IMG/VR virus record: IMGVR_UViG_3300041964_000072
Span: 1-64,000 of that record
From: a virus
DNA: 64,000 nucleotides
Direction: 5' to 3' (one strand)
The notes beneath the pieces were generated by a model. It was given only the letters and a program-made list of their open reading frames with translations. It was not told the origin of the DNA and made no database searches. Below, piece after piece: positions 1 through 64,000 of the stretch (position 1 is its first letter; the number at the start of each line of letters is the position of its first letter). Position numbers and translations under genes: made by a program.

Positions 1-2
1 GT

Positions 3-617
3 TAGTGAAGCAGTCGCAACTGCCCCACCTTTGAAGGGGACTTTGACCCCAAGTTTATCCAATCCTATAGCTGCACTATTGCCTATACCCCATCCAAGGG
101 TATCGCTCTTGATTTCCTTCGTATAACCTTTTCCAATAGATTTCCTAAACCCCTGCTTTCGTTTGTCGATTATCTGCTTCTGCTTGCCTTTATCTAACTT
201 CAGAAAATTAGGATTCTTCTTAATTTTCCCTGCTGCAATACGGGCTTCTGTCCGGTCTAATATTTTCCGAGTCCCTACCGCTCCTGCCCAGTCCCCTGCC
301 AGGGCACCAGGCAAACCTCCCGCACCTCCAGCGGTACTACCTGCATAACCTCCAGCATTAACTATCCAATCTTTTGCACCACCTTTGTATGCTCCCGCTC
401 CTGCGGTTTTGGCAAGCATTCCTGTGGTCTTCCAGCGTCCTTTTCCCGTATGTGCTTTGTATGCCAGATTTGCTACTTTGTCCCGATGCATACCTTCTTT
501 AATTGCTTTTTTGGGATTCTTTATGAAAGCTTTTATCCCTTGTTTCGCTTCCTGTAAAAGCTGTTTTTTGCCAGGTAGCTGTTTGTTGATAAGAATTCTG
601 CCTATAAGGGAGGGCAT
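3..617 (-). CDS. Basic, Gly/Ala-rich protein, 3' end truncated by the window edge (not in ORF track)
   Basis: Manual translation from ATG 617: MPSLIGRILINKQLPGKK...AGGYAGSTAGGAGGLPGALAGDWAGAVG...; open to the window start. Confidence 0.75.
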   Translation of the reverse strand, partial: MPSLIGRILINKQLPGKKQLLQEAKQGIKAFIKNPKKAIKEGMHRDKVANLAYKAHTGKGRWKTTGMLAKTAGAGAYKGGAKDWIVNAGGYAGSTAGGAGGLPGALAGDWAGAVGTRKILDRTEARIAAGKIKKNPNFLKLDKGKQKQIIDKRKQGFRKSIGKGYTKEIKSDTLGWGIGNSAAIGLDKLGVKVPFKGGAVATASL

Positions 618-702
618 GATTATTTACACAATAGATAATTAATAGTTATCTATAATTGTAAATCACATCAATGAGGCTGTTTACTATTAGTAGACGCACG
701 AA

Positions 703-725
703 AAGAAGGGCGTAAAACCCTTCTT
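703..725 (-). terminator. Rho-independent terminator for the 750-3686 minus-strand operon
   Basis: AAGAAGGG-N7-CCCTTCTT hairpin followed by a T tract on the minus strand, just after ORF 750..1025. Confidence 0.65.
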
Positions 726-749
726 CAAGATGGTTATTTTACTGAGAAT

Positions 750-1025
750 TTACTTGGTAAAGGCACTCAGCAAAGTGCAAATGGTTGGTATTAGTGCAGG
801 GGGTATCTCCTCTGTGTAGTCATAGTAGCCAGAGAAAATGTCTCTTATTTCATCCTCCTTTTCGTCATCATCTATCTCCGGAGGTGCTGGGGGTCTTGGG
901 TAAGGAAATCCATTCGTAATCAACCATCGCTGTGCAGCTTCGCAAAGTTCATTCCTGGGATCGTCTGCGATCCGGTAGTAATGATTTAGAACGCCTGGGG
1001 TTGGGGGTGGAAAGTCACTGCTCAT
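750..1025 (-). CDS. Hypothetical protein
   Basis: 91-aa ORF, 4-nt overlap with upstream ORF. Confidence 0.65.
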   Translation of the reverse strand: MSSDFPPPTPGVLNHYYRIADDPRNELCEAAQRWLITNGFPYPRPPAPPEIDDDEKEDEIRDIFSGYYDYTEEIPPALIPTICTLLSAFTK

Positions 1026-1246
1026 ATTGGTTGTAATCCTGCTATACGACGGGCTTCATCTCTGGCTCTTTCGGCATCGGTCAACGCTTGTAGTACTCCT
1101 CCACTATGACCGTGTTTCTTGCAAAGGGCTTGGTGTTTTGCGAGTAATACATCAACCCTATCTTGTAACTCCGGTAGGCTTGCTAAGGCTTCTGATTGTT
1201 GTGTCTTAGCTTGTTCGTATTCCTGGATGCTTGGATAGTTCGGCAT
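1022..1246 (-). CDS. Hypothetical coiled-coil protein
   Basis: 74-aa ORF, helical heptad character, operon spacing. Confidence 0.65.
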   Translation of the reverse strand: MPNYPSIQEYEQAKTQQSEALASLPELQDRVDVLLAKHQALCKKHGHSGGVLQALTDAERARDEARRIAGLQPI

Positions 1247-1262
1247 AATGTACCTGTGTTAA

Positions 1263-2567
1263 TTAGAAAAATGATTTTTGCTTGAAGTTTCCACCAGCAA
1301 GGATGGAAAATCCTTTGGAAATGCTATCAATTTCTTCCCTCTTTTTGCCACGTACTTGGATATACAACTGCTTGCTATTTTCAAAGTATTCAAGGGTAGC
1401 AATATGTCGATTCCCTTGATCATATATTTCTGCTCCAAATGGCTTGGTAAGGGTATTGCGGACTTCATATCCAATTGATTCGGCAGCAAACTGTGTGTCT
1501 CTTAGTAATGATTCACCAATGCTACTTGCAGGTATATTTCTTGTTGAAAATGGAACAACCTTTTGGGCTTCCAATACGTTCAACTTATCCATTAAGTTCC
1601 TGTTTGCCATTCTTAGATCAGCTATCTCCTTTTCACGATTCCGCTGTACTTCCATCCATTCTTGGCATTGAGCGAGATATTCATTCTGTTTCCGTTCTGC
1701 TACTTTCAACCGCTCTAATATTTCTCTGGTCTGTTCAGCTACAGCGCTCTCAATGCGCTTACTTACATCTTCAACAGTGAACAATTGTTGACGCTCCTTT
1801 TGAAGCGCTTGCTGCAAATCTTTCTGAGAATATCGGGGCATAGATACGATCGCCTCTTTCGCATCAGCCAAGCCAAACCCCATCTTCTTGGAAAGACTTG
1901 CAAACTCCTTGCTTGCTTGTTCCACCTCAACTTGCAAAGCATCCTTCTGTAACCCCTTTGCCTGGTCTAGCTGCCTTACAAGGGTCTGCATTCTCTCGTA
2001 GGAGGACGCAATATCTTGTAGAGTTACACGAGGCTGTTTGGGCTTGGGTGCAATACCTAGAGCTTTGCGAACAAAAGAGGCTGTCTTGTATCCCGCTCTG
2101 GAAAAATTCTTTAAAAGATCCTCACCCATCTTCGGCAATAGCCGCAACGCAGACAATGACCACTGGCTGAAGGTCTGCATAGAATTAGCAGATTTCAACT
2201 CAGTACGAAGGTTCTCAGGCAGCTCTCTATACCAGTTGGCTAGCTTCATGCAGGATTTTGCGAGATATTGAGAGCCTTCAAAGCCCTCACTAAGCCAAGT
2301 AGAAAATGCCTTCCGTCCCTTACGACTCCCTTCTTTCTTGCAATAAGCAGTTTCCAGCTTGAGGAGTCCATTCCCCAGTGACAGTAGATCAGCAAATGTG
2401 CGTTGAGCAAAACGCAACATCCTTATATTCAACTGCTGCTGCTTACTGGTGATGGACTTAGGAAGGGAAAGGTCTTGTGCTATCATTGTTTTTGCCTCTT
2501 GCATCCAATGGGTAAGCCCTCTACAGATAGGCGACGGTTTGAATGTGGTGCCTTCTGTAGGGGGCAA
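1263..2567 (-). CDS. DUF3102-like N-terminal domain plus coiled coil
   Basis: LLSLGNGLLKL...AFSTWLSEGF..SQYLAKSCMKLA resembles the DUF3102 pattern; long coiled-coil C-terminal half. Confidence 0.55.
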   Translation of the reverse strand: MPPTEGTTFKPSPICRGLTHWMQEAKTMIAQDLSLPKSITSKQQQLNIRMLRFAQRTFADLLSLGNGLLKLETAYCKKEGSRKGRKAFSTWLSEGFEGSQYLAKSCMKLANWYRELPENLRTELKSANSMQTFSQWSLSALRLLPKMGEDLLKNFSRAGYKTASFVRKALGIAPKPKQPRVTLQDIASSYERMQTLVRQLDQAKGLQKDALQVEVEQASKEFASLSKKMGFGLADAKEAIVSMPRYSQKDLQQALQKERQQLFTVEDVSKRIESAVAEQTREILERLKVAERKQNEYLAQCQEWMEVQRNREKEIADLRMANRNLMDKLNVLEAQKVVPFSTRNIPASSIGESLLRDTQFAAESIGYEVRNTLTKPFGAEIYDQGNRHIATLEYFENSKQLYIQVRGKKREEIDSISKGFSILAGGNFKQKSFF

Positions 2568-2576
2568 AATCTTTAT

Positions 2577-2801
2577 TTAGTAGAGCTTTGCAGCCCTCAC
2601 TTGTTCACGGGTACGGGCATATTTGCTGATTGCAGATCCCGCACTATCTTCGGATTCCCATGCATTTAGGAATTCACGAATCGCTGCATAGTCCATTGAG
2701 AGAAACAAGGGTTCGAGCTGGCTTGCCCTCGCACTCGCTAACCGCTCAGCACTTGCTGATTGGTCTTCTAACTCTTGTCGCATCTTGTTTATGTCAGTCA
2801 T
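2577..2801 (-). CDS. Hypothetical protein
   Basis: 74-aa ORF in operon. Confidence 0.6.
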   Translation of the reverse strand: MTDINKMRQELEDQSASAERLASARASQLEPLFLSMDYAAIREFLNAWESEDSAGSAISKYARTREQVRAAKLY

Positions 2802-2934
2802 AATTTAGTCATCCAATAATTTGATAGCGTCTTCTATCCAGACTTTTTTTGGCTTAGATTCCGGTTTGGAAGCGACTACAATAACATCGGCACAAACCAC
2901 GAGTCCTAACCCCGTAGGTACACCTTTAATCTCC

Positions 2935-3117
2935 TTACTCACTAGACCCCCCATTGGCTCCTTGTCGTACAGACTGCTGTAAAGCAGAGATGATTTTTTC
3001 AGTAACCCGAATTGCTTCAGGGTTTGCTGTTTTCTGGAACTCCCTCATCTCTGCAATCCCTTCTTCGATGTTTTGTGTGTTTGCAGGTTGGATGGAGTTC
3101 TTGTCAGGGCTGGACAT
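2935..3117 (-). CDS. Hypothetical protein
   Basis: 60-aa ORF overlapping the upstream stop. Confidence 0.5.
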   Translation of the reverse strand: MSSPDKNSIQPANTQNIEEGIAEMREFQKTANPEAIRVTEKIISALQQSVRQGANGGSSE

Positions 3118-3334
3118 TGTATTGACCCTTCAACTGAGCCAAGAGGTGTTGCCCTTGGGTTTGCATGGCTGTCTCTAAGCGATTCTTCTCTATGAGGTAG
3201 TTCAACATGAAGGCGTTCACCTCCTCAGTCGTTGAAAAATTTCGCCCTGCCATAGCTTCCCTGGCTTCCGCTGAGGTTCCCGCTGGAAGCCTTTGCAGAA
3301 AAGAGCGAAGTTCCTTTGCTAGTAGGCTGTTCAT
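3104..3334 (-). CDS. Hypothetical protein (start reassigned to ATG 3334, MNSLLAKEL...)
   Basis: AAGGAG RBS directly upstream of 3334; the longer ORF-track start overlaps the Cro-like gene. Confidence 0.6.
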   Translation of the reverse strand: MNSLLAKELRSFLQRLPAGTSAEAREAMAGRNFSTTEEVNAFMLNYLIEKNRLETAMQTQGQHLLAQLKGQYNVQP

Positions 3335-3686
3335 TTTGCTCCTTATGTATGACTTTGACCAGTCTTCCTGCCTTTGCTGCCTCAGACACCTGAATGTGTA
3401 GCAACTCCCTGGCGAGAGTCCTGCGATGATGGCTGGGCATTTTGGCATACTTCAGATCCTTGCTCCCGTACTGTCGAACAGTACTTAATTCCAAACCCAA
3501 AACCGCCATTAAAAGACGGTTGCACGCCACTTTATAGCCCTCAGTATTTTGCTCTCGCCTTTGTTCCTGGGGTGAAAGATGCCCTAGCAACACGGACATA
3601 CAAAAAAAATCCCCTCCGACCTCATTGTGAACAAAGATGAGATCGACGGGAACTGTCTTCTGTTTGGATACAGCAGAAAGTGGCAT
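3225..3686 (-). CDS. Cro-like HTH regulator (divergent from repressor-like gene)
   Basis: GYKVACNRLLMAVLGLELSTVRQYG HTH-like segment; first gene of a leftward operon. Confidence 0.5.
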   Translation of the reverse strand: MPLSAVSKQKTVPVDLIFVHNEVGGDFFCMSVLLGHLSPQEQRREQNTEGYKVACNRLLMAVLGLELSTVRQYGSKDLKYAKMPSHHRRTLARELLHIQVSEAAKAGRLVKVIHKEQNEQPTSKGTSLFSAKASSGNLSGSQGSYGRAKFFND

Positions 3687-3803
3687 AGTGGAATTAACTC
3701 CTTTTAAAGGAGGGGGAAGAGGCGATCGCAGTAGCTTGTCAGTCTGTGTGCGGTCGTCTCTTTAATACCTACAGGATTGAATTACCTCTAAGGCTATCAC
3801 AAA

Positions 3804-3818
3804 TTATCCAGTGGATAA
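3804..3818. promoter_or_regulatory. Perfect 7-1-7 palindrome TTATCCA-G-TGGATAA, candidate operator
   Basis: Lies in the divergent intergenic region between the two regulator genes. Confidence 0.45.
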
Positions 3819-3874
3819 ACTATTCATCCTAGAAGTGCTATTATTTATCCTCAAAGGGGGTTCTACGCTACTGT

Positions 3875-4447
3875 GTGTTGATAAAATTTAGGAAAAGGAA
3901 AAACACTTTGGCGAACAAGAAGGATGACAGGCGACGGACAGCGCTGCATCTGTCCCCTCCATTGTCCGATCGTATAAAAGAGTTAGCGGCAAAGGAAAAC
4001 CGCTCTGCTACAGGTCAAGCTCAACAATTGATAGAGGAGGCATTGGCTTATAGGGAAAAAGAATCTCAGCAGAATTCACTGGAAATTATATCCAGGTTGA
4101 TTCATCGGCTCAGTGCAATGGACATTGCCCAACTGATTCAGATGTTGGGCTATACGCTAAGAATGAAACTCCAAAAGGAGGTTAATTTGTGTAACACGCT
4201 GCCGAACAATCGTATCGCTCAGCTAGTGCGTGAGCATCATGACACTTGCTTACCATTCTTTCAGGGATGGGAGGGAGGGGAAGAAATGCTAAGGAGTATC
4301 AGTGAAGGGGGAAAGCCTGATCCTAGAACTATTCCTTTGCTAGTGTCTTGCCTTCCTATAAGTCAAGTCGAATTTGAGTCCTTGTATATTCAGGAGTTTG
4401 GATTTCATGACGAAAGCACAGCAGCTTGTCAAGGATGCGATGGCTAA
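3875..4447 (+). CDS. Repressor-like regulator: Arc/RHH domain plus XRE-like HTH
   Basis: RTALHLSPPLSDRIKELAAKENRSATGQAQQLIEEAL is an RHH pattern; C-terminal MLRSISEGGKPDPRTIPLLVSCLPIS is XRE-like. Confidence 0.65.
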   Translation: MLIKFRKRKNTLANKKDDRRRTALHLSPPLSDRIKELAAKENRSATGQAQQLIEEALAYREKESQQNSLEIISRLIHRLSAMDIAQLIQMLGYTLRMKLQKEVNLCNTLPNNRIAQLVREHHDTCLPFFQGWEGGEEMLRSISEGGKPDPRTIPLLVSCLPISQVEFESLYIQEFGFHDESTAACQGCDG

Positions 4448-5135
4448 GGTCGTATCCCCAGTAGCTTGCCAATTATTCGCAAACAACTGTGGGATTGATT
4501 TAGGGGTGTATGGTATTGAGTTGACAGAAAAAGGCATCCACATACATGCTCCAGATGCGTCCAAAGCTGGAGAATTGTCCGTAACGAAAGGAGGTATCAT
4601 TGCAAGAAAATGTTGGGAATGGGGATACCCAAAAGTGGAAATATGGTGTTCATCCCCAAACCCAGTCCCAGTTTCTCTTAAAGCATCACCAACGAGTGAC
4701 ATACGATTTCAATTTCAATCAGGAGCATACAACATCATGAGTAATTCGGCATATATACTACCTGAGCAGGGGATTACCCTTGCTGATGCTTACGTCAATG
4801 AACTACCCGTATGGATCATAGAACAGGCTACCCAAAAAGTGTTGTTCGCCAATCCTGTAGCATTGGCAGCGAATGAGCGTCCCCCTGGAGACATTTTAGG
4901 TAGCGAGATTAACGCTTTATGGGAACAGGAAACATTGGAAGCATTGACACAATTAGTCAACGTAGATCGAGCAGTCTACAATCACACCAATACTGGTTAC
5001 AGGTGGAAGCGTGCTAAAAAAGGTGACATACTTTGGACACGAGAAAAAACAGAGTTCAACGTAGACTATTTCCTCACCACCTACCTAGGGGTGCCGTGCA
5101 GGTATGAGCTTGTTCGAGACGCTGTACCTGTCTAA
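4407..5135 (+). CDS. PAS-domain protein (ORF track start 4374; ATG 4407 has an RBS)
   Basis: PVWIIEQATQKVLFANPVALAANERPPGDILGSEINALW matches the PAS A-beta/B-beta/NxA pattern; CAGGAG upstream of 4407. Confidence 0.6.
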   Translation: MTKAQQLVKDAMAKVVSPVACQLFANNCGIDLGVYGIELTEKGIHIHAPDASKAGELSVTKGGIIARKCWEWGYPKVEIWCSSPNPVPVSLKASPTSDIRFQFQSGAYNIMSNSAYILPEQGITLADAYVNELPVWIIEQATQKVLFANPVALAANERPPGDILGSEINALWEQETLEALTQLVNVDRAVYNHTNTGYRWKRAKKGDILWTREKTEFNVDYFLTTYLGVPCRYELVRDAVPV

Positions 5136-5160
5136 CTTTTCCCCTTAAAACAGAAAACAC

Positions 5161-5196
5161 GCGATCGCATCCTTTAAGGGGTGCGATCATTTTTTT
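5161..5196 (+). terminator. Rho-independent terminator with a HIP1-based stem
   Basis: GATCGCATCC-TTTAA-GGGGTGCGATC followed by T7. Confidence 0.7.
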
Positions 5197-5206
5197 AGGA
5201 GGTCAA

Positions 5207-5509
5207 TTGGAAGAGATAGAAAGACTAATAAACCAGGCAGAGCAAGATGCAGTCCAAGCCTCTGATGAGGCAATGAGACTTATGGTAGAGTTTGGTGATG
5301 ATACCCTATTGATGGGATTTGTCGGAACTGCAAACCAACTTAAGTTGGACGTAAGTAATTTCAGGGCAGGACTACATTCTATTAGACGGCAAGCCCAGTC
5401 ACCGGAAAGAAATGCTAGTATGCAGCTTTTAATGGTCGAGGCAAGGGACTTAGGAAGTAGAGCAAGTAAAATAAAGGAAACTGTACTGGAGATTAGCCGC
5501 AATGACTAA
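5207..5509 (+). CDS. Hypothetical helical protein
   Basis: 100-aa ORF, AGGAGG RBS. Confidence 0.7.
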   Translation: MEEIERLINQAEQDAVQASDEAMRLMVEFGDDTLLMGFVGTANQLKLDVSNFRAGLHSIRRQAQSPERNASMQLLMVEARDLGSRASKIKETVLEISRND

Positions 5510-5630
5510 ACAGTTAACGGAAAGGCAAAAAGCTTTAATTCAAGAAGCCACTACTCAAGCAAGAGAGTGCATAGAGATAATTGCACGGATGAATCAAATA
5601 TTGGATGACATGGACAAGTCTGAACAATAA
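5502..5630 (+). CDS. Small hypothetical protein (42 aa, MTKQLTERQKALIQEA...)
   Basis: Manual translation; start overlaps the upstream stop and a terminator follows. Confidence 0.55.
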   Translation: MTKQLTERQKALIQEATTQARECIEIIARMNQILDDMDKSEQ

Positions 5631-5651
5631 AATAAAACCTTGAACAAGCAA

Positions 5652-5686
5652 GCGATCGCATCCTTTAGGGGGTGCGATCATTTTTT
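5652..5686 (+). terminator. Rho-independent terminator, near-identical copy of 5161..5196
   Basis: GCGATCGCATCCTTTAGGGGGTGCGATCATTTTTT. Confidence 0.7.
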
Positions 5687-5730
5687 GTATATAACGTTTA
5701 CGCCACATCTAGACACAACACAGAGGCATT

Positions 5731-6480
5731 ATGACCACACAAGAACAAGTTCAAGATCGACAGTTCTCTGAAATTGACGTGAATCATCCTATCTATCAGG
5801 CGTTTTGCATGTTAGCGTCTCGAATTGCTGATCATGAAGATTATGGCGAATGCTACAACTACGAGAAGGAAATACAGGAGGACAACAAAAACTTAGATCA
5901 TCTGCTAGCTATTTCGGCAGATGACTTTATCGTGAATGCTTTTTCAGAAAAGCCAAATGCTATGGTGGAATTCAAATATGGGATTCTCCCCTTTGCAAAG
6001 ATAGGTAGTGAGGGGGAAGCGCACTGCCAAAAGATAGCCAAAGATCATGACTTGACACAGGGCTATATTTTATGCCTTGGACTTCTGGTAGAAAATTTAC
6101 CTGAACATTTAAAAGAAGGGCTTGCTAACACTACGGGCGTAGGACAGTTTTTCTGTTACATACCCTTCTCGAAATTAACCCCTACCCGCTTATCTCCGGA
6201 ACAGATTCGCAAGCGCCTGAACAGGATGAGGCAGTCTCAAGGGAATGATATCCTAATCCTCGATCCCATGCACCCCGATTACATGGGCGAAAATATGGAG
6301 ATGTGGCTTGTAGAATTGAGTGCTTTGAGGGCAAACAATCAGTTTGTACTCTACGCCATTAAGATCAACCAGGCTGACCGGGAAAAATACTTGCCGCTCA
6401 TCCTCAAGTACAAATGTGTAGCTATGCTGGAAGTCTGTGGTGATGAGGATGATTCTGAAACCGAGGTGACAGAAGAATAA
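5731..6480 (+). CDS. Hypothetical protein
   Basis: 249-aa ORF, GAGG RBS, flanked by terminators. Confidence 0.75.
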   Translation: MTTQEQVQDRQFSEIDVNHPIYQAFCMLASRIADHEDYGECYNYEKEIQEDNKNLDHLLAISADDFIVNAFSEKPNAMVEFKYGILPFAKIGSEGEAHCQKIAKDHDLTQGYILCLGLLVENLPEHLKEGLANTTGVGQFFCYIPFSKLTPTRLSPEQIRKRLNRMRQSQGNDILILDPMHPDYMGENMEMWLVELSALRANNQFVLYAIKINQADREKYLPLILKYKCVAMLEVCGDEDDSETEVTEE

Positions 6481-6504
6481 GCTAAACGCTTCGAGAAGTG
6501 TGAG

Positions 6505-6534
6505 AGCGATCGCATAAAACGCGATCGCTTTTTT
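6505..6534 (+). terminator. Terminator whose stem is two HIP1 sites
   Basis: AGCGATCGC-ATAAAAC-GCGATCGCT followed by Ts. Confidence 0.7.
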
Positions 6535-6624
6535 CATGCCCAAAACAAAACCGCTGTTATAAGCGGTTCGTTCCGACAGTCATACGACTATCCACAGGCT
6601 AAGCCTATTTTTATTTTATCTTAT

Positions 6625-6823
6625 TCATGAGGCATCCATGAGGCATGTCTCATCAGTGCCTCATGAAGGCAAAACCCTTGATTTATTTAGGCTTTCAGAC
6701 CGTGCATTAAAAAAAGATTACGGCTGGCTGTAATATCTATTGTTTCGTTCAAATCCCTTAGATAATCTGGTGAAGTTGAAGTGAAGAGGCAGTGATGAGA
6801 CGTGCATCATGACTGCCTCGTGA
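6625..6823. repeat. Pair of 42-bp imperfect inverted repeats (6625-6666 and 6782-6823), each internally repetitive
   Basis: Reverse complement of 6625-6666 matches 6782-6823 at 34/42 positions; built from ATGAGGCA-like units. Confidence 0.8.
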
Positions 6824-6834
6824 GGGAGGAATTG

Positions 6835-7149
6835 ATGACCTACGCTGTCCCCTGGTATGCCCAGGAAGCTGAATATGTCCAAGTCGTTGTTGACGGTGTT
6901 GCAAGGAAAACTCTTCGGAGTAACCTAGGCATCTCGAAAGCTCAGTTTGAGCGGTACTTAATCATTCTGCGAGAACACCCAAACACGAAAAGGCGATTTG
7001 ACTTTAAAAAAGGTCAGCAGCGATTTAACGATACCCAGTGCGAAATGCTATTCAAGCTTCGGAGTCTATTCCTTTCCGCCAATGAGGGGGGACAAGGCAT
7101 CCGAGGGTGGGATGCACTCAACGAATACCTAAACTATCCAGGGATTTGA
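6835..7149 (+). CDS. MerR-like/winged HTH DNA-binding protein (ORF track start 6802)
   Basis: RKTLRSNLGISKAQFERYL..L...F.....RFNDTQCEML pattern; GGAGGA RBS before ATG 6835. Confidence 0.55.
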   Translation: MTYAVPWYAQEAEYVQVVVDGVARKTLRSNLGISKAQFERYLIILREHPNTKRRFDFKKGQQRFNDTQCEMLFKLRSLFLSANEGGQGIRGWDALNEYLNYPGI

Positions 7150-7152
7150 AAA

Positions 7153-7773
7153 ATGGACAAGACTCAGATTAAACAAATAAGCAATCAACTTGAAGTCGCA
7201 GAAGGTTTGATAGAATCCACAATCCTTGAGCTTCGAGCAAACAGTGTTCCTGAAGCATATCTCGGAGATTATGTCAATGCCGTTATTCAAAAAATAAAGT
7301 TAAGGCGATATTCTGTAGCTGAAGGTGTGGCAGAAGTTTTTGAGGAGCAGCGTGCCCAAAGTGTTGATCAGGAGATGGGTAATGCTGGTATGGCACTTGC
7401 TGTACTCGGAGTAGAAGCAGAAAAAATCACTGATGATGCATCAGAATCCTTGGCAGCAGGGATTATCGTGGGTACTCTGAGCAAGACCAGCAAACTTTTA
7501 CAAGGTCAAACAACATTTAAAAACCCAGCGCTTCAGCAAATTACTTCTCACGCAAAAAGCAGTTTTTTCGGGAGTCTGCGGACATCGGGGACAGGATTGA
7601 ATCCGGCACAATCAATGTTCGCCCTTCATCAGTCCCCGACTCCCCAGGAAGTTCCAGCTCTAGATCCATTGCAACCTCAGCCAGCGACCACCTTGGAAGT
7701 ATCTTCGCAGCCAGTATCCTCAACGAGCGAACCCGCACCCAAGCAACAGAACGGGAGAAAGCCCACCAGTTGA
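7153..7773 (+). CDS. Hypothetical helical protein with Pro/Gln-rich tail
   Basis: 206-aa ORF, 3 nt after the upstream stop. Confidence 0.75.
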   Translation: MDKTQIKQISNQLEVAEGLIESTILELRANSVPEAYLGDYVNAVIQKIKLRRYSVAEGVAEVFEEQRAQSVDQEMGNAGMALAVLGVEAEKITDDASESLAAGIIVGTLSKTSKLLQGQTTFKNPALQQITSHAKSSFFGSLRTSGTGLNPAQSMFALHQSPTPQEVPALDPLQPQPATTLEVSSQPVSSTSEPAPKQQNGRKPTS

Positions 7774-7931
7774 TTATTGTTGCAGCAGCTTCCCCTATAG
7801 CGGGGGGAGTTGCGGGAAGTGCGATCGCTGCACGGTCAGGTTCCGATATTCCGACATTTACGCTCGGAGGAGCAATTATCTTTGCAGCGATCTTCGTCGG
7901 ACTTAGTAGGGTGCTTTTGGAGAACGGCTAA
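7770..7931 (+). CDS. Small two-helix membrane protein (53 aa; not in ORF track)
   Basis: TTG start: MIIVAAASPIAGGVAGSAIAARSGSDIPTFTLGGAIIFAAIFVGLSRVLLENG; overlaps both neighbouring start/stop codons. Confidence 0.55.
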   Translation: MIIVAAASPIAGGVAGSAIAARSGSDIPTFTLGGAIIFAAIFVGLSRVLLENG

Positions 7932-8185
7932 TGGTTTTGGAAGAAGTATTGATGAGTGCTTCGATTGGGTATGTAGCTTCGGTTCCATGTGCAGGAGCAG
8001 TAGCTTTCCTCAATGCAGGGGCAGTAGCGGCAATGTCTGTGATATTCGCTCCAGCAACAGTTGCGTTTACAGCAGCGGTAGGGGTATTGGCATGGCAAGC
8101 CCTTAAGCAAGTTATGTCTGTAGAAGATCGATTCGCAGTAGAAGTTTGGAGGCGAGGCTATGCAAGGCAGCAGCCGATCACCTGA
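7931..8185 (+). CDS. Small membrane protein (pilin-like hydrophobicity)
   Basis: About 50-residue hydrophobic stretch; TAATG coupling. Confidence 0.65.
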   Translation: MVLEEVLMSASIGYVASVPCAGAVAFLNAGAVAAMSVIFAPATVAFTAAVGVLAWQALKQVMSVEDRFAVEVWRRGYARQQPIT

Positions 8186-8939
8186 AGAGGAGCTAATTGA
8201 AAAGCTTTCGTCCTGTGCTGGCATGAAGCCCGTAACAAAAAATAGCAGACTATTTCCTACAGCAGTTATTACACTGTGCAGTGTCTTTGTGGTAGGAGTT
8301 TTTTCCTATGCTTCGTCGCAGATGTTCGCTGCAAACGAGGAAGTTCCAAACGAAGTTAGCGAATCCTACAAACTTGAGTTTCTTTCTGTGAAGGAATGGC
8401 TTGAGGAGATCAACCGAACTGACTATCGACCTATCCCCAAAAATCCTGGTGCAAGTCAACGACTAGCAATGTCTCTTGGAGGAGAAATCCGGCAAGACAT
8501 ACAAAAACAATTAGCGACGGATGGGCACCCGTGTAACAAAACCGGGGAGACGATCATTACTTGTGCATTACTTGCAGAGCTGGAACATGAGAGAGTTTTT
8601 CTTTATCCTGCAATGGCAGGAAAAAAATTCTTTATGACAGATGCGTGCCCACCTTCTCCTACTGGAAGTAAATATATTTGCCACGCACTAACCCAAGAGG
8701 AAGCCACTAACATGGCTTTATTTAAAACTCTAGGTTACGAGTATTCGAGTAGGGATTTTCTTGCCAATGTCGATATGTCCACGTTTCTGTTTGATCGAAA
8801 GCGTAGGGTTGTTTGGGACGCTAGGGCACGTAGGCTAGGGTATCAAGGAGAAGAAAGACCAGCAGAAATCATAAAACTACGGGAATCAACCATCCGTAGG
8901 TACGAAGATGCCAATAAGCCAGGAGGAGAGAAGAAATGA
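8160..8939 (+). CDS. Membrane-anchored protein with a Cys-containing extracytoplasmic domain
   Basis: TM LFPTAVITLCSVFVVGVFSYA followed by a soluble domain. Confidence 0.75.
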   Translation: MQGSSRSPEEELIEKLSSCAGMKPVTKNSRLFPTAVITLCSVFVVGVFSYASSQMFAANEEVPNEVSESYKLEFLSVKEWLEEINRTDYRPIPKNPGASQRLAMSLGGEIRQDIQKQLATDGHPCNKTGETIITCALLAELEHERVFLYPAMAGKKFFMTDACPPSPTGSKYICHALTQEEATNMALFKTLGYEYSSRDFLANVDMSTFLFDRKRRVVWDARARRLGYQGEERPAEIIKLRESTIRRYEDANKPGGEKK

Positions 8940-10459
8940 CTCCCGCCAACCTAAACATGGCTAAGTGTTTGGGAGCTATGGGAGCAGGAGTACTTCTGGT
9001 CTGTGGAGCATTTTTCCCTCTTCCAGGGAAGTCCCTAGAGCAAGTAGAAATGGACTCATGGACAGGCACTCCCACTCCTCCATCTCCGATGTCTCACCCA
9101 TTGTCTCCAGTGATGGGGGTAGGTGGACTTGTACTGTTCTGCTGGGGGGCATATCGGTTTTATAAAGACGGTGAGTATACGGACATGGTGATAGATCCGA
9201 ATGCGGTTCGGACTATGTTGACAGCCGATGTCCCTACCCAACCTGCTCAGAATGATGTTGTTCCTGAATATATTCCCATAGACGCTAAAGTAGCACCTGT
9301 TCAAGACACGGTAGCTCAATCACTCTCTGCGTCACAGGCACCTGCGGTCAATATACAGGTTCCCCTCAATATTCAGGATAAGTCCGTACCAATTCATCAC
9401 CCCCAACAAACTCCCAACCTGTCAGCATCTATCCCAATGCCTACGATTCCGACATCGAATAATCTTTCTTATGACGATGATGAGGATAAGGAGGATGATG
9501 AGGATGAATATTTTGATGAGAACGATGACGACGATAACGAAATTCACAAAGGTTTTGACATGATGGATGATTTACCTGAGATTGATGACATTGATGGAGA
9601 AATCCTGATTGAGGATGTTAGTACCGCAATTATTAACCACCTAAGAGACATCTCTCCTGATTTACCTATCGAGAAAAAAAAGGAGCTGCTTTGGGAATTC
9701 CTTCTTTTAAATTTCCCGTTAATAATACGTCTTCTGAAAGCGTTACCTCTAATAGTTTGGGGGGCACAACGTAGCGGAAAGTCATCGTTCGTTAAGTTCC
9801 TCTGTATCTTGCGCCAGCTTTTTTTGGGTCACATCATCGAGGTGTGTACGCCTCATGCGACAAAAGACCCGAAGAATGAAGCTCTAGATTACTGGTTTCA
9901 CTTTACAAAGGTCTATGGATACAAGGGAGATTATGAGGCAATAGGACAAAGAATTGTTACCTATTACAACAGAATCAAAGCACCTGGCAAAGATCCTATA
10001 ACTTGTGTATGGGATGAATATTCTCAATATGTAGAGCGCATACAGATTTACGAGTCAGAATCTAAAAACAAGATATACATTGGGAACCTAATCAAGTCTT
10101 TTGGGTGTGAAGCTCAGAAAATGCAAAACTATCCGATCATCATCTCTCATGGAAATACAAGCACATTTACAGGGAATAGCACAGGAACAAAACAAACAAG
10201 AGAAGAAGGTTTTGTCAGTATTAAACTTTTACATCAACGCAATCCTTTAGGAGATATTTCTCCTGCTGGGAAAGGATTCGTCAAGGGATTGGAATACGAC
10301 AGGCACGGAAAGCCTGTTACTGTTCACTTCGATGTTCCAGAGTGGTTGCGTCCGGAGTACTTAATAGAAGTCTTCCCTGAACTCAATCAGATGGAACAGG
10401 CAAAAAATATTCCAATGCCTACGATTGATAGAACTGATCTTTGGGGGACAAATAATTGA
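8936..10459 (+). CDS. Membrane-anchored P-loop ATPase, FtsK/VirD4/HerA-like
   Basis: Two N-terminal TMs, Pro- and Asp/Glu-rich linker, Walker A GAQRSGKS, Walker B ITCVWDEY. Confidence 0.75.
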   Translation: MTPANLNMAKCLGAMGAGVLLVCGAFFPLPGKSLEQVEMDSWTGTPTPPSPMSHPLSPVMGVGGLVLFCWGAYRFYKDGEYTDMVIDPNAVRTMLTADVPTQPAQNDVVPEYIPIDAKVAPVQDTVAQSLSASQAPAVNIQVPLNIQDKSVPIHHPQQTPNLSASIPMPTIPTSNNLSYDDDEDKEDDEDEYFDENDDDDNEIHKGFDMMDDLPEIDDIDGEILIEDVSTAIINHLRDISPDLPIEKKKELLWEFLLLNFPLIIRLLKALPLIVWGAQRSGKSSFVKFLCILRQLFLGHIIEVCTPHATKDPKNEALDYWFHFTKVYGYKGDYEAIGQRIVTYYNRIKAPGKDPITCVWDEYSQYVERIQIYESESKNKIYIGNLIKSFGCEAQKMQNYPIIISHGNTSTFTGNSTGTKQTREEGFVSIKLLHQRNPLGDISPAGKGFVKGLEYDRHGKPVTVHFDVPEWLRPEYLIEVFPELNQMEQAKNIPMPTIDRTDLWGTNN

Positions 10460-10827
10460 CTATGAGTGTTGGAAATCCTGTAGACTTCGCCTTGCTTCTA
10501 GAAGGTGCCGAAAAACTGAGCGATTTAAGACAAGAAACCTTAAAGGTAATTATTGAGGCTTGCCTCAAAGATCCCGAAGAGATTGACAGACTCAAGAAGC
10601 TTCTTGCTACAAACCCACACCTTCTTGAGGCAATTCTTTTTCAGATTCCTACGGCATTCAGAAAGCAGCCTAAAAGTTCCGTCCAGTTTATTTTTGCTTG
10701 TTTTGGTGTGGCATGTGCAACAGCACTCTTGTTTTTTCAGGTATTTAACCAGTCAAGAACTGGATACAGACCAGCATCAACAGGAGGTAGCTCGACATCA
10801 ATTCTTGATATAGAGATGAATCGCTGA
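10456..10827 (+). CDS. Single-pass membrane protein
   Basis: FIFACFGVACATALLFF TM segment; operon coupling. Confidence 0.7.
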   Translation: MTMSVGNPVDFALLLEGAEKLSDLRQETLKVIIEACLKDPEEIDRLKKLLATNPHLLEAILFQIPTAFRKQPKSSVQFIFACFGVACATALLFFQVFNQSRTGYRPASTGGSSTSILDIEMNR

Positions 10828-11054
10828 TGATTCGTTTTTCCCGGTTATCTAAAGGCTTAATGGGTGTTGCGGCAGCGTCGTTTGTCTCTAATGCCCTCAA
10901 GCCAGGAACGCTCACCTTTTTGGGTGAGCATTCCATAAAAGGGCATTTCGCAACATTACAAAAGGTAAGTAATGTAGGCAAGAAAGATACTGGCTTACCT
11001 AAGTGTAAAAAAACTCGCTATTCAGATATCCTTAATCTCCCATGCAGTAAATGA
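10827..11054 (+). CDS. Small hypothetical protein
   Basis: 75 aa, TGATG coupling. Confidence 0.5.
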   Translation: MIRFSRLSKGLMGVAAASFVSNALKPGTLTFLGEHSIKGHFATLQKVSNVGKKDTGLPKCKKTRYSDILNLPCSK

Positions 11055-12241
11055 GAATTAAGTTTCGAGGGAATCTGGAGTTTGATATGGAGTCCGCTCC
11101 CCCAGTTATTCCTCCAGCTCCCCAGCCTTTACCTCCCATTCCTCAAGCGCCTCCTACCACTCCCCCACCAGCAGTATTGCCATCTCAATCGGCTCCTACA
11201 GTGGTAGAGAAGCCTCTTCCAAATATAGAGATGCAGTACAAGCGGGGTGCGATCGCATCTTCGGTAATTGTCTGCCTTCTTGTAGGCGTGCAAATTCATC
11301 GTCCTACATGGAATTGGATAGAAAGTCAACGTGTAGTAAAGGAATTTCAACAAATCTTCTACAAGCCTCCTGTACGGGCTGTAGGCACGTTGACTTCCCC
11401 TGCGCCTAGAAAGGGTCAAAGGATAGGAAAGTACACCGTAACGAGTGGCTGGGGATGGCGAGATACGAAGATACCGGGGGCTAGTACGTTTCACCGAGGT
11501 ATCGATCTTGACACCCCTTCCGGGACTGTGGTTTATGCGATCGCATTTCCTGGGGAGTCGGTAATGGTTCGTTGTTGGTGGGATGCACGGGGGGGTGGGA
11601 GGGTTGCATCCTGGTCGTCTCGCAAGTTAAGGAAAGGATTCGATTACCTTCATCTGAGTCAATGCCGTGCGGGAAAGCATACTAAAGGTTCGATCATTGG
11701 GAGAACCGGAGATACTGGAGTCGGTGCTGCACATTTTCACTTACAGCAGCGCAATGATCAAGGAAATCTAGAACCTCCAGAAAAGCATTATGTAGAACTT
11801 GCCCTAAAAGGAGTTCCGCCCACCTATATCAAGCCGACCACAGGAATACTGACCAGCGGCTATGGATATCGGGTTTGCAAGAATTCTCCTGAGATGACGG
11901 GAGAGCATCTAGGAGTTGATTGGGCAAATGCTGTAGGAACTCCAATAGTCGCCGCTGCTGGTGGGGAAGTGATCTTTGCTGGATGGGATGCTGATGGATT
12001 AGGGAATATGGTAGCGATTCGGCACCATAACGGCAGCATTACTCGCTACGGGCACAACCATAAGCTGTTAGTAAGTAAAGGGCAGTGGGTAAAACAAAGA
12101 CAGACTATTACAGAGATGGGATCGACTGGCAATAGTACGGGTTCCCATTTGCATTTTGAGTTGGAGCTGAAGGATAGGAGGTTAGTAGATCCCTTAAAGT
12201 ATCTACCAAAAACTTTAGAAAAAGGACAGTTTTTATGTTGA
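11051..12241 (+). CDS. Membrane-anchored peptidoglycan endopeptidase with two M23 domains
   Basis: HRGID...HFH and HLGVD...GNSTGSHLHFE: two HxxxD/HxH zinc motif sets. Confidence 0.9.
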   Translation: MRIKFRGNLEFDMESAPPVIPPAPQPLPPIPQAPPTTPPPAVLPSQSAPTVVEKPLPNIEMQYKRGAIASSVIVCLLVGVQIHRPTWNWIESQRVVKEFQQIFYKPPVRAVGTLTSPAPRKGQRIGKYTVTSGWGWRDTKIPGASTFHRGIDLDTPSGTVVYAIAFPGESVMVRCWWDARGGGRVASWSSRKLRKGFDYLHLSQCRAGKHTKGSIIGRTGDTGVGAAHFHLQQRNDQGNLEPPEKHYVELALKGVPPTYIKPTTGILTSGYGYRVCKNSPEMTGEHLGVDWANAVGTPIVAAAGGEVIFAGWDADGLGNMVAIRHHNGSITRYGHNHKLLVSKGQWVKQRQTITEMGSTGNSTGSHLHFELELKDRRLVDPLKYLPKTLEKGQFLC

Positions 12242-12609
12242 ATTCAGGTGACAAGTACAAACCGATTAGAACACAACACATCCAAAGAGAAGTTAAGTAT
12301 TACCATTCCGAAAATTACCTAATCATGAACCATCATCCAATGAGCAACGAAGAACTTACGGTTAAGGTGCGGTTTCAAGAAGAAGAAATCAAGGCACTGA
12401 GAAGGGAGTTGCGGCAAAAGAATACTCTGACCATATCTAAGTCCGCTGGAAACCTGTCTCATATAGGGTTAACGGCTTTGTTTGGAGGTGCGATCGCTGG
12501 ATTAATATTTCTGGTAATCAGACCTTCTTTGGTAGACAATGCCGCACTACTAGGGGCGTTAGCGGGAGGTACGTCAGCAGCACTAAGACAACGAGAAGAG
12601 AAGCAGTAA
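12235..12609 (+). CDS. Coiled coil plus two-TM membrane protein
   Basis: IGLTALFGGAIAGLIFLVI and ALLGALAGGTSAAL segments. Confidence 0.7.
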   Translation: MLNSGDKYKPIRTQHIQREVKYYHSENYLIMNHHPMSNEELTVKVRFQEEEIKALRRELRQKNTLTISKSAGNLSHIGLTALFGGAIAGLIFLVIRPSLVDNAALLGALAGGTSAALRQREEKQ

Positions 12610-12615
12610 AGAGGC

Positions 12616-12915
12616 ATGGCAAAGGCAAATTTTAGTTGTAGTCATTGTGGTAGTGATAGAGTATCCGCAACAAATGAAGGGAAAAATGTAAATAGGGGTT
12701 ATTGCACTTTCTGTTTATCTAGCACAAGTGATACTGCTGGAACGATTTGGCATAAAACGCATTTACCTCCTGAGACGAGAACTTCTTTAACTGAAGCTTA
12801 CGAAGAAGGGCAAGGAGTACGCCAAGCAGCTCGTGAGATAGGAGTAAACAAGAACACCGTAAGTAAATGGTTTTCTCGTTTAAACACACAGAATACCCCA
12901 GACGAAAAAGCATGA
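12616..12915 (+). CDS. IS1 InsA-like zinc-ribbon plus HTH protein, without a transposase domain
   Basis: CSHC...CTFC, GTIWHKTHLP, GQGVRQAAREIGVNKNTVSKW. Confidence 0.7.
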   Translation: MAKANFSCSHCGSDRVSATNEGKNVNRGYCTFCLSSTSDTAGTIWHKTHLPPETRTSLTEAYEEGQGVRQAAREIGVNKNTVSKWFSRLNTQNTPDEKA

Positions 12916-13457
12916 ACGCTCATGTAGTATCCATAGGAGCGCTGGGAGTATTGTTCTTAGCCTCCTCTAATTATCAGAATATCTCTACAGCAATATCTTC
13001 TGTTTCCACAGGATCATCCAAACCAGTGACAGGCAACATAGAAGCTCTCCGATATGCCATTATTGGGCAGGAGAGTGGCGGAAACCCCAAGATTCGTAAC
13101 TCGGATACTGGGGCAGCGGGACTAGGGCAAATCATGCCCTCGAACATTCCCAACTGGTCATATCAGGCGATTGGGCGAAGGTTGACTGTTAATCAGTTTT
13201 TGTCCAGTCCCCAGCTCCAGAAAACTATTATTGACCATAAACTTAATGAGTACTACCAAAGGGAACTTGTTAAAGCTAAGGGTGATGAGCGCTTGGCAGT
13301 GCGACGGGTAGCGTCTGCTTGGTATAGCGGGAATGCCAACTGGTATAAATCCACTAGACCCCAGTGCGAAAAATCCGGCAGGTGCTATCCAAGCATCCAG
13401 GATTACAGCCTAGCTATACTTAATCGCTATGAAAAAGAAAAAGCGAAGAACAAGTAA
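12912..13457 (+). CDS. Lytic transglycosylase (SLT/lysozyme-like) with N-terminal signal anchor (ORF track start 12867)
   Basis: AIIGQESGGNP...GAAGLGQIMP SLT motifs; ATGA overlap with the upstream gene. Confidence 0.85.
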   Translation: MNAHVVSIGALGVLFLASSNYQNISTAISSVSTGSSKPVTGNIEALRYAIIGQESGGNPKIRNSDTGAAGLGQIMPSNIPNWSYQAIGRRLTVNQFLSSPQLQKTIIDHKLNEYYQRELVKAKGDERLAVRRVASAWYSGNANWYKSTRPQCEKSGRCYPSIQDYSLAILNRYEKEKAKNK

Positions 13458-14138
13458 TTCTTGGCGCTTTTCAATTCGATGCAACTGAAATGCCACTAGC
13501 CTACAAACATCTGTAACGTAGGCTAGGGTTCTATATGTACGAACATTCACCAAAAAATCAATAATGTAATCGCGTAAAAACAGTATGGCTGAGAGAGGAT
13601 CTAGTTCTACTAGAAGCAGCCAAAATTGAACCGGAACATAATGCCAAAATTTCTTATTTCTTTGTAATCGTCTCCCCAGGTTTTTCTGAACAGTTTGTAA
13701 AAAATCCTGTTCATCGGCATCATAAATATTATTGAATTTAGGGTAAAAATTTTCAAGCATGTGAACTTCAATAGGGTAAGGTGTGTAGTCGCTTGAATGC
13801 ATACAGTCAAATCCCAGCCACCAGTATTCTGTTTTATTAGGATCGATTGGATGACATATAGCATCATTCAATTCTTTGCCATAACCCCAAAAAGTAATGC
13901 CGTAGTGAGCAGCTACCCGTAGATTCTCATCAGCATGAGCGGGGTGCCCAGGCGGAACCCCCACATATCCGCACCACGTTCCTGGTATATATACTCTCCA
14001 TGCTATACAGGGATAGCCTGTTTCTTGATCTATCCAGGTCATGTAATCAGGCTCATCCGACCACTCACCCTCCTCCCAAGAAGACTTATCAATTAAGTTA
14101 TATGTAATCTCATCCATCGCTTTGCACCTGATCAGCAA
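13410..14138 (-). CDS. Phage hypothetical protein (WCGYVGVP..HP family); likely start 14117
   Basis: GTWCGYVGVPPGHP...HYGITF...WWLGFDCMH motif string typical of a phage protein family. Confidence 0.7.
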   Translation of the reverse strand: MLIRCKAMDEITYNLIDKSSWEEGEWSDEPDYMTWIDQETGYPCIAWRVYIPGTWCGYVGVPPGHPAHADENLRVAAHYGITFWGYGKELNDAICHPIDPNKTEYWWLGFDCMHSSDYTPYPIEVHMLENFYPKFNNIYDADEQDFLQTVQKNLGRRLQRNKKFWHYVPVQFWLLLVELDPLSAILFLRDYIIDFLVNVRTYRTLAYVTDVCRLVAFQLHRIEKRQELLVLRFFFFIAIKYS

Positions 14139-14203
14139 AATAATGCTAGCTCAAAAATCCGCAAGTATTGGTAGAATAAGATATTAATTTTCCCTTTGAA
14201 GAA

Positions 14204-14431
14204 ATGACATTCCATCTATTCATGTCCGAGAACTGGGCAATCATCCTAGCAATGTCCGGAATGACTATCTACTACGCATCGGTAGCGATGGAAAGGCAGA
14301 ATATCTTAGAAATTGCAAATACAGCATTCATTACTGCATGTATTCTCCCTATATGGGGAGTTTTTTCAAGTCTGTCGTATCTAGGACTTTCCATCTTTTT
14401 TGTGCATAAAGAGAAGCCCAGGCGCTACTAA
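14204..14431 (+). CDS. Small membrane protein
   Basis: Two to three hydrophobic segments. Confidence 0.5.
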   Translation: MTFHLFMSENWAIILAMSGMTIYYASVAMERQNILEIANTAFITACILPIWGVFSSLSYLGLSIFFVHKEKPRRY

Positions 14432-14536
14432 TTTATAAATTATTAATATTCTACCGAACTAGCTTCCTTCCTTATTTTTCTCTGCTAGTATAAAAATACG
14501 TTTAAAAAGCACCCTCTTTTTAAACGCACCGAACCG

Positions 14537-14567
14537 TAGGCGTGCCATAGGCACGTCTATTTTTTTT
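14537..14567 (+). terminator. Rho-independent terminator
   Basis: TAGGCGTGCC-ATA-GGCACGTCTA followed by T8. Confidence 0.65.
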
Positions 14568-14587
14568 GTTTTGTATACATCAAACCT

Positions 14588-14797
14588 TTGGTAAACACCA
14601 TGAATTCAATCACCCCTGAATTGACCAAATCAGCTACAGAGATTGCAAAAATCAAGAATCCAGAAGCTCAGATAGTTTCCCGGTTGCTGCTCAATCTTTC
14701 CGAAAAATCTCAGGCTGAATTATTTGAGCTAGATGGACTACTCAACGACAAAAAAAGAAACTCAAGTGACGGAGACGTATGGTTATGCATGATCTGA
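14588..14797 (+). CDS. Hypothetical protein
   Basis: 69-aa ORF overlapping the MTase start. Confidence 0.5.
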   Translation: MVNTMNSITPELTKSATEIAKIKNPEAQIVSRLLLNLSEKSQAELFELDGLLNDKKRNSSDGDVWLCMI

Positions 14798-15420
14798 AAA
14801 AATCAAGTAACAAAGCGGACTTGTCCTCAAATACTGTTGAGTGGTATACCCCCTCACCTATTATTGAAGCCGCAAGAAGGGTATTGACCCGTGGTATAGA
14901 GTTGGATGCAGCGAGTTCTACGATCGCTAACAATGTTGTTCAAGCGGAACACATATTTACAGAAGCCGATGACGCTTTAAGCCGCTCTTGGAAACTAGGT
15001 GATCATGCCCCTAGCACATGGGTTAATCCCCCATCATCAAATTTGCGTAATAAGGTGCTTGGGACAAAATCTCAAGCATCTGCTTTTTGGAGGATGAATC
15101 TACAACAATATCTTCTGGGCAATATATTGGATGGTCTATATCTGGTAGTCAGCACCAAACTGATGAGCCTCAACTCATCCATGCTGGAATTTCCATACTG
15201 CCTATGCGATGGAAATGCGCGATCGCCTTTTGTGACGAGGCAAGGACGGATTAAATTTGTGTCGATGTTCGGGGACATCCAAAATCAACCTACTCAGTCA
15301 AATGCGATCATCCTCCTCCCTAACCCTGAGCAGCGGGAGTTTCAGATACAGAAATTCGTGGATTTCTTTGATGGCGAGTTCGGAACTGTGTACCAGTGCC
15401 GTCGCCTAAAACAAGGCTAG
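14779..15420 (+). CDS. Phage DNA N6-adenine methyltransferase-like protein
   Basis: EWYTPSPIIEAARRVL..IELDAASS..AN and WVNPPS (motif IV variant). Confidence 0.8.
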   Translation: MVMHDLKKSSNKADLSSNTVEWYTPSPIIEAARRVLTRGIELDAASSTIANNVVQAEHIFTEADDALSRSWKLGDHAPSTWVNPPSSNLRNKVLGTKSQASAFWRMNLQQYLLGNILDGLYLVVSTKLMSLNSSMLEFPYCLCDGNARSPFVTRQGRIKFVSMFGDIQNQPTQSNAIILLPNPEQREFQIQKFVDFFDGEFGTVYQCRRLKQG

Positions 15421-15762
15421 CTTTAATTGCTTTCCTTGTGGTTGTTGGGCAGACCATTTCCTGCTAGCTTTTCGGATGCGCTTTTTGACTTCAGCAATTT
15501 CTGATTCAAAAACGGTTTGATCATTTTCCAGGCATTTGCTGAATACTGCGCCATCTCTGCGGACTTCTAAAAACACATCTCCATAGGGAGCAGCAATAGT
15601 CCATCTACAGCAGCGATCAACGATGTAGCCAGTACCTTTGTCTCCATCACAGACAATTACCTCGTCGTCGCTGCCATCGTATCCGTAGCCATATTCTATG
15701 AGGCTACGACCAATAAATATATCCTTTCCTTTTAGCCAGCAAGGAAATGTACTTTTTTCCAT
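15406..15762 (-). CDS. Hypothetical protein
   Basis: 118-aa ORF downstream of portal. Confidence 0.6.
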   Translation of the reverse strand: MEKSTFPCWLKGKDIFIGRSLIEYGYGYDGSDDEVIVCDGDKGTGYIVDRCCRWTIAAPYGDVFLEVRRDGAVFSKCLENDQTVFESEIAEVKKRIRKASRKWSAQQPQGKQLKLALF

Positions 15763-15809
15763 AGGTATACTTGTATGTCGAATAAATCATATATTACTAT
15801 TTTTCTAAA

Positions 15810-17117
15810 TTAAGGGTACTGCCCACTCATTTCCTCTTCTGGAGGAGGAGGGACTTCCGCTCCTGGCTGCGGTGCCCCTGCGGATATTGACTGAAGTTCC
15901 ATTTGCTGTAACATTTGTTTTTTCTTCGTCGTCATATCCATGTGTGGAAGGTCTAACCTATCCCGTAATTTATTCACGGCATCCATATCCGTTTGCCCGT
16001 CGATAATGCCCATACTCAGAGCATTAATTAACATCTGAGTATTCATCTGTTCGCTAGCTTCGTCCACCTCAGCGCTCACATCAAAAGTACCATAGGTACT
16101 GATTTTGCGTCCCCAATTTGCTTGGATTACAGGTTTAACTGCTTTTTCTATTAATTCGTCCCGGATTTGCTCAACAATTGCCTGAATTGTACTATCCATT
16201 AGGGAGACATGTTTTCCAGCAAGTGATGCAGGTTTTGTAAGAGAAGATGAACCTTCATTGAATACTAAATCAGGTACAGTAAAGCTTCTTTTGATATATA
16301 AATCAAACTGGTTTAACGACGATGCCCAGAACTGAGAACCATCCCCAACTTGCACAGAAAAAATATCATTGTTGCTATCCGTTACCATCCAGGAATTACT
16401 TTCTAGTCCCTCAAACTGACGAGCTAAAGCTTCACTGGCAGGCAGGGATTTTATCGGTCTTCCATTACGGTCATAAAGGTTTACGGTAGTGTCCGTAACC
16501 TTACCAACTAATATGCCTGTAGCCAAATTTTTGCCAGCGATAACCATATTGGACAAAAATGCATTCTTTGCCTTAATAAATGCCAAGGCGCTTTGCATTT
16601 CTGGATTACCAAAAGGGTCATCAAAATCAGTAGAAAATCCATTGACTACATGAATTACTTTCCAATAAGGAATCGGTTTTTTCTGGTTGTCCCTGTACAT
16701 TAAGTATCGAATTTGCCCATTCGATCCTTTAAAAGTAATATGTCGCTGGTCAAGGACATCCAAGGATTTCACAACCATTTTGCGATTCCTTAGTCCAAAC
16801 TCAATTTCCGCTGCACTAAAACCTAATGGCATAGCGCTAGCTAATTGAGCAATAACTTTACTTAGGGAACCTGAAATGTTTGCAAACATTTCCCTAATAA
16901 AAAACTGAACCTGCTTATCTTGATGCTCATAATCCCCTACCGTAATAGCTGCTCGAAGTGCTTTCAATTCACAGCAACTTCTAGCGATAGGGTCTTTCTT
17001 CATATACTTGATATATTCATCAAGACTTGCAGCATGTTCCCCACTGATTTCTTTCAGTGTTGTATCTGCTAAAGCACTAATTTTTGAGGCAATTTTTCCT
17101 GTAATGTCGTAAGGCAT
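15810..17117 (-). CDS. Portal protein (Mu gp29/DUF935-like)
   Basis: 435 aa; YIKYMKKDPIARSCC, LGFSAAEI, NPEMQSAL..., closing DAVNKLRDRLDLP; size and pattern fit DUF935 portals. Confidence 0.8.
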   Translation of the reverse strand: MPYDITGKIASKISALADTTLKEISGEHAASLDEYIKYMKKDPIARSCCELKALRAAITVGDYEHQDKQVQFFIREMFANISGSLSKVIAQLASAMPLGFSAAEIEFGLRNRKMVVKSLDVLDQRHITFKGSNGQIRYLMYRDNQKKPIPYWKVIHVVNGFSTDFDDPFGNPEMQSALAFIKAKNAFLSNMVIAGKNLATGILVGKVTDTTVNLYDRNGRPIKSLPASEALARQFEGLESNSWMVTDSNNDIFSVQVGDGSQFWASSLNQFDLYIKRSFTVPDLVFNEGSSSLTKPASLAGKHVSLMDSTIQAIVEQIRDELIEKAVKPVIQANWGRKISTYGTFDVSAEVDEASEQMNTQMLINALSMGIIDGQTDMDAVNKLRDRLDLPHMDMTTKKKQMLQQMELQSISAGAPQPGAEVPPPPEEEMSGQYP

Positions 17118-17119
17118 TA

Positions 17120-18406
17120 TTGAGCGTTTTTATAGTTTTGAAGCGCTCAAACCTTACGAAATACAATCAAAGGCACAAAGATTGTTTAGGTACGATAAAG
17201 AAGGGAGATTGTCCCTATTACCCTTATTTTAGGCGACTATATATGCAAGAAGAATTAATACAGAGAATTACATCAATAGCTACAAGTAGGAGAGGTATTT
17301 ATTCTGGGATATCCAATGCAGGAGGTACAGGAAATTTCATATCTGTGACTCTAGATAATGGATTATCCGTAGAGGCACGCAATATTAATATAGAGACTCC
17401 AGGTGTTCCAGTAGGGGTAGTTTTTGATAGTGTCAAGAAGGAGTACATAGCTTTTTCTGTAGAGAATCCAAGCCAACTTATCAATCAAACCCCTATTATC
17501 TCCAGGCAGAGAAGGGGAGGAATGAAACTCGACAGGATTAATATTACGGCATCTTATATTGGGGATGTCGGAGAGTCCCCCATAAACTTTAATCTTGATG
17601 TATATCCCTTCTTCAGTGAAGAGACTAAAAGTAATTTTCCAGATCCATTATTTTCATTAGGGAATTATGAGGTTCCTTTGTCAACAGAATCCGCTCCATC
17701 CGTGATTAAGAAATACCCTTTAAAAAGGAGCATACCTAGCGACTATAGAATAGCTGGAAAACCAGGAGAAAACCCAAAGCAACATACTTATTACGCACTC
17801 TTTGGAGACAATGTTTATACAACAGACTATAAGAACTCCAGTCGTAACAGATCGATTTATTCCTTGGCTTGTACTCCTTACATTGCTTACAAAATCATTA
17901 CTAATGGAGAAGTACAAGTTACCTATGATTTTGCACCTGCATTTAATGCTCTTTCACGATGCAAGCGTTTCAAAGTGGATTTAAAAATCAAAAATCCCGA
18001 AGTCAAAAAAATCTATGACACTATTGCAAAAAAGTACACAATAATGTGGCGACTCATAGAACAAAGGGATCTTACCTTTTATGCCTATGGGTATATTGAT
18101 GAAGATGGAAAAGCATTCTTGCTTAATAATGTTAGTCCAGAAGAATTTAATTGGGAAACAAAAATATTTACAAGCACCTACGACTATGATGGTCACATGT
18201 GCGTAGATGTCGGTATAGTACGACGTAGCCCCAACAGTATTTTTAATTATGAGACTGTATTTGAGGTAGGTAGAAGCCTACAGGGGAATAGGGAACCATT
18301 TTATCTAAGAACCCTCTTGAAAACAGATCCCAGCCTAAATGCTGCTCTTGTTGATCGTGTTCTTAATGTAAATGGGGTAGTGGATCAATTCTTTTTGGGC
18401 TACTAA
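17120..18406 (+). CDS. Putative tail-associated protein, oriented opposite to the structural genes (likely start ATG 17243)
   Basis: N-terminus MQEELIQRI...VTLDNGLSVEARNINIETPGVPVGVV resembles OB-fold spike-type starts; the rest is beta-rich. Confidence 0.45.
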   Translation: MSVFIVLKRSNLTKYNQRHKDCLGTIKKGDCPYYPYFRRLYMQEELIQRITSIATSRRGIYSGISNAGGTGNFISVTLDNGLSVEARNINIETPGVPVGVVFDSVKKEYIAFSVENPSQLINQTPIISRQRRGGMKLDRINITASYIGDVGESPINFNLDVYPFFSEETKSNFPDPLFSLGNYEVPLSTESAPSVIKKYPLKRSIPSDYRIAGKPGENPKQHTYYALFGDNVYTTDYKNSSRNRSIYSLACTPYIAYKIITNGEVQVTYDFAPAFNALSRCKRFKVDLKIKNPEVKKIYDTIAKKYTIMWRLIEQRDLTFYAYGYIDEDGKAFLLNNVSPEEFNWETKIFTSTYDYDGHMCVDVGIVRRSPNSIFNYETVFEVGRSLQGNREPFYLRTLLKTDPSLNAALVDRVLNVNGVVDQFFLGY

Positions 18407-18410
18407 AAGT

Positions 18411-19115
18411 ATGCGCTTTACTCACATGCCTTTTGTATTTGATTTTAAGGGTAAGTCCTTTCTGGCAGGTTGTTCTTGTGAGGGTACACAGACAATCGAT
18501 CTTGTAGGCGTGGAATCCTTCGATCTATATCCCTGGAAGCTTTTCTTGAAAGACCTGGAATCTGATCAGATAGTATGCTTTTCGGAAATGCCCTTTGTCG
18601 TGGAATGTAGTCCCATCTATATGGATGGCTATCTTTCTTTTGCAGCAGGGGAAAACCAAGAAGATGACATCAGTTACGGTATTTATCAAATACCCCTAAC
18701 CGATTTTATACAACAAAAGACAGAGAATATTGTCAGAAGGCTTGATGCAAAGGTTGGATTTTATTTTCCGGGTACTTATGCAAAAGTGGTCAAGCACAAA
18801 AATTTCTTTATCAATGATGTGCTATACGCCTCCCCTTATCGGTTTATATATAGGATCGCTCCAGTACAGGAAAATATATACCTGATTACTGGAATGCGAG
18901 AAGGTACTTATGAAACAGTGGTTTTTGACGCTGATAAAGGACATGCAAGCTTAGCAATTCTCAATGAAGAAAGAGTAGATGTATACAAGTCATGTATATA
19001 CAAAAATGAGTTATTTTATACAATGAAACTTCCTGCGAAAACAGGGAGCGTCATTCAAAGGACTACTCGTTTCCATTACAAACCCGTCGATATTACATTC
19101 ACAAAATTATGCTGA
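18411..19115 (+). CDS. Hypothetical beta-rich protein
   Basis: 234-aa ORF in operon. Confidence 0.65.
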   Translation: MRFTHMPFVFDFKGKSFLAGCSCEGTQTIDLVGVESFDLYPWKLFLKDLESDQIVCFSEMPFVVECSPIYMDGYLSFAAGENQEDDISYGIYQIPLTDFIQQKTENIVRRLDAKVGFYFPGTYAKVVKHKNFFINDVLYASPYRFIYRIAPVQENIYLITGMREGTYETVVFDADKGHASLAILNEERVDVYKSCIYKNELFYTMKLPAKTGSVIQRTTRFHYKPVDITFTKLC

Positions 19116-19534
19116 TTGAAATCGCTTCCTTGCGAAACCTTTCCCAGTCCCTAGATACGGTTGATATCCTTTGCGATCGCTCCTACCTCTTAGGCAATCC
19201 TTTTGATCTCAGGCATGAAAAGGACAGAGATAAGGTGTGTGATGCGTTTGATGAGTGGTTAGAGACTAACCTCCGATACTACGACGGAGGCTTAAACAAG
19301 GTCGTCCCGCTCGATAAGTGGATAGAAGAGGGGATGATAATTGCCGCAACATTCAAAAACCCAAAACCTCAAGCAGTCTACAAGAAGCTTGAGGAGATAC
19401 TTTCTTATCTAATACAAGGCAAGAAAGTGCGGTTACTGTGCTGGTGTCACCCAAAGCGATGTCATACCTTATCAATAAAAAGGGTTCTAGAGTCAATGAT
19501 GGAAAAAGCAGTAACTAGAAAGCCACAGCCCTAA
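19109..19534 (+). CDS. DUF4326-family protein
   Basis: DILCDRSYLLGNPF...LLCWCHPKRCH signature. Confidence 0.8.
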   Translation: MLIEIASLRNLSQSLDTVDILCDRSYLLGNPFDLRHEKDRDKVCDAFDEWLETNLRYYDGGLNKVVPLDKWIEEGMIIAATFKNPKPQAVYKKLEEILSYLIQGKKVRLLCWCHPKRCHTLSIKRVLESMMEKAVTRKPQP

Positions 19535-20267
19535 TTTTACGAAGTGCTTTGTCCCAAGTGCAGCAGGTAATACGATGTTTAGCACTAGCGGCGTTGAATG
19601 CTAATAATCCAATACCAAAAAAATTAGCAGTTGGGATAGTAAATTTAAAACTGGACTTTCCGCTAGAAATATCCAAATCAATGATTCGGTTAATCCCTGC
19701 CCACGGTTCTGCTGCGGTCGTGGGAGGGCAGACAAAGGGCACTGACCAGTAATAAACCTTTAATGGTTGTGTTTTTACATTATCGTTGTTTAATGCCGTA
19801 CCCAAATCCACTTGAAATGTATACTCTTTCCCTGCCATATATTTGGGAAATTCAATAATTTTTCCTCCTGTACTGCAAATTCCACATCCTACGTTTTCGC
19901 TGAACGCCGATCGTCCAACCAAATGAGGTACGGTAATACTTTCTGAAACCTCTTCGCTATACAAGGTAACGCCTAGGTCAGCTACAATGTCTGGATTACC
20001 CGTAGCCAAGGCTTGTATGATAAGTGTGTCTCCTGCTCCAAGGGAACGCCCCCCTAGTGGGATTCGGTAGGGATTAGCGCCTAGGGGAATATCCTTAGCT
20101 AAAGAAAACACTTCCTTGTTAGGATCTTCTACCCAACAGTTAAAGACAACTGCATCAGCAGGATTTAACTTAACGACTGTTGCTTCAATTGCAAGGACAG
20201 GAAATTGAGTTGTATATACGGGCAAAACAAATCCGTCAAGATGTGATTTTATTGAAATGATAGCCAT
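19515..20267 (-). CDS. Putative virion/fibre-associated protein
   Basis: Beta-rich 250 aa, coupled to fibre genes. Confidence 0.5.
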   Translation of the reverse strand: MAIISIKSHLDGFVLPVYTTQFPVLAIEATVVKLNPADAVVFNCWVEDPNKEVFSLAKDIPLGANPYRIPLGGRSLGAGDTLIIQALATGNPDIVADLGVTLYSEEVSESITVPHLVGRSAFSENVGCGICSTGGKIIEFPKYMAGKEYTFQVDLGTALNNDNVKTQPLKVYYWSVPFVCPPTTAAEPWAGINRIIDLDISSGKSSFKFTIPTANFFGIGLLAFNAASAKHRITCCTWDKALRKIRAVAF

Positions 20268-21001
20268 TAGGGAATGTTATACCTTGCTTTTAGTTTATTA
20301 AAAATATTGTTTTGAACCGTTAAATTATGTGCAATATTAGCCGTAGTAAGTCCCCAAAACCTGCCTGTAAATCCATTTATCCCTGAAGGACTCCCAAGCG
20401 TTACAAGATCAGTATAGGCAGATGGGACTGCGGTTTGAGTTGCACCAGTTCTAAAACTACTTGCTGTACCATTAACCGCAATAGTGAGTGTAGTTCCGCT
20501 AAACATACCCATGATTATGCATTTTCTAGGCAAAGGCGTTATTGATCGCTGAACACTATGTACAGTAGGTGATATAAAATACCAGTGTTGACTATTAGTA
20601 ACTGCTGTAGTTCCCGTGATATTAAATCCAAAATTATTTGCACTACTTCCAATAATGATATCTCCATCCTTGTGATTTAACTGGCTATTGACTGCCATAA
20701 GTTCGACAACAAGATAAAAAGTGTATCCTGTTGTAGTAAAAAGATCCGAATATCTAGCAGTTGTTTGAAAAGAATCTTGAGGAGTAAATAATAGTGCATC
20801 AGTATCCGTGTCGTGATATGTTTGACCGGACAGAAAATCTAAATGCCTACCAAAGGTACTCTGATCAATGATGCGTGTAACAAGACCTCCGGGTGACTCA
20901 ACTACGGTCTTATCAGAAAATCCAAAAAAAGTACAATTAGGTACATCTGTAGGTCTAAGGTCTAGTACACCTGACATAATCCCTGCTGGAAAAGAAAACA
21001 T
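20267..21001 (-). CDS. LamG/concanavalin-like putative receptor-binding domain protein
   Basis: VTRIIDQSTFGRHL start and beta-sandwich pattern. Confidence 0.5.
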   Translation of the reverse strand: MFSFPAGIMSGVLDLRPTDVPNCTFFGFSDKTVVESPGGLVTRIIDQSTFGRHLDFLSGQTYHDTDTDALLFTPQDSFQTTARYSDLFTTTGYTFYLVVELMAVNSQLNHKDGDIIIGSSANNFGFNITGTTAVTNSQHWYFISPTVHSVQRSITPLPRKCIIMGMFSGTTLTIAVNGTASSFRTGATQTAVPSAYTDLVTLGSPSGINGFTGRFWGLTTANIAHNLTVQNNIFNKLKARYNIP

Positions 21002-23734
21002 TTAAACAAATCCTTTTTTGATACCACAGAAACACAATTTACCCCCATAAACAACAAAACTTAGTATGTCAAATCGAGACGCTGTTGTTGTCAAGATAGG
21101 TGCCCCATCCACACCAAAATTAAAGTGTGTACTAGAGTAAGTTACGAGACGACTGCCGCTAGTATCTTGTCTTATTAAAAACATGTACGTGCTACCAGCA
21201 ACAATATTGGACACTATATTGAGTTGTGTATTGCCAGCAAGTTGTATAAAAAAGGTGTTGGCTAAAGAGCCATCTATATTAATAGTTGCTGCATAAGGAA
21301 TATCGACTACCGATACTCCCTGATTTCCTTTAAATGTGTTGGGTCTATCCAATGGAGCAAGTGTATATTCAATCCCGTTATTTGGGAGTCGATAAAGTAT
21401 TGCAGCGTCTTTGTTCCTTACCGCTATCTGAGTACTGGTAGTATCTGTAGGAGTTGAGGTATTTTCTAAAATAATCCCACTAGCGCTATTGACTGTACCA
21501 GCAGCTCCCCTTAAATTTCCTTGTTTCACCCAAGCATTATTGATTTTAAGGAGGTAGTCACTGGATATAGAATCAATAGCAAAATCATTATCTACTCCAA
21601 GAGAAGGGGGAGGAGTACCCGGAGAACTATAAATTCTAGAACCATCTTCACCCTTCAATTGATTAGTAAAAGCCATTATTAAGGGAATCATATCCATCCC
21701 TTGATCTTCCACAATCCAACGTCCAGGTTCACTATTTGTTAGGTCACTGGGCTTGAAAACCGTTGTCCCATTATGTGTATTGCTCAAAAATTTGTTGTAG
21801 TGAACACTCTTGAGTATGGCATCAGGAAGCTGTAGTTTTCGCTCTGCTCCATGAGGGATAAGTGTTGACGGAGTATTGATTATGTTTTGAGGTGTTACAG
21901 GCGATTGCCAGTATTTTAGTCCCTCTACTAGCTCTGGAAGGGAGATAGCAAGCTCTGCGACACAACCCCTTGTTACCTGATGGCTGATATCAGTTACTTG
22001 CCGTCCGGTGTAGAAGTAACTCATGCAGATACGGTATCGGGATTGCTCCAGTGATCCGCCTACATCCGATACTATTCCCGGAAGCCCAGGCGCATACAAT
22101 CCAAATGGGACTGATGGAATGGTAGTAGTAACAATACCGTCTTCCCATCGTGCAATCTCGATTAATTGGGTAGTTCGGGGAATAACAGGGAAAGTGAATT
22201 TTCGTATTTGCCCATCCAATTGCCGCTGCACATAGACCACAGCTTCACTAGGGTTGAATGCACCTTTAGGGTTTCCAGCGATCGCATCATCATAATCGCT
22301 TCGGACTGTTCCTAATCCTATGTCACTGCATGGATGATTAAGGGTGACTCTTATCTGGGAGTTTGAGGGTACATCCAGGTAATTTGACCATTCCGATGCA
22401 GCGGACTCTCCCGCCAACGTGCCCACAATCGCACGTATCGCGCAGTCTGCTGGCACAGTATTCGCCAGCGACATAAAACAATTCCCGTCCTTATTGATCA
22501 ACAACCACTGGTTAGCAGTGTCAGGGGATAAGCCTGTAACCAGATCTGCTGGAAGGGATGGAAACTGGTAGTTCTGGATTATTCCACTTCCAGGTAACGC
22601 CAGGACGCTCAAGCCAGAATCAGCCACCACTCTCCGTAGGTCATCATCCGGAAGAATGATACCTTGCCCAAACAAAGACCCTACTGGGCTGTAGACTCCA
22701 GCGCTAGCAGTAAAATTGGGCAGTATGCTGACAAAAGCACCTTCTGGGATAAACCCTTCCACCTCCTCACCAAAAAAAGCAAGGGAAACTTGTACGGCAT
22801 AAGCCTCGTTGCGGTCTAGGTCATCTTCTAGGATAAGATTGGGAATCGCAGCATTATAAAGATATTGAATCCCTACGGAATCCATTGGAGTTCCATCACT
22901 TAGGCTTGTCCTCAGATCGCCTGTGATGGTATTTGCAAACCCTAGTGGCTTAAGTAAAATCTTGCGGTCAAACAGCTTGGATTTGTTTTGCTCACCCAGT
23001 AGTACGGTGATATCTACCCGTGTCCCTCGATTGACAATGTTGCCAGAGTCGCTTTTAAGCCAAAAAGTAATTGATTGGCTAGAAATACCATTTGGGTTGT
23101 AGCGAGGTATGATCGCGTCACTCGGATCAATAAGACTGCGAATATCCTGGGAGCAACCATCATCATCGAAAATAGAGGCGATGTACGTGCTGAACGTTCC
23201 CCTCGCTCTCCAGGTTCCAACAGAAGCGGCAATAACCAAACGGTTGTCGGGAGTGGATGAGTCGAAGCGATTATATTCATAAATTAGCCCAGTGCCAGAA
23301 AATCCCCTCAACATCCCATTGATGAGTTGATTAGTAGGGAAGGCGCTTACTACGGCTTCTGTTTGTAGTTGAAAATCCTCTGTAATATCCAGCGTCAAAG
23401 GAAATGCTATCGTTGTCCCATCGGATTGTTGGACAACAGGAATTGCTGCAATCTGCCTAAAAGTAGTCGGATCATTACTTCTTGAAAGACCGATTACATA
23501 TTCAATCCAGCCCTCAGCAGACCTAAGAGCAGAAGAGTTAATTGTAATCGTAACTTTCTGTCCAGAAGTAATTGTAATTGCATTATTAATTAATAATAGG
23601 TTTTTACCAATTCGGTTCTTACCTTGTATTGAAAAAAAATAAGTCCCTGCCGATAAATTTCCACCAGCGGAAGTGGTAATAGCCCAGTCTGAAGCATCTA
23701 ACCGTTCTCTACCAGAAGAGAACAGTAAAGGCAT
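21002..23734 (-). CDS. Tail fibre / large minor structural protein
   Basis: 910 aa; LRGAAG collagen-like stub; C-terminal NTFFIQLAGNT...LIRQDTSGSRLVTY fibre-type domain. Confidence 0.65.
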   Translation of the reverse strand: MPLLFSSGRERLDASDWAITTSAGGNLSAGTYFFSIQGKNRIGKNLLLINNAITITSGQKVTITINSSALRSAEGWIEYVIGLSRSNDPTTFRQIAAIPVVQQSDGTTIAFPLTLDITEDFQLQTEAVVSAFPTNQLINGMLRGFSGTGLIYEYNRFDSSTPDNRLVIAASVGTWRARGTFSTYIASIFDDDGCSQDIRSLIDPSDAIIPRYNPNGISSQSITFWLKSDSGNIVNRGTRVDITVLLGEQNKSKLFDRKILLKPLGFANTITGDLRTSLSDGTPMDSVGIQYLYNAAIPNLILEDDLDRNEAYAVQVSLAFFGEEVEGFIPEGAFVSILPNFTASAGVYSPVGSLFGQGIILPDDDLRRVVADSGLSVLALPGSGIIQNYQFPSLPADLVTGLSPDTANQWLLINKDGNCFMSLANTVPADCAIRAIVGTLAGESAASEWSNYLDVPSNSQIRVTLNHPCSDIGLGTVRSDYDDAIAGNPKGAFNPSEAVVYVQRQLDGQIRKFTFPVIPRTTQLIEIARWEDGIVTTTIPSVPFGLYAPGLPGIVSDVGGSLEQSRYRICMSYFYTGRQVTDISHQVTRGCVAELAISLPELVEGLKYWQSPVTPQNIINTPSTLIPHGAERKLQLPDAILKSVHYNKFLSNTHNGTTVFKPSDLTNSEPGRWIVEDQGMDMIPLIMAFTNQLKGEDGSRIYSSPGTPPPSLGVDNDFAIDSISSDYLLKINNAWVKQGNLRGAAGTVNSASGIILENTSTPTDTTSTQIAVRNKDAAILYRLPNNGIEYTLAPLDRPNTFKGNQGVSVVDIPYAATINIDGSLANTFFIQLAGNTQLNIVSNIVAGSTYMFLIRQDTSGSRLVTYSSTHFNFGVDGAPILTTTASRFDILSFVVYGGKLCFCGIKKGFV

Positions 23735-23743
23735 TGCTTAAAC

Positions 23744-23902
23744 TCAGCGACGAATAAGAGTAGTGCGATTTATAGTATTATTACTAGAGGAAGGTAATTG
23801 GAAACTAAAGTTATTTCCTTTTACTGTATTCCCTGAAACAGTGACTTCGTTAACATTGAGAATCCGGATGAGTCTCTGAAGAAGTTCTTCCTGAGATTGC
23901 AT
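23744..23902 (-). CDS. 52-aa micro-ORF resembling the N-terminus of 17243..18406
   Basis: MQSQEELLQRLIRILNVNEVTVSGNTVKGNNFSFQLPSSSNNTINRTTLIRR; AAGGAAAAGCT upstream. Confidence 0.5.
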   Translation of the reverse strand: MQSQEELLQRLIRILNVNEVTVSGNTVKGNNFSFQLPSSSNNTINRTTLIRR

Positions 23903-23934
23903 AGCTTTTCCTTTAATTATATCAAGAGGGTTTT

Positions 23935-24942
23935 ATGAATAAGAAAACAATAGATGATTTGCGATACGCTGTTATCGAAACATTACTTCCAAAAACACAA
24001 AAATCCCCCTATTTTAAATCTTGTGCAAGGAATCGTTATCGGCGGACTAAGAATTATGTTTCCTGGGATGTTTTAGCGCTATCCTTGGCAGGGCAAATTG
24101 TTGTCGCAGAGGAGATGGGAAGCAAATTAGTCTCGAAAGATCAGGTACTAGCATCTACTACAGTATGTGGTTGGATTTTTGCCCATGAAGAGGTTCCAAT
24201 ATACTGCTTAGAGCCAGAACTGTACAAAGCTTTTCAGGTTACAGACTTACCCGCTGATATCGGCAAACTGGAAAGAGTATTGCCCTATGGAGTAATCCTG
24301 CTTCCCAATGGATTGATGAAAAATCCCGATGGGTACGCAGTCGATTGGATTATGTTTGAGCATGTTCTCAAGGATGAGGTATTTGACCCTATCCGTTTAA
24401 AGAAATTCTCCATCTTGGGAGAGCCAGCGGAAGCAAATAAAATAAGAATGGTTACTGTATCACTAAATGGATGCGCTTATTCCAGCGTTGTCGAACTTAG
24501 TGATCAATTGAAATATGGTGATCTGACCATTGCCGATAGTGTATATCGAGCAGGGACGAACACGGATGTAGACTTAGAGCAGCGCTTTACCCGTAAACTA
24601 TCTAATTTAGTATTTCAATTCTTATTGTTCCTGGATGGGTATCCAGGGCATACCGATGTAGAGAGTAGTGAAAAAACTAAGGTAAATCTAAAAGCGAAGA
24701 CCGGGGGATTTGGAGGCGGCAAGAATGCTCCTGCTGAGTACCAGAAAATTCCGATCCGGGTAGGAGTCAACTTCCAAGCTCCATCGGCTCCAAAGAATAC
24801 CTACCAAGGGGGAACCCATGCATCGCCTAGGTGTCATTGGCGGATGGGACATACAAGGAAGATTCGAGTACCCAATGAAGGTACGATTAGAGAAGTCAAA
24901 GTTAGACCAGCAATGGTTAATAAGTGGAATGTAAAGGAGTAA
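23935..24942 (+). CDS. Phage hypothetical protein with C-terminal HWRxGH motif
   Basis: THASPRCHWRMGHTRKIR...VRPAMVN, a common phage C-terminal motif. Confidence 0.7.
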   Translation: MNKKTIDDLRYAVIETLLPKTQKSPYFKSCARNRYRRTKNYVSWDVLALSLAGQIVVAEEMGSKLVSKDQVLASTTVCGWIFAHEEVPIYCLEPELYKAFQVTDLPADIGKLERVLPYGVILLPNGLMKNPDGYAVDWIMFEHVLKDEVFDPIRLKKFSILGEPAEANKIRMVTVSLNGCAYSSVVELSDQLKYGDLTIADSVYRAGTNTDVDLEQRFTRKLSNLVFQFLLFLDGYPGHTDVESSEKTKVNLKAKTGGFGGGKNAPAEYQKIPIRVGVNFQAPSAPKNTYQGGTHASPRCHWRMGHTRKIRVPNEGTIREVKVRPAMVNKWNVKE

Positions 24943-24952
24943 AGATCCCCTG

Positions 24953-25315
24953 ATGAAATTCAACGAAGCTCCTACAACCCAGAACTTTCCAGATAAGCGT
25001 TGGGTGTCAGAGGAAGGTGTCTGGGAGATAGGTTTATATCCTATTGTCGGAGGGGAACGCCTTCGCCTTGGGAAGGTGGGCAATGGATGGCTCACAATCG
25101 ACTATCACACCGATGAGGACGATCCGGCAGGGGCGTTACTGTTGCTGTCACTGGTTACAGAAATTTTGAAATATTTTCCGGAAAGTTCCACGGAAAAAGA
25201 GATTGATGAGGTGTTCCCCAGCTACAGGTTGCAGAAGGAAGACCCCAAGAAATTCATGGAGGAATTGACTAATTTAGCGTCCGATATGATCAAGAGGAAT
25301 GGGGGGAGCTTGTGA
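24953..25315 (+). CDS. Hypothetical protein
   Basis: 120-aa ORF in operon. Confidence 0.65.
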   Translation: MKFNEAPTTQNFPDKRWVSEEGVWEIGLYPIVGGERLRLGKVGNGWLTIDYHTDEDDPAGALLLLSLVTEILKYFPESSTEKEIDEVFPSYRLQKEDPKKFMEELTNLASDMIKRNGGSL

Positions 25316-25648
25316 AATAGCATCCATGTATTCCACAATAGAGGGCTGAAGGAAGGGATTATATTTTATCAAGTACCAAGTAAGCTGTCCTTTGGGCAAG
25401 CTAAAAGCATCTTTGTACCAAAAACATTGCTCCGAAAAAAACTTTATGGAATAAAGTAGTGCTGTTAAATAGGTTTCTCTGCGACCTTTATCCCAGTAGG
25501 AATATGCCTGTCCTGCAAAGAATACACCTAAAAATGCATCTAATCCTCCTTTGATTGCATTGGAAAAGATGATCGCATCTATATATAGCAAGCAGAAATT
25601 TCCTAGGCTTGCGGACAATAAAAGTCCTATTACTAACCAATTTTTCAT
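25274..25648 (-). CDS. Membrane protein
   Basis: Two N-terminal hydrophobic helices; starts 6 nt after the tail hub gene. Confidence 0.55.
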   Translation of the reverse strand: MKNWLVIGLLLSASLGNFCLLYIDAIIFSNAIKGGLDAFLGVFFAGQAYSYWDKGRRETYLTALLYSIKFFSEQCFWYKDAFSLPKGQLTWYLIKYNPFLQPSIVEYMDAISQAPPIPLDHIGR

Positions 25649-25654
25649 AAAATC

Positions 25655-28366
25655 TTAAAAATTGCCTCGACTTGTTCCCGTAAATCTTACCAGTTCTCCT
25701 AAAATCTTACCTCGATAGTAAGTGAGTGGGATGGTAAGTTTTTGAGTATTTTTGTTCTCTGGTTCTTTGAGTACCTGGATCTCTTTGGATGTATCCTTCC
25801 CCATCGTGAGTTGAGTCAATCCTTTTGCTCGAAGCTCTCCCCCATAATCATGTCCCAAAATCGTAAATTGGGAAGTATTGCTTAGAATTCTGCCAGAGAA
25901 ATGCTCTACTGCAAAATCAAAATCAATTCGGGAACCCTCTTCTAAATAAGGGTTGAAAAATGTAGTTAAGGATATCGATCCCCTTTGCTGAACTGATTGC
26001 ATTTGGATTTGATTCTTTGCTGCTCGTAGCGCTTCATCATAAGTTTCTACGGCAAAATCCAGGCTTCCTTCAGGAGGTTCGTACCCTGTGTAAGGAGCAG
26101 TAAATAAGGTATATGTATTTGGATCTTTAAGGGGCTTTTTCTCTGTCTTAGTGGTACTTAATGTAATGGTGTAGCCGTTGGATGATTCTGGGGCATCCGC
26201 TTTCAAGACATATTTGGTAGGGCGTTTTAAGGCTTGAGGAGGTCTGCCAGAGTTCTCAGTAGTTTGAGTTTCTTCTCTGCTGTTTTGGAAACTAGCGTCT
26301 TGTGCAGACTGTGTTTTTGTGTAGGTTTTGTAGCGATCGCTGGCTACAAAATCTTCTCCAGCTACGGACTCCCCAAGTGAAGAAATGAAGTAATCTTCAA
26401 CTCCAGGAGGGACATTAAATAAAGTATTTTGGGACTGATAGATGGCGACTCGTGTGCGGATACGCCTTTCTTCACCAGTTGTTTTGGGAGGGAATAAAGG
26501 ATCTCCATTAGCAGTGTCTACGGTGCGGTTAAGGGGGTTCGGTATCCAAGCGAAACAATTAAAATAATCCTCCTCCTCTGCTACAAACCGAGGTTCCGTA
26601 AAGCGGGGATCTGCAATTGCAACCCTCATTAATTTTCCGCTGGGGGAACATTCTTCATAAAACAGTACTTGATCTTCGAGGGGGACTACATCTCGAAAAA
26701 CATCTCTGTATTGCACAAGCACAACTCGTTTTTGTCCTCGCACTGCGATATTTTTGAATTTAAAAGCGTTGAGTTCTGCTCCTGCATCAGGAGATGTTGC
26801 TGACTCTGCTTTTAAAAATACAGTTTCTAGCTGATCACTTTCTACGTCAAAGCGTCCTAACTTAGTACCTGAAGTATCTGTTCCTAGGAAATATCCTGTC
26901 AATTCATCGTAGATATGATCAATGCGAGTTCTCTCAATTTCTACCCAATGCCCTGCTCCTGATGCATTTATTGAGTCTCCTTTGAGGACATCTATTCCTA
27001 AATAAGCGTAGGAATATTGGATAGTTTCCTCCCTTACAATGGTGTCACCTTCATAATGAGTTATGGTTTTCACATGCCTTTGACCAGAACTATCGAAATT
27101 GAGGCTCATTGTTTGAATTCGTTTCAAGTCTGGGGGAGGGCTTGCAGGATTAGGATCACCTCCCACTACAGTACGTTTTGGAAAATCTAGGACTTTAAAC
27201 AAAGGTCGTTTGTTATATTTGTCTTCTTCTGACAGGTCGTTAAATTTTCCTCTCCATGTAAGTGTCGTTGGCGGGACAGTAAAGGGTTCGGTATTGGTCG
27301 ATAAATTAACGGTTTCGATTATCTCCTCAGCACCTAAAGGTACTGCTGCTGGAGGGGTATCCCAATGCCGTGTTCGGATTGCGGAAGCGTCTGAATATAA
27401 AGCATAAAGCCCATAGGCACTAAGGATTGGCTCAAACTGTTCTGCGAATGTGGTGGCTGCTCCGGCTGGGGTATCGTTTGAAAATTCAGCATAATGATCG
27501 TCTCCTAAATAAGTTATTCCTGCTCTTTGTGCAAGGGTGCTTAAGGCTACCTTAAACTTATTTTTTCCTGCTGGAATTTCTGGGGTGCTGCCTGTAGGTT
27601 TCCCCGCATAAGTACAGGCTGGGGATGTAAATCTATCTACAGCAGTAGAAAACGCATTACCTCGAATTGGGATCTTTTTGTTCAGTAACTTTACCCACCA
27701 ACCTTCAAAAGAGATTGATACTTGATAAAGCCCAAACGGGTGAGTAGTTCGGCTAAATATTGTTTCGCTATAGTTTTGTGCCCGAAAGGGAATGTTGTAC
27801 ATTATCCATTTGGTGTCATGATTCTGGAAAATAGTTCTAACTTCGTGGATTTTGCTGTAGTCCACGATTAAATTTAAAGACGTGGTGGGATGGCTGTTAA
27901 ACGCTCTCGTAATTGAAACCGTTCCTTCAATGGCATACTGCCTAATAAATCCTGGGATGTCGGTAACTATATCACTTCGAGATTGTAGCGCTGAGCCATA
28001 TATCTGTATTGGAAAGTTGGGGGGATAGTAACTTCCCTGATAAGGGAGAATTGTGATTGTATTGTCAATAGGATTATGATAAAAAGTACCTGGAGTCAGC
28101 AATGCTGAAGTTGGGACAGACGTGTACTTCTGTCCACCAATTACGGCACTGACCACTACACTGGTGCTAGTAGGGGCAGGAACCGTTATGGGGGTACCTT
28201 CTTGAATTGGTGTAGTCGGGGTGACTTGAGTAGCCGTGCTGGGCTTGCTGATGGGCTTGTAGGTGATTTCTGCAAGCCGAAGTGACTGCCTTGATGCGAC
28301 CTGTATGATCGGTAAAGCTGTGGGGTTTGTTAGGAATTTATTACCAGTACCAGTGATCGTGAACAT
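25655..28366 (-). CDS. Tail tip/hub-like structural protein
   Basis: 903 aa two genes after the TMP; C-terminal SISLTTFFNPYLEEGSRIDF...GRILSNT hub-like pattern. Confidence 0.6.
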   Translation of the reverse strand: MFTITGTGNKFLTNPTALPIIQVASRQSLRLAEITYKPISKPSTATQVTPTTPIQEGTPITVPAPTSTSVVVSAVIGGQKYTSVPTSALLTPGTFYHNPIDNTITILPYQGSYYPPNFPIQIYGSALQSRSDIVTDIPGFIRQYAIEGTVSITRAFNSHPTTSLNLIVDYSKIHEVRTIFQNHDTKWIMYNIPFRAQNYSETIFSRTTHPFGLYQVSISFEGWWVKLLNKKIPIRGNAFSTAVDRFTSPACTYAGKPTGSTPEIPAGKNKFKVALSTLAQRAGITYLGDDHYAEFSNDTPAGAATTFAEQFEPILSAYGLYALYSDASAIRTRHWDTPPAAVPLGAEEIIETVNLSTNTEPFTVPPTTLTWRGKFNDLSEEDKYNKRPLFKVLDFPKRTVVGGDPNPASPPPDLKRIQTMSLNFDSSGQRHVKTITHYEGDTIVREETIQYSYAYLGIDVLKGDSINASGAGHWVEIERTRIDHIYDELTGYFLGTDTSGTKLGRFDVESDQLETVFLKAESATSPDAGAELNAFKFKNIAVRGQKRVVLVQYRDVFRDVVPLEDQVLFYEECSPSGKLMRVAIADPRFTEPRFVAEEEDYFNCFAWIPNPLNRTVDTANGDPLFPPKTTGEERRIRTRVAIYQSQNTLFNVPPGVEDYFISSLGESVAGEDFVASDRYKTYTKTQSAQDASFQNSREETQTTENSGRPPQALKRPTKYVLKADAPESSNGYTITLSTTKTEKKPLKDPNTYTLFTAPYTGYEPPEGSLDFAVETYDEALRAAKNQIQMQSVQQRGSISLTTFFNPYLEEGSRIDFDFAVEHFSGRILSNTSQFTILGHDYGGELRAKGLTQLTMGKDTSKEIQVLKEPENKNTQKLTIPLTYYRGKILGELVRFTGTSRGNF

Positions 28367-28367
28367 T

Positions 28368-28850
28368 TTAAATAAATCGCAAATCTCGTTCAGAGAAGGT
28401 AACGGAAAAACCTCCAGGTGTGAGAGTTACGCCTGTGGTGGGAAGGGTTATATTTCCTGCAAAAGTAATTGCTATCAGTGATCCTCTACGCTCAGTAAAA
28501 AGTTCGTGTTCTGGTTCAGGAGATACAAAGTCTCGAATGATTACATCCTGCTGACGGGACAGGGCAAACCCAGAGATTAGATGTACCGCTCGTTTTACAG
28601 CAGTTTCCGAATAATCCAGGTTAGCGGTGAAGCCTTTCCGCACTAAACTAATGGATTGAAAACTACCGTTACCCGTAGGTCTGTACTCAGCAGGAGAGCC
28701 GCTGGTTGTTGGCTGATATTTGGACTCCTCAACAAATAGGTTCAAAAACCCACCAACGATTAAATCTGGACGAATCTTCAAAAATGAAATATCTCTGTTG
28801 ATCTGGAGTTGAAGTAGTTTAAGGTACGGGGTTCCTAGGCAATCTGTCAT
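28368..28850 (-). CDS. Distal tail-like protein
   Basis: Position immediately after the TMP; 160 aa, beta-rich. Confidence 0.45.
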   Translation of the reverse strand: MTDCLGTPYLKLLQLQINRDISFLKIRPDLIVGGFLNLFVEESKYQPTTSGSPAEYRPTGNGSFQSISLVRKGFTANLDYSETAVKRAVHLISGFALSRQQDVIIRDFVSPEPEHELFTERRGSLIAITFAGNITLPTTGVTLTPGGFSVTFSERDLRFI

Positions 28851-31800
28851 AGTTTGACCCTCCTCTCAATCTCGATCGCTAAATTGTTCGCCCAAGTATT
28901 CATTTGTCGTCCTAAATCAAGGGCTACCTCTTCTTGTCCCTTGTCTTGGATTTCAATATTGATTGGAGAATCAATCCGAATCGTCACCGCTTGCGGTTTC
29001 TCCCTGGCAGCGGGAGCGATCGCCCCAATCTGGGTAGGGGTTGGTGTAAGCTGTCGAATCGCTGTCAAATCTTGAGGAGTTAAAGACATTATGGGAGCAG
29101 CGGCTACGGGAGGAGTGGCTTTTGTTGTAGGTGCGATTGCACCCTGGAGTGACTGGGCTAATGCCTGGTAGTCAATCGGTTGGATTTTTGCGATCGCATT
29201 TTCCAAATCCCTCTTTTTAGGAATTTCGGACATTTGGAAATTATTGAACTCTTGAAGTGTCTGCTGCTGGTCTGCTAGTGCTTGGTTGCGTACACGAGAA
29301 TCATCCCTTGCCCCACGAGTGCTTTTAGCGATCTCAGCCTGGGCTTGCAGTCGTTCAGTCCGCTGGGTTCGCGCAAAGTTCAGTACATCAATTTTTTGAT
29401 TGCGCTCATTGTCAACTACTTTTTGGCGTGTCAGTTCCCCAACTTCTCTGGTCAACGCAAGTTCATCCCGACTACTCTGGACTGCCAGCAATGCGCTTTT
29501 CTTCTCTTCCTCCGATGCTTCCCGACTTGCAAGAATCCGTCTTGCTTCTGTTTCGGTACGGATAAGCTCTACCTCTTTCCGCTTTTCTGCAATGCGAGAT
29601 TCAATCAACTCTCTCTGGAGAGCCATTTTTACCTGCCTTTGTTGCATCTCCAAAATATCTCTGTCGATAGCTTGCTGCTTCGTAAGGATTTCCATCCGAA
29701 GCTGATTTTCTTTTCGTTGTGCCCTAACTTGCCCGTTCTGGGAGGTTGTCAAATCCCGAACAATACCCATTTGGGTAGTTAAGGTATTCGTGATGTTACT
29801 GAATACCTCTTTCTGCTTATCTATGATGGAAAGCTGTTTTTCGTAGCTTTTGGATACTCGCTCTATTTGACTAATTTGTGTAGAAGAGGCTGTTTCTAAT
29901 TCCTTTACTCGGAGATCAGCTTGAGCGACCTGCTTTTCATACTGAGCGGTGATTAACTGCTCTTTTGCCAGCTCCAGGTCTAAGATGCCGTTGGCTTTCG
30001 ATAACTCACGTCTCTTTTCAACAAGTGCAGATTGTGCCTTGAATACTTTTTCTTCTTGATCAATGCGCTTATCGAGAAGGGTATTTTGGTTATTGAGTTG
30101 ATCACGCTGCAAGTCAAGGTTCTCAAGTTGCAGTTCTAAGGTGCGTAGTGATTCCTGTGATTCATTATTCAATCGAGCAATACTAAGCTGAGTGCGTAAA
30201 GTAGCCTCTTGCTCGTCAAGCTTCAGCCTATTGATTCGGATTTGAATCTTTTCTCGCTCTAGGTTTGCTTTGTTTGTTTCAAGCTGTAGTTTCTGGCTAT
30301 CCATTTCCAGATCAAACTCCTCGGTCTGGAGTTTTACTTGACGCTCAGTAATTTGATAATTAATGCGTGCCTTTTCAATAATGTCGCCAGTACGTTTGAG
30401 TTGATTTTCTAAAACATTGCGCTCATAGTCCGCCTGGGCTTTTGTTAAATCCAGGTTGCTTTTACGGATATCCAGCTCTGCTTGTAAGGAATCTTGATTA
30501 AGTTGCTGATTGGAAAGCTGTCGTTCCAAATCTTGTACGGCTTCTGCTGTATTATTTTTTGCTTTTTCTAGAGAATCGTTTAACTGCCGAACTGCTTCCC
30601 CTGTGACATTTTTTTGAAACTCTAGTTGAATTTGGGATAATTCATTAAGCTTTTGAATATATTCCAGACTATTCTTGTCAAGCCCCTTCAACTCTTCTTG
30701 GGTAATTTTTTGGCGTAGCAACACCATTTTCTGAGTAGTTTGGTATGACTGCTGTTCGTAAGCCTCACGAGAAATCCCATTTCTTGCAAATAATAGTTCT
30801 TGATCTGTTTGGTTTTTTGTAATAAGAGCCGTCTCTTGCTCCCCTTCACGCTGCCTGAGTTCCTGTCTATCCTTAATTGCTTTTTCTGCAATTTGGAATT
30901 CTACATCAGCAAGTTGTTTTGCTACTTCTTCCCGGTTCTTGGAACCTTCCTTATATAGTTTTAGCTGTTCTTGTAGGCTATTGCGCTGCAATTCTAATCG
31001 CTTCGATTCTAGCGACTGGGCTTGCTTGAATTCAGGAAGGGCAGTGCCGTCTAATTGTGAGCGTCGGTTAGCCTGTTCTAGCTTGGCTAATCCCTCCTCC
31101 TGTTGGACAAATCTTGCTTCAATAAGAGATTTCTCTTCATTGAGCATTTGCTCTTTATGATCTCGGAGTAGCTTTTGATAAGTTTGGTAAGCTTCTTTGT
31201 AGCTGGCACTGTTTTTACCGTTTTGGGTTTCTATTAGTGCCAGATATTCTTCTTGGGCTTTTATCTCAGCCTTTCGACGTTCAGTATTATTTTTCTTCTG
31301 TTGCTCTAGGACATCTTTTGCTGATGCCTGACCTGTACGCAACTGGCTATCAAGAATTTCATTGAGGCGATCGTAAGGCTTGACTGTATTTGCTAAATCC
31401 TCTTGTACAAGTTCTTTTTTGATTTCCAGTACTTCTTGTAGCTGCTCAGGTGCTAGTAATTTGAGCAATGATTCTTTGACAGCTTTCCCGGATTCATCCT
31501 TGAATTCAAAGTCACTGGTATCCAAGAACTTTAGGATTTCCTTGGATAATGTGGAGTCTCCAAACATTTCCGATATTTCACCACCTTTCTGGATTAAAGA
31601 ATCAATGGCGTTGCGAATTGCATCCGGGTCTACGTTTTCACTATTAAGGGTCTGAATCAACTCATTAACAGTTCCGATAGTGGAGTTGATTGACCGTGTT
31701 TGTAATTCGTTTAGGTTTCCGCCAGCATCTCGATATTTATCACCCATGCTGGTGACACTTTCCATCAAAGTTTTGGCGGACTCAGCAGTACTCTTCTGGG

Positions 31801-34800
31801 TGTTGGCGAGGGACGCTTGTACTTTGTCGGCTCCTTTGGCTGCTGTATCTGCTTGAGCAAGAACACTTTCAATAGTTCCTTTCACTTCGGCACTACCGAT
31901 CGCATCCCTCAAAGATTCACGAATATCTTTGCTTGCGCCTTGGATTTGCGTGCGGAAGGAGTAGAGTTTTTGGATGCGTGCATTTGTTTCCTCGTTATTT
32001 TTTTCTATCGCTGCATTTTCCTTCTCCTTAATATCTACTTGTAATTGGGTAGCATCTGCTAATTCTAATTTTCCTGCTTCTCGGTATGCTTTGACTTGAT
32101 TTTTGAGTTCCTTGATAACTATTTTGTTATCTTCTATAAAAGACTGTGCGGCTAGTTTATTGGCATTAATTCTGGTTTCAACTTGTTTTTGAGTCAAACT
32201 GGTTTGTTGACCAGAGATTTCGGTAACTTCCTTATCAAGTACCTTTAATTCCTGTACTTTTTTGCGCTGCTCGTCTAGACTCCCTTCAATTCTTTTCCGC
32301 TCCAATTCATCTGTGCGATTATTTCCAAGTTTTTTCATTCGTTTCAAAGCCTCATCTTCCATGTCTTTTAGTTTTTGCAATTGCCTTTGGTAAGCGTCAT
32401 CAACAATACTGCCTCCCTCTTTGATCTGCTTATTCAGAGATAAAGTTTCTTGGGATATTTTATTTAAGGCTGTGAGTTGACTTTCATATTGATCCAATAA
32501 GGAAGAGTCTATTGAAGACTGAACACTTTCTTTTAGGTTGGTAAAATAATCATTAATCAGATTAGTAGAAGCCTCTTTCCAGTCCTCAGTGTCTTTTATA
32601 CTTTTATCGAGACTTTCCTTCATTTTTGCAGCATTTTCCCTACCCGCTGCGCCTCCTACATTAAAGAATTCAGCAAGGTTCGCCCCTAAATCCTGACCAA
32701 ACCCGAACATCCGCTTAAGGAAGCCCTCAATGTTAGGTATGAAGTCCCCAAAGAAATTTGCCAGGGCATTTAAAGGACGTAGTACCCAATTGTTGATAAA
32801 ACCATCAAATTTCTTGGTGCTTTTCTCGGTATCGTCTAGAGATTTACCAAAACTATCTATCGCTGCCTTAGCAGCGTAGGAAGAGTCATTCAAGTCAATA
32901 AAACTTTGAGCCAACTTCCTGGACTTGTCTGTAGCCCCTCCTAATCCCGGTATTAAGTCTCGTAGAGCTAAACCGATACCTACAAGTATTGCTACTAATC
33001 CCCCTACGATAGAGATAGGGGACATCAGTATAGAAAAAAATCCGGCTGCAACTTTGCCAACAGCTAGAAAGATTCCTCCCAATCCCTTCGCTCCCATTCC
33101 TAGCGCCTTAAAGACACCTTTGAAGAACTCTCCTTTTTTGGCAGATTCAAGGAAGTTCCTGCCCATCTCTCTACTAGCTTTAGATAAGTCCTTCCAGTTG
33201 TCAGCGGTAATTAAGGACATGAATGCACTGCGCTTGTTGGTATTGGTCAGGGCATCAGTACTGTCTGCGGCAAAAAGCAATCCTCCAGAATATTTGTTTA
33301 GAACATCCTTAGTTCCACCCAATACGTCTTTAAAGGTTTGGGTAAAATCTCCTAATTTGGAAGTGGCTTGAGTATAATCGGTGCTAAGTCCAAACATTCC
33401 TCTCAGCGCTCCATTGACACCAAAAAGAATGCGCTGTATTGTACTTAGGTTTTTAACCTGCTCAGCACCAAAAGCTAGTCGAAATCCGTTAATAATGTCC
33501 GTAAAACGGAAGGCTACTAATACACCTACAAGCAGTCCTGCAAGTTTAAGAATTTCTCCTACAACGCCTTTGGTGGTTTCTAGTCCATAGTTGAAAACAA
33601 TAAACCCACCAATTACTTTCTGTACCCATTCAGGCATATTCTGGAAGTAGTCCAGTAGCTTCTCTACTGCATCCAATCCCTTGTCAAATAAGCCGGAATT
33701 CATAATCTTTTCCCCAGCAGAAGCGAATACTTCAGCAAAACCATTTGAAATTGCCTGGGAACGCTGTTTGATACTTTGTTGAGATCGGTCAAACATTTCT
33801 TCAATCCTGCCAGAGGCATTGTCTGCAAGCCCAGTAAATACGGCATCTGCATCTTCAACAGAAGTGTTCATCAGTGACAATGCACCTCTAAAAGCAATAC
33901 TTTCTGGAATGATTTCTCGTAGTGCTTCAGTATTGCCTTGAGTCGCATTTTTTAATTTCTGCATGGTTTTGTAAAGACCATCAGTTTTCAAAGTTTGTTC
34001 GTTAATAACTACACCAAACTCAGCAAGTTTTGCTTTGGATTGAGGTGCCATCGAAGAGAAACTTTCAATTAGTCGTTGCATTGCAATATAGGCATCAGCA
34101 CCTAAAGTTTTTGTACTGATGGCAACGGCACCTAAAAGGTCTTTTAAACTAATACTTGTACTTGCTGCAACAGCCGCAACAGAACCAATATTTGCTGACA
34201 GTTCACTAGCGTTTGTGATCCCCTGCTGCACTACGCCATCCAATAAAGCCATAGTTTCTTTGGCTTCTGATGCTTTCAGGTTGTAGGCTTGTGATGTAAA
34301 AATCAGTGCTTGTTGAATAGATTCAAGATTACCTCCTGTTGAAATCGCATATTTAGCAGCGACTTCCGAGACTTCCAATGCATCTTGAATCTGTCCTTTT
34401 GCCGCACCAATACCAGCAGAGAGGTTATTGTAGACACTAATACCAAGTTCGGCTGAACTGATAGCATTTCCTAGTCCATCCGTTGCTAGTGTTTGAAGGG
34501 ATTTGGTCAAATCTGTTGTCGCATAAGCAGCACCAACACTTAGCGTTTGCAGGTATTTTACAGAATCTTCTAACCGACCAAATTCACTAACTGCGGTAGA
34601 AACAAATTGCTTTGTTGCATCAATATTGAAAAGAAGGTTTTCCCCAAAAGACCCCATCGAAACTGCCATTTGAGCTAGAGTAGTATCTACCCCAACCATG
34701 CTCATTGTTTCGAGTCCTCGATAGAATTCCTTTGCCTGTCTATCGAGTTCTATAAAGCCACTAATAAGGGGATTGATTGCACCAATAAGTGTTGTTATTC

Positions 34801-35641
34801 CATACAAAGGTGCTTTCCAAACACCTGCTGCGAGTGTTTGAGTAAGACCTTTTGTAGTGCGAGTAAGGACAAGTGCGGTGAGGTTGAGCTTGGTTACGTT
34901 ATCAAGGATTCCGCCAGCAACTCCGGCAAAAGGAGCGGCACTAGCAGCGGTTTCTGACAATGCTCCAGAGATGTTTGAAATTGCCTCTCCAGTGCCCTCA
35001 ACGACATCCTTGATGTCCTCGATTTTATCTACAATTCCTACCAAAGCAGCCCCTTTATCAAGGCTTTTGGTAATACCATCAATAACTTTTGCTACCTGTT
35101 CTCCCTGTGTACCAAGTTTAGATACTTGAACAGAAATATCTTTTAAAAAATTAGACGTGAAACGCAAACCTTTCTCAAGTTTGCCTCCAGTATTAAATAT
35201 TTGAATCCCCTCTGTGAATTTGTCAAAGGCTTTTTCCTTTGACAAAATACGCTCAGTTGTTGATGTGAATTGATCCAAAACATCAACAACAGGTAATGCT
35301 GCTTTATTGACTCCCGTTAAGCGTCCAGCAAGCCTCTCATTTGTAACGGCAAGTTCATCTGAAAGAGCGACTTGAGTACTGTAGCGAGACTCAAGCCCAT
35401 CTAGGCTGCGGATTGTATTGAGAGCAGATCCTTCGAGTCCAACAATACTGCTATTAAGGTTTCCAATACTATTGGCAGATGTTGATATTGTCTGACTAAA
35501 TGTTTCTGTACTGGCTCCTAATTTACCGACAGAACTATTAACCAAGTCAAAACTGGTAGCCGCACGTTTTGCCCCTTCTTCTACGCCACGGCTATCCAAG
35601 GTTAGATTAAATTGTGCTTCTCTGGTCTGATTTCCGAGCAT
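28847..35641 (-). CDS. Tape measure protein (2264 aa)
   Basis: N-terminal FNLTLDSRGVEEG, TP901-like core (SIAFRGALSLM), hydrophobic middle, long coiled coils. Confidence 0.92.
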   Translation of the reverse strand: MLGNQTREAQFNLTLDSRGVEEGAKRAATSFDLVNSSVGKLGASTETFSQTISTSANSIGNLNSSIVGLEGSALNTIRSLDGLESRYSTQVALSDELAVTNERLAGRLTGVNKAALPVVDVLDQFTSTTERILSKEKAFDKFTEGIQIFNTGGKLEKGLRFTSNFLKDISVQVSKLGTQGEQVAKVIDGITKSLDKGAALVGIVDKIEDIKDVVEGTGEAISNISGALSETAASAAPFAGVAGGILDNVTKLNLTALVLTRTTKGLTQTLAAGVWKAPLYGITTLIGAINPLISGFIELDRQAKEFYRGLETMSMVGVDTTLAQMAVSMGSFGENLLFNIDATKQFVSTAVSEFGRLEDSVKYLQTLSVGAAYATTDLTKSLQTLATDGLGNAISSAELGISVYNNLSAGIGAAKGQIQDALEVSEVAAKYAISTGGNLESIQQALIFTSQAYNLKASEAKETMALLDGVVQQGITNASELSANIGSVAAVAASTSISLKDLLGAVAISTKTLGADAYIAMQRLIESFSSMAPQSKAKLAEFGVVINEQTLKTDGLYKTMQKLKNATQGNTEALREIIPESIAFRGALSLMNTSVEDADAVFTGLADNASGRIEEMFDRSQQSIKQRSQAISNGFAEVFASAGEKIMNSGLFDKGLDAVEKLLDYFQNMPEWVQKVIGGFIVFNYGLETTKGVVGEILKLAGLLVGVLVAFRFTDIINGFRLAFGAEQVKNLSTIQRILFGVNGALRGMFGLSTDYTQATSKLGDFTQTFKDVLGGTKDVLNKYSGGLLFAADSTDALTNTNKRSAFMSLITADNWKDLSKASREMGRNFLESAKKGEFFKGVFKALGMGAKGLGGIFLAVGKVAAGFFSILMSPISIVGGLVAILVGIGLALRDLIPGLGGATDKSRKLAQSFIDLNDSSYAAKAAIDSFGKSLDDTEKSTKKFDGFINNWVLRPLNALANFFGDFIPNIEGFLKRMFGFGQDLGANLAEFFNVGGAAGRENAAKMKESLDKSIKDTEDWKEASTNLINDYFTNLKESVQSSIDSSLLDQYESQLTALNKISQETLSLNKQIKEGGSIVDDAYQRQLQKLKDMEDEALKRMKKLGNNRTDELERKRIEGSLDEQRKKVQELKVLDKEVTEISGQQTSLTQKQVETRINANKLAAQSFIEDNKIVIKELKNQVKAYREAGKLELADATQLQVDIKEKENAAIEKNNEETNARIQKLYSFRTQIQGASKDIRESLRDAIGSAEVKGTIESVLAQADTAAKGADKVQASLANTQKSTAESAKTLMESVTSMGDKYRDAGGNLNELQTRSINSTIGTVNELIQTLNSENVDPDAIRNAIDSLIQKGGEISEMFGDSTLSKEILKFLDTSDFEFKDESGKAVKESLLKLLAPEQLQEVLEIKKELVQEDLANTVKPYDRLNEILDSQLRTGQASAKDVLEQQKKNNTERRKAEIKAQEEYLALIETQNGKNSASYKEAYQTYQKLLRDHKEQMLNEEKSLIEARFVQQEEGLAKLEQANRRSQLDGTALPEFKQAQSLESKRLELQRNSLQEQLKLYKEGSKNREEVAKQLADVEFQIAEKAIKDRQELRQREGEQETALITKNQTDQELLFARNGISREAYEQQSYQTTQKMVLLRQKITQEELKGLDKNSLEYIQKLNELSQIQLEFQKNVTGEAVRQLNDSLEKAKNNTAEAVQDLERQLSNQQLNQDSLQAELDIRKSNLDLTKAQADYERNVLENQLKRTGDIIEKARINYQITERQVKLQTEEFDLEMDSQKLQLETNKANLEREKIQIRINRLKLDEQEATLRTQLSIARLNNESQESLRTLELQLENLDLQRDQLNNQNTLLDKRIDQEEKVFKAQSALVEKRRELSKANGILDLELAKEQLITAQYEKQVAQADLRVKELETASSTQISQIERVSKSYEKQLSIIDKQKEVFSNITNTLTTQMGIVRDLTTSQNGQVRAQRKENQLRMEILTKQQAIDRDILEMQQRQVKMALQRELIESRIAEKRKEVELIRTETEARRILASREASEEEKKSALLAVQSSRDELALTREVGELTRQKVVDNERNQKIDVLNFARTQRTERLQAQAEIAKSTRGARDDSRVRNQALADQQQTLQEFNNFQMSEIPKKRDLENAIAKIQPIDYQALAQSLQGAIAPTTKATPPVAAAPIMSLTPQDLTAIRQLTPTPTQIGAIAPAAREKPQAVTIRIDSPINIEIQDKGQEEVALDLGRQMNTWANNLAIEIERRVKL

Positions 35642-35702
35642 AGAATTGGGGCATAAAATGTCCCCGTTCTAAGCTGGGAATATATATTCAAAATAGATAT
35701 AT

Positions 35703-36152
35703 TCAGTTTTCTGGTGTCTTATTCAAATCACTTTGAACAATTTGGATTAATTCCAGGAATACATCATCCTTCAACTCACAGATATTCATTAAAGGGAAGC
35801 ATTCGGAAAGACATTTCTGGATAGCAACAATAGCGCTTGGTTTGGTCATGGCAAGTCCTAGAATTGCCATTTGCTGCATTTCGCTGGTGTTTTTTGAAAG
35901 TTCTGTGACGGCTTTCAGGCAACGATCTAGGATTTGGTCATCCTTAAGGTTTTCCTGTTCAGTCTTAGTAAGTACATGGTCTTTGAACCCATTCAAATAA
36001 AATTCCTTGATGTACCCAATTTGCTGAAGTCCTGGTCGAATATAAGCGACCAATAAGCCATTGGCGGACTTTACTGAGACTTGCTCACATTTTCTGTAAA
36101 GATTTTCGTTGCCAGAATTGTAATTTATTTCGTTTGGAGTCTCTGTGTACAT
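35703..36152 (-). CDS. Hypothetical protein directly upstream of the TMP (possible second tail chaperone)
   Basis: Helical 149 aa; positional inference only. Confidence 0.4.
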   Translation of the reverse strand: MYTETPNEINYNSGNENLYRKCEQVSVKSANGLLVAYIRPGLQQIGYIKEFYLNGFKDHVLTKTEQENLKDDQILDRCLKAVTELSKNTSEMQQMAILGLAMTKPSAIVAIQKCLSECFPLMNICELKDDVFLELIQIVQSDLNKTPEN

Positions 36153-36190
36153 AAACTGGAAATGGATAAAAGATTTGTTATATGCAGAAA

Positions 36191-36589
36191 TTATTTTCTT
36201 CTTATTAGTCTAACAAGTCCTTTATTCAATGCGTATTTAACTGCCCCTAATTTTTGGGACACAGGTTTAACAACAGTATCTCGTACTGCCCTTCTTCCTG
36301 CACCAGCTTTACGTCCTAAAGGAGTGTTCCCTATTTTATTTTTTACACCAATTCCTGTTAATATAGCTGTTTGTCCTGCCCTAGTATTAGCTGCTCTATT
36401 TACCCAATAGGCTGCACCAGTACCTATTAATCCTGCTTGCAATCCTTTCTGGACATCTAATGAATAGGTTGTTTTGCCAATCTTGGCTCTAGGATTGTTT
36501 CCGTGTCCATAGTAATAAGTTTTCCCGTTGATTGTTGCACTATTGCGCCTAGAGAAAGCAGCTAAAGATTCTTGATAAGAGTATTTCAT
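36191..36589 (-). CDS. Basic Gly-rich [AS]xF-family protein
   Basis: SLAAF|SRRN; GLQAGLIGTGAAYWV; K/R-rich. Confidence 0.7.
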   Translation of the reverse strand: MKYSYQESLAAFSRRNSATINGKTYYYGHGNNPRAKIGKTTYSLDVQKGLQAGLIGTGAAYWVNRAANTRAGQTAILTGIGVKNKIGNTPLGRKAGAGRRAVRDTVVKPVSQKLGAVKYALNKGLVRLIRRK

Positions 36590-36603
36590 AAATAATGATT
36601 AGG

Positions 36604-36780
36604 CTATCGGCTAGCCCAATCTATAATACGGTTGCCAAGTCCTATTCCAGCAAGATTTACGTTCCTACGTCTTGACTTTTTAGCACCAATGATCATTGGA
36701 GATTTCTTGAATTTCATAGGAGTGCTATTGAACCTCAAAGAACTGCTGCGACCTTTGGCAAAAGTGGAGTAATAATTCAT
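36604..36780 (-). CDS. 58-aa basic [AS]xF-family protein (not in ORF track)
   Basis: MNYYSTF|AKGRSSSLRFNSTPMKFKKSPMIIGAKKSRRRNVNLAGIGLGNRIIDWASR. Confidence 0.6.
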   Translation of the reverse strand: MNYYSTFAKGRSSSLRFNSTPMKFKKSPMIIGAKKSRRRNVNLAGIGLGNRIIDWASR

Positions 36781-36786
36781 AGGTAA

Positions 36787-37056
36787 TTACCGGAAACGAG
36801 ACAAAAATAACTTACCACGGGCAACGTCTCGTTTGAGATTTGCTTTAAGGGCACCTCTCCGTACATACGTTGCTCCCAATAATCCCGCTCCTGCGATAGC
36901 TCCCCCCACTTTGACAATATTCTTTTTCCGCTGAAGTTCTCCTGGTTTCAAATATCGGACTGTTTTGCTACCTACCCTTACTCTTTGCTTTTTGAGATCT
37001 ACCGATGCAGGACTCTTATAAAAGTCAGCGTGTGCAAGAAATTTCTTTATTAACAT
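36787..37056 (-). CDS. Basic Gly-zipper [AS]xF-family protein
   Basis: HADF|YKS; IVKVGGAIAGAGLLGATYV. Confidence 0.7.
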   Translation of the reverse strand: MLIKKFLAHADFYKSPASVDLKKQRVRVGSKTVRYLKPGELQRKKNIVKVGGAIAGAGLLGATYVRRGALKANLKRDVARGKLFLSRFR

Positions 37057-37064
37057 AGTTCGTT

Positions 37065-37370
37065 TTATTGCGGTATTGCTCCTAAATTAAAGTTGTAGTC
37101 TTGCAAAGCCTGTTCCAAAGCATTATCATACTTAGCCCTTTCTTCATCCGGAGGTGAGGGAGATTCCTTCGGGGAATGCAGCTTGTTGCGATGTTTGATC
37201 GTAACCTCTGCCATAGCATCAATGGTTTGATAATCCAGGGTTTTGGCTAAGTCAAGGGCATTGGGATACAACTCAGTAATTAAAGCAAAATTGTAGGCAA
37301 ATCCATTTAAGCATTCATTTCGCTCACTGCTTTGTGTCGCTCCTCGATCATCTCCCCCAATATCTCGAAA
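37065..37370 (-). CDS. Tail assembly chaperone frameshift extension (gpT-like part of the G-T fusion)
   Basis: The -1 frame from the slippery site is open (FRDIGGDDRG...ELYPNALDL...) and runs into ORF 37065..37271. Confidence 0.75.
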   Translation of the reverse strand, partial: FRDIGGDDRGATQSSERNECLNGFAYNFALITELYPNALDLAKTLDYQTIDAMAEVTIKHRNKLHSPKESPSPPDEERAKYDNALEQALQDYNFNLGAIPQ

Positions 37371-37765
37371 AAATCCAAACCATGTATCACACTTATATAG
37401 CTAGGTGAAAGGCTTCCGGATTCAGGTGTTGTCCATCCTGTTACCTCTGTCGTAGCATCTGTCGTTGTAATAAAGATATGCTTTAAGTCCTCAAAGTCGT
37501 GAATCTTTTCAACATCTAGAGGAATATCATCAACGGTAGGAAGAAGTTTAATTAACTGCTTAATTAGACTCCACGCTTTGCGATTTTTCTTCCTAAAAAA
37601 AGCGCCTATCGCTCCCTTTGATTCAATATATTGAGACAGAAGTTCTTTCTGCAAGTCTGCGACATCATCAAGTTTTATCCAAGCAACAGGCTTGATCATG
37701 CAAATACTTTCGTCGTTATATACAATACGAATTTTGCGCCGATCTTCTGTGAGATTAGCTGTCAT
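37307..37765 (-). CDS. Tail assembly chaperone (gpG-like)
   Basis: Directly downstream of the tail tube; slippery heptamer near the 3' end. Confidence 0.75.
   Translation of the reverse strand: MTANLTEDRRKIRIVYNDESICMIKPVAWIKLDDVADLQKELLSQYIESKGAIGAFFRKKNRKAWSLIKQLIKLLPTVDDIPLDVEKIHDFEDLKHIFITTTDATTEVTGWTTPESGSLSPSYISVIHGLDFFEILGEMIEERHKAVSEMNA
37367..37373 (-). other. -1 programmed ribosomal frameshift site T TTT TTC
   Basis: X XXY YYZ heptamer in the correct frame (GAT TTT TTC). Confidence 0.75.
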
Positions 37766-37837
37766 TTATCTGCAATAGTGAGTGACTGATGTATAGCTCA
37801 GATCTATAAATACTGAGATTATAAGTCAAAAAAGTAA

Positions 37838-38632
37838 TTAGCACACTACGCTAAAATCCGTTTCTAGAAGATCAAAAGCAGTGCATCGACCAGGAGGAGT
37901 AAGCATTGTAAACATCATTTCAAGACCCTCAGCGTTGGCATCCAAAGCATTGTTTGAAGGGTCAATCAATGCGCTTGGAACATGTAAAAGTGTGATTTTG
38001 TTGAGGGAGTTTACGAGGGCACAATCAATAACAACTTCGCCTACAAGAATCTCAGAAATTGTACTGCCTGTAATTGTTGCCGGAATAACAACAGTAACAA
38101 TTTTTCCTACTAGATTGTTACTAAATGCGATCGCTCCATCGGCACCGATCGCAAAGTTATTTAAGGTAGTTCTCCAGGTTGCATGACCTTCAAAAGTGTT
38201 TTGGGTTAGGGGAGTAATGTTACCTGTTTCACTGGTAGATGCATACGCAGTAGCATTAGCAGTGATGCCCTTACCAAGTACATTAGTTCCGGTAGCAGCG
38301 GGAATAATACCACTATCAGGTACTCGTACAATTTTTGGAATTGCCATTTGGAGGGTATCTTTCTCCATCAAATAGCCACCTTGGAAAGCAAAAAGTTCTG
38401 GCTGAACTGACGCAAAAGAAACGGACATTGTAGGCATACGACTGGTCGTATACTTACCCACCAAGACTTGCTCTCCAAGCTCAGAGCGAGACATAATATT
38501 GCGCTGTTCTTGAGGATTGTTCAAAACCATTCCGCTTGGTTTCGGGAAGTTAAATACTAGGTTATCCGCAATCCGACGAATGGAAAGATTCGAGATACCC
38601 TTGAATGATCTGTTCTGAATTAATAAGGACAT
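37838..38632 (-). CDS. Major tail (tube) protein
   Basis: 264 aa, beta-rich; SFKGISNL start; sits between terminator-like and chaperone genes. Confidence 0.75.
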   Translation of the reverse strand: MSLLIQNRSFKGISNLSIRRIADNLVFNFPKPSGMVLNNPQEQRNIMSRSELGEQVLVGKYTTSRMPTMSVSFASVQPELFAFQGGYLMEKDTLQMAIPKIVRVPDSGIIPAATGTNVLGKGITANATAYASTSETGNITPLTQNTFEGHATWRTTLNNFAIGADGAIAFSNNLVGKIVTVVIPATITGSTISEILVGEVVIDCALVNSLNKITLLHVPSALIDPSNNALDANAEGLEMMFTMLTPPGRCTAFDLLETDFSVVC

Positions 38633-38778
38633 TAATGTATTCCTTGTATTAGGAAATTAGTCGATAGGCATGTCCTCCAAAAGACAAAAAAAATAGGAGC
38701 CGAAGTAATACTTCTAGCTCCAAACTGCCACTATAATGTCGAAATATTCAATTGTTAATACTACGTTTATTATATCTT

Positions 38779-39246
38779 TTACTCTTCTATGCTTGTCATC
38801 CAGCGTAAAAAAGGAGTGGTTTCTTGGGTAAAAGAATTATATAAAAGACGGTATTCGGTGTTCTGTGGTAACATCCTCAATTTGTAATCATAGGGCATAC
38901 ATTCTTCATCGAATTGCCAATTGATCAAAGCGTTCATCATGTGATAGTCAATAAAATTTAGTAAACCGGGGACAGCTTTTAGGTGGGGATAAGAAAGGCT
39001 ATATGTAAGTGCAATCATTGAAGTCCGTAGACTAAGATCTCGCTTGTACTGACTACTTAATCTATATAGTTTCAAAACAGGATATTCTGTTAATGGGACA
39101 TTCATGTAATCGGCAGTCATTGTAGTTCGGACTGCTAATATTCCCTTAGTCTTTAAATCTTCCGGAACAGCTTTGTTTAAATAGGTTTTTAAATATAGAG
39201 CAATCTTTTCTAAGGTTTCGTCAACAAGAATATTTGGTACTAGCAT
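38779..39246 (-). CDS. Tail terminator-like protein
   Basis: EYPVLKLYR motif; position. Confidence 0.55.
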   Translation of the reverse strand: MLVPNILVDETLEKIALYLKTYLNKAVPEDLKTKGILAVRTTMTADYMNVPLTEYPVLKLYRLSSQYKRDLSLRTSMIALTYSLSYPHLKAVPGLLNFIDYHMMNALINWQFDEECMPYDYKLRMLPQNTEYRLLYNSFTQETTPFLRWMTSIEE

Positions 39247-39293
39247 AAATAGATTTGTTACTAGGTGTCCAAGTTTCGAGAAACAAATGAAAA

Positions 39294-39779
39294 CTAAACG
39301 GCTACGGCTATGCCATAACTCTCTGGAATTTCACTACTGGAAATATAGTCGAGGCAGAGCATTTCCATTTGATTTACCAGTATTTCATGTAGGTAAAGAA
39401 AGGGACGCAATTCGTCTTGTTCGGGAGCGTATTCTAATGATGTTCCAAAATCTAATCCTGTATCGGTATAAACTAAATAACTGTTGGCTGCATTTTCATA
39501 GATTAAGCTATCTCGTAGCGCTCCTGTGTCAATAAGCTGTTGCCCATTACGACGATTTGGAAATTTAGCAAGGTACGATTCACTAAGTTCTTTCCAGTAG
39601 TACTCCCCTGGATGAGGGTATCCCCCAGTTGAGGTAGTCGGAGATGTTAAAAATCGCTGCTCAATATCTTTTTGAAGTAATTTTACAATTGCTTTTTTTA
39701 GGGTCAGTAAGTCGATACTCTGTAATTTGGCAAGATATTCACGCTGATCGTCCAAGCCTTCAATAGTCAGTTTTAGCAT
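39294..39779 (-). CDS. Virion morphogenesis/neck protein (Mu gpG / HK97 gp10-like)
   Basis: LIDTGALRDSL...GTSLEYA...RPFL signature. Confidence 0.8.
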   Translation of the reverse strand: MLKLTIEGLDDQREYLAKLQSIDLLTLKKAIVKLLQKDIEQRFLTSPTTSTGGYPHPGEYYWKELSESYLAKFPNRRNGQQLIDTGALRDSLIYENAANSYLVYTDTGLDFGTSLEYAPEQDELRPFLYLHEILVNQMEMLCLDYISSSEIPESYGIAVAV

Positions 39780-40146
39780 TACGGATTACTTGAAGTTCTG
39801 TTTCTGAGAAAGTGATGGCATCTAATAAGTCAGGTAATAAGTCAAATACAATCTTATCTTTTCGCTTGCGATTGCTTTTTCCTTCCTCCAGAAAAAGGTT
39901 GTGATAGGAAGTGAGTAAGTCCCGTCGCTTAATTTTTTCTAGGAGGGATACCGGAATAATGTGAGATAAATCCGTAGTATCGTTGAGGGACAGTGTTTTT
40001 TTAGTAACTGGACATTGATAGCGCTGTAGTCGTAACAAGAGAGCTTTAAGTTCAAAACAGGCTGTCGATTTCTTGAAACTGGCGAATTGCTGGCGATATG
40101 TTTGCTTGAATTCTGAATATTCTTCGTTGTCCATGACAAGCATCAC
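39760..40146 (-). CDS. HNH-like endonuclease (zinc ligands largely absent)
   Basis: CPVT...DLSHIIPVS...HNL...SNRKRKDK. Confidence 0.6.
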   Translation of the reverse strand: MMLVMDNEEYSEFKQTYRQQFASFKKSTACFELKALLLRLQRYQCPVTKKTLSLNDTTDLSHIIPVSLLEKIKRRDLLTSYHNLFLEEGKSNRKRKDKIVFDLLPDLLDAITFSETELQVIRNAKTDY

Positions 40147-40172
40147 TAAATGATGTTGTATTGGTCAAACAT

Positions 40173-40589
40173 TTAGAAATTATCAGTAGAACTTGCAATC
40201 GTAGTATATCCGGCAGCTCCTACTCCTCCGGCAACAGCGGCTCTACGCCCATACTTTATACCTCTTTGCTTCCAAGTTATTTTAGGGTTTGCAGCAGCTT
40301 GCATCTGTCGAGCAGTCCGAATTTTCCGGATGTTCTTAAGTCGCTTCATAGCTCCTTTGCTTGCTGTTACCGTCCTTAATCCCGTTTTAAGTTTTACTCC
40401 TCCTTGGGAGGCGAGTGTACCGACAGGAGTATTTAGTGTTCTGGCAAGATTTCTGCTACCTGTCATCCTTCCAATTTTGGTAACAGCCTTTCCCAAGAAT
40501 TGACGACCAAAGGCATATTCTGCGTACAAATCATCGGACTGAGCAATTGTGAATTCTGATAGTAAAGCGGGGGATGATAGGGGCTTCAT
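40173..40589 (-). CDS. Basic Gly-zipper [AS]xF-family protein
   Basis: LLSEF and YAEYAF near the N-terminus; RRAAVAGGVGAAGY. Confidence 0.7.
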   Translation of the reverse strand: MKPLSSPALLSEFTIAQSDDLYAEYAFGRQFLGKAVTKIGRMTGSRNLARTLNTPVGTLASQGGVKLKTGLRTVTASKGAMKRLKNIRKIRTARQMQAAANPKITWKQRGIKYGRRAAVAGGVGAAGYTTIASSTDNF

Positions 40590-41173
40590 TACAATGGCAT
40601 CTCCTGCCCAAGCTGTCTATTATGTGAATTGAATGGATCGTCAAAATCAATTATTTTAGGATCTAATCTCCGAGTTCCAATTACGGTGTTCGCATTAATC
40701 CCGATGTTTGGTCTTTGCCCTTGAATCTGAGTTTCCCCAGGTAGCAGGATGGCTTGAATATGCATTCGTTCCTTTGGTTCTAAGGGAAGTCCAGGGATTG
40801 CAACCGGAAGGGGATAGGTGAGGCAGCGAATGAATTGATAAGCGTCCATTCGCAGAGCAGCGACTATTGGGCTATTCGCATCCATCCCAGCGTGAGGAAA
40901 ATGCGCTACTAATAAGTCAGCTATTGTCAAATTGTCAACTATTTTTCTTAAGATAGGATGCTCAAAAGCAAGTGGTACAACATAAACCAGGCGTAAATAA
41001 ATATCGAGTAAATCTTCTGCTTCCTCCAAAATCTCGGTAAAAAATAAATCATTCACATCCTGGGAAATAAGCATTGGATTGTTTCCGCCAAAACCTCCCC
41101 CCATAAATGCGAGTCGAGATTGTAGCTTGCTTTGAATAGATTCAAGAGTTGTATAGCGAGGAATATAAGACAC
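40589..41173 (-). CDS. Head-tail adaptor (Mu gp36/DUF1320-like)
   Basis: YTTLESIQ...EEAEDLLDIYLRLVYVVPL...ILRKIVDNL pattern. Confidence 0.7.
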   Translation of the reverse strand: MSYIPRYTTLESIQSKLQSRLAFMGGGFGGNNPMLISQDVNDLFFTEILEEAEDLLDIYLRLVYVVPLAFEHPILRKIVDNLTIADLLVAHFPHAGMDANSPIVAALRMDAYQFIRCLTYPLPVAIPGLPLEPKERMHIQAILLPGETQIQGQRPNIGINANTVIGTRRLDPKIIDFDDPFNSHNRQLGQEMPL

Positions 41174-41505
41174 TACCGAAGCAATGATTTGATACGGGAA
41201 GCCGTTTCTAAGCCATCCCTACGCTTGCGATTGGAGCCTTTATATCTTGCTCCTGTAATGTCTCTACCCAAGTTAATTAATCCTCGTAATTCTCGTACAG
41301 CCGAAGCAGTAGGCGAGACATAGTTGCGAAAGGCTTTGCTTCTTAACTCAGTTTCTCGTATACGAACAGATGTCCTAGGTTGTTGTCTATCTTGCTCTTG
41401 CTTTCTGTTTTTTAAGGCTAGACTAATTTTTTTGCGAGTGACAGGAGATTGGGAGCGTCCTCGACGCTTCTTTTTTGTAAATTCAGATAAAAGATTCATG
41501 TTCAT
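41173..41505 (-). CDS. Basic [AS]xF-family protein with NUMOD3-like motif
   Basis: LLSEF|TKKKRRG; SPVTRKKISLALK. Confidence 0.7.
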   Translation of the reverse strand: MNMNLLSEFTKKKRRGRSQSPVTRKKISLALKNRKQEQDRQQPRTSVRIRETELRSKAFRNYVSPTASAVRELRGLINLGRDITGARYKGSNRKRRDGLETASRIKSLLR

Positions 41506-42197
41506 TAGCGCTTCCTCTTGCGTCCATCACGGACACCCCGACGAACTCCATAGGTAGCGGCTCCAAGTATTGTTCCCTTTATCGCTCCATCAATTCCCCC
41601 AATCGCTGCGGCTGCTGGTATGACGGCTGGAATGGGGGATGCTGCTAGAGCGGATAGTGTTCCCCCTCCTACTGCTCCATACGTTGCCCCTTTCGCAATG
41701 TGACCCCCAAGGGAAAGTTTGCGCTTCCAGCTCAATCGTCCAGGCGACTGCTTTCCACGTTTACGACCTGTATCACTGCGCTTTTTCCTGAACTCAGAAA
41801 TAAGACTAGGATTTGCAGAGTAGTTTCCCCCAAGCACACCTCTTACCCTTCGTGTAACAGGTAGGTCACGCCTCCGGTTTATGGCGAGATCGGCACCAAC
41901 AGTCATAGATGCGACGGTAGCAGCAGGAAGAACAACAGCAGCGGCACGATGACTCCCTTCTCTGGTCAGTGCTTTTACAGCAGCTCTATCCCCTGCATTT
42001 TTAAAATAGTTCGGTAAGTAGCCTCTCCGGACTAATGCCCGTGAACCTAAAGCCCCTGCTGCAATCAGTCCACCACCAACCGCAATTTGAGTACCACGCT
42101 TGGCAATGCCTCCAGCAGTATTAATCGCTGTTTGATACTTGCCTCTCTTTTTTCCTTTATCTCTTCGGGTACGCCGAAATTCTGATATTGAGTTCAT
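41505..42197 (-). CDS. Two-unit basic Gly-zipper [AS]xF-family polyprotein
   Basis: ISEF|RRTRRDKGKKRGK and internal ISEF|RKKRSDTGRKRGK, each followed by Gly/Ala hydrophobic segments. Confidence 0.75.
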   Translation of the reverse strand: MNSISEFRRTRRDKGKKRGKYQTAINTAGGIAKRGTQIAVGGGLIAAGALGSRALVRRGYLPNYFKNAGDRAAVKALTREGSHRAAAVVLPAATVASMTVGADLAINRRRDLPVTRRVRGVLGGNYSANPSLISEFRKKRSDTGRKRGKQSPGRLSWKRKLSLGGHIAKGATYGAVGGGTLSALAASPIPAVIPAAAAIGGIDGAIKGTILGAATYGVRRGVRDGRKRKR

Positions 42198-42454
42198 TCA
42201 TTTAGCAGTAATACTCCGGTTTTTAAATCTTCCAGTTCAGTAAAATTCTTAGTCGATTGGGAATATCGGATTAGAGAATTTTCTCTAAATTCGTCAGGAT
42301 AATAATTACAGTAGTTTTGCAAATAATCGCTCAATTGATCAAAAGGGATTTCTATAAAGGCTTTGTTTTTAATGACAAATAGTTTGTCCCTAATTACATG
42401 ATAAATGTTTTTAATAATTCCGTTTTCAACGATTGCGACTTTGACGCTCATCAA
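42194..42454 (-). CDS. Hypothetical protein
   Basis: 86-aa ORF overlapping both neighbours. Confidence 0.55.
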   Translation of the reverse strand: MMSVKVAIVENGIIKNIYHVIRDKLFVIKNKAFIEIPFDQLSDYLQNYCNYYPDEFRENSLIRYSQSTKNFTELEDLKTGVLLLNE

Positions 42455-43679
42455 TCCAGTCCACCATACTTTTAGCCTGATCGTAATTGTATTTATAGAT
42501 TACTTTTTTCCGCTCCAAGTTGAGCAGTGCTTGTTGTCGCTCATACGGACTGGTCTTGCTGCCTAAAGCTTGTTCAAAATAATAGTCCAGTTTTTGACTT
42601 ACCCGTTCTGGAGGTTCTTTGTCAACGATGGTTTTTAGGGTATTTTTGAAAACATTGAGGTTTCTTCGCTGCCTTGGGGTAAAGGCTTCCAGTTCATTAT
42701 CTATTGCCCCTTTTATGCCGCTGAAGTCGTTAGCAAAGTTCAGTGATTCGCCTTGATCAATCAAGGTAAAGCGTCCCTTGTTGTACCAGATGTTATCGCC
42801 ATGCATATCAAAATTTGATGTCGTTAATCCATAAGCCAATATCTTGGATAAATCTGAATTATCTAATGCAGTCCGTATTTTTTCTCCTGCTGCAAAATAC
42901 TTTCCTGTTCGTCTATCTTCTTTAGGGTTAAACTTGAAACTCACATTAAACTTCTTGTTTAATTGCCCTTTTTGGACTGCACTAAATAGGCTTTGACCCG
43001 GAAGGAATTTATGTAGAGAATAAACATTACTACTATTCGTTAAAGGATGCTTGATTCCTTTTGGAATCAGTATAGTTTCTTGAGTGCGTACTCCAACTTC
43101 TTTAGCCATGTCTGAAAGCAGCGCTTCCGTAATGGGCATATTTATATTTCGTTCATAGCCTAGTCCTAATTTTTGGGCTAGAGGTTCTTTTACTCTAAAA
43201 AGAGAAGAGGCTTTCATAACGTATCTATTCCCTAATCGATCCTTGACAACTCTAGTAAGATTTGCGGATGCAGTTAAGGAAGCATTGGATATTTCCAAGT
43301 TGTCCAAAAAGTCACTTCCTCGAATTTTGCTGTTAGGCAAATCTAGTTTTCCTTGAACCTGTTTCCAGAATCCCTGGACATTGAACGTCTTTCCTTCCCG
43401 CCTACGCTGAAAAGGTTTTATGAATATACGTTTTGTGGTTTCAACTCTCTGGGACTGTTGGATAGCCCCTTCCAATGCTAAAAGTCGTTGTTTGGAAGTA
43501 GCCTTATCAAGACTATCCCCAATAGTTTGTCTCGCCCTATTATTCAGCCTTCCTGCAACAAGACCTATAGCTTTTCGATTTCCTCTAAGAGCCTTTCGGA
43601 ATTTTTTTCTTTTTTGCTGCTGCTTGTATTTGTCTATACGTCTCTGGAAAAAATTCTTGTCCTTTCTACCCAGTATCAT
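42426..43679 (-). CDS. HipA/PI3K-PI4K-like atypical kinase with a basic N-terminal extension
   Basis: RYVMKAS (beta3 Lys), ITEALL (alphaC Glu), NFDMHGDN (catalytic loop), LIDQG (Mg-binding). Confidence 0.75.
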   Translation of the reverse strand: MILGRKDKNFFQRRIDKYKQQQKRKKFRKALRGNRKAIGLVAGRLNNRARQTIGDSLDKATSKQRLLALEGAIQQSQRVETTKRIFIKPFQRRREGKTFNVQGFWKQVQGKLDLPNSKIRGSDFLDNLEISNASLTASANLTRVVKDRLGNRYVMKASSLFRVKEPLAQKLGLGYERNINMPITEALLSDMAKEVGVRTQETILIPKGIKHPLTNSSNVYSLHKFLPGQSLFSAVQKGQLNKKFNVSFKFNPKEDRRTGKYFAAGEKIRTALDNSDLSKILAYGLTTSNFDMHGDNIWYNKGRFTLIDQGESLNFANDFSGIKGAIDNELEAFTPRQRRNLNVFKNTLKTIVDKEPPERVSQKLDYYFEQALGSKTSPYERQQALLNLERKKVIYKYNYDQAKSMVDWIDERQSRNR

Positions 43680-43681
43680 CG

Positions 43682-44107
43682 CTACCCTCCTTTGTATAGA
43701 GGGTATTTAATAGGTAAAGGATTTCCCGTCGAAAGCCGTGCCCAGCGCTGCCGAACTGCGTTTATATCTTTTCTCGCGTATCTTCCTGTAGCCGTTAAGG
43801 TATTATCAACATAGCGCTTTGCAACACTGATTCGGCTTGGTTTGACTGTACTTACGCTTGCATTAATATTTTTTAATTGTTTTCCAGTGCGACGAATACC
43901 GCTACGCAGCCCCTTGCCACCATACTTCAAGGCAGCGAGAGACGCTGCTCCTAAAACAATGGCTTCTGCTGGATTTATTTTTGCCCAATTTTTGACTCTA
44001 GAAGTTCTGCTCTTTTTCCGATCCCAGAACATTAACTTCCTCTTTACATAGTTGCGTTTAAATTCAGCAAAATCAGGGCTGCTTAATAAAGTAATCGAAT
44101 TATCCAT
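43682..44107 (-). CDS. Basic [AS]xF-family protein
   Basis: DFAEF|KRNYVKRK; AIVLGAASLAALKYGG. Confidence 0.7.
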   Translation of the reverse strand: MDNSITLLSSPDFAEFKRNYVKRKLMFWDRKKSRTSRVKNWAKINPAEAIVLGAASLAALKYGGKGLRSGIRRTGKQLKNINASVSTVKPSRISVAKRYVDNTLTATGRYARKDINAVRQRWARLSTGNPLPIKYPLYKGG

Positions 44108-44378
44108 AAATTTCCTTAAGCGCTTTTCGTTTTATAGGGTTGCGTTCTCTGGAGCGCTGCTGGTATTGCACCTTTGTCGCGTAAAGCCCTCCAAGTCCTC
44201 CTGCCAAAGCTCCCCACTTAGCTGCTCGAATCGGACTACGCTTCCGGGAAAGTGCCCCTAACATTAAAACACTAGCCCCTCCACTACTACCTACAGCAGT
44301 ATTTAACAAGGTTTCTTTGGTACGCCTTGCCTTTTGTGCTTTTCGCTGTGCAAGGCTAAAAGTGGAGAGTAAATTCAC
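44100..44378 (-). CDS. Basic Gly-zipper [AS]xF-family protein
   Basis: LLSTF|SLAQRK; WGALAGGLGGLY. Confidence 0.7.
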   Translation of the reverse strand: MNLLSTFSLAQRKAQKARRTKETLLNTAVGSSGGASVLMLGALSRKRSPIRAAKWGALAGGLGGLYATKVQYQQRSRERNPIKRKALKEIYG

Positions 44379-44446
44379 AATAATAAATTTGAATAATATA
44401 GGTCAGTAAATCTAAGCTTTTACTGATTAGCGATTCAAATAAGAGA

Positions 44447-44908
44447 TTAAACCGTGACGCTACCGTTACCTACCCAGCTTTCGGAACCCTTGATTCGCTC
44501 TTTCACATCATCAATGGATTCAAAGGGCTTCTCTTTCCGCAAAGAGATAATTTTGGGGATATGCTTTTCATCAATCCCCTCGATGGTTTTCAATGTCGCC
44601 TCATCTGCTGTGTTGAGGTTGATTGCCTTTTCCTGGAGCGCTGAAGGAATGAGGTGCTGAGTTTGTTCCTGTGGCGCTACGGGGGTCAACGGCATAGTGG
44701 TGGGATCTTTTGGCAGAGCATCCACTTGATCCGGTGAGCGGACATAAAAGCGGTTTTCCCGAATTTCTTCAGGAAGGGCTTCTTTGGCATAGTCCCCAGG
44801 CAAGTATTGATTTCCGGTTTTTGGCTGCACGTAATGTTTGATTAAAACAACCGTTTCCGGAGTGGGTTCTGTTTTCTTTTCTGTGGTTGGCTGTGCTTGT
44901 TCAGGCAT
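44447..44908 (-). CDS. Protein with a C-terminal ComEA-like helix-hairpin-helix domain
   Basis: INLNTADEATLKTIEGIDEK...IISLRKEKPFESIDDV. Confidence 0.8.
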   Translation of the reverse strand: MPEQAQPTTEKKTEPTPETVVLIKHYVQPKTGNQYLPGDYAKEALPEEIRENRFYVRSPDQVDALPKDPTTMPLTPVAPQEQTQHLIPSALQEKAINLNTADEATLKTIEGIDEKHIPKIISLRKEKPFESIDDVKERIKGSESWVGNGSVTV

Positions 44909-44973
44909 AATGGATTTGATTATTAAAAGGTTTCTACTCTTATTTTAATTGATCAAAAATTATGGAAATCCCT

Positions 44974-45014
44974 ACTATTTAGGGGTCACAGGAATACTGC
45001 AACCCCTAAATAGT
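44974..45014 (-). terminator. 13-bp perfect inverted repeat after the major capsid gene
   Basis: ACTATTTAGGGGT...ACCCCTAAATAGT. Confidence 0.6.
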
Positions 45015-45031
45015 TTAGTTCTAAAAAAGAT

Positions 45032-46228
45032 TTAATTAACGGTCTGAGCGTAGAGTAGCTTGGGATTCAAGAACACGGGAAGAAAAGTCATAACTGTCAA
45101 CGTCTCATCGAGTGGCGGTTGCTTTTGCTTCTCATGAGTGAGGACGTATACGCCTGTTTTTGGCATAGGCATACTGCCGTCACCAACAATAGTAGATGAG
45201 CTTTCCATAGTTACACCAATAGCTCGAATACCCGATTCTTTCTTGATAAATACAAACGTATTGTCGTTAAGGAATCTGGCATTGATGATGTTTTTGTTCT
45301 CATCTTCCAGGTTGTAGCGGTCATCCACAATCTTGATATTAGGAATTCCTCTTGCTTCAAGAATGGAATTCAACATATCAACGGATACCGTTCCTACGGA
45401 CGATCCACGCACAGAAGTCGCTGCATCTTTGGTGGATTTTTGTTGCATCAAATGGTTGTGAAGTTTCCGGGACATAACAATATAGTCCGGAGGAAAACCG
45501 TTTGTGTCTATATAATTGTCGATGGCATTGTAGAGTACTTGGATACCATTTGCATGTTCATAATCCGACCAGCGATTGAGGGTGCCGTCAGCATTTCCTT
45601 TAGCAATTAATGCTCCTGGAAAATGATTATAAGTTGCTAACGGATTCTTATAATCTAGACGTAGATTCATCTGGGTTCGAGGGTCACGACCTAAATCTAC
45701 CCCACCCGTTTGAAGCACTTGCCAAGTCATGCTGTCAGCCCGATCCATTACTGACATTACAAGCTTTTTAACACTTCCAAAAAGGAACATTGCAAGGTCA
45801 TTATTTGCACCATTGACAACATTTCCGTTTGCATCTCTCTGGTCTTGAACTGTTACACCTTTGAGGTTTGCTAGTTGCATCGCCTCGTACATTTGCCACT
45901 GCAAATTCTCATCATAGAGGCGAGAAACACCGATTTTCGCCATCTCTGCGGTGACTTTTTTGAACTCACCAAATCCGACAGTTGGAATCTCTTGTCCATA
46001 GGCAACAAGACTCGCAACAGGATTTACATCATTAGCAAGTAGTCCTAAAAAGTTACGTGAAGAGTACTCCTTTACTGGAGCAGCATCCCCCAAAACATTA
46101 GAGCGAGTACGCAATTGTACAAGTGTTTCGTCTACAATAGCGTCTGTTTGTTTAGATACGAGTCGATCGTTTAAATATGATGCAATTAATGCCATGATTG
46201 AATAGCTTTTTGTATGTTTAAAGCGCAT
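45032..46228 (-). CDS. Major capsid protein (lambda gpE-like); likely start ATG 46195
   Basis: ASLVAYGQEIP, MTWQVLQTG, GFPPDYIVMS...L, FLNDNTFVF, TFLPVF pattern; follows the decoration gene. Confidence 0.85.
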   Translation of the reverse strand: MRFKHTKSYSIMALIASYLNDRLVSKQTDAIVDETLVQLRTRSNVLGDAAPVKEYSSRNFLGLLANDVNPVASLVAYGQEIPTVGFGEFKKVTAEMAKIGVSRLYDENLQWQMYEAMQLANLKGVTVQDQRDANGNVVNGANNDLAMFLFGSVKKLVMSVMDRADSMTWQVLQTGGVDLGRDPRTQMNLRLDYKNPLATYNHFPGALIAKGNADGTLNRWSDYEHANGIQVLYNAIDNYIDTNGFPPDYIVMSRKLHNHLMQQKSTKDAATSVRGSSVGTVSVDMLNSILEARGIPNIKIVDDRYNLEDENKNIINARFLNDNTFVFIKKESGIRAIGVTMESSSTIVGDGSMPMPKTGVYVLTHEKQKQPPLDETLTVMTFLPVFLNPKLLYAQTVN

Positions 46229-46311
46229 TCAAATCACGCTGAGAATAGAGCCTTGGAAGGTTAATTCTTTGGCTCTAAACTAGGCTTTCTATCTCTAAAG
46301 AAACTGAAAAA

Positions 46312-47166
46312 TTAGAAGCGGTATTGAACCTGGAGATTTGGTAAATCTTCAAGAATTGATTCATCCCAGTAAGGGAGACTACCTTGATATACAGACCCTT
46401 CCGTACCCAGACCCAAAGAAACAGAGTCACGAGCATTTGTTACATCAAACGATGATTCCAAAAGCCCATATACTCGCTCCACAGGAACGCCAACATTGAA
46501 GCCTACTGGAACTGCTACAGCAGCATTAGCATCAAGGACAATCTCTTCTTTTTCACCGTCTACAAAAAGAACCTTTCCAATTGGAGTTGGATTAGGAACT
46601 GTCGTAGCAGGGATAGTACCAAAAGCACCAGAGGGGGTAATTTGATAGGGAGTGTAGCCGTCTTTGACAATCACATAAAGAATGTTGCCCTCAGCCAAGA
46701 AACGGAAGATACGGCTAAGGTATGGAGAGCTGTTAAAGTACTCAGAAAAAGCAAGAGCCGCTTCTTGAGGGGTGCCGACTCCAGTAGGAGTAAATGTCAC
46801 ACTCCGTCCGTTAACCCTTAAGCCACCTTGACCCGTACCAGTAATAGTAAATTGGGCAAAAGCTTCATGGATCGTAAGCTCATCACCAGCGACAAACACA
46901 TAGGGGTAGCCCACCTTGAAACGGTTTGTCGTAAGGGTTACTGGAGTGGACACTTTTCCACGAGGAAGTAAGCGCTCTACCAACTCCCCAGTAATTGTTT
47001 TGATATGCGCTCCAAACATTCCAGCGGGAACCGCTTTGCTACCATTTTTATCAGCCGAAATAAATTTTCGATCAATAGTGATGCTATTGGGGTGCCGAAT
47101 TCCGTGGCTAAATGCCCAGATAGGTTTTTGGGAGTTATATGAATCGTGAATAGTAAAATGAGGCAT
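46312..47166 (-). CDS. Head decoration/cement protein
   Basis: KAVPAGMF..., GSVYQGSLPYWD; position between scaffold and capsid. Confidence 0.6.
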   Translation of the reverse strand: MPHFTIHDSYNSQKPIWAFSHGIRHPNSITIDRKFISADKNGSKAVPAGMFGAHIKTITGELVERLLPRGKVSTPVTLTTNRFKVGYPYVFVAGDELTIHEAFAQFTITGTGQGGLRVNGRSVTFTPTGVGTPQEAALAFSEYFNSSPYLSRIFRFLAEGNILYVIVKDGYTPYQITPSGAFGTIPATTVPNPTPIGKVLFVDGEKEEIVLDANAAVAVPVGFNVGVPVERVYGLLESSFDVTNARDSVSLGLGTEGSVYQGSLPYWDESILEDLPNLQVQYRF

Positions 47167-47236
47167 AAGTTTAGAGCAAAAAAGAAGGAATTAAAGCTCT
47201 AATTATTGCTTTGCCTATACTTCAATAAAAGGTGGA

Positions 47237-48268
47237 TTAATTAAGGAAACCTTGCTCTTTGTAGAGTTCCATGTTGCGACGGGCTTGCTCCTCAAGGCTG
47301 TCAGAAAACTCAGCCTCTTCATACAGTTCTGGAGATTCATGTGAAAGTTGCCCATTAGGAAAGATTTCACCACGAGAGCCGAGTACCTTTAAAGCGTACT
47401 GGATGCACATTAAATGTGTATCAATGTCCATATCGTTGGACTCAGTAGCGGCTGCAAACAGTCCGATCTTATCTCTATCAAGAGCATCAGGTAAGTCACC
47501 AAATAAAGCATCGAATTCTACAGGAAACATCAACCGTGCTTCAACCATATCTTCGGCATGTTGCACAAGTTCATCAAGCTGATCTTTTACTGCTTGTTGT
47601 ACCTGAAATTCTGCTAGTTGATTCTGTACTTCCATCAACTCGCTACGATATTGAGCGGTTTCGTCGTCTTCAACAAGGACATATTCATCCTCGTCATCGA
47701 ACTCCTCATCACCCATGTCCTCGTCATATTCTGCCTCGAATTCGTCTTCATAATCATCAGAAATCTCGAATAGATCATCGAGATATTCAATTTCATCTTC
47801 TGATTCAGCAAGATCATTACGGGCTTCAAGAGCTAAGGTTTGGAATCCGATATAAGCATCTTCATCCTCTGAAGTAGCTTCAAAGGCAGAAGCTAGTTGA
47901 TCTACCAATTCTGCATCGGGAATAACTTCACCTGTGACCAATGCCAAGATAGCTTCTGGCTCATATCCGGTAATTTCGGATAAGGCGAGGACTCCTTCCT
48001 CACTATCTTCGTATTCCTCTTCAATCAGGCTTCCTAGTGAATGCCCAAAAGCGTTAGTTGCTGTGGCAGTAAATTCGGCAATATTTAGCATAGATTCGTT
48101 AAAATTAATGTCTTCAGGAGGTATTCTTTCGTTTAAATCAGTATGGGCTTGTAGCCGATATTCTTTAGCCGACACTGCATCTAAAATACCCCTTTGCTCA
48201 GCTAAATTGATATTACTTAAAGTTGTGTTGAAAAGTTCTTGATGATATTCTGGAGAGTTGATTTCCAT
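47237..48268 (-). CDS. Acidic scaffold-like protein with an XRE-like HTH segment
   Basis: Extremely D/E-rich, coiled coil, position upstream of decoration/capsid. Confidence 0.6.
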   Translation of the reverse strand: MEINSPEYHQELFNTTLSNINLAEQRGILDAVSAKEYRLQAHTDLNERIPPEDINFNESMLNIAEFTATATNAFGHSLGSLIEEEYEDSEEGVLALSEITGYEPEAILALVTGEVIPDAELVDQLASAFEATSEDEDAYIGFQTLALEARNDLAESEDEIEYLDDLFEISDDYEDEFEAEYDEDMGDEEFDDEDEYVLVEDDETAQYRSELMEVQNQLAEFQVQQAVKDQLDELVQHAEDMVEARLMFPVEFDALFGDLPDALDRDKIGLFAAATESNDMDIDTHLMCIQYALKVLGSRGEIFPNGQLSHESPELYEEAEFSDSLEEQARRNMELYKEQGFLN

Positions 48269-48314
48269 GAATTTCCTATTAATTTAATTTTATTATAATG
48301 AAGCGCTATTTGGC

Positions 48315-48692
48315 TTATTTTGTCTTATTTTTTAGTCTTTTTCTAATCTTATTTGCTGCTGTAGCTCCTAATCCTAAGCCCAATCCAGTGATAGCTAACT
48401 TGCTTTGTAGGGGGGTATTTAGGTTTAAAGCGATTCCTTTTTTCAATGCTCTAGACTGTTTTCCAATATTGCCAACTAGTCGATTATTGAACAATTTACT
48501 CTTACTGCTATCAGCAAATTTTTTTGCAGCTCTTGGAGTTTTTGCTGAACTTAGGATTGGGATTGTTGCCCCTATACCTGCTCCGGTTAACCCACCTAAC
48601 ATTAAGTCCGAAGAGGTTTTTACTGAAGCTGGTATATTACTTTTTTTGTTATCAGACTTTCGTATAAGGCGGAACTCGGAGAGTATATGCAT
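48315..48692 (-). CDS. Basic Gly-zipper [AS]xF-family protein
   Basis: ILSEF|RLIRK; LGGLTGAGIGA; LAITGLGLGLGA. Confidence 0.7.
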   Translation of the reverse strand: MHILSEFRLIRKSDNKKSNIPASVKTSSDLMLGGLTGAGIGATIPILSSAKTPRAAKKFADSSKSKLFNNRLVGNIGKQSRALKKGIALNLNTPLQSKLAITGLGLGLGATAANKIRKRLKNKTK

Positions 48693-48746
48693 GGGGAAAG
48701 TAGATGTGTTATAGAAAAAATCAAACCTTAACCATATCTTTTGAAA

Positions 48747-49295
48747 TTACTTTTTTTGATACATCTTTGCTTTCTTGGCTGCTTCTCTTTGTGCCCGTTT
48801 TGCTGCGGCTTCAGCCTTCTTCTGTTTATTATTCTTGCTCAATAGGGAAGTAGAAGATTTCTTACTGGACGCTGGTGCTACCACGGCTACCGTTGGCTTA
48901 GCTGATGGTGTAGGTTTAGGGGCACCCATAACCATGTTCCAGCCTTTATTCCCCATTGGAGTATTCATAGGAACAGTTCCACCAGGACTGTTACCGAAAG
49001 TCATGTTCCAACCCTTGTTACCTCCCATAGGGACAGTAATAGGAGTTGGAGGAGCCGCTTTTTTGGCTCTCCGACCTATCTTAGAAAGCGCTCCTAAAAT
49101 AGCACCTCTATTTCTGTAGCCTAATGCACCGACTCCGGCTACTCCTCCTACGACACCAGCAGCAGTTATACCTTTGCGAACAGCACGTTTACGTTTATCT
49201 TTCGATCCTTTGCGCCGAAAAAAGTCTGCGTAGGAATCAGAGTATGAGTAAGTTAAGTCAGCCATAATTGCAGTGAATAAATTAATGTATGTCAC
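48747..49295 (-). CDS. Basic Gly-zipper [AS]xF-family protein with two GWN repeats (likely start 49265)
   Basis: YADF|FRRKGSKDKRKR; GVVGGVAGVGALG. Confidence 0.75.
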   Translation of the reverse strand: MTYINLFTAIMADLTYSYSDSYADFFRRKGSKDKRKRAVRKGITAAGVVGGVAGVGALGYRNRGAILGALSKIGRRAKKAAPPTPITVPMGGNKGWNMTFGNSPGGTVPMNTPMGNKGWNMVMGAPKPTPSAKPTVAVVAPASSKKSSTSLLSKNNKQKKAEAAAKRAQREAAKKAKMYQKK

Positions 49296-49336
49296 TACAA
49301 TCTAAGAATTAGTGAAATATGTTTTCTAACTAAGTT

Positions 49337-49750
49337 TTATCGTCCCATCGTGACATTCCAGCCACGATTGCCCATCATGTTATTCATAGATGTAGAAGGT
49401 CTTGCCCCTCCCATTGAAACATTCCATCCTTTAGATCCCATCATTGTATTTGTGGAAGTAGATGGAGGATTTCCACTGGTTCTGTTACTGGGCTTCCCAC
49501 TGATATTAACGTTAGATTTTTTGGAGCCTTTCTTACCTCTTTTCATAGCGTTTCTTGCCTTCCGACCAAGCTTAGAAAGGGCACCAGAAATAGCGCCTCT
49601 ATTTTTATAAGCGGCAACTCCGGCAAGTCCAGCTAATGCACCACCACCAGCGATCCCTACCCCTGTTCGGATATTCCGATTTCTGCGCTGCTTGTCTCTG
49701 GCTCCTTTGGTACGGTAAAAATCTGCGTATGCGTCTGCGTAAGTATACAT
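49337..49750 (-). CDS. Paralogue of 48747..49295 with two GWN repeats
   Basis: YADF|YRTKGARDKQRR; shared NRGAI.GALSK.GR.A. Confidence 0.75.
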   Translation of the reverse strand: MYTYADAYADFYRTKGARDKQRRNRNIRTGVGIAGGGALAGLAGVAAYKNRGAISGALSKLGRKARNAMKRGKKGSKKSNVNISGKPSNRTSGNPPSTSTNTMMGSKGWNVSMGGARPSTSMNNMMGNRGWNVTMGR

Positions 49751-49815
49751 AAGTGATTGTGTGAATAGGTTGATGAATTAATCTAATGGTTGTTATTTAT
49801 CCAAAGGGAATTGTT

Positions 49816-51414
49816 TTATTCCAAGTTTTTATTTTTCTTAGGTCTACCTCGCTTCTTTTTAGGAGCAGGAGCGGGAGCGGGAGGAGTTCCCATAGTGGTA
49901 TTCCATCCACGACTACCCATTTGCATAGGAGCGGGTGCTGGTGTGGCAACAGCTATTGGCTTGGAAGGTGCCCTAGCTGGAGTAGGTGCTGCTGGGGGTT
50001 TACCCATAGTCATGTTCCATCCCCGATTGCCCATAGCCGTAGGAGCGGGAGGCGCTACTGGAGATTGCCCCATATTTACGTTCCAGCCTTTATTCCCCAT
50101 AGCTGTAGGAGTGGCGGGAGCGAGAGCAGCAGGAGCAGCGGGGTTAGCTCTTATTTTGCGTCCTCTTCCAGATGGAGTGCTTTTCTTGCCTCTCAATAAC
50201 TGTTTTCCTCGTACAAGGTCTTTTCGGAGGGTTCGATTAGCCTGGAATCCACCCCCCTTTACTGCATTCGCACCAGCTCCAAGCGAACCAAGTACCCCTG
50301 TCCCCGACTTCCTTGCACCTTGAAAACCTGTTTTTGCTAGTCCTGCTGATTTTGCGATCGCTTTACCAATCCCGTAGCGACCTCCAAGACCGATCGCAGC
50401 AGCTCCCAGTCCTACACCAGCAGCTACTTTTGCAGCATTGCCTACAACACTACTTTTTTTCCTCCGCTGCCACGGAAACTCATAGAAGTCTGCATAATAC
50501 AGATCTTCGATTTCATCCATTGTGAAAGCGGCTAAGACTTGATCATTTTGAGAGAATCTTCCTTGATATGCCATAGGTGAGGGAGGTTGGTTTATAGGGG
50601 TTTGCATCTGTTGTTGCATTTCCTGCTCATAATCAGCATCTCTTTGCAAGGGAAGGTATTCGGGTAGAGTTTCTTGGAATTCGTTTAGCACTTGTTGGTA
50701 GTAGATTTCTCTGCTTTGTCCTTGCAATTCTTGATCAGAGAGATTAGTAATGTTATCTACTACGTCATATAAAGTGTCTAGTAGTTTATGACCTTCCTCC
50801 CTCATCCCATCAAGCTCAGCAGATTCGGCAAGAGCGTCTGATAAAGTCAGTGCGCTCATAAAGTGGGCTAACTGCTCCTTACGCCTGGAAAATAGAGTTG
50901 CTTGAGATAATGCGCCAATCCCTACCAAAGATAACTCTCTGATAACATTTTGGGCAAAATCTACACCACAAGATACTGTTTTTCCAATACCATTTTTAAG
51001 TTTTTGTATTACGGCAGGGTCTTTGATTTTGGCAGCATTACAGAAGATTCCATAACGTCCGATTAAATTTTTTAATTTAGGCTTTTGAGCGACATCATAT
51101 TCATTGATAATCCTAGCTTCCAATGGTTCATCAATAATGCCGACAGCGCTATCAATATCTTTCTGATGTTCCTTAAAAATACTGATGTCGGATTCTTCAA
51201 GAAATTCATTTGTATTCTCTACTATTTCTTGAATATCATCAGCAGTTACAATCCAAGTCCTACCTTTAGAATCCTTGTGTCCGACATCATCGCTTTCATA
51301 AAAAATAAGACCTGACTGGACAAGTTCTTCAGGACTTTCTTCAACAGTAGTAGCAAATGAGGCGCATTGTAATGGTTGTATTTGGGCTACGGGGACGTGT
51401 CTTCGTTTTGCCAT
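49816..51414 (-). CDS. Mu gpI-like prohead protease fused to a basic Gly-zipper/GWN-repeat module
   Basis: GHKDSKGRTWIVTADDI..IVEN...IFKEHQ...AVG...VSCG...ELSLVG N-terminal domain; C-terminal YADF module. Confidence 0.75.
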   Translation of the reverse strand: MAKRRHVPVAQIQPLQCASFATTVEESPEELVQSGLIFYESDDVGHKDSKGRTWIVTADDIQEIVENTNEFLEESDISIFKEHQKDIDSAVGIIDEPLEARIINEYDVAQKPKLKNLIGRYGIFCNAAKIKDPAVIQKLKNGIGKTVSCGVDFAQNVIRELSLVGIGALSQATLFSRRKEQLAHFMSALTLSDALAESAELDGMREEGHKLLDTLYDVVDNITNLSDQELQGQSREIYYQQVLNEFQETLPEYLPLQRDADYEQEMQQQMQTPINQPPSPMAYQGRFSQNDQVLAAFTMDEIEDLYYADFYEFPWQRRKKSSVVGNAAKVAAGVGLGAAAIGLGGRYGIGKAIAKSAGLAKTGFQGARKSGTGVLGSLGAGANAVKGGGFQANRTLRKDLVRGKQLLRGKKSTPSGRGRKIRANPAAPAALAPATPTAMGNKGWNVNMGQSPVAPPAPTAMGNRGWNMTMGKPPAAPTPARAPSKPIAVATPAPAPMQMGSRGWNTTMGTPPAPAPAPKKKRGRPKKNKNLE

Positions 51415-51420
51415 AAGTGC

Positions 51421-53064
51421 TTAAGGTAATGGCACTCGATAGTTTCCCGTGAAAACATTTGGTTTGCTTCGGTGCTTTTGTTTTTTATATGCAGAAAATA
51501 ATACTAAGCTATCTGATTTCAATTCTATATCTTTTATAAGGTTTATGGGGTACTTACTAAACTGTCCTTTACGCTGTTTTTCTAATAATCTTTGTTCTAG
51601 ACTTTTATTTAATTCTTTAATGTCTTTTCTGAGCTTAGCCTGTTTTTCAGCGATTTCTCTTTGAGATAAGGTGTTGCCTTTTCCTACCTCTTTTTCTATT
51701 GTCGCAATCTGTTTTTTGATAGCCTCTTGAGTAAGTTCGATACTCTCTTTTGCTTGAGGTGTTTTTGCTTTTTGTGCGGCAAGTTCTAGATTACCAAGGG
51801 TTCTATCCCAACGAAAAACATCTTTATTGTTTAGTTGTCCTAATTCTTTTCGCTTCTTGACAATATCTTTGTAAATCTGCATTTTTCTGATCATATTACC
51901 TCTCGATGCATTGATCTGTCGGGTAACATTCTCTCGATAATTCCGAGAACGATCATTGATCAGAGGTATAACCGATGCTTTCTCTTTGGCTGTGATTAGT
52001 TTTGTATGCTTTAGCCGATCATGGATAGGTACATCGGATACATACGATTTCAAACCTCTACCCAAACGTCGATATACACCGACACCATCGGTACGGTAGG
52101 AAGCCTCGGATAATAGTTTGCTGTATTTTCGTTTATCATCTTTGGAGATATTGGTCAAATCCATGATCTCCAGATGCTTGTCAAACCCTTGGTCGTAATT
52201 TACATTACCCTTTTTTTGACTTGTTCTGGGTGGGTTTTGTAATGGGTTTCCGCTAACATCTCGGATAATACGTCCTCTGGAATCCCGATAAATATCTGGA
52301 ACGTTCTCATCTAAGGTTTCAAACAATTGATTTGCCTTGGCTTCTAGTTTTTTGGCTTCTGCTTGAAGGGCTTTTCTTTGTCCATAAGTAATGTTTGGGT
52401 CTTGAAGAATATTCCCAATCTCCCCTGCTCGTTCTTGCAGCTCTGATAGTTCCTTACTCAGAACCTTTGTTTTGCCTTCAGGAGTCCTGGGAGTCCGCTT
52501 GGGGGGAGGAGAGATAACTGGAGAAGAGGGGATCGCCTCAATCGCTGACGTAGGGGCAACCGGAGTAGGAGCAGTGCTGACTTCCGGGATCTCGTTTATT
52601 ACCTTTTGGAGGTTCGGGGTAGGCGTACTTGGCGTACCTTTGTTAACTGTAATAATTCGAGGTTTGCCTCTCCTAGCTTTTGCCGCTGCTGGTGCTACAG
52701 GCACTCTAGGCACAGGAGAAGGTGATGGAGGTAGATTTATGGCAGGAGGAGCTGACGGAGGTAAGTTAATAACAGGAGAAGTTACACGCACATTTACAGC
52801 AGGTGTAGGAAGTGCCTGTAGTATCGCTGCGGTTTCTTTTTTTGATACATTCTGCGATCGCCTCAATACCGAAGCGGCTTGTTTGAAGCCCTTTCTGCTT
52901 CCCAGTAAATATGCTCCGGTTATACCTGTTCCGACAAGTCCAGTAACTCCCGCTCCGAGAAGAAAACCCTTTTTTCTGTCATTAGCTCTACGGGAATGTC
53001 TCCTAACAGTAGAAAATCCTTTTCCAGTGCGACGGAGATAGGACTTTACTTCCTTTTTATTCAT
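51421..53064 (-). CDS. Basic motif-TM-Pro-rich-coiled-coil protein
   Basis: EVKSYLRRTGKGFSTVRRHSR; GFLLGAGVTGLVGTGITGAYLLG; Pro-rich linker. Confidence 0.75.
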   Translation of the reverse strand: MNKKEVKSYLRRTGKGFSTVRRHSRRANDRKKGFLLGAGVTGLVGTGITGAYLLGSRKGFKQAASVLRRSQNVSKKETAAILQALPTPAVNVRVTSPVINLPPSAPPAINLPPSPSPVPRVPVAPAAAKARRGKPRIITVNKGTPSTPTPNLQKVINEIPEVSTAPTPVAPTSAIEAIPSSPVISPPPKRTPRTPEGKTKVLSKELSELQERAGEIGNILQDPNITYGQRKALQAEAKKLEAKANQLFETLDENVPDIYRDSRGRIIRDVSGNPLQNPPRTSQKKGNVNYDQGFDKHLEIMDLTNISKDDKRKYSKLLSEASYRTDGVGVYRRLGRGLKSYVSDVPIHDRLKHTKLITAKEKASVIPLINDRSRNYRENVTRQINASRGNMIRKMQIYKDIVKKRKELGQLNNKDVFRWDRTLGNLELAAQKAKTPQAKESIELTQEAIKKQIATIEKEVGKGNTLSQREIAEKQAKLRKDIKELNKSLEQRLLEKQRKGQFSKYPINLIKDIELKSDSLVLFSAYKKQKHRSKPNVFTGNYRVPLP

Positions 53065-53068
53065 AATT

Positions 53069-55144
53069 TTAATGCTTTACTGTTAATATTTTAGCTTTCC
53101 TGAATAGGGCTAAATTGGGATAATTTCTTTGTAAATTAGCGTCACCTTCAGTAGATGCTCGAATCAAGTCAACAAGTCGTTTCTGTTGCCTAGCCTTTAC
53201 TTTGAGATTCATTTTTTTGTATCTTTGAGTTATGTAAAAAACCTTATTTGGATTATATTTTGTACCATTTATAGAGAGGCTATAAGTGGGATAAGCCCTA
53301 CTTACTTGTTCAAACAATCCCTGAATATTTCGGATAAATGGACTATCTTCCTGCAATAAAGAATCCATTTCGTCTACATCCCGGATAGTCTGGATGATGC
53401 GATTATTTAAAATATCAGATTCGCCTATCAAGTTTCCTGCTGTAGGATCGTCTATCATCGACATTAAGCGATTAGTCTTCCGGGCAACCCCTGTCAGCTC
53501 AGCATTAATAAGTAAAAATTGATTTTCCATATTCAAGAGCCGTTGAAGCTCTCTACGCAATTCCGCCAACAACGGTTTTGCCGACTGCCTTGCGGCTAAT
53601 AGCTGTTGCTGTTGTTGTACTTGCTGTTGTACTGCTGGAGACTCTATCGCTTTTTGGGTAGCCTCTACCTCTGGCTCAGCAATAGGTGAAATCAAGTCCT
53701 CTACTGTTTTAACGCCCGGAACAAATTCAAGTATTTCAGACATAACTCTTTCCTTAATCTCTTTGACATATTCTGGATGAGACTTGAGGTAAAAGTAGTA
53801 CATCAAGCCAATCGACAATATAGAGGTTGTGACAAAGAGTAGTTTTAAGCGTTCCTGGTCTTCCTGTTGTTTTTTGAGTTCTTGTAGTTGATAATATAGG
53901 CTTAACGTTTCATAGGTATTTGGGTTTAACATCAATAATGCTTCCTGAGTAAGAAAGGAAGTTATTGCTTTACCTACCACACCCTTAATAATGCCTTGCT
54001 TTTGCTGTGCAACACCTCCCTGCAAAGTGTTGCGAATACGCTCAATCTCATCTTCTGGTGTCTTTCCTGCTGCAATTAATCGTTCAAGATCTTTTTGGTT
54101 TCGGATTGGCTCTAGAAAGCAGTCACAAAAAGGATGGACTGGCGGATAAGGATGGGTGGTTTGTCTTTGTGCAGGTTTTTTGGTATCAACTCTACGGAAG
54201 TCTGTAAAAAAATAACTCTTCAAATCTGGGACAAGGCTTACTAAGCGCCCATCCATGCTCGTACACAACTCGCACGTCTCTCGCCCAGACATCCTCCAAA
54301 TAAAATCCGACACCCCTCTTGATAGAAATCGGTCTGCACGTCCTAGATTATAGGCGGCGTTAATCTCTGTTTGTGCAATACGATCAATCCTATTGATCGG
54401 ATTAATTTTATAGAAAGCGCTGTCATAGGATTCGGGGTCAGATGCGATCGCATCTTTCAAACCATACGTTCCTTTAATCTGTTTCAAACGATCAGGGTTG
54501 ACGTTCTTTTGGATTTCAGATAACTGACGCTGGTTTAGTAGGGGTAAGAGTTCCTTTCGCTCTGCTGGGGTCAAGTCCGTGAACCGCTTAAAGCTGAGCC
54601 TATTGATTAAGGTACGTTCCTTGTTGGTAGTCAAGCCTACGTTTACATCGGATTTGATATAACGGCTGATTGAGTCTCTAATTTTGCGAGTATATTCATT
54701 GGTAAAAGATCTCGCAATCACGTTATTACGTTCATTCAGGTATATTTGCCCAAACTCCGTTGTAGCAATTGGAGTCCTACCTTCATACTGAATAGTACGT
54801 CGCTTCTCTCGTCCTGATCTCGTTTTGATGCGAGAAGCTGCTTCATCTTTGCTTAGGTTGTCTGCCAGAAACTCAGCAATATCAGTAGATTCATTGAATT
54901 TCGCAAGTGATTCCTGCCCATAGGAAAAGCCCTGATTCCAAAGACCTGTCAGCTCTCCTTTAAGTATGGATGTGAAAGGAATATCAATCCTTTCTAGGAC
55001 TTTTGGATCTTTGTCTATGAGAGGTTTTATGTTCTTTTTTAACCACTGCTCATAAGCGTTGTTGATTTTGGTAAATGTCCTTTGTACAAACTGATTTTTA
55101 TAATTTACTCGCTGGGAATTGCTGAATAAAGAGTCATATTTCAT
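53069..55144 (-). CDS. MuF/SPP1 gp7-like minor head protein with a TM-containing C-terminal extension
   Basis: RIAQTEINAAYNLG...TCELCTSMDG...PPVHPFCDC. Confidence 0.85.
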   Translation of the reverse strand: MKYDSLFSNSQRVNYKNQFVQRTFTKINNAYEQWLKKNIKPLIDKDPKVLERIDIPFTSILKGELTGLWNQGFSYGQESLAKFNESTDIAEFLADNLSKDEAASRIKTRSGREKRRTIQYEGRTPIATTEFGQIYLNERNNVIARSFTNEYTRKIRDSISRYIKSDVNVGLTTNKERTLINRLSFKRFTDLTPAERKELLPLLNQRQLSEIQKNVNPDRLKQIKGTYGLKDAIASDPESYDSAFYKINPINRIDRIAQTEINAAYNLGRADRFLSRGVSDFIWRMSGRETCELCTSMDGRLVSLVPDLKSYFFTDFRRVDTKKPAQRQTTHPYPPVHPFCDCFLEPIRNQKDLERLIAAGKTPEDEIERIRNTLQGGVAQQKQGIIKGVVGKAITSFLTQEALLMLNPNTYETLSLYYQLQELKKQQEDQERLKLLFVTTSILSIGLMYYFYLKSHPEYVKEIKERVMSEILEFVPGVKTVEDLISPIAEPEVEATQKAIESPAVQQQVQQQQQLLAARQSAKPLLAELRRELQRLLNMENQFLLINAELTGVARKTNRLMSMIDDPTAGNLIGESDILNNRIIQTIRDVDEMDSLLQEDSPFIRNIQGLFEQVSRAYPTYSLSINGTKYNPNKVFYITQRYKKMNLKVKARQQKRLVDLIRASTEGDANLQRNYPNLALFRKAKILTVKH

Positions 55145-55473
55145 CGCTTACTTCCCAGATTAAATTCATTAATTACGGCAAGGTGATCCTTATTTAAGCA
55201 CTGGCAATCACTGGCGATAGCAAGGGTACACCTCCCTATCAACATCACACACCAATCAATAAGCCCAGAATCAACAAGCTCACAAATAGCAGGTGATGGC
55301 AAATCCTTTATATTAAAGACAACGACCTTATCAGCCAATGATGTGGTGTCTACCTCAATTTCCATCAAGTATTGGAACTTGGAAAGTGATGTCTCTATAG
55401 ATGCGATTAATTTATTATGATCTTGGTATTTATAATGTCTGCACAGATAGTCAATAAATTCGAGCGGAGTCAT
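55141..55473 (-). CDS. Hypothetical protein
   Basis: 110 aa, coupled to MuF. Confidence 0.6.
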   Translation of the reverse strand: MTPLEFIDYLCRHYKYQDHNKLIASIETSLSKFQYLMEIEVDTTSLADKVVVFNIKDLPSPAICELVDSGLIDWCVMLIGRCTLAIASDCQCLNKDHLAVINEFNLGSKR

Positions 55474-55613
55474 TCTTGAGGGGTAGGCGTTTTGGGAGTT
55501 TGATGTATATATCTATTCTAGGCAAATTTGTATTGTCGAAAGGTTTTTTGTTGGCTAGAATAAAAACATATAACTACTGCATATAACAACCTGTTAACCA
55601 AATCTCTCACTGT

Positions 55614-55937
55614 ATGACATTACGTTTTTCTCGTCCCGAAACTATTGAAGCAATCAAGCAAGAGCTGGGTGATAGTGCCAGCAAAGATCTTATCTCGAAG
55701 GTCATTACATCCTACGATAAAGTGGTAGCGACCGCACTTGTCCAGGGAAATACTGTACAGACCAAATTAGGAGTGTATCAACTGTACCAGACTAAATCTA
55801 CCTTCCGACGCGATCCCCGCACCGGAGATCCGATTCATGTCCCTGCAAAAAACAGGGTGAGATATACTCCTAACGCTAAACTGCGTCAAGAGGTAGAATC
55901 ACTGCCTGTCCAAGACACCGAACTCGTAGCAGCCTAA
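55614..55937 (+). CDS. hup: HU/IHF-family DNA-binding protein
   Basis: LVQGNTVQTKLGVY...RRDPRTGDPIHVPAKNRVRYTP..KLRQ.V. Confidence 0.85.
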   Translation: MTLRFSRPETIEAIKQELGDSASKDLISKVITSYDKVVATALVQGNTVQTKLGVYQLYQTKSTFRRDPRTGDPIHVPAKNRVRYTPNAKLRQEVESLPVQDTELVAA

Positions 55938-55948
55938 GCTGTCGATTT

Positions 55949-56374
55949 ATGGAAATTAACTTAGATGCTGTAAAAGCGCTGCTCGATTGGTTGGACAGCA
56001 GCCCTACAGATTGCGACGGCTTCAGTAACTTGGCTTATGCTGCACTCCTGGAAGCTGAAGTCCCTTCCGAACTGATGATTGGGTGTGTCACTATTTTTGA
56101 GGAAGACTTTGCCCCGCATTATTGGGTACAGCTTCAGCTAGATGCTGAATATATTGTGGATTACCGTAGCCATCGCTGGGTAAGTCCAGAACCGCTACCC
56201 GTTATCCCTCGTGGAATATTTCGAGCAGAGGATTATCCTGAAGTCATATACGCTGGAATGACTTTACCTATCCAGGAAGCCCATAAAAAAGAATATGCGT
56301 TTTTGATGCGATCGCTCCTCACCCATTCGTTTGAGATGGATCTCTATCTCAACAAACATCTGTATGGCTCTTAA
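55949..56374 (+). CDS. Transglutaminase/papain-like fold protein
   Basis: Candidate triad DCDG (Cys), PHYW (His), IVDY (Asp). Confidence 0.55.
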   Translation: MEINLDAVKALLDWLDSSPTDCDGFSNLAYAALLEAEVPSELMIGCVTIFEEDFAPHYWVQLQLDAEYIVDYRSHRWVSPEPLPVIPRGIFRAEDYPEVIYAGMTLPIQEAHKKEYAFLMRSLLTHSFEMDLYLNKHLYGS

Positions 56375-56789
56375 TTTTGGCGAACAAGTACGATTGATGC
56401 AATCAGGGGAGTTCAACGATATGATCGGAAAACTCCTAATCAAATACTCTATTCGTACCTTGCGAGAGGCGGCAAAAACTCCGGGGTCAGTTCCTCCAGA
56501 GAAGCTTGCTTTAGCACGCTCTGTCGAAAAACAAGAGAACCCTAGTTATGCTATGCGTGTCGTTGCATTTGTGGCATTAACTTCGGATGAAATCTTTTCC
56601 GAATATGATGCTGCTGAACGGATTATTGAGGGATTTAAAGACAATAGTTTGGTCGGAAAAATCTTCTCTGTCTTCGATAGTTCCTGGAAGATATTTGCTC
56701 CAGAACCCCCTCCAGAGCAACCCACTACATCACCGAAACCTGCGACCTCTCCAACCCCCCTCACAACGACAACTGCGGTGAGACTCTAG
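56364..56789 (+). CDS. Hypothetical protein (ORF track start 56331)
   Basis: Helical domain with Pro/Thr tail. Confidence 0.6.
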   Translation: MALNFGEQVRLMQSGEFNDMIGKLLIKYSIRTLREAAKTPGSVPPEKLALARSVEKQENPSYAMRVVAFVALTSDEIFSEYDAAERIIEGFKDNSLVGKIFSVFDSSWKIFAPEPPPEQPTTSPKPATSPTPLTTTTAVRL

Positions 56790-56828
56790 ATTCCGAATAT
56801 TTCAGTAATTTTTCTAAATCAATAATCC

Positions 56829-57395
56829 ATGTCTCCGGCTAAAATCTTTTATGATTTTGAGTTTGCAGAGAATGGTTCGATTATCCTTCCTATTTCTTTA
56901 GGATTGGTTGCTGAGGATAACAATGAGATTTATTTGGTAAACGAGTCCTTTGATCCCGCTGATGCGAATGATTGGGTAAGGGATAATGTATTGCCCTACC
57001 TTTATTCTGTCGAGTGCAAAGATACTCAAACCGTACCATTTGCAAAGATGGGGAGTGTTGTCTATGAATGGCTTTCTCAATATATTAGGGATGAAGATTT
57101 AGGGTTAATCGGCTATTACGCTGACTATGATCATGTCTCGCTATGTCAGCTCTGGGGAAGGATGATAGACTTACCTCCCAAAATACCGATGTGGACACGG
57201 GACATTAAACAATGGGCATCAGACCTGGGCAACCCCCAGTTACCGGAAACTGGTAAGGAGGGAACAGAAGGGAATCCACATCACGGACTGGTAGGGGCAC
57301 GCTGGAACAAAAGCGCCTACCGTTGGTTAGTTACTAATTTCGATCATCCTGCATGGAGTGGGCAGTATATGCAAAAAAGTAGTTGTCTAGCGTAA
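56829..57395 (+). CDS. Rv2179c-like DEDDh 3'-5' exoribonuclease
   Basis: FYDFEF...ISLG...WVRDNVLPYL...GYYADYDHV.LCQLWGRM..LP. Confidence 0.85.
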   Translation: MSPAKIFYDFEFAENGSIILPISLGLVAEDNNEIYLVNESFDPADANDWVRDNVLPYLYSVECKDTQTVPFAKMGSVVYEWLSQYIRDEDLGLIGYYADYDHVSLCQLWGRMIDLPPKIPMWTRDIKQWASDLGNPQLPETGKEGTEGNPHHGLVGARWNKSAYRWLVTNFDHPAWSGQYMQKSSCLA

Positions 57396-57401
57396 AAAAT
57401 C

Positions 57402-57713
57402 ATGACTGATACCCTTGTCTTTGAGATCTTGAAAATGTGTCTAGGACAAAAAGCGGTAGTAGATATCTATACCCCGTCAGACATGTTCATTGACGCTCAC
57501 TTAGTTAAATTGTCCGACGAGTATGTAGTCTTTACGAGTACCGAGCTAGATTTTCAGCCTGAAGACTTACTGGCAAGCGTGGGTTGTTCTGGCAATTTGA
57601 AAGAATCCCTTCCTAAAGGAGATAGCAAAATTAAGCAGTTTTGCTGGAAGATATCCGATATTAATGGAGTTAGCCACACACTCGCTACCTTCCCATCCGA
57701 TACGGATAATTAG
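57402..57713 (+). CDS. Hypothetical protein (Sm-like beta pattern)
   Basis: GQKAVVDIYT...AHLVKLSDEYVVF. Confidence 0.55.
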   Translation: MTDTLVFEILKMCLGQKAVVDIYTPSDMFIDAHLVKLSDEYVVFTSTELDFQPEDLLASVGCSGNLKESLPKGDSKIKQFCWKISDINGVSHTLATFPSDTDN

Positions 57714-59293
57714 CCAAACAACTGCCTAAAGTATGTGGTAGTTGTGGGGATTTGATACTGAGCGGGAATCTCAAATAACTTCTTGGCTTCAGCCGTTTCA
57801 TTGAAGCTATTAGTCCCCATAACAACTGATGATGTATTTCGTTCTAGAGTAAGGTAATTGATGCCCTGTGCGATCGCATCTACCTGATCATCATATTTCC
57901 CATTGGGGAAGGCTAATAATTCTGCAATCAATTCTTGTACCCACGGATATCGCTGGGGATTTGGAAAATAAATATTACCACTGGTGAAAAAAGGGAGTGA
58001 AGCGAGAAGCCGCTCCTCTTTGCTTTTGGTAGGGCTTACTGCATGAATGCCTGGTATTTGATTTTCAAGCATTTGAATAAGTGGACTACCATTTGATTTC
58101 CGCTCAACAATCTTTGCTCGTACTGGGAATGTGTGGCAAAGCTGTTTGAAGAGGTTGATTTGAGCAGGGAAATCTATCTGCCCACGCACGGCATGGAAGA
58201 CATAGATATTAGCAAGAATACGCCCAAGGATAATGAACGAGCTGTAGTTTGATTCCTGTGTGGATTCTGTTGCTAAATCGACGGTGAGAATAACATCATT
58301 GCATAGGCTAATATCGGGTAAATTATCAGTGAATTTTAAGTATTCTGTCTTGACATAAGCACCGTCAGAACCCGATGGATTTTGCTGGTAAATCGCTTGC
58401 CAAGTTAGCGGGTTTTTCTTTTCAATATGATAGTAATCGCCATCAAAACGACTTGGACAGATTAAATCCCCTTCCTTCTTTCTGGGATCATTTCGCCCAA
58501 TCGGTGATGCAATCATCAATTTGGGTTCGTATTCTGCGGGAAGGATTACTTGTGTCCAACCTGGCTCATTTTCAAGCACATAATCCGTAATATCTCCATT
58601 CGCTAGTCGCTGCTGAATTAAAAGTTTTCTGGCTGTTCTTGAATTATTTGCACGATTTCGGAGTACATTTTTGTAGAAATTTACTGCCTTAATAATTGCC
58701 GCTTGGGAATAAATGGCATCTGAAGAGTTAAGGTCATCCATTATCAAACTGGTGTAACCCAAACCTAATATCTGAGTGGTTGGTGTCACTCCAAGTCGGT
58801 AGCCTTTTTCGTTGTTATCGAAGCGTAATTTTGTGTTGCTATCAGAAGTCAATCTGAATCGCTTGTGCTTATCAATCCAATGCGTTTTGTACCAATTGCT
58901 TGTAATTAATGAACGACATTTAATGGAGAGGTCAACCACTAAGCGCTCAGTATGGCTTGCTGCCATAATCTTTTCAGAAGGATTACGCAGCCATAGCCAT
59001 GCCGGATAAACAACGCTACATAGTAGTGACTTACCTAGTCGGGGATGTAGATTGATAATTAAGTTTTGGCAATGAGGATCACCTTTTGCTTGAGCAGTCA
59101 GATGATCTGCAATAAGGTCTAGATGCCAGCAACTTAGGTATTTTTCGGATTCAATCTCATTCCATGCTCTGATGAAAAAATGCCTAAGACTTTCCTCTGC
59201 CAACTTATAATCTTCATCAATAAGTTGGCGTTCAAGATCGAGTAGTTTTTGTGAGTTAGATGGCATTAAAAAGGGACAAGAATCCCCTTTCAA
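57710..59293 (-). CDS. terL: Terminase large subunit
   Basis: INLHPRLGKS (Walker A), LIMDD (Walker B), IQQRL, TVDLA, YDDQVDA nuclease motifs. Confidence 0.93.
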   Translation of the reverse strand: MKGDSCPFLMPSNSQKLLDLERQLIDEDYKLAEESLRHFFIRAWNEIESEKYLSCWHLDLIADHLTAQAKGDPHCQNLIINLHPRLGKSLLCSVVYPAWLWLRNPSEKIMAASHTERLVVDLSIKCRSLITSNWYKTHWIDKHKRFRLTSDSNTKLRFDNNEKGYRLGVTPTTQILGLGYTSLIMDDLNSSDAIYSQAAIIKAVNFYKNVLRNRANNSRTARKLLIQQRLANGDITDYVLENEPGWTQVILPAEYEPKLMIASPIGRNDPRKKEGDLICPSRFDGDYYHIEKKNPLTWQAIYQQNPSGSDGAYVKTEYLKFTDNLPDISLCNDVILTVDLATESTQESNYSSFIILGRILANIYVFHAVRGQIDFPAQINLFKQLCHTFPVRAKIVERKSNGSPLIQMLENQIPGIHAVSPTKSKEERLLASLPFFTSGNIYFPNPQRYPWVQELIAELLAFPNGKYDDQVDAIAQGINYLTLERNTSSVVMGTNSFNETAEAKKLFEIPAQYQIPTTTTYFRQLFG

Positions 59294-59310
59294 AACACAG
59301 GTTTTTTATG

Positions 59311-60120
59311 TTAAACGTTGCGCTCAAAAGCAGTCATGAGGTTGTTCACTAAGTTTGTGTAATTAGTTACTTGTGCTGCCGTAAGCCCTCTTTGAATCGA
59401 AGCACATCCAATACTCTTACTTGTTAGTGCTGATAGTACTTCTGAGTTTGGTAAAGAGCCTCCAGCAAGCATATTACTTGCTACTGGTGTCCCTCTAATA
59501 TATAAGCTGTGAGTTGAACTAACTCGTGAAGTACAAACCCAACCAATACAACTTGTTGGAGTGTTTGTAAGTGTTGTTGTTTGATCTAGAGCGGTTGCAT
59601 ACATAACATTATCTGACCAGCGAAGATACAATGAAAGGCTAGCGCTTTCACTGGTTTCCGAAAAAATATCACTACTTTCTCCAGATGGTATGTCAGTCCT
59701 GCAATATAGTCCCAATCCCACACCAGTAGCAGCAAGATTTAGGGAAGGATTGAAGCCAGTACCTAGTGATTTTCCGGCTCCTCCTTTGAGTCCTGTCGTT
59801 CTTGAATAGTCGGACTCCACAAACCCAGTGGCAGTATTAATTTCTTTACTGCCAGCGGTTTGAGCGGGATACCAAAGATTTGCTAAAGCAGCTTTTAAGT
59901 TGTTCCCTGCATACGGGCAAAAATAACGAATAAGGCTATTGCTTACGGTTGTTGCATTACGAAGTCCAGCCGCATAAATTGCTTTTACGAAGGTATCTAC
60001 AGCTTTTATATCATCGTGCGTAATTGACCCCCCATTCGTGTTGATTCGATTGAGATAACTGAGTGTGTCATTGTGCAAATTCGTAATTGTCAAACCTATT
60101 CCAGGATTACTTTTCAGCAT
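59311..60120 (-). CDS. Putative virion protein with lectin/LamG-like C-terminal domain
   Basis: AVDTFVKAIYAAGL...CPYAGNNL..AL pattern plus beta-sandwich. Confidence 0.55.
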   Translation of the reverse strand: MLKSNPGIGLTITNLHNDTLSYLNRINTNGGSITHDDIKAVDTFVKAIYAAGLRNATTVSNSLIRYFCPYAGNNLKAALANLWYPAQTAGSKEINTATGFVESDYSRTTGLKGGAGKSLGTGFNPSLNLAATGVGLGLYCRTDIPSGESSDIFSETSESASLSLYLRWSDNVMYATALDQTTTLTNTPTSCIGWVCTSRVSSTHSLYIRGTPVASNMLAGGSLPNSEVLSALTSKSIGCASIQRGLTAAQVTNYTNLVNNLMTAFERNV

Positions 60121-62783
60121 TATGCCTCCTGCACAAAAAGGACAACACCGCTGGTTATAATCCCTGCACTAAGGTTGATTACGAAACTCTCCCCTACTCC
60201 CCCTTCAAGCCAGTGATATCCCACAATTGCTTGTGGTAGCACAAAACCATTACCTTTGGAGGCTAATGGCATAATTCCTGTTAGGTTTGATGTTCCTGAT
60301 TTAAGAATTACAGAAACATCACCATTAACAATTAAAAATAGTCCAAGGATTTTGATTCTTTGACCTGCAACACCAGTAATTACAGGGTTATCACCACTAG
60401 TAGAAAGTGAAATGCCTTGTCTCCGGATGTTTATAGGGGCAACAGCCATCCGTGGATCTACAAGAGTTCCACCAACGTTGACGGCTACATCAAGTGACCT
60501 CCGGGTATTTGCGAGGTTTGTGCTAATCCCGTTTCCAGCAGAGTCAAAAAGACGTGCGTTTACGTTACCTGTGATTGGCTGTGTAACGGCTGAGCCGTCT
60601 ACCCTGAAGCCACCACTTGCCGCTAATGTTTGTGGAAAAAGATTAGTTAAAAACGAGATCTTTGTTTGTAATCTTTTGAAAAAACCGATGATACTAGAAT
60701 CTTCAGTATCAGTATTAGGTGCTGGATCGGCTTTTGTTCCTACAGATGTAGCCAGGACTCCATCTGACGCAAGTGTTACAGGAAAGGAGGCTGATGCAGG
60801 TTTCGATCCTACTGATATAGGTAAGCGATCGCGTATTCCCTCAACATCTATTTGTCTCGAAGCTCCCGTAGGTAATGGAAGTACTTCAGCGGACACCCCT
60901 TGGATGGCAGGGAAGTTAGACACCGCAACTGAGCCGGATACAGCCTGGGTAGCGGGAAAGTTATTGATTCCTACGTTGCCTGAAACTGGTTGAGTAGCGG
61001 GGAAGTTTGCAACTGAAACTGTTCCGGTTACTGCTTGACTCGTAGGAGAACTAATCTTGAGGTTTCCATTAGCATCGAATGCAAAATTAGGTTGATTCGA
61101 TACTGCAACACTTCCTGAAATAGGTTGGTTAGCTGGAAAATTACTTACTGCAACCGATCCTGCAACAGTTTGGGTGGCAGGGAAATTGTTGATCCCTACA
61201 TTACCTGAAACCGCTTGTGTCGCTGGAAAGTTGTTAATTCCCACGCTACCTGAAACTGGTTGAGTAGCGGGAAAATTGGAAACGGATACTGTTCCTGTTA
61301 CGGCTTGTGATACTGGATTACTAACTTTGAGATTTCCATTGGCATCGAATGTGAAAGCAGGTTGATTCGAGATGGATAGTGAGCCAGATACAGGTTGAAC
61401 AGCAGGGAAATTTACTCTAAGATTTCCGTTAGCATCGAACACAAATGGAGGTTGATTGTTTACAGCTACACTGCCTGAAATTGCCTGGTTTGCAGGGAAG
61501 TTTGAAACGGATACCGCACCAGTAATCGTTTGAGTGGCAGGAAAATTGGTAATCCCTACACTTCCACTTACTTGTTGTGTGGTTGGAAAGTTTGATACTG
61601 AAACAGTTCCCGTTACCGATTGAGTATTGGGAGAACTTACCTTGAGATTTCCATTGGCATCGAATGCGAGGGCAGGTTGATTGCTGATAGCTACCGTACC
61701 TGATACGGGCTGAACGGTAGGGAAGTTTCCAACATTAAGAGTTCCACTAATTTGCTGGGTTGCAGGAAAATTAGAAACCGAGACTAATGCTTGGTTGCTG
61801 TTATTTAGCGCTAAAGGACGAAGCTGGTTACTTGCATTACGTCCTAATGCTGCAATACCTACTGCTGTAGATGGAGTTGAACCTTCTGCATATTCAGTAT
61901 TAGGAACAGAAGTCCCTGAAGTAGTTCCTCCTGATGTTCCACTGACCCGAAGGTTTCCCGATTCATCAAACACAAAGGGAGGTTGGTTGTTGATATTTAC
62001 GCTTCCACTAATCTGCTGGGAAGTCGGAAACTGAACATCAACTTTAAAGCGATCATTTACTAAGGTAGTAGGAAGTCTTTGCACGATTGCAATGACGTGC
62101 CCCATCAGCCCTTTTACAAAGCCTATGAGTCCGCCTGTCCCACTGTCGGAATAAACTGCCGGATCGTTGGGTTTGCCAAGTGCTTGAAAAAGTGTAGAAT
62201 CTTTCGCTGCATCCGCTGGTAAAGGTAGCGAAGCAACACTTATCGCTTGTGTGGTTGGGAAGTTAGTAACTACTACACTGCCCGTAACGGACTGGGATGC
62301 TGGAAACTGAACATCAACTTTAAGTCGATCATTCAGCAATGCAGAAGGTAGCCTGGTGAGGAGATTTATAAGAGTATCTTCTCTTGCGGCTCCAGTGGGG
62401 AGAGGGAGAGCGCTTGCCGCAATTTGCTGGATGGCAGGGAAGTTACTGATTCCAACTTGCCCTAGGTCGTTAATTGCTAGCTTTAGATTAGGATTTATTC
62501 GATCAGCAATAGTTACAATTCCACTATTGCTACTGGTTGTGCCTCCAGTGATGCCAGATATTTTAAGGTTGCCATCAGCATCAAAGGCAAAAGCCGGAAA
62601 ATTAGTGACACTTACCTTTTGAATGTCGGGAAAGGTAACGGAAACATCACCAATAGTTGCGGCTGAACCTAATGAATTAGCGGAAGCTACCCAAACAAAT
62701 TCCCTAGGTACTTCATGGAATTGGAAATTCGTGTCAAATATTGTATTGTAAGCATCAGCAATACTCTGCTTCGTTAATGCCAT
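60120..62783 (-). CDS. NFP(A/T)xQ-repeat protein, probably a virion fibre
   Basis: About 16 V/I-S/N/T-NFPxxQxVSG units and 6 FDx(N/D/S)GNL(K/R)(V/I) units. Confidence 0.75.
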   Translation of the reverse strand: MALTKQSIADAYNTIFDTNFQFHEVPREFVWVASANSLGSAATIGDVSVTFPDIQKVSVTNFPAFAFDADGNLKISGITGGTTSSNSGIVTIADRINPNLKLAINDLGQVGISNFPAIQQIAASALPLPTGAAREDTLINLLTRLPSALLNDRLKVDVQFPASQSVTGSVVVTNFPTTQAISVASLPLPADAAKDSTLFQALGKPNDPAVYSDSGTGGLIGFVKGLMGHVIAIVQRLPTTLVNDRFKVDVQFPTSQQISGSVNINNQPPFVFDESGNLRVSGTSGGTTSGTSVPNTEYAEGSTPSTAVGIAALGRNASNQLRPLALNNSNQALVSVSNFPATQQISGTLNVGNFPTVQPVSGTVAISNQPALAFDANGNLKVSSPNTQSVTGTVSVSNFPTTQQVSGSVGITNFPATQTITGAVSVSNFPANQAISGSVAVNNQPPFVFDANGNLRVNFPAVQPVSGSLSISNQPAFTFDANGNLKVSNPVSQAVTGTVSVSNFPATQPVSGSVGINNFPATQAVSGNVGINNFPATQTVAGSVAVSNFPANQPISGSVAVSNQPNFAFDANGNLKISSPTSQAVTGTVSVANFPATQPVSGNVGINNFPATQAVSGSVAVSNFPAIQGVSAEVLPLPTGASRQIDVEGIRDRLPISVGSKPASASFPVTLASDGVLATSVGTKADPAPNTDTEDSSIIGFFKRLQTKISFLTNLFPQTLAASGGFRVDGSAVTQPITGNVNARLFDSAGNGISTNLANTRRSLDVAVNVGGTLVDPRMAVAPINIRRQGISLSTSGDNPVITGVAGQRIKILGLFLIVNGDVSVILKSGTSNLTGIMPLASKGNGFVLPQAIVGYHWLEGGVGESFVINLSAGIITSGVVLFVQEA

Positions 62784-62870
62784 TTATATAGGACTATATG
62801 TATATCACCTCCTTTCTAAGTTGGGTTTTTGTCGAGTATTTAATACTTTAATTCTATCAACTGCTAGTCT

Positions 62871-63596
62871 CTAGGGTCTGTTGATTTTGTGAAACCCTTT
62901 GTTATCCGGATCAGCTACAACCTCTTGTCTTTCCTTTAGGGTGTGAATTGCTGTACTGACTCTATCCCTCATAGTGGCAGCAATCTTTGGGTCTTCAATG
63001 ATTCCATATAATTCACGTACAATTATGTTTGTATGTACATATTCCTCGAACCTCTCGAACACTTGTACTATAGCTCTGTAACGACTCATTCCCTTAAATT
63101 GAGGGAGCATAGGAGCATCTAGACCTCCCCCAGGCTTTTTTTTGATTTTTGCTTTTGGATATTCCTTTTCCTTGTCCTCCTCAAATATCTCTGACTTGGA
63201 TTCCTTGGCAGAAATTGCATTACCTACTCCGGAAGGAATAATTAAGGGTTTTGTGCTGTAATTGGATACGGGTTCAGGTGCTAGATATTGTTTTGGGAAT
63301 TTAAAATGGGGGTTTGGCTTAGACGACATCCCTACCAATAGGGATCGAATATGATGCTGTTGATTGCGAAGATACTGAATTGTATTTTGCAGTTCTTCAA
63401 TCTCTCCCTCATATTTTGCATCTAGTTGGATAAGCATTTCTTCTACAGAAGCGGTAAGCTGATTGCTAGAGTTAAATTGATCCATAGATTTAGAAAGGGT
63501 TGAAAAATGGCGGAAGTAAACAGAGAGCCAGGGCGACGACCAAAAACCGTGAGGGTTCGGCAACATGATCGTACAATACGAAGCAAGATCTACCAT
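62871..63596 (-). CDS. Coiled coil plus C-terminal winged-HTH-like protein (likely start 63485)
   Basis: Heptads followed by AIVQVF...HTNIIVRELYG...RVSTAI. Confidence 0.6.
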   Translation of the reverse strand: MVDLASYCTIMLPNPHGFWSSPWLSVYFRHFSTLSKSMDQFNSSNQLTASVEEMLIQLDAKYEGEIEELQNTIQYLRNQQHHIRSLLVGMSSKPNPHFKFPKQYLAPEPVSNYSTKPLIIPSGVGNAISAKESKSEIFEEDKEKEYPKAKIKKKPGGGLDAPMLPQFKGMSRYRAIVQVFERFEEYVHTNIIVRELYGIIEDPKIAATMRDRVSTAIHTLKERQEVVADPDNKGFHKINRP

Positions 63597-63785
63597 TTCA
63601 TCTGCGAGAAATGTAATAGAGGTGTCAGGAGGGAGACATACTCCCCCCGTTGCCCTCTATATTGCCACGATTGCGGAAATGGGAAATCTACTGCTATATC
63701 GGAGGAGTACACGACAAAAAAAACACGTCAACCTTTAACTATCGTACAGACAAGAGAAGTAGCGGAAGTAGTGGTAAGCCGATAA
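63507..63785 (+). CDS. Small zinc-finger protein
   Basis: FICEKC...RETYSPRCPLYCHDC. Confidence 0.65.
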   Translation: MAEVNREPGRRPKTVRVRQHDRTIRSKIYHFICEKCNRGVRRETYSPRCPLYCHDCGNGKSTAISEEYTTKKTRQPLTIVQTREVAEVVVSR

Positions 63786-63786
63786 A

Positions 63787-63999
63787 TTACCAAAGATCTT
63801 CCCTTGCCCAGCGGTTCGCACTTAGGGGGTTATCCCGTGTTGGATTTCCTTGTTTGTCCACGATTCCGGCACTTCGCGTCAGGTAATTAGTACGCCGCTT
63901 CTGGGATCTGTGTACATACTTTCCTCCGGAACCCCCATAATTCTTATATCCAGAATGTCCATAATGTACGGTCTTTTTCTGTCCAGTCTTTAAATTTTC
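63787..63999 (-). CDS. 5'-truncated protein, DUF5754-like by motif recollection (not in ORF track)
   Basis: ...KTVHYGHSGYKNY...HRSQKRRTNYLTRSAGIVDKQGNPTRDNPLSANRWAREDLW*. Confidence 0.6.
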   Translation of the reverse strand, partial: ENLKTGQKKTVHYGHSGYKNYGGSGGKYVHRSQKRRTNYLTRSAGIVDKQGNPTRDNPLSANRWAREDLW

Positions 64000-64000
64000 G

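What the first reader, a model, noticed from the sequence alone, without database searches (positions are those of the whole stretch)
6835..13457. Phage-borne DNA-transfer/spreading-like operon (FtsK/VirD4-type ATPase + membrane proteins + double M23 + SLT)
Seen: about 12 translationally coupled genes, comprising an HTH, several small TM proteins (including an unannotated 53-aa one), a TM-anchored P-loop ATPase, a two-domain M23 endopeptidase and a signal-anchored transglycosylase. No relaxase or VirB4-VirB11 set is recognisable in the window. Established: Streptomyces TraB (FtsK-like) plus Spd membrane proteins move dsDNA without a relaxase and spread it within mycelia. Inference: an analogous system could move the phage genome cell-to-cell along cyanobacterial filaments through peptidoglycan septa, independent of virions. 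Alternative: an elaborate lysis cassette, which would not need the ATPase.
Basis: partly seen in the sequence, partly recalled or inferred. Interest (0 to 1): 0.72.

Follow-up and report, generated by a model that had tools for sequence, protein, structure and literature searches.

The report
Conjugation-like DNA-transfer cassette on a cyanophage
A large tailed cyanophage carries a 12-gene cassette (a membrane-anchored FtsK/TcpA-like ATPase, small membrane proteins and two cell-wall hydrolases) whose closest relatives sit beside relaxase genes on mobile elements found only in hetR-carrying (filamentous-type) cyanobacteria, so it most likely derives from an undescribed minimal DNA-transfer machine, although its role in the phage is untested.

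Summary
Window 6835-13457 holds 12 co-directional, mostly overlapping genes, including a 2-TM P-loop ATPase, a TM-anchored double M23 peptidase and a signal-peptide SLT.

The ATPase has no Pfam, NCBIfam or PDB sequence match. It belongs to a family of about 216 cluster representatives. An AF2 model (pLDDT 88.6) matches TcpA and FtsK best (Z 14-15; RecA-like 13.0 or below). Profile comparison gives 91.5% probability against FtsK_SpoIIIE domains and 0.3% against RecA.

The family was found in 35 of 103 hetR-positive and 0 of 298 hetR-negative cyanobacterial genomes. It occurs on plasmids, islands and MIS-PhV1-like phages. The window's ATPase groups with island copies that share its layout (bitopic protein, ATPase, TM proteins, M23, glycosidase). 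In two of these loci a MobA/VirD2 relaxase and NikA lie directly beside the operon. No VirB4 was found.

The host record is a real tailed phage. Its available 132.7 kb (about 65% complete) shows no relaxase and no VirB4.

Best reading (0.55): a portable, VirB4-less conjugation-type transfer cassette captured by a phage. Spread of phage DNA along filaments is plausible but unproven. A lysis role is not excluded, because these were the only peptidoglycan hydrolases found among the six families searched.

The parts
6624..6667 (.). 44-bp palindrome built from TTCATGAGGCA units, about 100 bp upstream of the -10-like TAGATAAT; candidate operator
   Evidence: the repeat finder pair I2. The motif clusters only here and at 6803-6823 in the 132.7-kb record.
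6786..6823 (.). Second related palindrome or hairpin (13-nt arms, 8-nt loop) between the promoter-like region and the Shine-Dalgarno sequence of the lead gene
   Evidence: the repeat finder pairs I1 and I4; sequence read.
6835..7149 (+). Lead gene, 104 aa. Conserved first gene of the cassette; possible DNA-binding or regulatory protein, HTH not verified
   Evidence: GGAGG lies 6 nt before the ATG. Homologues head the operon in L002, in the relaxase islands L050/L051 and in MIS-PhV1-type phages (alignment A5; hhalign P 2.7e-4). No Pfam or PDB hit.
7153..7773 (+). 206-aa soluble protein with a Pro/Ser/Gln-rich C-terminal tail; function unknown
   Evidence: ORF. Weak homologue at the same position in L002. 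No family hit.
7770..7931 (+). 53-aa Gly/Ala-rich membrane protein with two hydrophobic segments
   Evidence: Hydropathy. A 49-aa TM ORF occupies the same position in L002.
7931..8185 (+). 84-aa membrane protein with 2 TM
   Evidence: Hydropathy. An 83-aa 2-TM ORF sits at the same place in L002. Small 1-3-TM proteins (about 60-105 aa, or about 140-220 aa in the phage and plasmid sub-families) lie just upstream of the ATPase, or of the bitopic protein, in many relatives.
8160..8939 (+). 259-aa bitopic protein (N-terminal TM at 29-53, extracytoplasmic domain). VirB8/TcpC-like by position and topology only
   Evidence: Hydropathy. Homologue in L002 at 26% identity, E 1e-16. TM-anchored proteins of about 214-250 aa hold the same position in L003, L010, L011, L017, L050 and L051. 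No fold or family match.
8936..10459 (+). 507-aa membrane-anchored ATPase: N-terminal TM segment(s), an acidic/Pro-rich linker of about 170 aa, and a divergent FtsK/SpoIIIE/TcpA-like P-loop domain (residues about 245-490). Proposed coupling protein or DNA pump
   Evidence: Motifs. AF2 pLDDT 88.6. VIA-align: TcpA Z 15.0, FtsK 14.9, RecA-like 13.0 or below. hhalign against FtsK_SpoIIIE 91.5% and against RecA 0.3%. 216 family representatives.
10456..10827 (+). 123-aa protein with a C-terminal TM
   Evidence: Hydropathy. Homologue follows the ATPase in L002.
10827..11054 (+). 75-aa protein with a signal-like N-terminus (read by eye)
   Evidence: ORF. A 73-aa counterpart in L002 (hhalign P 3e-4).
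11051..12241 (+). 396-aa endopeptidase: Pro-rich cytoplasmic N-terminus, a hydrophobic anchor near residues 66-83 (read by eye, not scored by hydropathy), and two M23 domains (about 120-255 and 285-385), both with HxxxD and HxH
   Evidence: Pfam PF01551 7e-40 with two stretches. The anchor plus the first domain match the single-domain M23 of the relaxase islands at 34-40% identity.
12235..12609 (+). 124-aa protein with a coiled-coil-like middle and a C-terminal TM
   Evidence: Hydropathy. No homologue found.
12616..12915 (+). 99-aa protein with a four-Cys N-terminal region (zinc-ribbon-like by eye) and an HTH
   Evidence: Pfam HTH_23 7e-6 and Sigma70_r4_2 8e-6.
12912..13457 (+). Lytic transglycosylase (SLT), 181 aa from ATG 12912, with an N-terminal signal peptide or anchor MNAHVVSIGALGVLFLASS
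   Evidence: Pfam PF01464 6.6e-7. ES catalytic motif read from the sequence. ATGA start/stop overlap.

Best explanation
The operon is a phage-carried copy of a portable, previously undescribed conjugation-type envelope-crossing cassette. This cassette is common on mobile elements of hetR-carrying (filamentous-type) cyanobacteria.

Proposed mechanism:
- The membrane-anchored ATPase forms an FtsK/TcpA-like ring at the cytoplasmic membrane. There it acts as a coupling protein or DNA pump.
- The small TM proteins and the bitopic 259-aa protein form the membrane channel or scaffold.
- The membrane-anchored double M23 endopeptidase and the secreted SLT open the peptidoglycan locally.
- The two palindromes and the small DNA-binding proteins regulate the unit.

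Shown here: the gene content; the FtsK/TcpA-like nature of the ATPase; conservation of the cassette as a unit on unrelated backbones; physical linkage of its closest relatives to a relaxase and NikA; restriction to hetR-positive genomes; and residence on a phage record.

Inferred: ring formation, DNA as the substrate, and the use the phage makes of the cassette. That use could be transfer of phage or other DNA to a neighbouring cell. In filamentous cyanobacteria this needs only inner membrane, septal peptidoglycan and inner membrane to be crossed, because the outer membrane is continuous along the filament (established knowledge, not tested here).
For: 1. ATPase class.
- Top structural matches are TcpA (Z 14.3-15.0) and FtsK (14.1-14.9), then EccC/EssC (12.5-13.6). 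The RecA-like plateau is 13.0 or below.
- hhalign against nine cyanobacterial FtsK_SpoIIIE domains gives Prob 91.5%, P 8.7e-7 over 131 columns. These columns align Walker A, DPK/DPH, Walker B and ATQRP/ISHGxT. RecA gives Prob 0.3%.
- The architecture, a TM anchor followed by a single motor domain, is that of TcpA.

2. Cassette conservation.
- In L010, L011, L050, L051 (and L017), the order is lead gene, a ~200-aa protein, a ~85-aa TM protein, a ~240-aa bitopic protein, ATPase, TM protein, a ~145-aa protein, TM-anchored M23 and GH108 muramidase.
- In L051 and L011 a Relaxase PF03432 (6e-32 and 2e-19) plus NikA-like protein lie convergently next to it.
- No phage structural family and no VirB4 family was detected within about 10 kb.

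3. Phylogeny. The window's ATPase falls with L002, L003 and the relaxase-linked clade (support 98/96).

4. Orthology of the hydrolase. The island M23 proteins match the anchor and first M23 domain of the window protein. The glycosidase is replaced non-orthologously (GH108 against SLT), which suggests both activities are needed.

5. Portability. L002/L094 shares the whole cassette with the window's phage but nothing else.

6. Distribution. 35 of 103 hetR-positive genomes and 0 of 298 hetR-negative genomes carry the family (Fisher P 1.4e-23). Nearly all named loci come from filamentous taxa: Microcoleaceae, Kamptonema, Oscillatoriales, Nostoc, Calothrix, Scytonema and a Phormidium phage. Two MAG loci are labelled otherwise.

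7. Membrane-anchored, multi-domain peptidoglycan hydrolases are typical of monoderm-type conjugation systems (PMC4027160).
Against: - No relaxase, VirB4 or VirB6-like polytopic protein is present in the 132.7 kb available. Only the ATPase, M23 and lead gene show detectable homology to relatives. The other components match only in size, position and topology.
- The ATPase misses the Pfam FtsK_SpoIIIE threshold. The Z-score margin over RecA-like folds is only about 2.
- The window's protein has no C-terminal DNA-recognition domain.
- M23 and SLT are the only peptidoglycan hydrolases found in the record among six families searched, so the phage may use them for lysis.
- Family members in MIS-PhV1-type phages and on Nostocales plasmids lack adjacent hydrolases.
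- The hetR association may reflect the host range of these elements rather than function.
- The cassette lies 7-13 kb from the contig end, and no phage hallmark gene lies to its left. Residence inside the phage genome rather than in neighbouring DNA is likely but not proven. Tetranucleotide usage there is not aberrant.
Confidence: 0.55

Rival explanations
1. It is the phage's lysis cassette. M23 and SLT act as endolysins exported by their own signal or anchor. The small TM proteins act as holin, antiholin or spanin-like factors. The ATPase is a passenger or a regulator.
For: No Amidase_2, Amidase_3, Phage_lysozyme or Peptidase_M15_4 was found in 132.7 kb, and M23 and SLT occur only in this operon. 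Several small TM proteins are present. PHROGs labels many M23 families as endolysin.
Against: The same cassette order, with an orthologous anchored M23, sits beside a relaxase and NikA on non-phage islands. The operon is convergent with the structural genes rather than at the end of the late operon, and it has its own palindromic control region. The M23 protein has a 65-aa cytoplasmic tail before its anchor, unlike typical SAR endolysins. About 35% of the genome is missing and could hold the true lysis genes.
Confidence: 0.17
2. It is a membrane system used in conflicts between mobile elements or in superinfection exclusion. For example, it could expel or block incoming DNA. Alternatively it is a protein-secretion device of the EssC/EccC kind rather than a DNA exporter.
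For: EccC/EssC domains are among the best structural matches (Z 12.5-13.6). The family is strictly borne on mobile elements, and several copies occur per genome.
Against: The protein has a single ATPase domain rather than the three of EccC/EssC. No WXG-like substrates or other T7SS parts were seen. Linkage to a relaxase and NikA in the nearest clade points to DNA export.
Confidence: 0.13
3. It is a decaying remnant of a mobilisable island that landed in, or next to, the phage and has no current function.
For: No relaxase is present. The cassette lies near the contig end and has slightly higher G+C (0.445 against about 0.42).
Against: All 12 frames are intact and tightly coupled. The catalytic motifs of the ATPase, both M23 domains and SLT are intact. 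Tetranucleotide usage is not aberrant.
Confidence: 0.08

Closest known systems
Tcp conjugation locus of Clostridium perfringens pCW3 and the Tn916/ICEBs1 (MPF_FA) group, with the TcpA coupling protein
   Same: An N-terminally membrane-anchored, FtsK-like single-domain ATPase is the best structural match (6o1x Z 15.0). Small 2-TM proteins (TcpD/E-like), a bitopic protein (TcpC-like by topology) and membrane-anchored peptidoglycan hydrolases sit in one operon (pCW3 map). A relaxase lies beside the operon in the closest relatives.
   Different: There is no VirB4-type ATPase (TcpF), no VirB6-type polytopic protein (TcpH) and no second FtsK-like protein (TcpB). There is no sequence-level match to PF01580, and hhalign against TcpA alone covers only the P-loop. 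The hydrolase domains are M23 plus SLT or GH108, not glucosaminidase plus NlpC/P60. The host is a diderm, and here the carrier is a phage.
Streptomyces TraB/Spd double-stranded DNA conjugation and intramycelial spreading (PMC4447253)
   Same: A single FtsK-like membrane-associated motor works with several small membrane proteins, without VirB4. The hosts are multicellular and filamentous. The window has no relaxase.
   Different: The nearest relatives of this cassette are linked to a MobA/VirD2 relaxase and NikA, which TraB systems lack. The window's ATPase has no C-terminal wHTH. No clt-like 8-mer array was identified. TraB/Spd systems are not described with dedicated peptidoglycan hydrolases (my knowledge).
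MPF_C, the VirB4-based type IV secretion class of cyanobacterial plasmids (PMC4027160)
   Same: Same host phylum, also on plasmids and islands of Nostocales and Oscillatoriales.
   Different: MPF_C is defined around VirB4 with VirB3/6/8/9/10 homologues. None of these was detected here or next to the homologous cassettes.
Minimal FtsK-type transfer units such as the pELF2 tra operon of Enterococcus faecium (PMC13492992)
   Same: An operon of about 12 genes is centred on FtsK/VirD4-type ATPases. One of them (TraC) has two TM helices and a C-terminal ATPase domain without sequence similarity to known families. Accessory membrane proteins are assigned by topology.
   Different: pELF2 has two ATPases and a VirB6 analogue. 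It is a linear plasmid of a monoderm. No homology to it was tested here.
gp49 of Phormidium phage MIS-PhV1B (phrog_29669) and its operon in MIS-PhV1-like prophages
   Same: It belongs to the same ATPase family (P0060, E 1e-15). A homologous lead gene heads the operon. The carrier is a tailed phage of filamentous cyanobacteria.
   Different: It lies in a different clade of the family. No M23 or glycosidase is adjacent, and the accessory genes differ. It is annotated only as hypothetical.

Membership tests
FtsK/SpoIIIE/TcpA-type translocase and coupling ATPases (FtsK-HerA superfamily) | Walker A, a strand ending in DP(K/H), Walker B hhhhDE and a polar sensor motif, in the canonical order | tested here: met
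   The hhalign alignment with nine FtsK_SpoIIIE domains pairs GxQRSGKS with GTTGSGKS, DPH with DPK, IWDE with FDEY, and ISHGxT with ATQRP. K58 and P82 are invariant in 116 sequences, and D136/E137 are conserved in at least 90%.
FtsK/SpoIIIE/TcpA-type translocase and coupling ATPases (FtsK-HerA superfamily) | Significant match to the curated family model (Pfam PF01580) | tested here: not met
   No Pfam hit at E<=0.01 for the window protein. PF01580 is not among the 25 families shown (of 40 matched) for the homologues at E<=1.
FtsK/SpoIIIE/TcpA-type translocase and coupling ATPases (FtsK-HerA superfamily) | Profile-profile similarity to FtsK_SpoIIIE domains that exceeds similarity to other ASCE ATPases | tested here: met
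   Prob 91.5%, P 8.7e-7, 131 columns against FtsK_SpoIIIE. Prob 0.3%, P 0.23 against RecA.
FtsK/SpoIIIE/TcpA-type translocase and coupling ATPases (FtsK-HerA superfamily) | Fold closest to solved FtsK and TcpA motor domains | tested here: met
   TcpA Z 14.3-15.0 (201-206 residues aligned, rmsd about 4). FtsK Z 14.1-14.9 (212-216 aligned). RecA/Rad51 13.0 or below. Foldseek alone ranks RecA first, so the margin is modest.
FtsK/SpoIIIE/TcpA-type translocase and coupling ATPases (FtsK-HerA superfamily) | Hexameric ring that translocates DNA | not testable with these tools
   No multimer modelling or assay was available.
FtsK/SpoIIIE/TcpA-type translocase and coupling ATPases (FtsK-HerA superfamily) | C-terminal winged-helix DNA-recognition (gamma) domain, as in FtsK and TraB | tested here: not met
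   The window protein ends 24 residues after the motor domain. Some homologues carry tails of 70-150 aa whose fold was not tested.
VirD4/TrwB-type type IV coupling proteins | Match to the T4SS-DNA_transf, TrwB_AAD_bind or TraG-D_C models, and an all-alpha domain inserted in the nucleotide-binding domain | tested here: not met
   No Pfam hit. The motor domain is only about 260 aa. TrwB scores Z 11.6, below TcpA and FtsK.
Complete conjugative type IV secretion system (any MPF class) | VirB4-family ATPase | tested here: not met
   AAA_10 is absent from the record. Apart from this ATPase, the only canonical Walker A ORF with a P-loop role is a DnaB-like helicase. No VirB4 family appears among 43 neighbours of the island cassettes. 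The record is about 65% complete.
Complete conjugative type IV secretion system (any MPF class) | Relaxase with an accessory protein | tested here: not met
   PF03432 is absent from the record, and there is no hit with an HMM built from the island relaxases. A relaxase and NikA are present next to the homologous cassettes in L051 and L011. Other relaxase families were not searched.
Complete conjugative type IV secretion system (any MPF class) | Dedicated, membrane-anchored peptidoglycan hydrolase in the transfer operon | tested here: met
   M23 x2 (anchor near residues 66-83, read by eye) and SLT. Orthologous M23 plus GH108 in the island cassettes, where hydropathy scores the anchor.
Complete conjugative type IV secretion system (any MPF class) | VirB8-like bitopic and VirB6-like polytopic channel proteins | tested here: inconclusive
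   A 259-aa bitopic protein is present, but it has no fold or family assignment. No protein with five or more TM segments is in the operon.
Streptomyces TraB/Spd dsDNA transfer | Relaxase-independent system with a clt site of repeated 8-mers bound by the motor's wHTH | tested here: inconclusive
   The window has no relaxase, but the closest relatives do. The only repeat cluster is the promoter-proximal palindrome pair. The motor has no wHTH.
Phage lysis cassette | Endolysin plus holin placed at the end of the late operon | tested here: inconclusive
   M23 and SLT are the only peptidoglycan hydrolases found among six families searched, and small TM proteins exist. However, the operon is convergent with the structural module and is separately controlled, and the cassette also occurs on relaxase islands.

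The most novel reading that the evidence does not exclude
Mobile elements of filamentous cyanobacteria, including this phage, use a minimal FtsK/TcpA-like pump with dedicated septum-cutting hydrolases to move their DNA directly from cell to cell along the trichome. They exploit the shared periplasm, so only inner membrane, septal peptidoglycan and inner membrane are crossed. For the phage this would be a virion-independent route of spread. For the many cyanobacterial plasmids now scored as non-mobilisable it would be an overlooked transfer system.
Probability: 0.2. Interest if true: 0.9.

Novelty: new variant of a known kind. Interest (0 to 1): 0.7.

Why it matters
Conjugation in cyanobacteria is almost unstudied. 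One survey predicts 88% of their plasmids to be immobile under the current model (PMC8600333). The ATPase family here has no Pfam, NCBIfam or PDB sequence match, yet it occurs in a third of the hetR-positive genomes sampled. It is found on plasmids, islands and phages. In its nearest clade it is wired to a relaxase, NikA and two peptidoglycan hydrolases, without VirB4.

If this is a working transfer system, it defines a new minimal class of DNA-transfer machine in a diderm. It would also give a concrete, testable candidate for gene flow within and between cyanobacterial filaments. Finding it on a tailed phage raises the possibility that a phage can move, or mobilise other DNA, without virions.

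Tried and rejected
- Sequence searches of the ATPase were uninformative. Pfam, NCBIfam and PDB gave nothing beyond P-loop noise. The word-index protein search found only the protein itself. tblastn against 50,697 phage records found no match. A motif scan of IMG/VR found no relatives.
- A single-sequence AF2 model was useless (pLDDT 41).
- Foldseek alone ranked RecA first. I did not accept this after VIA-align and hhalign both favoured FtsK/TcpA.
- hhalign against the single TcpA or TcpF sequences aligned only the P-loop region.
- Accessory proteins could not be linked across sub-families by hhalign on thin profiles, except the lead gene and the 75-aa protein.
- PDB profile searches of the lead gene and of the c1 family found nothing. 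ESM Atlas gave nothing for the 259-aa protein or its island counterpart.
- Large genes downstream of many chromosomal copies turned out to be housekeeping genes, not VirB4 or VirB6: a nucleoside transporter, UvrD, UbiD, homoserine dehydrogenase and a GATase.
- The flanking phage genes have no relatives in IMG/VR, so I could not test whether sister phages lack the cassette.
- I considered a membrane-virus packaging ATPase and rejected it. The record has a terminase, a tape measure and a portal-like gene.

Full report
**What is there.** The window is the first 64 kb of a 132,738-bp linear IMG/VR virus record that CheckV rates about 65% complete. Twelve + strand ORFs run from 6835 to 13457, with overlaps or gaps of a few bases at nearly every junction. 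The lead gene starts at ATG 6835, 6 nt after a GGAGG. The last gene most plausibly starts at ATG 12912, in an ATGA overlap with the stop of the preceding gene.

Upstream lie two related palindromes, 6624-6667 and 6786-6823, that bracket a -10-like TAGATAAT. Their TCATGAGGCA unit clusters only there in the whole record.

The products are:
- a 104-aa conserved lead protein;
- a 206-aa soluble protein;
- 53-aa and 84-aa membrane proteins;
- a 259-aa bitopic protein;
- a 507-aa ATPase with an N-terminal TM anchor, a long acidic/Pro-rich linker and a P-loop domain (GAQRSGKS, VWDEY);
- a 123-aa protein with a C-terminal TM;
- a 75-aa protein;
- a 396-aa protein with two M23 domains (Pfam 7e-40; both HxxxD and HxH intact);
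- a 124-aa protein with a C-terminal TM;
- a 99-aa protein with a Cys-rich region and an HTH_23;
- an SLT transglycosylase with a signal-like N-terminus.

**The carrier is a real tailed phage.** The window encodes a 2264-aa tape measure (PhageMin_Tail), a large terminase (Terminase_6C) and a Mu-type portal-like protein. The rest of the record encodes a DnaB-like helicase, family A DNA polymerase, both RNR subunits, DndB, a C5 methylase, a PcfJ-like protein and an IS605 TnpB.

Apart from a regex match inside the tape measure, the only canonical Walker A ORFs are this ATPase and the helicase. Relaxase PF03432 and AAA_10 are absent. An HMM built from the island relaxases finds nothing.

One caveat remains. 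No phage hallmark gene lies to the left of the cassette, which sits 7-13 kb from the contig end. G+C there is slightly higher, but tetranucleotide usage is not aberrant.

**What the ATPase is.** It has no Pfam, NCBIfam or PDB sequence match. Its only annotated relative is phrog_29669, of unknown function. A full HMMER scan of 1.8 billion cluster representatives found 216 relatives, mostly 450-650 aa, with the conserved domain at the C-terminus.

With 116 of them as an alignment, AF2 gives a confident model (pLDDT 88.6, pTM 0.87). An exhaustive structural comparison puts the pCW3 coupling protein TcpA first (Z 15.0, 204 residues). FtsK motor domains follow (Z up to 14.9, 212-216 residues), then EccC/EssC (12.5-13.6). 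A plateau of RecA/Rad51-like proteins lies at 13.0 or below. Foldseek alone ranks RecA first, so I sought an independent test.

Profile-profile comparison of the family with nine cyanobacterial FtsK_SpoIIIE domains gives Prob 91.5% and P 8.7e-7 over 131 columns. Fourteen RecA sequences give Prob 0.3%. The FtsK alignment pairs Walker A, the DPK/DPH strand end, Walker B and the ATQRP/ISHGxT sensor strand.

The family is therefore a divergent branch of FtsK/SpoIIIE/TcpA-like ATPases. Its architecture, a TM anchor followed by a single motor domain, is that of TcpA. It lacks a gamma-type C-terminal domain and misses the PF01580 threshold.

**Where the family lives.** Loci with organism names come almost all from filamentous cyanobacteria: Microcoleaceae, Kamptonema, Oscillatoriales, and Nostoc, Calothrix and Scytonema plasmids. 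Two MAG loci carry other labels (Obscuribacterales, Actinomycetota). One member is gp49 of Phormidium phage MIS-PhV1B.

In an even sample of 401 cyanobacterial genomes the family occurs in 35, all of 4.1-8.5 Mb. Several genomes carry more than one copy, often on small replicons. All 35 carry hetR (Peptidase_S48), which 103 of the 401 have. That is 35/103 against 0/298, Fisher P 1.4e-23. To my knowledge hetR marks filamentous lineages. The association is not corrected for phylogeny.

**Gene neighbourhoods (41 loci).** The ATPase is always at or near the end of a co-directional operon of small proteins. Three arrangements recur.

A. In L009-L011, L050 and L051 (and L017) the order is: lead gene, a ~200-aa protein, a ~85-aa TM protein, a ~240-aa bitopic protein, ATPase, a ~160-aa TM protein, a ~145-aa protein, TM-anchored M23 and a GH108 muramidase. 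In L051 and L011 a MobA/VirD2 relaxase (6e-32, 2e-19) and a NikA-like protein follow immediately and convergently. DnaG or DUF3987 primases lie nearby. No phage structural family and no VirB4 family was detected.

B. MIS-PhV1-type phages and prophages have a homologous lead gene and the ATPase, but different accessory genes and no hydrolases.

C. Nostocales plasmids carry another set of accessory genes.

Large genes downstream of many chromosomal copies are housekeeping genes, which places the operon at the edge of an island.

**Placing the window's cassette.** In a tree of 40 motor domains the window's ATPase groups with L002, L003 and arrangement A (support 98/96). It lies apart from the phage and plasmid clade B/C.

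The island M23 proteins match the anchor and first M23 domain of the window protein at 34-40% identity. The glycosidase is a different family (SLT instead of GH108). This non-orthologous replacement suggests that both peptidoglycan-cleaving activities are needed.

The closest relative is L002, on a 60-kb metagenomic contig. It shares the lead gene, the 206-aa, 259-aa and 123-aa proteins, the ATPase, the 75-aa protein and the M23. It shares nothing else with the phage. The cassette is thus a portable unit that has been placed on unrelated backbones.

**Interpretation.** The most economical reading is that this is a conjugation-type transfer cassette. Its parts would be a TcpA/FtsK-like coupling ATPase or DNA pump, membrane channel and scaffold proteins, and dedicated anchored peptidoglycan hydrolases.

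Membrane-anchored, multi-domain hydrolases and TcpA-type coupling proteins are hallmarks of monoderm conjugation systems (PMC4027160; pCW3 map). Minimal FtsK-centred transfer units with poorly conserved membrane partners are a recognised theme (PMC13492992, PMC4447253).

This system differs from every described class in four ways:
- it lacks VirB4 and VirB6;
- it occurs in a diderm;
- it is confined to hetR-positive cyanobacteria in the sample;
- here it is carried on a phage without a detectable relaxase.

A monoderm-like minimal system makes sense in filamentous cyanobacteria. Their outer membrane is continuous along the trichome (established knowledge). Transfer to the neighbouring cell therefore needs only two cytoplasmic membranes and the septal peptidoglycan to be crossed.

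The relaxase linkage in relatives also argues against the strict TraB/Spd analogy.

**Rivals.** A lysis role cannot be dismissed. Among six hydrolase families searched, M23 and SLT in this operon are the only hits in 132.7 kb. Against it are the homologous cassettes on relaxase islands, the convergent orientation relative to the structural module, the separate control region and the missing 35% of the genome. Exclusion, secretion and decay readings are weaker (see Rival explanations).

**Verdict.** The cassette most likely derives from an undescribed, VirB4-less transfer system of mobile elements in filamentous cyanobacteria (confidence 0.55). Its function in the phage is untested.

Noticed in passing
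window 6624-6667 and 6786-6823: Two related palindromes built from TCATGAGGCA-type units bracket a promoter-like region. The second one could also fold as a 13-bp hairpin in the 5' leader, just before the Shine-Dalgarno sequence of the lead gene. The motif is not repeated as a cluster anywhere else in the 132.7-kb record.
   Followed up: partly
window 15810-17117 (-): A Mu-type portal-like gene (Portal_Mu, 2e-16) lies about 40 kb from the large terminase (57710-59293). It sits outside the main head-tail gene string, which has its own 691-aa candidate portal at 53069-55144. It may be a second or relic portal-like gene.
   Followed up: no
window 23935-24942 (+): This 335-aa ORF has homologues (24-27% identity, E down to 1e-17) in MIS-PhV1-like prophages of several cyanobacterial genomes (cluster c16). 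It is therefore a second gene shared between this phage and that phage group, besides the ATPase family.
   Followed up: no
G000 109319-110683 (L025:5319-6683): A PcfJ-like protein (Pfam PF14284, 1.4e-8), a family named after a gene of the conjugative plasmid pCF10, sits between the DnaB-like helicase and the DNA polymerase of the phage.
   Followed up: no
G000 95417-96661 and 130988-132241 (L024, L026): A DndB-like protein (1e-70) stands without other dnd genes among the ORFs scanned. An IS605 OrfB/TnpB-like gene lies near the right end of the record.
   Followed up: no
cyanobacterial genomes G001-G035: Canonical FtsK_SpoIIIE domains were found in only 9 of 31 sampled cyanobacterial genomes at E<=1e-20. 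Most of the sampled genomes therefore showed no canonical FtsK at this threshold.
   Followed up: no
L017:9560-18619: A family member with M23 and GH108 downstream lies next to a class II RNR-like gene. This locus may be another phage-borne copy of the hydrolase-containing cassette. It was not resolved.
   Followed up: partly
window 8936-10459, residues about 80-245: The linker between the TM anchor and the motor domain is about 170 aa of Pro/Gln-rich sequence followed by an extremely acidic tract (DDDEDKEDDEDEYFDENDDDDNE). Homologues also have long low-complexity linkers of variable sequence.
   Followed up: no

Follow-up and report, generated by a model that had tools for sequence, protein, structure and literature searches.

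The locus studied here raises the question of why a phage head module encodes a dozen small, strongly basic proteins that begin alike and otherwise have little in common, and whether or not their common N-terminus marks them for packaging and proteolytic processing. The window, i.e., the whole stretch of 64,000 nt that was analysed, contains the head-to-tail module of a tailed phage of ~130 kb that is distantly related to the Pseudanabaena siphophages Pam2 and PA-SR01. Because of this relationship, the phage appears to be siphovirus-like. Its sole link to a cyanobacterial host is the 32% identity of its major capsid protein (MCP) to those of Pseudanabaena phages. A preliminary description had listed eleven genes and the C-terminal part of the protease as carriers of tetrapeptides ending in [AS]-x-F; all of these are present where it placed them, and its division of 41505-42197 into two units is likewise correct. 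The eleven genes, an uncertain additional member and a gene running past the window end are:

36191..36589, minus strand: basic protein, 132 aa; leader ends at F12.
36604..36780, minus strand: basic protein, 58 aa; leader ends at F7.
36787..37056, minus strand: basic protein, 89 aa; leader ends at F12; located between tail chaperone-like genes and the tape measure gene.
39760..40146, minus strand: uncertain additional member, 128 aa, pI 8.8; site at F13; start codon doubtful.
40173..40589, minus strand: basic protein, 138 aa; leader ends at F13; C-terminal Gly/Ala stretch at residues 117-135.
41173..41505, minus strand: basic protein, 110 aa, 28% K+R; leader ends at F9; without long hydrophobic stretch.
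41505..42197, minus strand: two-module basic protein, 230 aa; sites at F7 and F136; behind each, a basic core and Gly/Ala-rich stretches.
43682..44107, minus strand: basic protein, 141 aa; leader ends at F16.
44100..44378, minus strand: basic protein, 92 aa; leader ends at F7; uncharged Gly/Ala stretch at residues 23-44.
48315..48692, minus strand: basic protein, 125 aa; leader ends at F7; Gly-rich uncharged stretch at residues 30-50.
48747..49295, minus strand: basic protein, 182 aa; leader ends at F25, followed by basic core, Gly/Ala stretch and GWN repeats.
49337..49750, minus strand: basic protein, 137 aa; leader ends at F11, followed by basic core, Gly/Ala stretch and GWN repeats.
63787..64000 (63787-64194 on the contig), minus strand: DUF5754-like protein, C-terminal part.

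The eleven listed genes and the protease tail have pI values of 11-12 and a K+R content of 17-28%. The proposed name "glycine zipper" is apt in part: 6/11 genes and the protease tail have uncharged, Gly/Ala-rich stretches of 17 or more residues. The Pfam Gly-zipper models (e.g., PF13441, Gly-zipper_YMGG) match, at E <= 1, none of the ten window members that were scanned. The Kyte-Doolittle mean over 19 residues exceeds 1.6 in only one gene, i.e., hydrophobicity is mostly below transmembrane grade. Pfam and PHROG searches provide no significant match for any window member, with 41173..41505 showing weak matches to homing-endonuclease linker PHROGs; for 39760..40146, the family searches are without match as well. 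Paralogy detectable by BLAST is restricted to 48747, 49337 and the protease tail (E = 1e-15 to 1e-31), and 36787..37056 is weakly similar to 48747 (E = 8e-5). The remaining members have only the leader and their composition in common, such that some of them could be chance ORFs or serve other roles.

Some details concern individual genes. The true start of 48747..49295 is probably Met11 (the database copy, P0094, has 172 aa). 48315..48692 overlaps with a longer, probably spurious ORF (48298-48714) on the other strand. The N-terminus of the DUF5754-like protein, encoded past the window end, has the leader and a basic core resembling that of 41505; this gene sits outside the head cluster.

With regard to the motif itself, [AS]-x-F as originally defined is not enriched. 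Within the 210 ORFs of the 132.7-kb contig, the bare motif occurs 231 times at any position, while 232 occurrences are expected from composition. Given this chance frequency, the internal copies in the MuF-like protein, which had been put forward as evidence, carry no weight by count. What remains of the common motif is a four-residue leader at the N-terminus. That is, we sharpened the definition to hydrophobic-[AS]-[EDTA]-F, i.e., [LIVMFYH][AS][EDTA]F located in residues 1-30. This pattern is found in 13 ORFs (300 shuffles: mean 2.9, maximum 9), namely in 12/29 ORFs at 35.7-55.5 kb (head/neck) vs. 1/181 elsewhere (Fisher p = 5.6e-11, a value that is inflated since the expression was picked after the listed instances had been seen). 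The codons of the motif vary among copies (TCA/TCT/TCC, GAA/GAG, TTT/TTC); thus, conservation acts on the protein level. The leader is common to otherwise unrelated basic head-module proteins, internal module boundaries, the protease and the scaffold.

Independent support for the leader comes from its recurrence in the sequences of relatives. It is found on many head-module proteins of L004, L005 and L009 (MCP identity to the window phage 63%, 51% and 39%, respectively) as well as of L010 and L011, where a conserved basic core and a Gly/Ala-rich stretch follow it. Since it is also present on the relatives' DUF5754 proteins (L005 and L009) and on proteins without basic core, the leader can be uncoupled from the sequence behind it. 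A profile of leader, core and Gly stretch identifies 246 representatives among 1.84 billion proteins searched, and the three genomic contexts sampled belong to the same phage clade. The profile search that had been suggested as a check thus reveals a family that Pfam and PHROGs do not cover: for 60 profile matches, no Pfam or PHROG family matched more than 1/60, the Pfam Gly-zipper model matching one relative (E = 0.0024). Window proteins are recovered independently of their own sequences, i.e., 49337..49750 matches a profile built solely from relatives' modules (E = 1e-11) and 48747..49295 a profile without window rows (E = 6e-10).

The top 149 profile matches contain 158 core sites. At position -1, 138 of these have F, 5 have Y and 9 have the initiator Met, with a bias towards Phe as the profile took in the leader columns; A or S is found at -3 in 98 and A at +1 in 128 sites. 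Genes without the leader begin precisely at +1, with an in-frame stop located 1-7 codons upstream. Sites also recur at module boundaries inside long proteins.

The joint conservation of Phe and the following basic core (138/158) also fits a reading without any cleavage, which we regard as unlikely. Here, the leader would be a docking or folding element, or merely the conserved N-terminus of a rapidly evolving repeat family; Phe and basic core would form one functional unit (e.g., to bind DNA or the scaffold), and plain tandem duplication would account for multi-module proteins. The scaffold of 80alpha sets a precedent, as its Phe-ended N-terminus is needed for assembly while cleavage is dispensable (PMC5744158). 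However, many proteins carry the leader without the basic core (40173, the L009 set, the DUF5754 proteins), the leaderless genes provide cores without leader, and the same site marks the boundaries of the protease domain, where autoprocessing is usual for the gp21 fold (SPN3US autocleavage). The respective protease features are:

49816..51414, minus strand: prohead protease polyprotein, 532 aa, with N-terminal leader-like site, protease domain, acidic helical linker and cargo-type tail.
50860..51354, minus strand: protease domain, about aa 21-185, bracketed by the Phe-ended sites F20, F173 and F185.
49819..50484, minus strand: cargo-type basic/Gly-rich/GWN-repeat C-terminal tail of the protease, beginning after F310.

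An AF2 model of protease residues 1-194 aligns with T4 gp21 (5JBL) at Z 9.6 (rmsd 3.1 Å, 127 residues; VIA-align), followed by the VZV protease (Z 4.8). Based on this model, the protease is predicted to have the T4 gp21/herpesvirus assemblin fold; a Foldseek search gave no matches. With regard to the earlier label "Mu-I-like", hmmscan against Pfam, including Mu-like prophage protein I (PF10123), finds no match for the window protease or six relatives. The one link to this family is a published HHpred assignment of the PA-SR01 homologue (PMC10286775), which aligns with the window protease at 28% identity. H83, S148 and E160 do not vary among 7 relatives. This also holds for F185, located 10-12 residues past the protease domain (7/7 proteases, alignment A1), while L-F/Y followed by S near residue 173 is found in 6/7 (PA-SR01 has H after F) and x-x-F 15-20 residues ahead of the first strand in 7/7. 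The Phe-ended sites around the domain are kept even in lineages without the basic family. The protease tail is paralogous to 49337 and 48747, and cargo-type tails starting with a leader site are also found on the L005 and L011 proteases.

The remaining head genes of interest are:

45032..46228, minus strand: major capsid protein (phrog_29, E = 3.9e-26; PF03864); leader absent.
47237..48268, minus strand: acidic scaffold-like protein, pI 4.1; Phe-ended sites ahead of a conserved NxFG block and ~25 residues short of the C-terminus.
51421..53064, minus strand: basic 547-aa protein with basic N-terminus and Gly-rich uncharged stretch; no leader.
53069..55144, minus strand: MuF-like minor head protein with long C-terminal extension (phrog_115, E = 5.5e-9).

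The presence of the motif on the scaffold, part of the preliminary description, is borne out by an N-terminal site in 7/9 scaffolds; the C-terminal site is found in 6/9 (alignment A5). The MCP probably starts at Met12 (the database copy has 387 aa). The gene 51421..53064 occupies the slot between MuF and protease, where relatives have cargo genes, and its N-terminus is homologous to L011 8987-9727. An assignment to MuF-associated polymorphic toxins or polyvalent cargo was rejected: the small proteins are separate genes and the MuF extension is without recognised domain (Pfam, PHROG).

Our main reading, to which we assign a probability of roughly 55%, is that the leader serves both as a Phe-specific prohead-protease site and as a targeting tag on packaged basic proteins. 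The protease 49816-51414 would recognise hydrophobic-[A/S]-[E/D/N/T]-Phe and cut after Phe. The site terminates a leader of 6-25 residues in a dozen small and very basic proteins that are unrelated to one another; it also splits the modules of multi-module proteins, brackets the protease domain and heads the scaffold. By analogy to T4 capsid targeting, the leader would direct the basic proteins to the prohead core, where they would join the acidic scaffold and the protease. Mature basic proteins, freed by cleavage, would then remain in the head with the DNA; some may exit with it at infection. Many of them have a conserved basic core at the N-terminus and a hydrophobic Gly/Ala-rich segment. 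For the window phage, we infer cleavage after Phe, leader targeting and packaging; the basic proteins may neutralise charge or bind DNA, and may have a membrane role. Points against this reading are the MCP, which is without such a site, the scaffold C-terminal site missing in 3/9 relatives, and the mapped proteases of the gp21 fold (T4, phiKZ, SPN3US), which cut after Glu.

The Phe-ended leader would be a new version of the internal-protein theme of T4 and phiKZ. In T4, internal proteins carry a 10-residue targeting sequence, are packaged in hundreds of copies and are then ejected (PMC9958956). T4 IPI, IPII, IPIII and Alt likewise combine a short N-terminal leader with unrelated, mostly basic, non-essential head-core proteins, and the predicted gp21-fold protease and the head-module genes are further common elements. 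In contrast to T4, the proposed P1 residue is Phe and not Glu, and the window proteins show no sequence homology to the T4 internal proteins (Pfam, PHROG). Furthermore, its cargo is far more numerous, modular and often Gly/Ala-rich hydrophobic, with one copy fused to the protease.

In phiKZ, 201phi2-1 and SPN3US, a gp21-like protease processes the inner-body/ejection proteins behind [S/A/G]-x-E; for gp245 of SPN3US, the site is A-x-E, and the enzyme autoprocesses (PMC10052503). These giant phages, too, have numerous or paralogous head-internal proteins with N-terminal propeptides and multiple sites per propeptide (PMC10052503), and the small P3 residue has its counterpart in A or S at -3 (98/158 sites). 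Differences are Phe at -1 in 138/158 sites with proposed P1 Phe instead of Glu, leaders of 6-25 residues compared to mostly 111-254, a non-jumbo genome of ~130 kb, and small, extremely basic proteins. Adenovirus packages its core proteins pVII, pre-Mu and pVI as highly basic, DNA-associated precursors, which the adenoviral protease trims at short consensus sites within the capsid. The parallel is one of function only (charge-neutralising cores); lineage, protease and sequences are unrelated.

A Phe-ended site has a precedent in 80alpha and L27, where a leader of ~9-14 residues ending in Phe, followed by Ala and basic residues, is found on non-homologous phage structural proteins (PMC5744158). 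Cleavage by a host protease, as Prp cuts 80alpha capsid/scaffold proteins between F and A, could thus be considered, and the Phe-Ala followed by basic residues and Gly does resemble the Firmicutes Prp/L27 site (PMC5744158). We nevertheless take it to be very improbable: the phage has its own protease, predicted to be serine-type with gp21 fold and bracketed by the same sites, whereas Prp is a host cysteine protease of Firmicutes, and the 132.7-kb phage contig has no Prp (PF04327) match at E <= 1. The N-terminal extension is not known from cyanobacterial L27.

As to packaging, virion mass spectrometry of the nearest isolate, Pam2, detected gp15 and gp17 (PMC9382816, Table S2), i.e., motif-bearing, Gly-rich proteins encoded between protease and scaffold; protease gp14, scaffold gp18 and also gp16 were undetected (PMC9382816). 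The Pam2 and PA-SR01 proteins show no detectable homology to the window family and are analogues, those of Pam2 by position. These virion proteins argue against the small basic proteins being unpackaged, i.e., late, membrane-directed, non-structural proteins with a common N-terminal signal (for lysis, superinfection exclusion or as membrane-anchored assembly helpers). We consider such a role quite unlikely, although it would account for the Gly/Ala-rich hydrophobic stretches with basic flanks, the weak resemblance of the Atlas model of 41505 to small helical membrane proteins (TM <0.5), the L012 family members adjoining an M15 peptidase gene, and the position of the DUF5754-like member. On the other hand, the small basic genes are interspersed among head and neck genes, often overlapping them by a base or two, and the prohead protease itself carries such a module by fusion. 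A marginally hydrophobic stretch with strongly basic residues on either side would also suit ordinary membrane insertion poorly.

An extended version of the packaging reading, which we consider quite unlikely, is that the ~130-kb clade fills the head with a large, fast-diversifying set of leader-tagged basic proteins, some fused to enzymes (kinase, lipase-like hydrolases), that forms an ejected core, membrane-active by its Gly/Ala segments, which would breach or remodel the host envelope, with the protease having P1-Phe specificity. If true, this specificity would be new for the gp21/HK97 fold. As PA-SR01 has been reported to be chloroform sensitive, the virion might associate with lipid.

The source contig (IMG/VR, viral) is linear and 132.7 kb long, with an estimated completeness of 65% (CheckV), and the window corresponds to its first 64 kb. 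Besides TerL (57710-59293), it encodes a continuous head-to-tail module at 28.8-55.5 kb on the minus strand. In module order, the latter comprises:

53069-55144, minus strand: MuF-like minor head protein (phrog_115)
next gene, minus strand: basic 547-aa protein
49816-51414, minus strand: putative protease
between protease and scaffold-like gene, minus strand: three small basic genes
thereafter, minus strand: acidic scaffold-like protein (pI 4.1)
between scaffold-like gene and MCP, minus strand: 284-aa protein
45032-46228, minus strand: major capsid protein (MCP; phrog_29 and PF03864)
44447-44908, minus strand: helix-hairpin-helix protein, ComEA-like (HHH_3), directly after the MCP gene
thereafter, minus strand: further small basic genes interspersed among neck genes, one neck gene being weakly Mu gp36-like
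end of the list, minus strand: tube-like gene and tape-measure-like gene (2264 aa)

The MCP likely starts at Met12, downstream of the longest-ORF start (database version 387 aa). The helix-hairpin-helix protein keeps its position next to the MCP in the related contigs L004-L009 and may bind DNA in the head. Among isolates, the Pseudanabaena siphophages Pam2 and PA-SR01 come closest; since their MCP identity is only about 32%, a cyanobacterial host for the window phage is a guess.

The preliminary description had proposed [AS]-x-F as a processing or targeting motif shared by the basic proteins of this module. All tetrapeptides it listed are present where they were placed. The motif itself is not enriched, i.e., 231 instances are observed vs. 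232 expected for the 210 ORFs of the contig. This rules out bare [AS]-x-F as the signal; by itself it is too weak to carry meaning. We therefore distinguish it from a leader, i.e., hydrophobic-[AS]-[EDTA]-F in the N-terminal 30 residues, which is found in 13 ORFs (shuffle mean 2.9). The leader form occurs in 12/29 head/neck ORFs vs. 1/181 elsewhere (p = 5.6e-11). Given that this pattern was picked after instances had been seen, real support must come from independent genomes. The codons of the leader vary between copies, so it is not a DNA repeat; together with internal copies and the retention of the peptide in relatives, this rules out a DNA-level repeat or start-context artefact.

All window members of the family show a pI of 11-12, and none matches Pfam or PHROGs. 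Demonstrable (BLAST-similar) paralogues are limited to 48747-49295, 49337-49750 and the protease tail, such that recent paralogy is ruled out as sole explanation. For 49337-49750, no word-index homologue was found among 5.8 billion proteins. The label 'glycine zipper', initially given to the whole set, fits roughly one in two of them, and no more than a single stretch is as hydrophobic as an ordinary transmembrane segment. With regard to gene calling, 48747-49295 likely starts at Met11, downstream of its longest-ORF start (database version 172 aa). Naive longest-ORF calling also picks a 138-aa plus-strand ORF (48298-48714), probably not a gene, that covers the whole leader-bearing gene 48315-48692.

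MCP homologues from the protein database pointed to contigs of roughly 120-140 kb, whose head modules were fetched; a single-protein MCP scan of IMG/VR found no relatives. MCP identity to the window is 63% for L004, 51% for L005 and 39% for L009. Within L004 and L005, the site forms the front of a longer signature, i.e., a leader of 0-14 residues ending in [AS]-x-F, a conserved basic core (consensus A-R-T-K-G-A-K-D-K-K-K-R-K) and, behind it, a stretch rich in Gly and Ala. The whole is located at N-termini, at internal boundaries of multi-module proteins (270-591 aa) and where the C-terminal tail of the protease begins. L009 shows the leader (M, 2-3 hydrophobic residues, [SAC], [DE], F) on seven proteins, one of them a DUF5754 protein, mostly without the basic core; leader and cargo body are thus separable. 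L006, L007 and L008 are without the basic family, yet have Phe-ended sites on protease and scaffold.

We also searched 1.84 billion representative proteins with a profile built from 19 modules. At E <= 1e-3 it matches 246 proteins, 23 of which reach E <= 1e-10; the matches mostly begin within the first dozen residues. Three contexts of profile hits were sampled (L010-L012), and they either fall into the same phage clade or have phage surroundings. The basic core is found in 124 of the top 149 hits at 158 sites, for which residue statistics are provided below.

Residues around the putative cut (between -1 and +1) at 158 sites
Position -4: mainly L, I, Y or V
Position -3: A 61, S 37
Position -2: mainly E, N, D or T
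Position -1: F 138, Y 5, initiator Met 9
Position +1: A 128

The counts at position -1 are biased because the leader columns were part of the profile; the nine leaderless cases (initiator Met) lie outside the reach of this bias. Leaderless genes in L005 and L007 start exactly at +1, with in-frame stops 1-7 codons upstream. A profile without any window sequence still recovers 49337-49750 (E = 1e-11) and 48747-49295 (E = 6e-10) but not the window gene at 41505. When 60 profile members were compared with Pfam and PHROGs, no model matched more than one member. Both the family (246 or more cluster representatives) and the leader are undescribed, and the leader is a real and conserved feature.

The protease itself has no match in Pfam, PHROGs, Foldseek against PDB or a profile search of PDB sequences. 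For an AF2 model of its residues 1-194 (mean pLDDT 67, core about 80), an exhaustive structural alignment was run against PDB representatives. The best match, found by this aligner only, is the T4 prohead protease gp21 (5JBL; Z 9.6, rmsd 3.1 A, 127 residues); VZV protease (Z 4.8) and unrelated chains (Z <= 3.8) follow at a wide margin. H83, S148 and E160 are invariant in the alignment of seven relatives, in agreement with the His/Ser(/Glu) active site expected of the gp21 fold. Phe-ended sites flank the domain: all seven proteases show x-x-F about 15-20 residues ahead of the first strand, 6/7 domains end in L-F/Y then S, and a Phe about 12 residues past the domain is invariant (7/7). The proteases of the window phage, L005 and L011 carry a fused cargo-type tail. 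Similar sites are observed for scaffolds, where 7/9 have a Phe-ended N-terminal leader ahead of the first conserved block and 6/9 a Phe some 25 residues short of the C-terminus.

On the most economical reading, the Phe-ended leader would serve as a clade-wide processing and targeting signal. It would be read by the gp21-fold protease (P1 Phe, small P3 residue) and used on the protease itself, the scaffold and variable, fast-evolving basic proteins that would end up inside the head. The system is best classed under processed internal head proteins, with cleavage after Phe and packaging as the proposed core. Parallels are the targeting sequence on T4 internal proteins (PMC9958956) and, in SPN3US and phiKZ, head proteins with A-x-E sites (PMC10052503). 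The Prp site of 80alpha resembles the F|A pattern (PMC5744158), but the contig has no Prp gene.

In Pam2 and PA-SR01, genes for Gly-rich multi-module proteins lie between those of protease and scaffold; the proteins show R-K-[SA]-A-[NE]-F at N-termini and internal boundaries. They are not detectable homologues of the window family (E > 0.3) and are kept as analogues, so the Pam2 virion data provide support by analogy. In these data, mass spectrometry detected gp15 and gp17 (two of the three Gly-rich proteins), the MCP and neck proteins, while protease gp14 and scaffold gp18 were not detected (PMC9382816, Table S2). The PA-SR01 study includes no virion mass spectrometry and reports chloroform sensitivity (PMC10286775), which alone proves nothing on lipid.

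Composition is the sole guide to what the mature proteins do. The simplest idea is that they neutralise the charge of packed DNA; they may also act on membranes, for which support is weak. A comparison with the ESM Atlas gave sub-threshold leads only.

If the leader does direct targeting and cleavage, it would reveal a substrate specificity (P1 Phe) that is new to the gp21/HK97/assemblin protease fold, an ancient one. The leader would also provide a simple sequence rule predicting the packaged proteome across a clade of uncultured ~130-kb phages, including relatives of bloom-relevant Pseudanabaena phages, and a compact 6-14-residue tag for putting foreign proteins into capsids, as with the T4 targeting sequence. 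Since the related Pam2 and PA-SR01 are in culture, the hypothesis is directly testable.

The rule furthermore flags candidate delivered effectors, i.e., kinase-like and lipase-like fusions. Larger proteins in cargo slots join basic/hydrophobic N-termini to enzyme-like bodies:

window 42426-43679, minus strand
L007:16045-16917
L005:4864-6060
L007:18192-20219

L007 shows a RIO1/Pkinase domain above the Pfam cut-off behind this layout; cutinase/lipase-like matches in L005 and L007 are below it. The L005 fusion carries the Phe-ended leader. These are hints at delivered enzymes. A kinase identity of the 417-aa window protein (42426-43679) is not supported: Pfam shows no match, and BLAST detects no similarity with the kinase of L007.

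An 11-residue repeat, M-G-x-[KR]-G-W-N-x-x-M-G, occurs in seven copies within Pro/Ala-rich linkers of three adjacent genes:

48747-49295, minus strand
49337-49750, minus strand
49819-50100, minus strand (protease tail)

Its absence from the L005 and L011 protease tails marks it as lineage-specific. It may act as a peptide that binds in the capsid interior. Residue +1 is R, K, Y or F in several window proteins vs. mostly Ala in relatives. It is pure speculation that such neo-N-termini, being bacterial N-degron classes, would render ejected copies short-lived if cleavage occurs.

The basic region of the leader-bearing gene 41173-41505 (minus) weakly matches linkers of homing-endonuclease PHROGs (phrog_655, E = 0.018; phrog_314, E = 0.028) and presumably resembles a NUMOD3-type DNA-binding motif. 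Outside the head cluster, a DUF5754-like protein (contig 63787-64194, minus; its C-terminal part is window 63787-64000) carries the leader at its N-terminus, together with a basic core that it shares with 41505; its gene adjoins a 254-aa gene at 64182-64946. The DUF5754 homologues in L005 and L009 are likewise leader-bearing. Finally, inserts of intein or homing-endonuclease type occur in relatives (L007:1-955 and 2803-5634; L006:325-3036), affecting TerL (Intein_splicing in L007, LAGLIDADG in L006) and, in L007, MuF; the L007 protease is split into two ORFs (198 aa and 96 aa).
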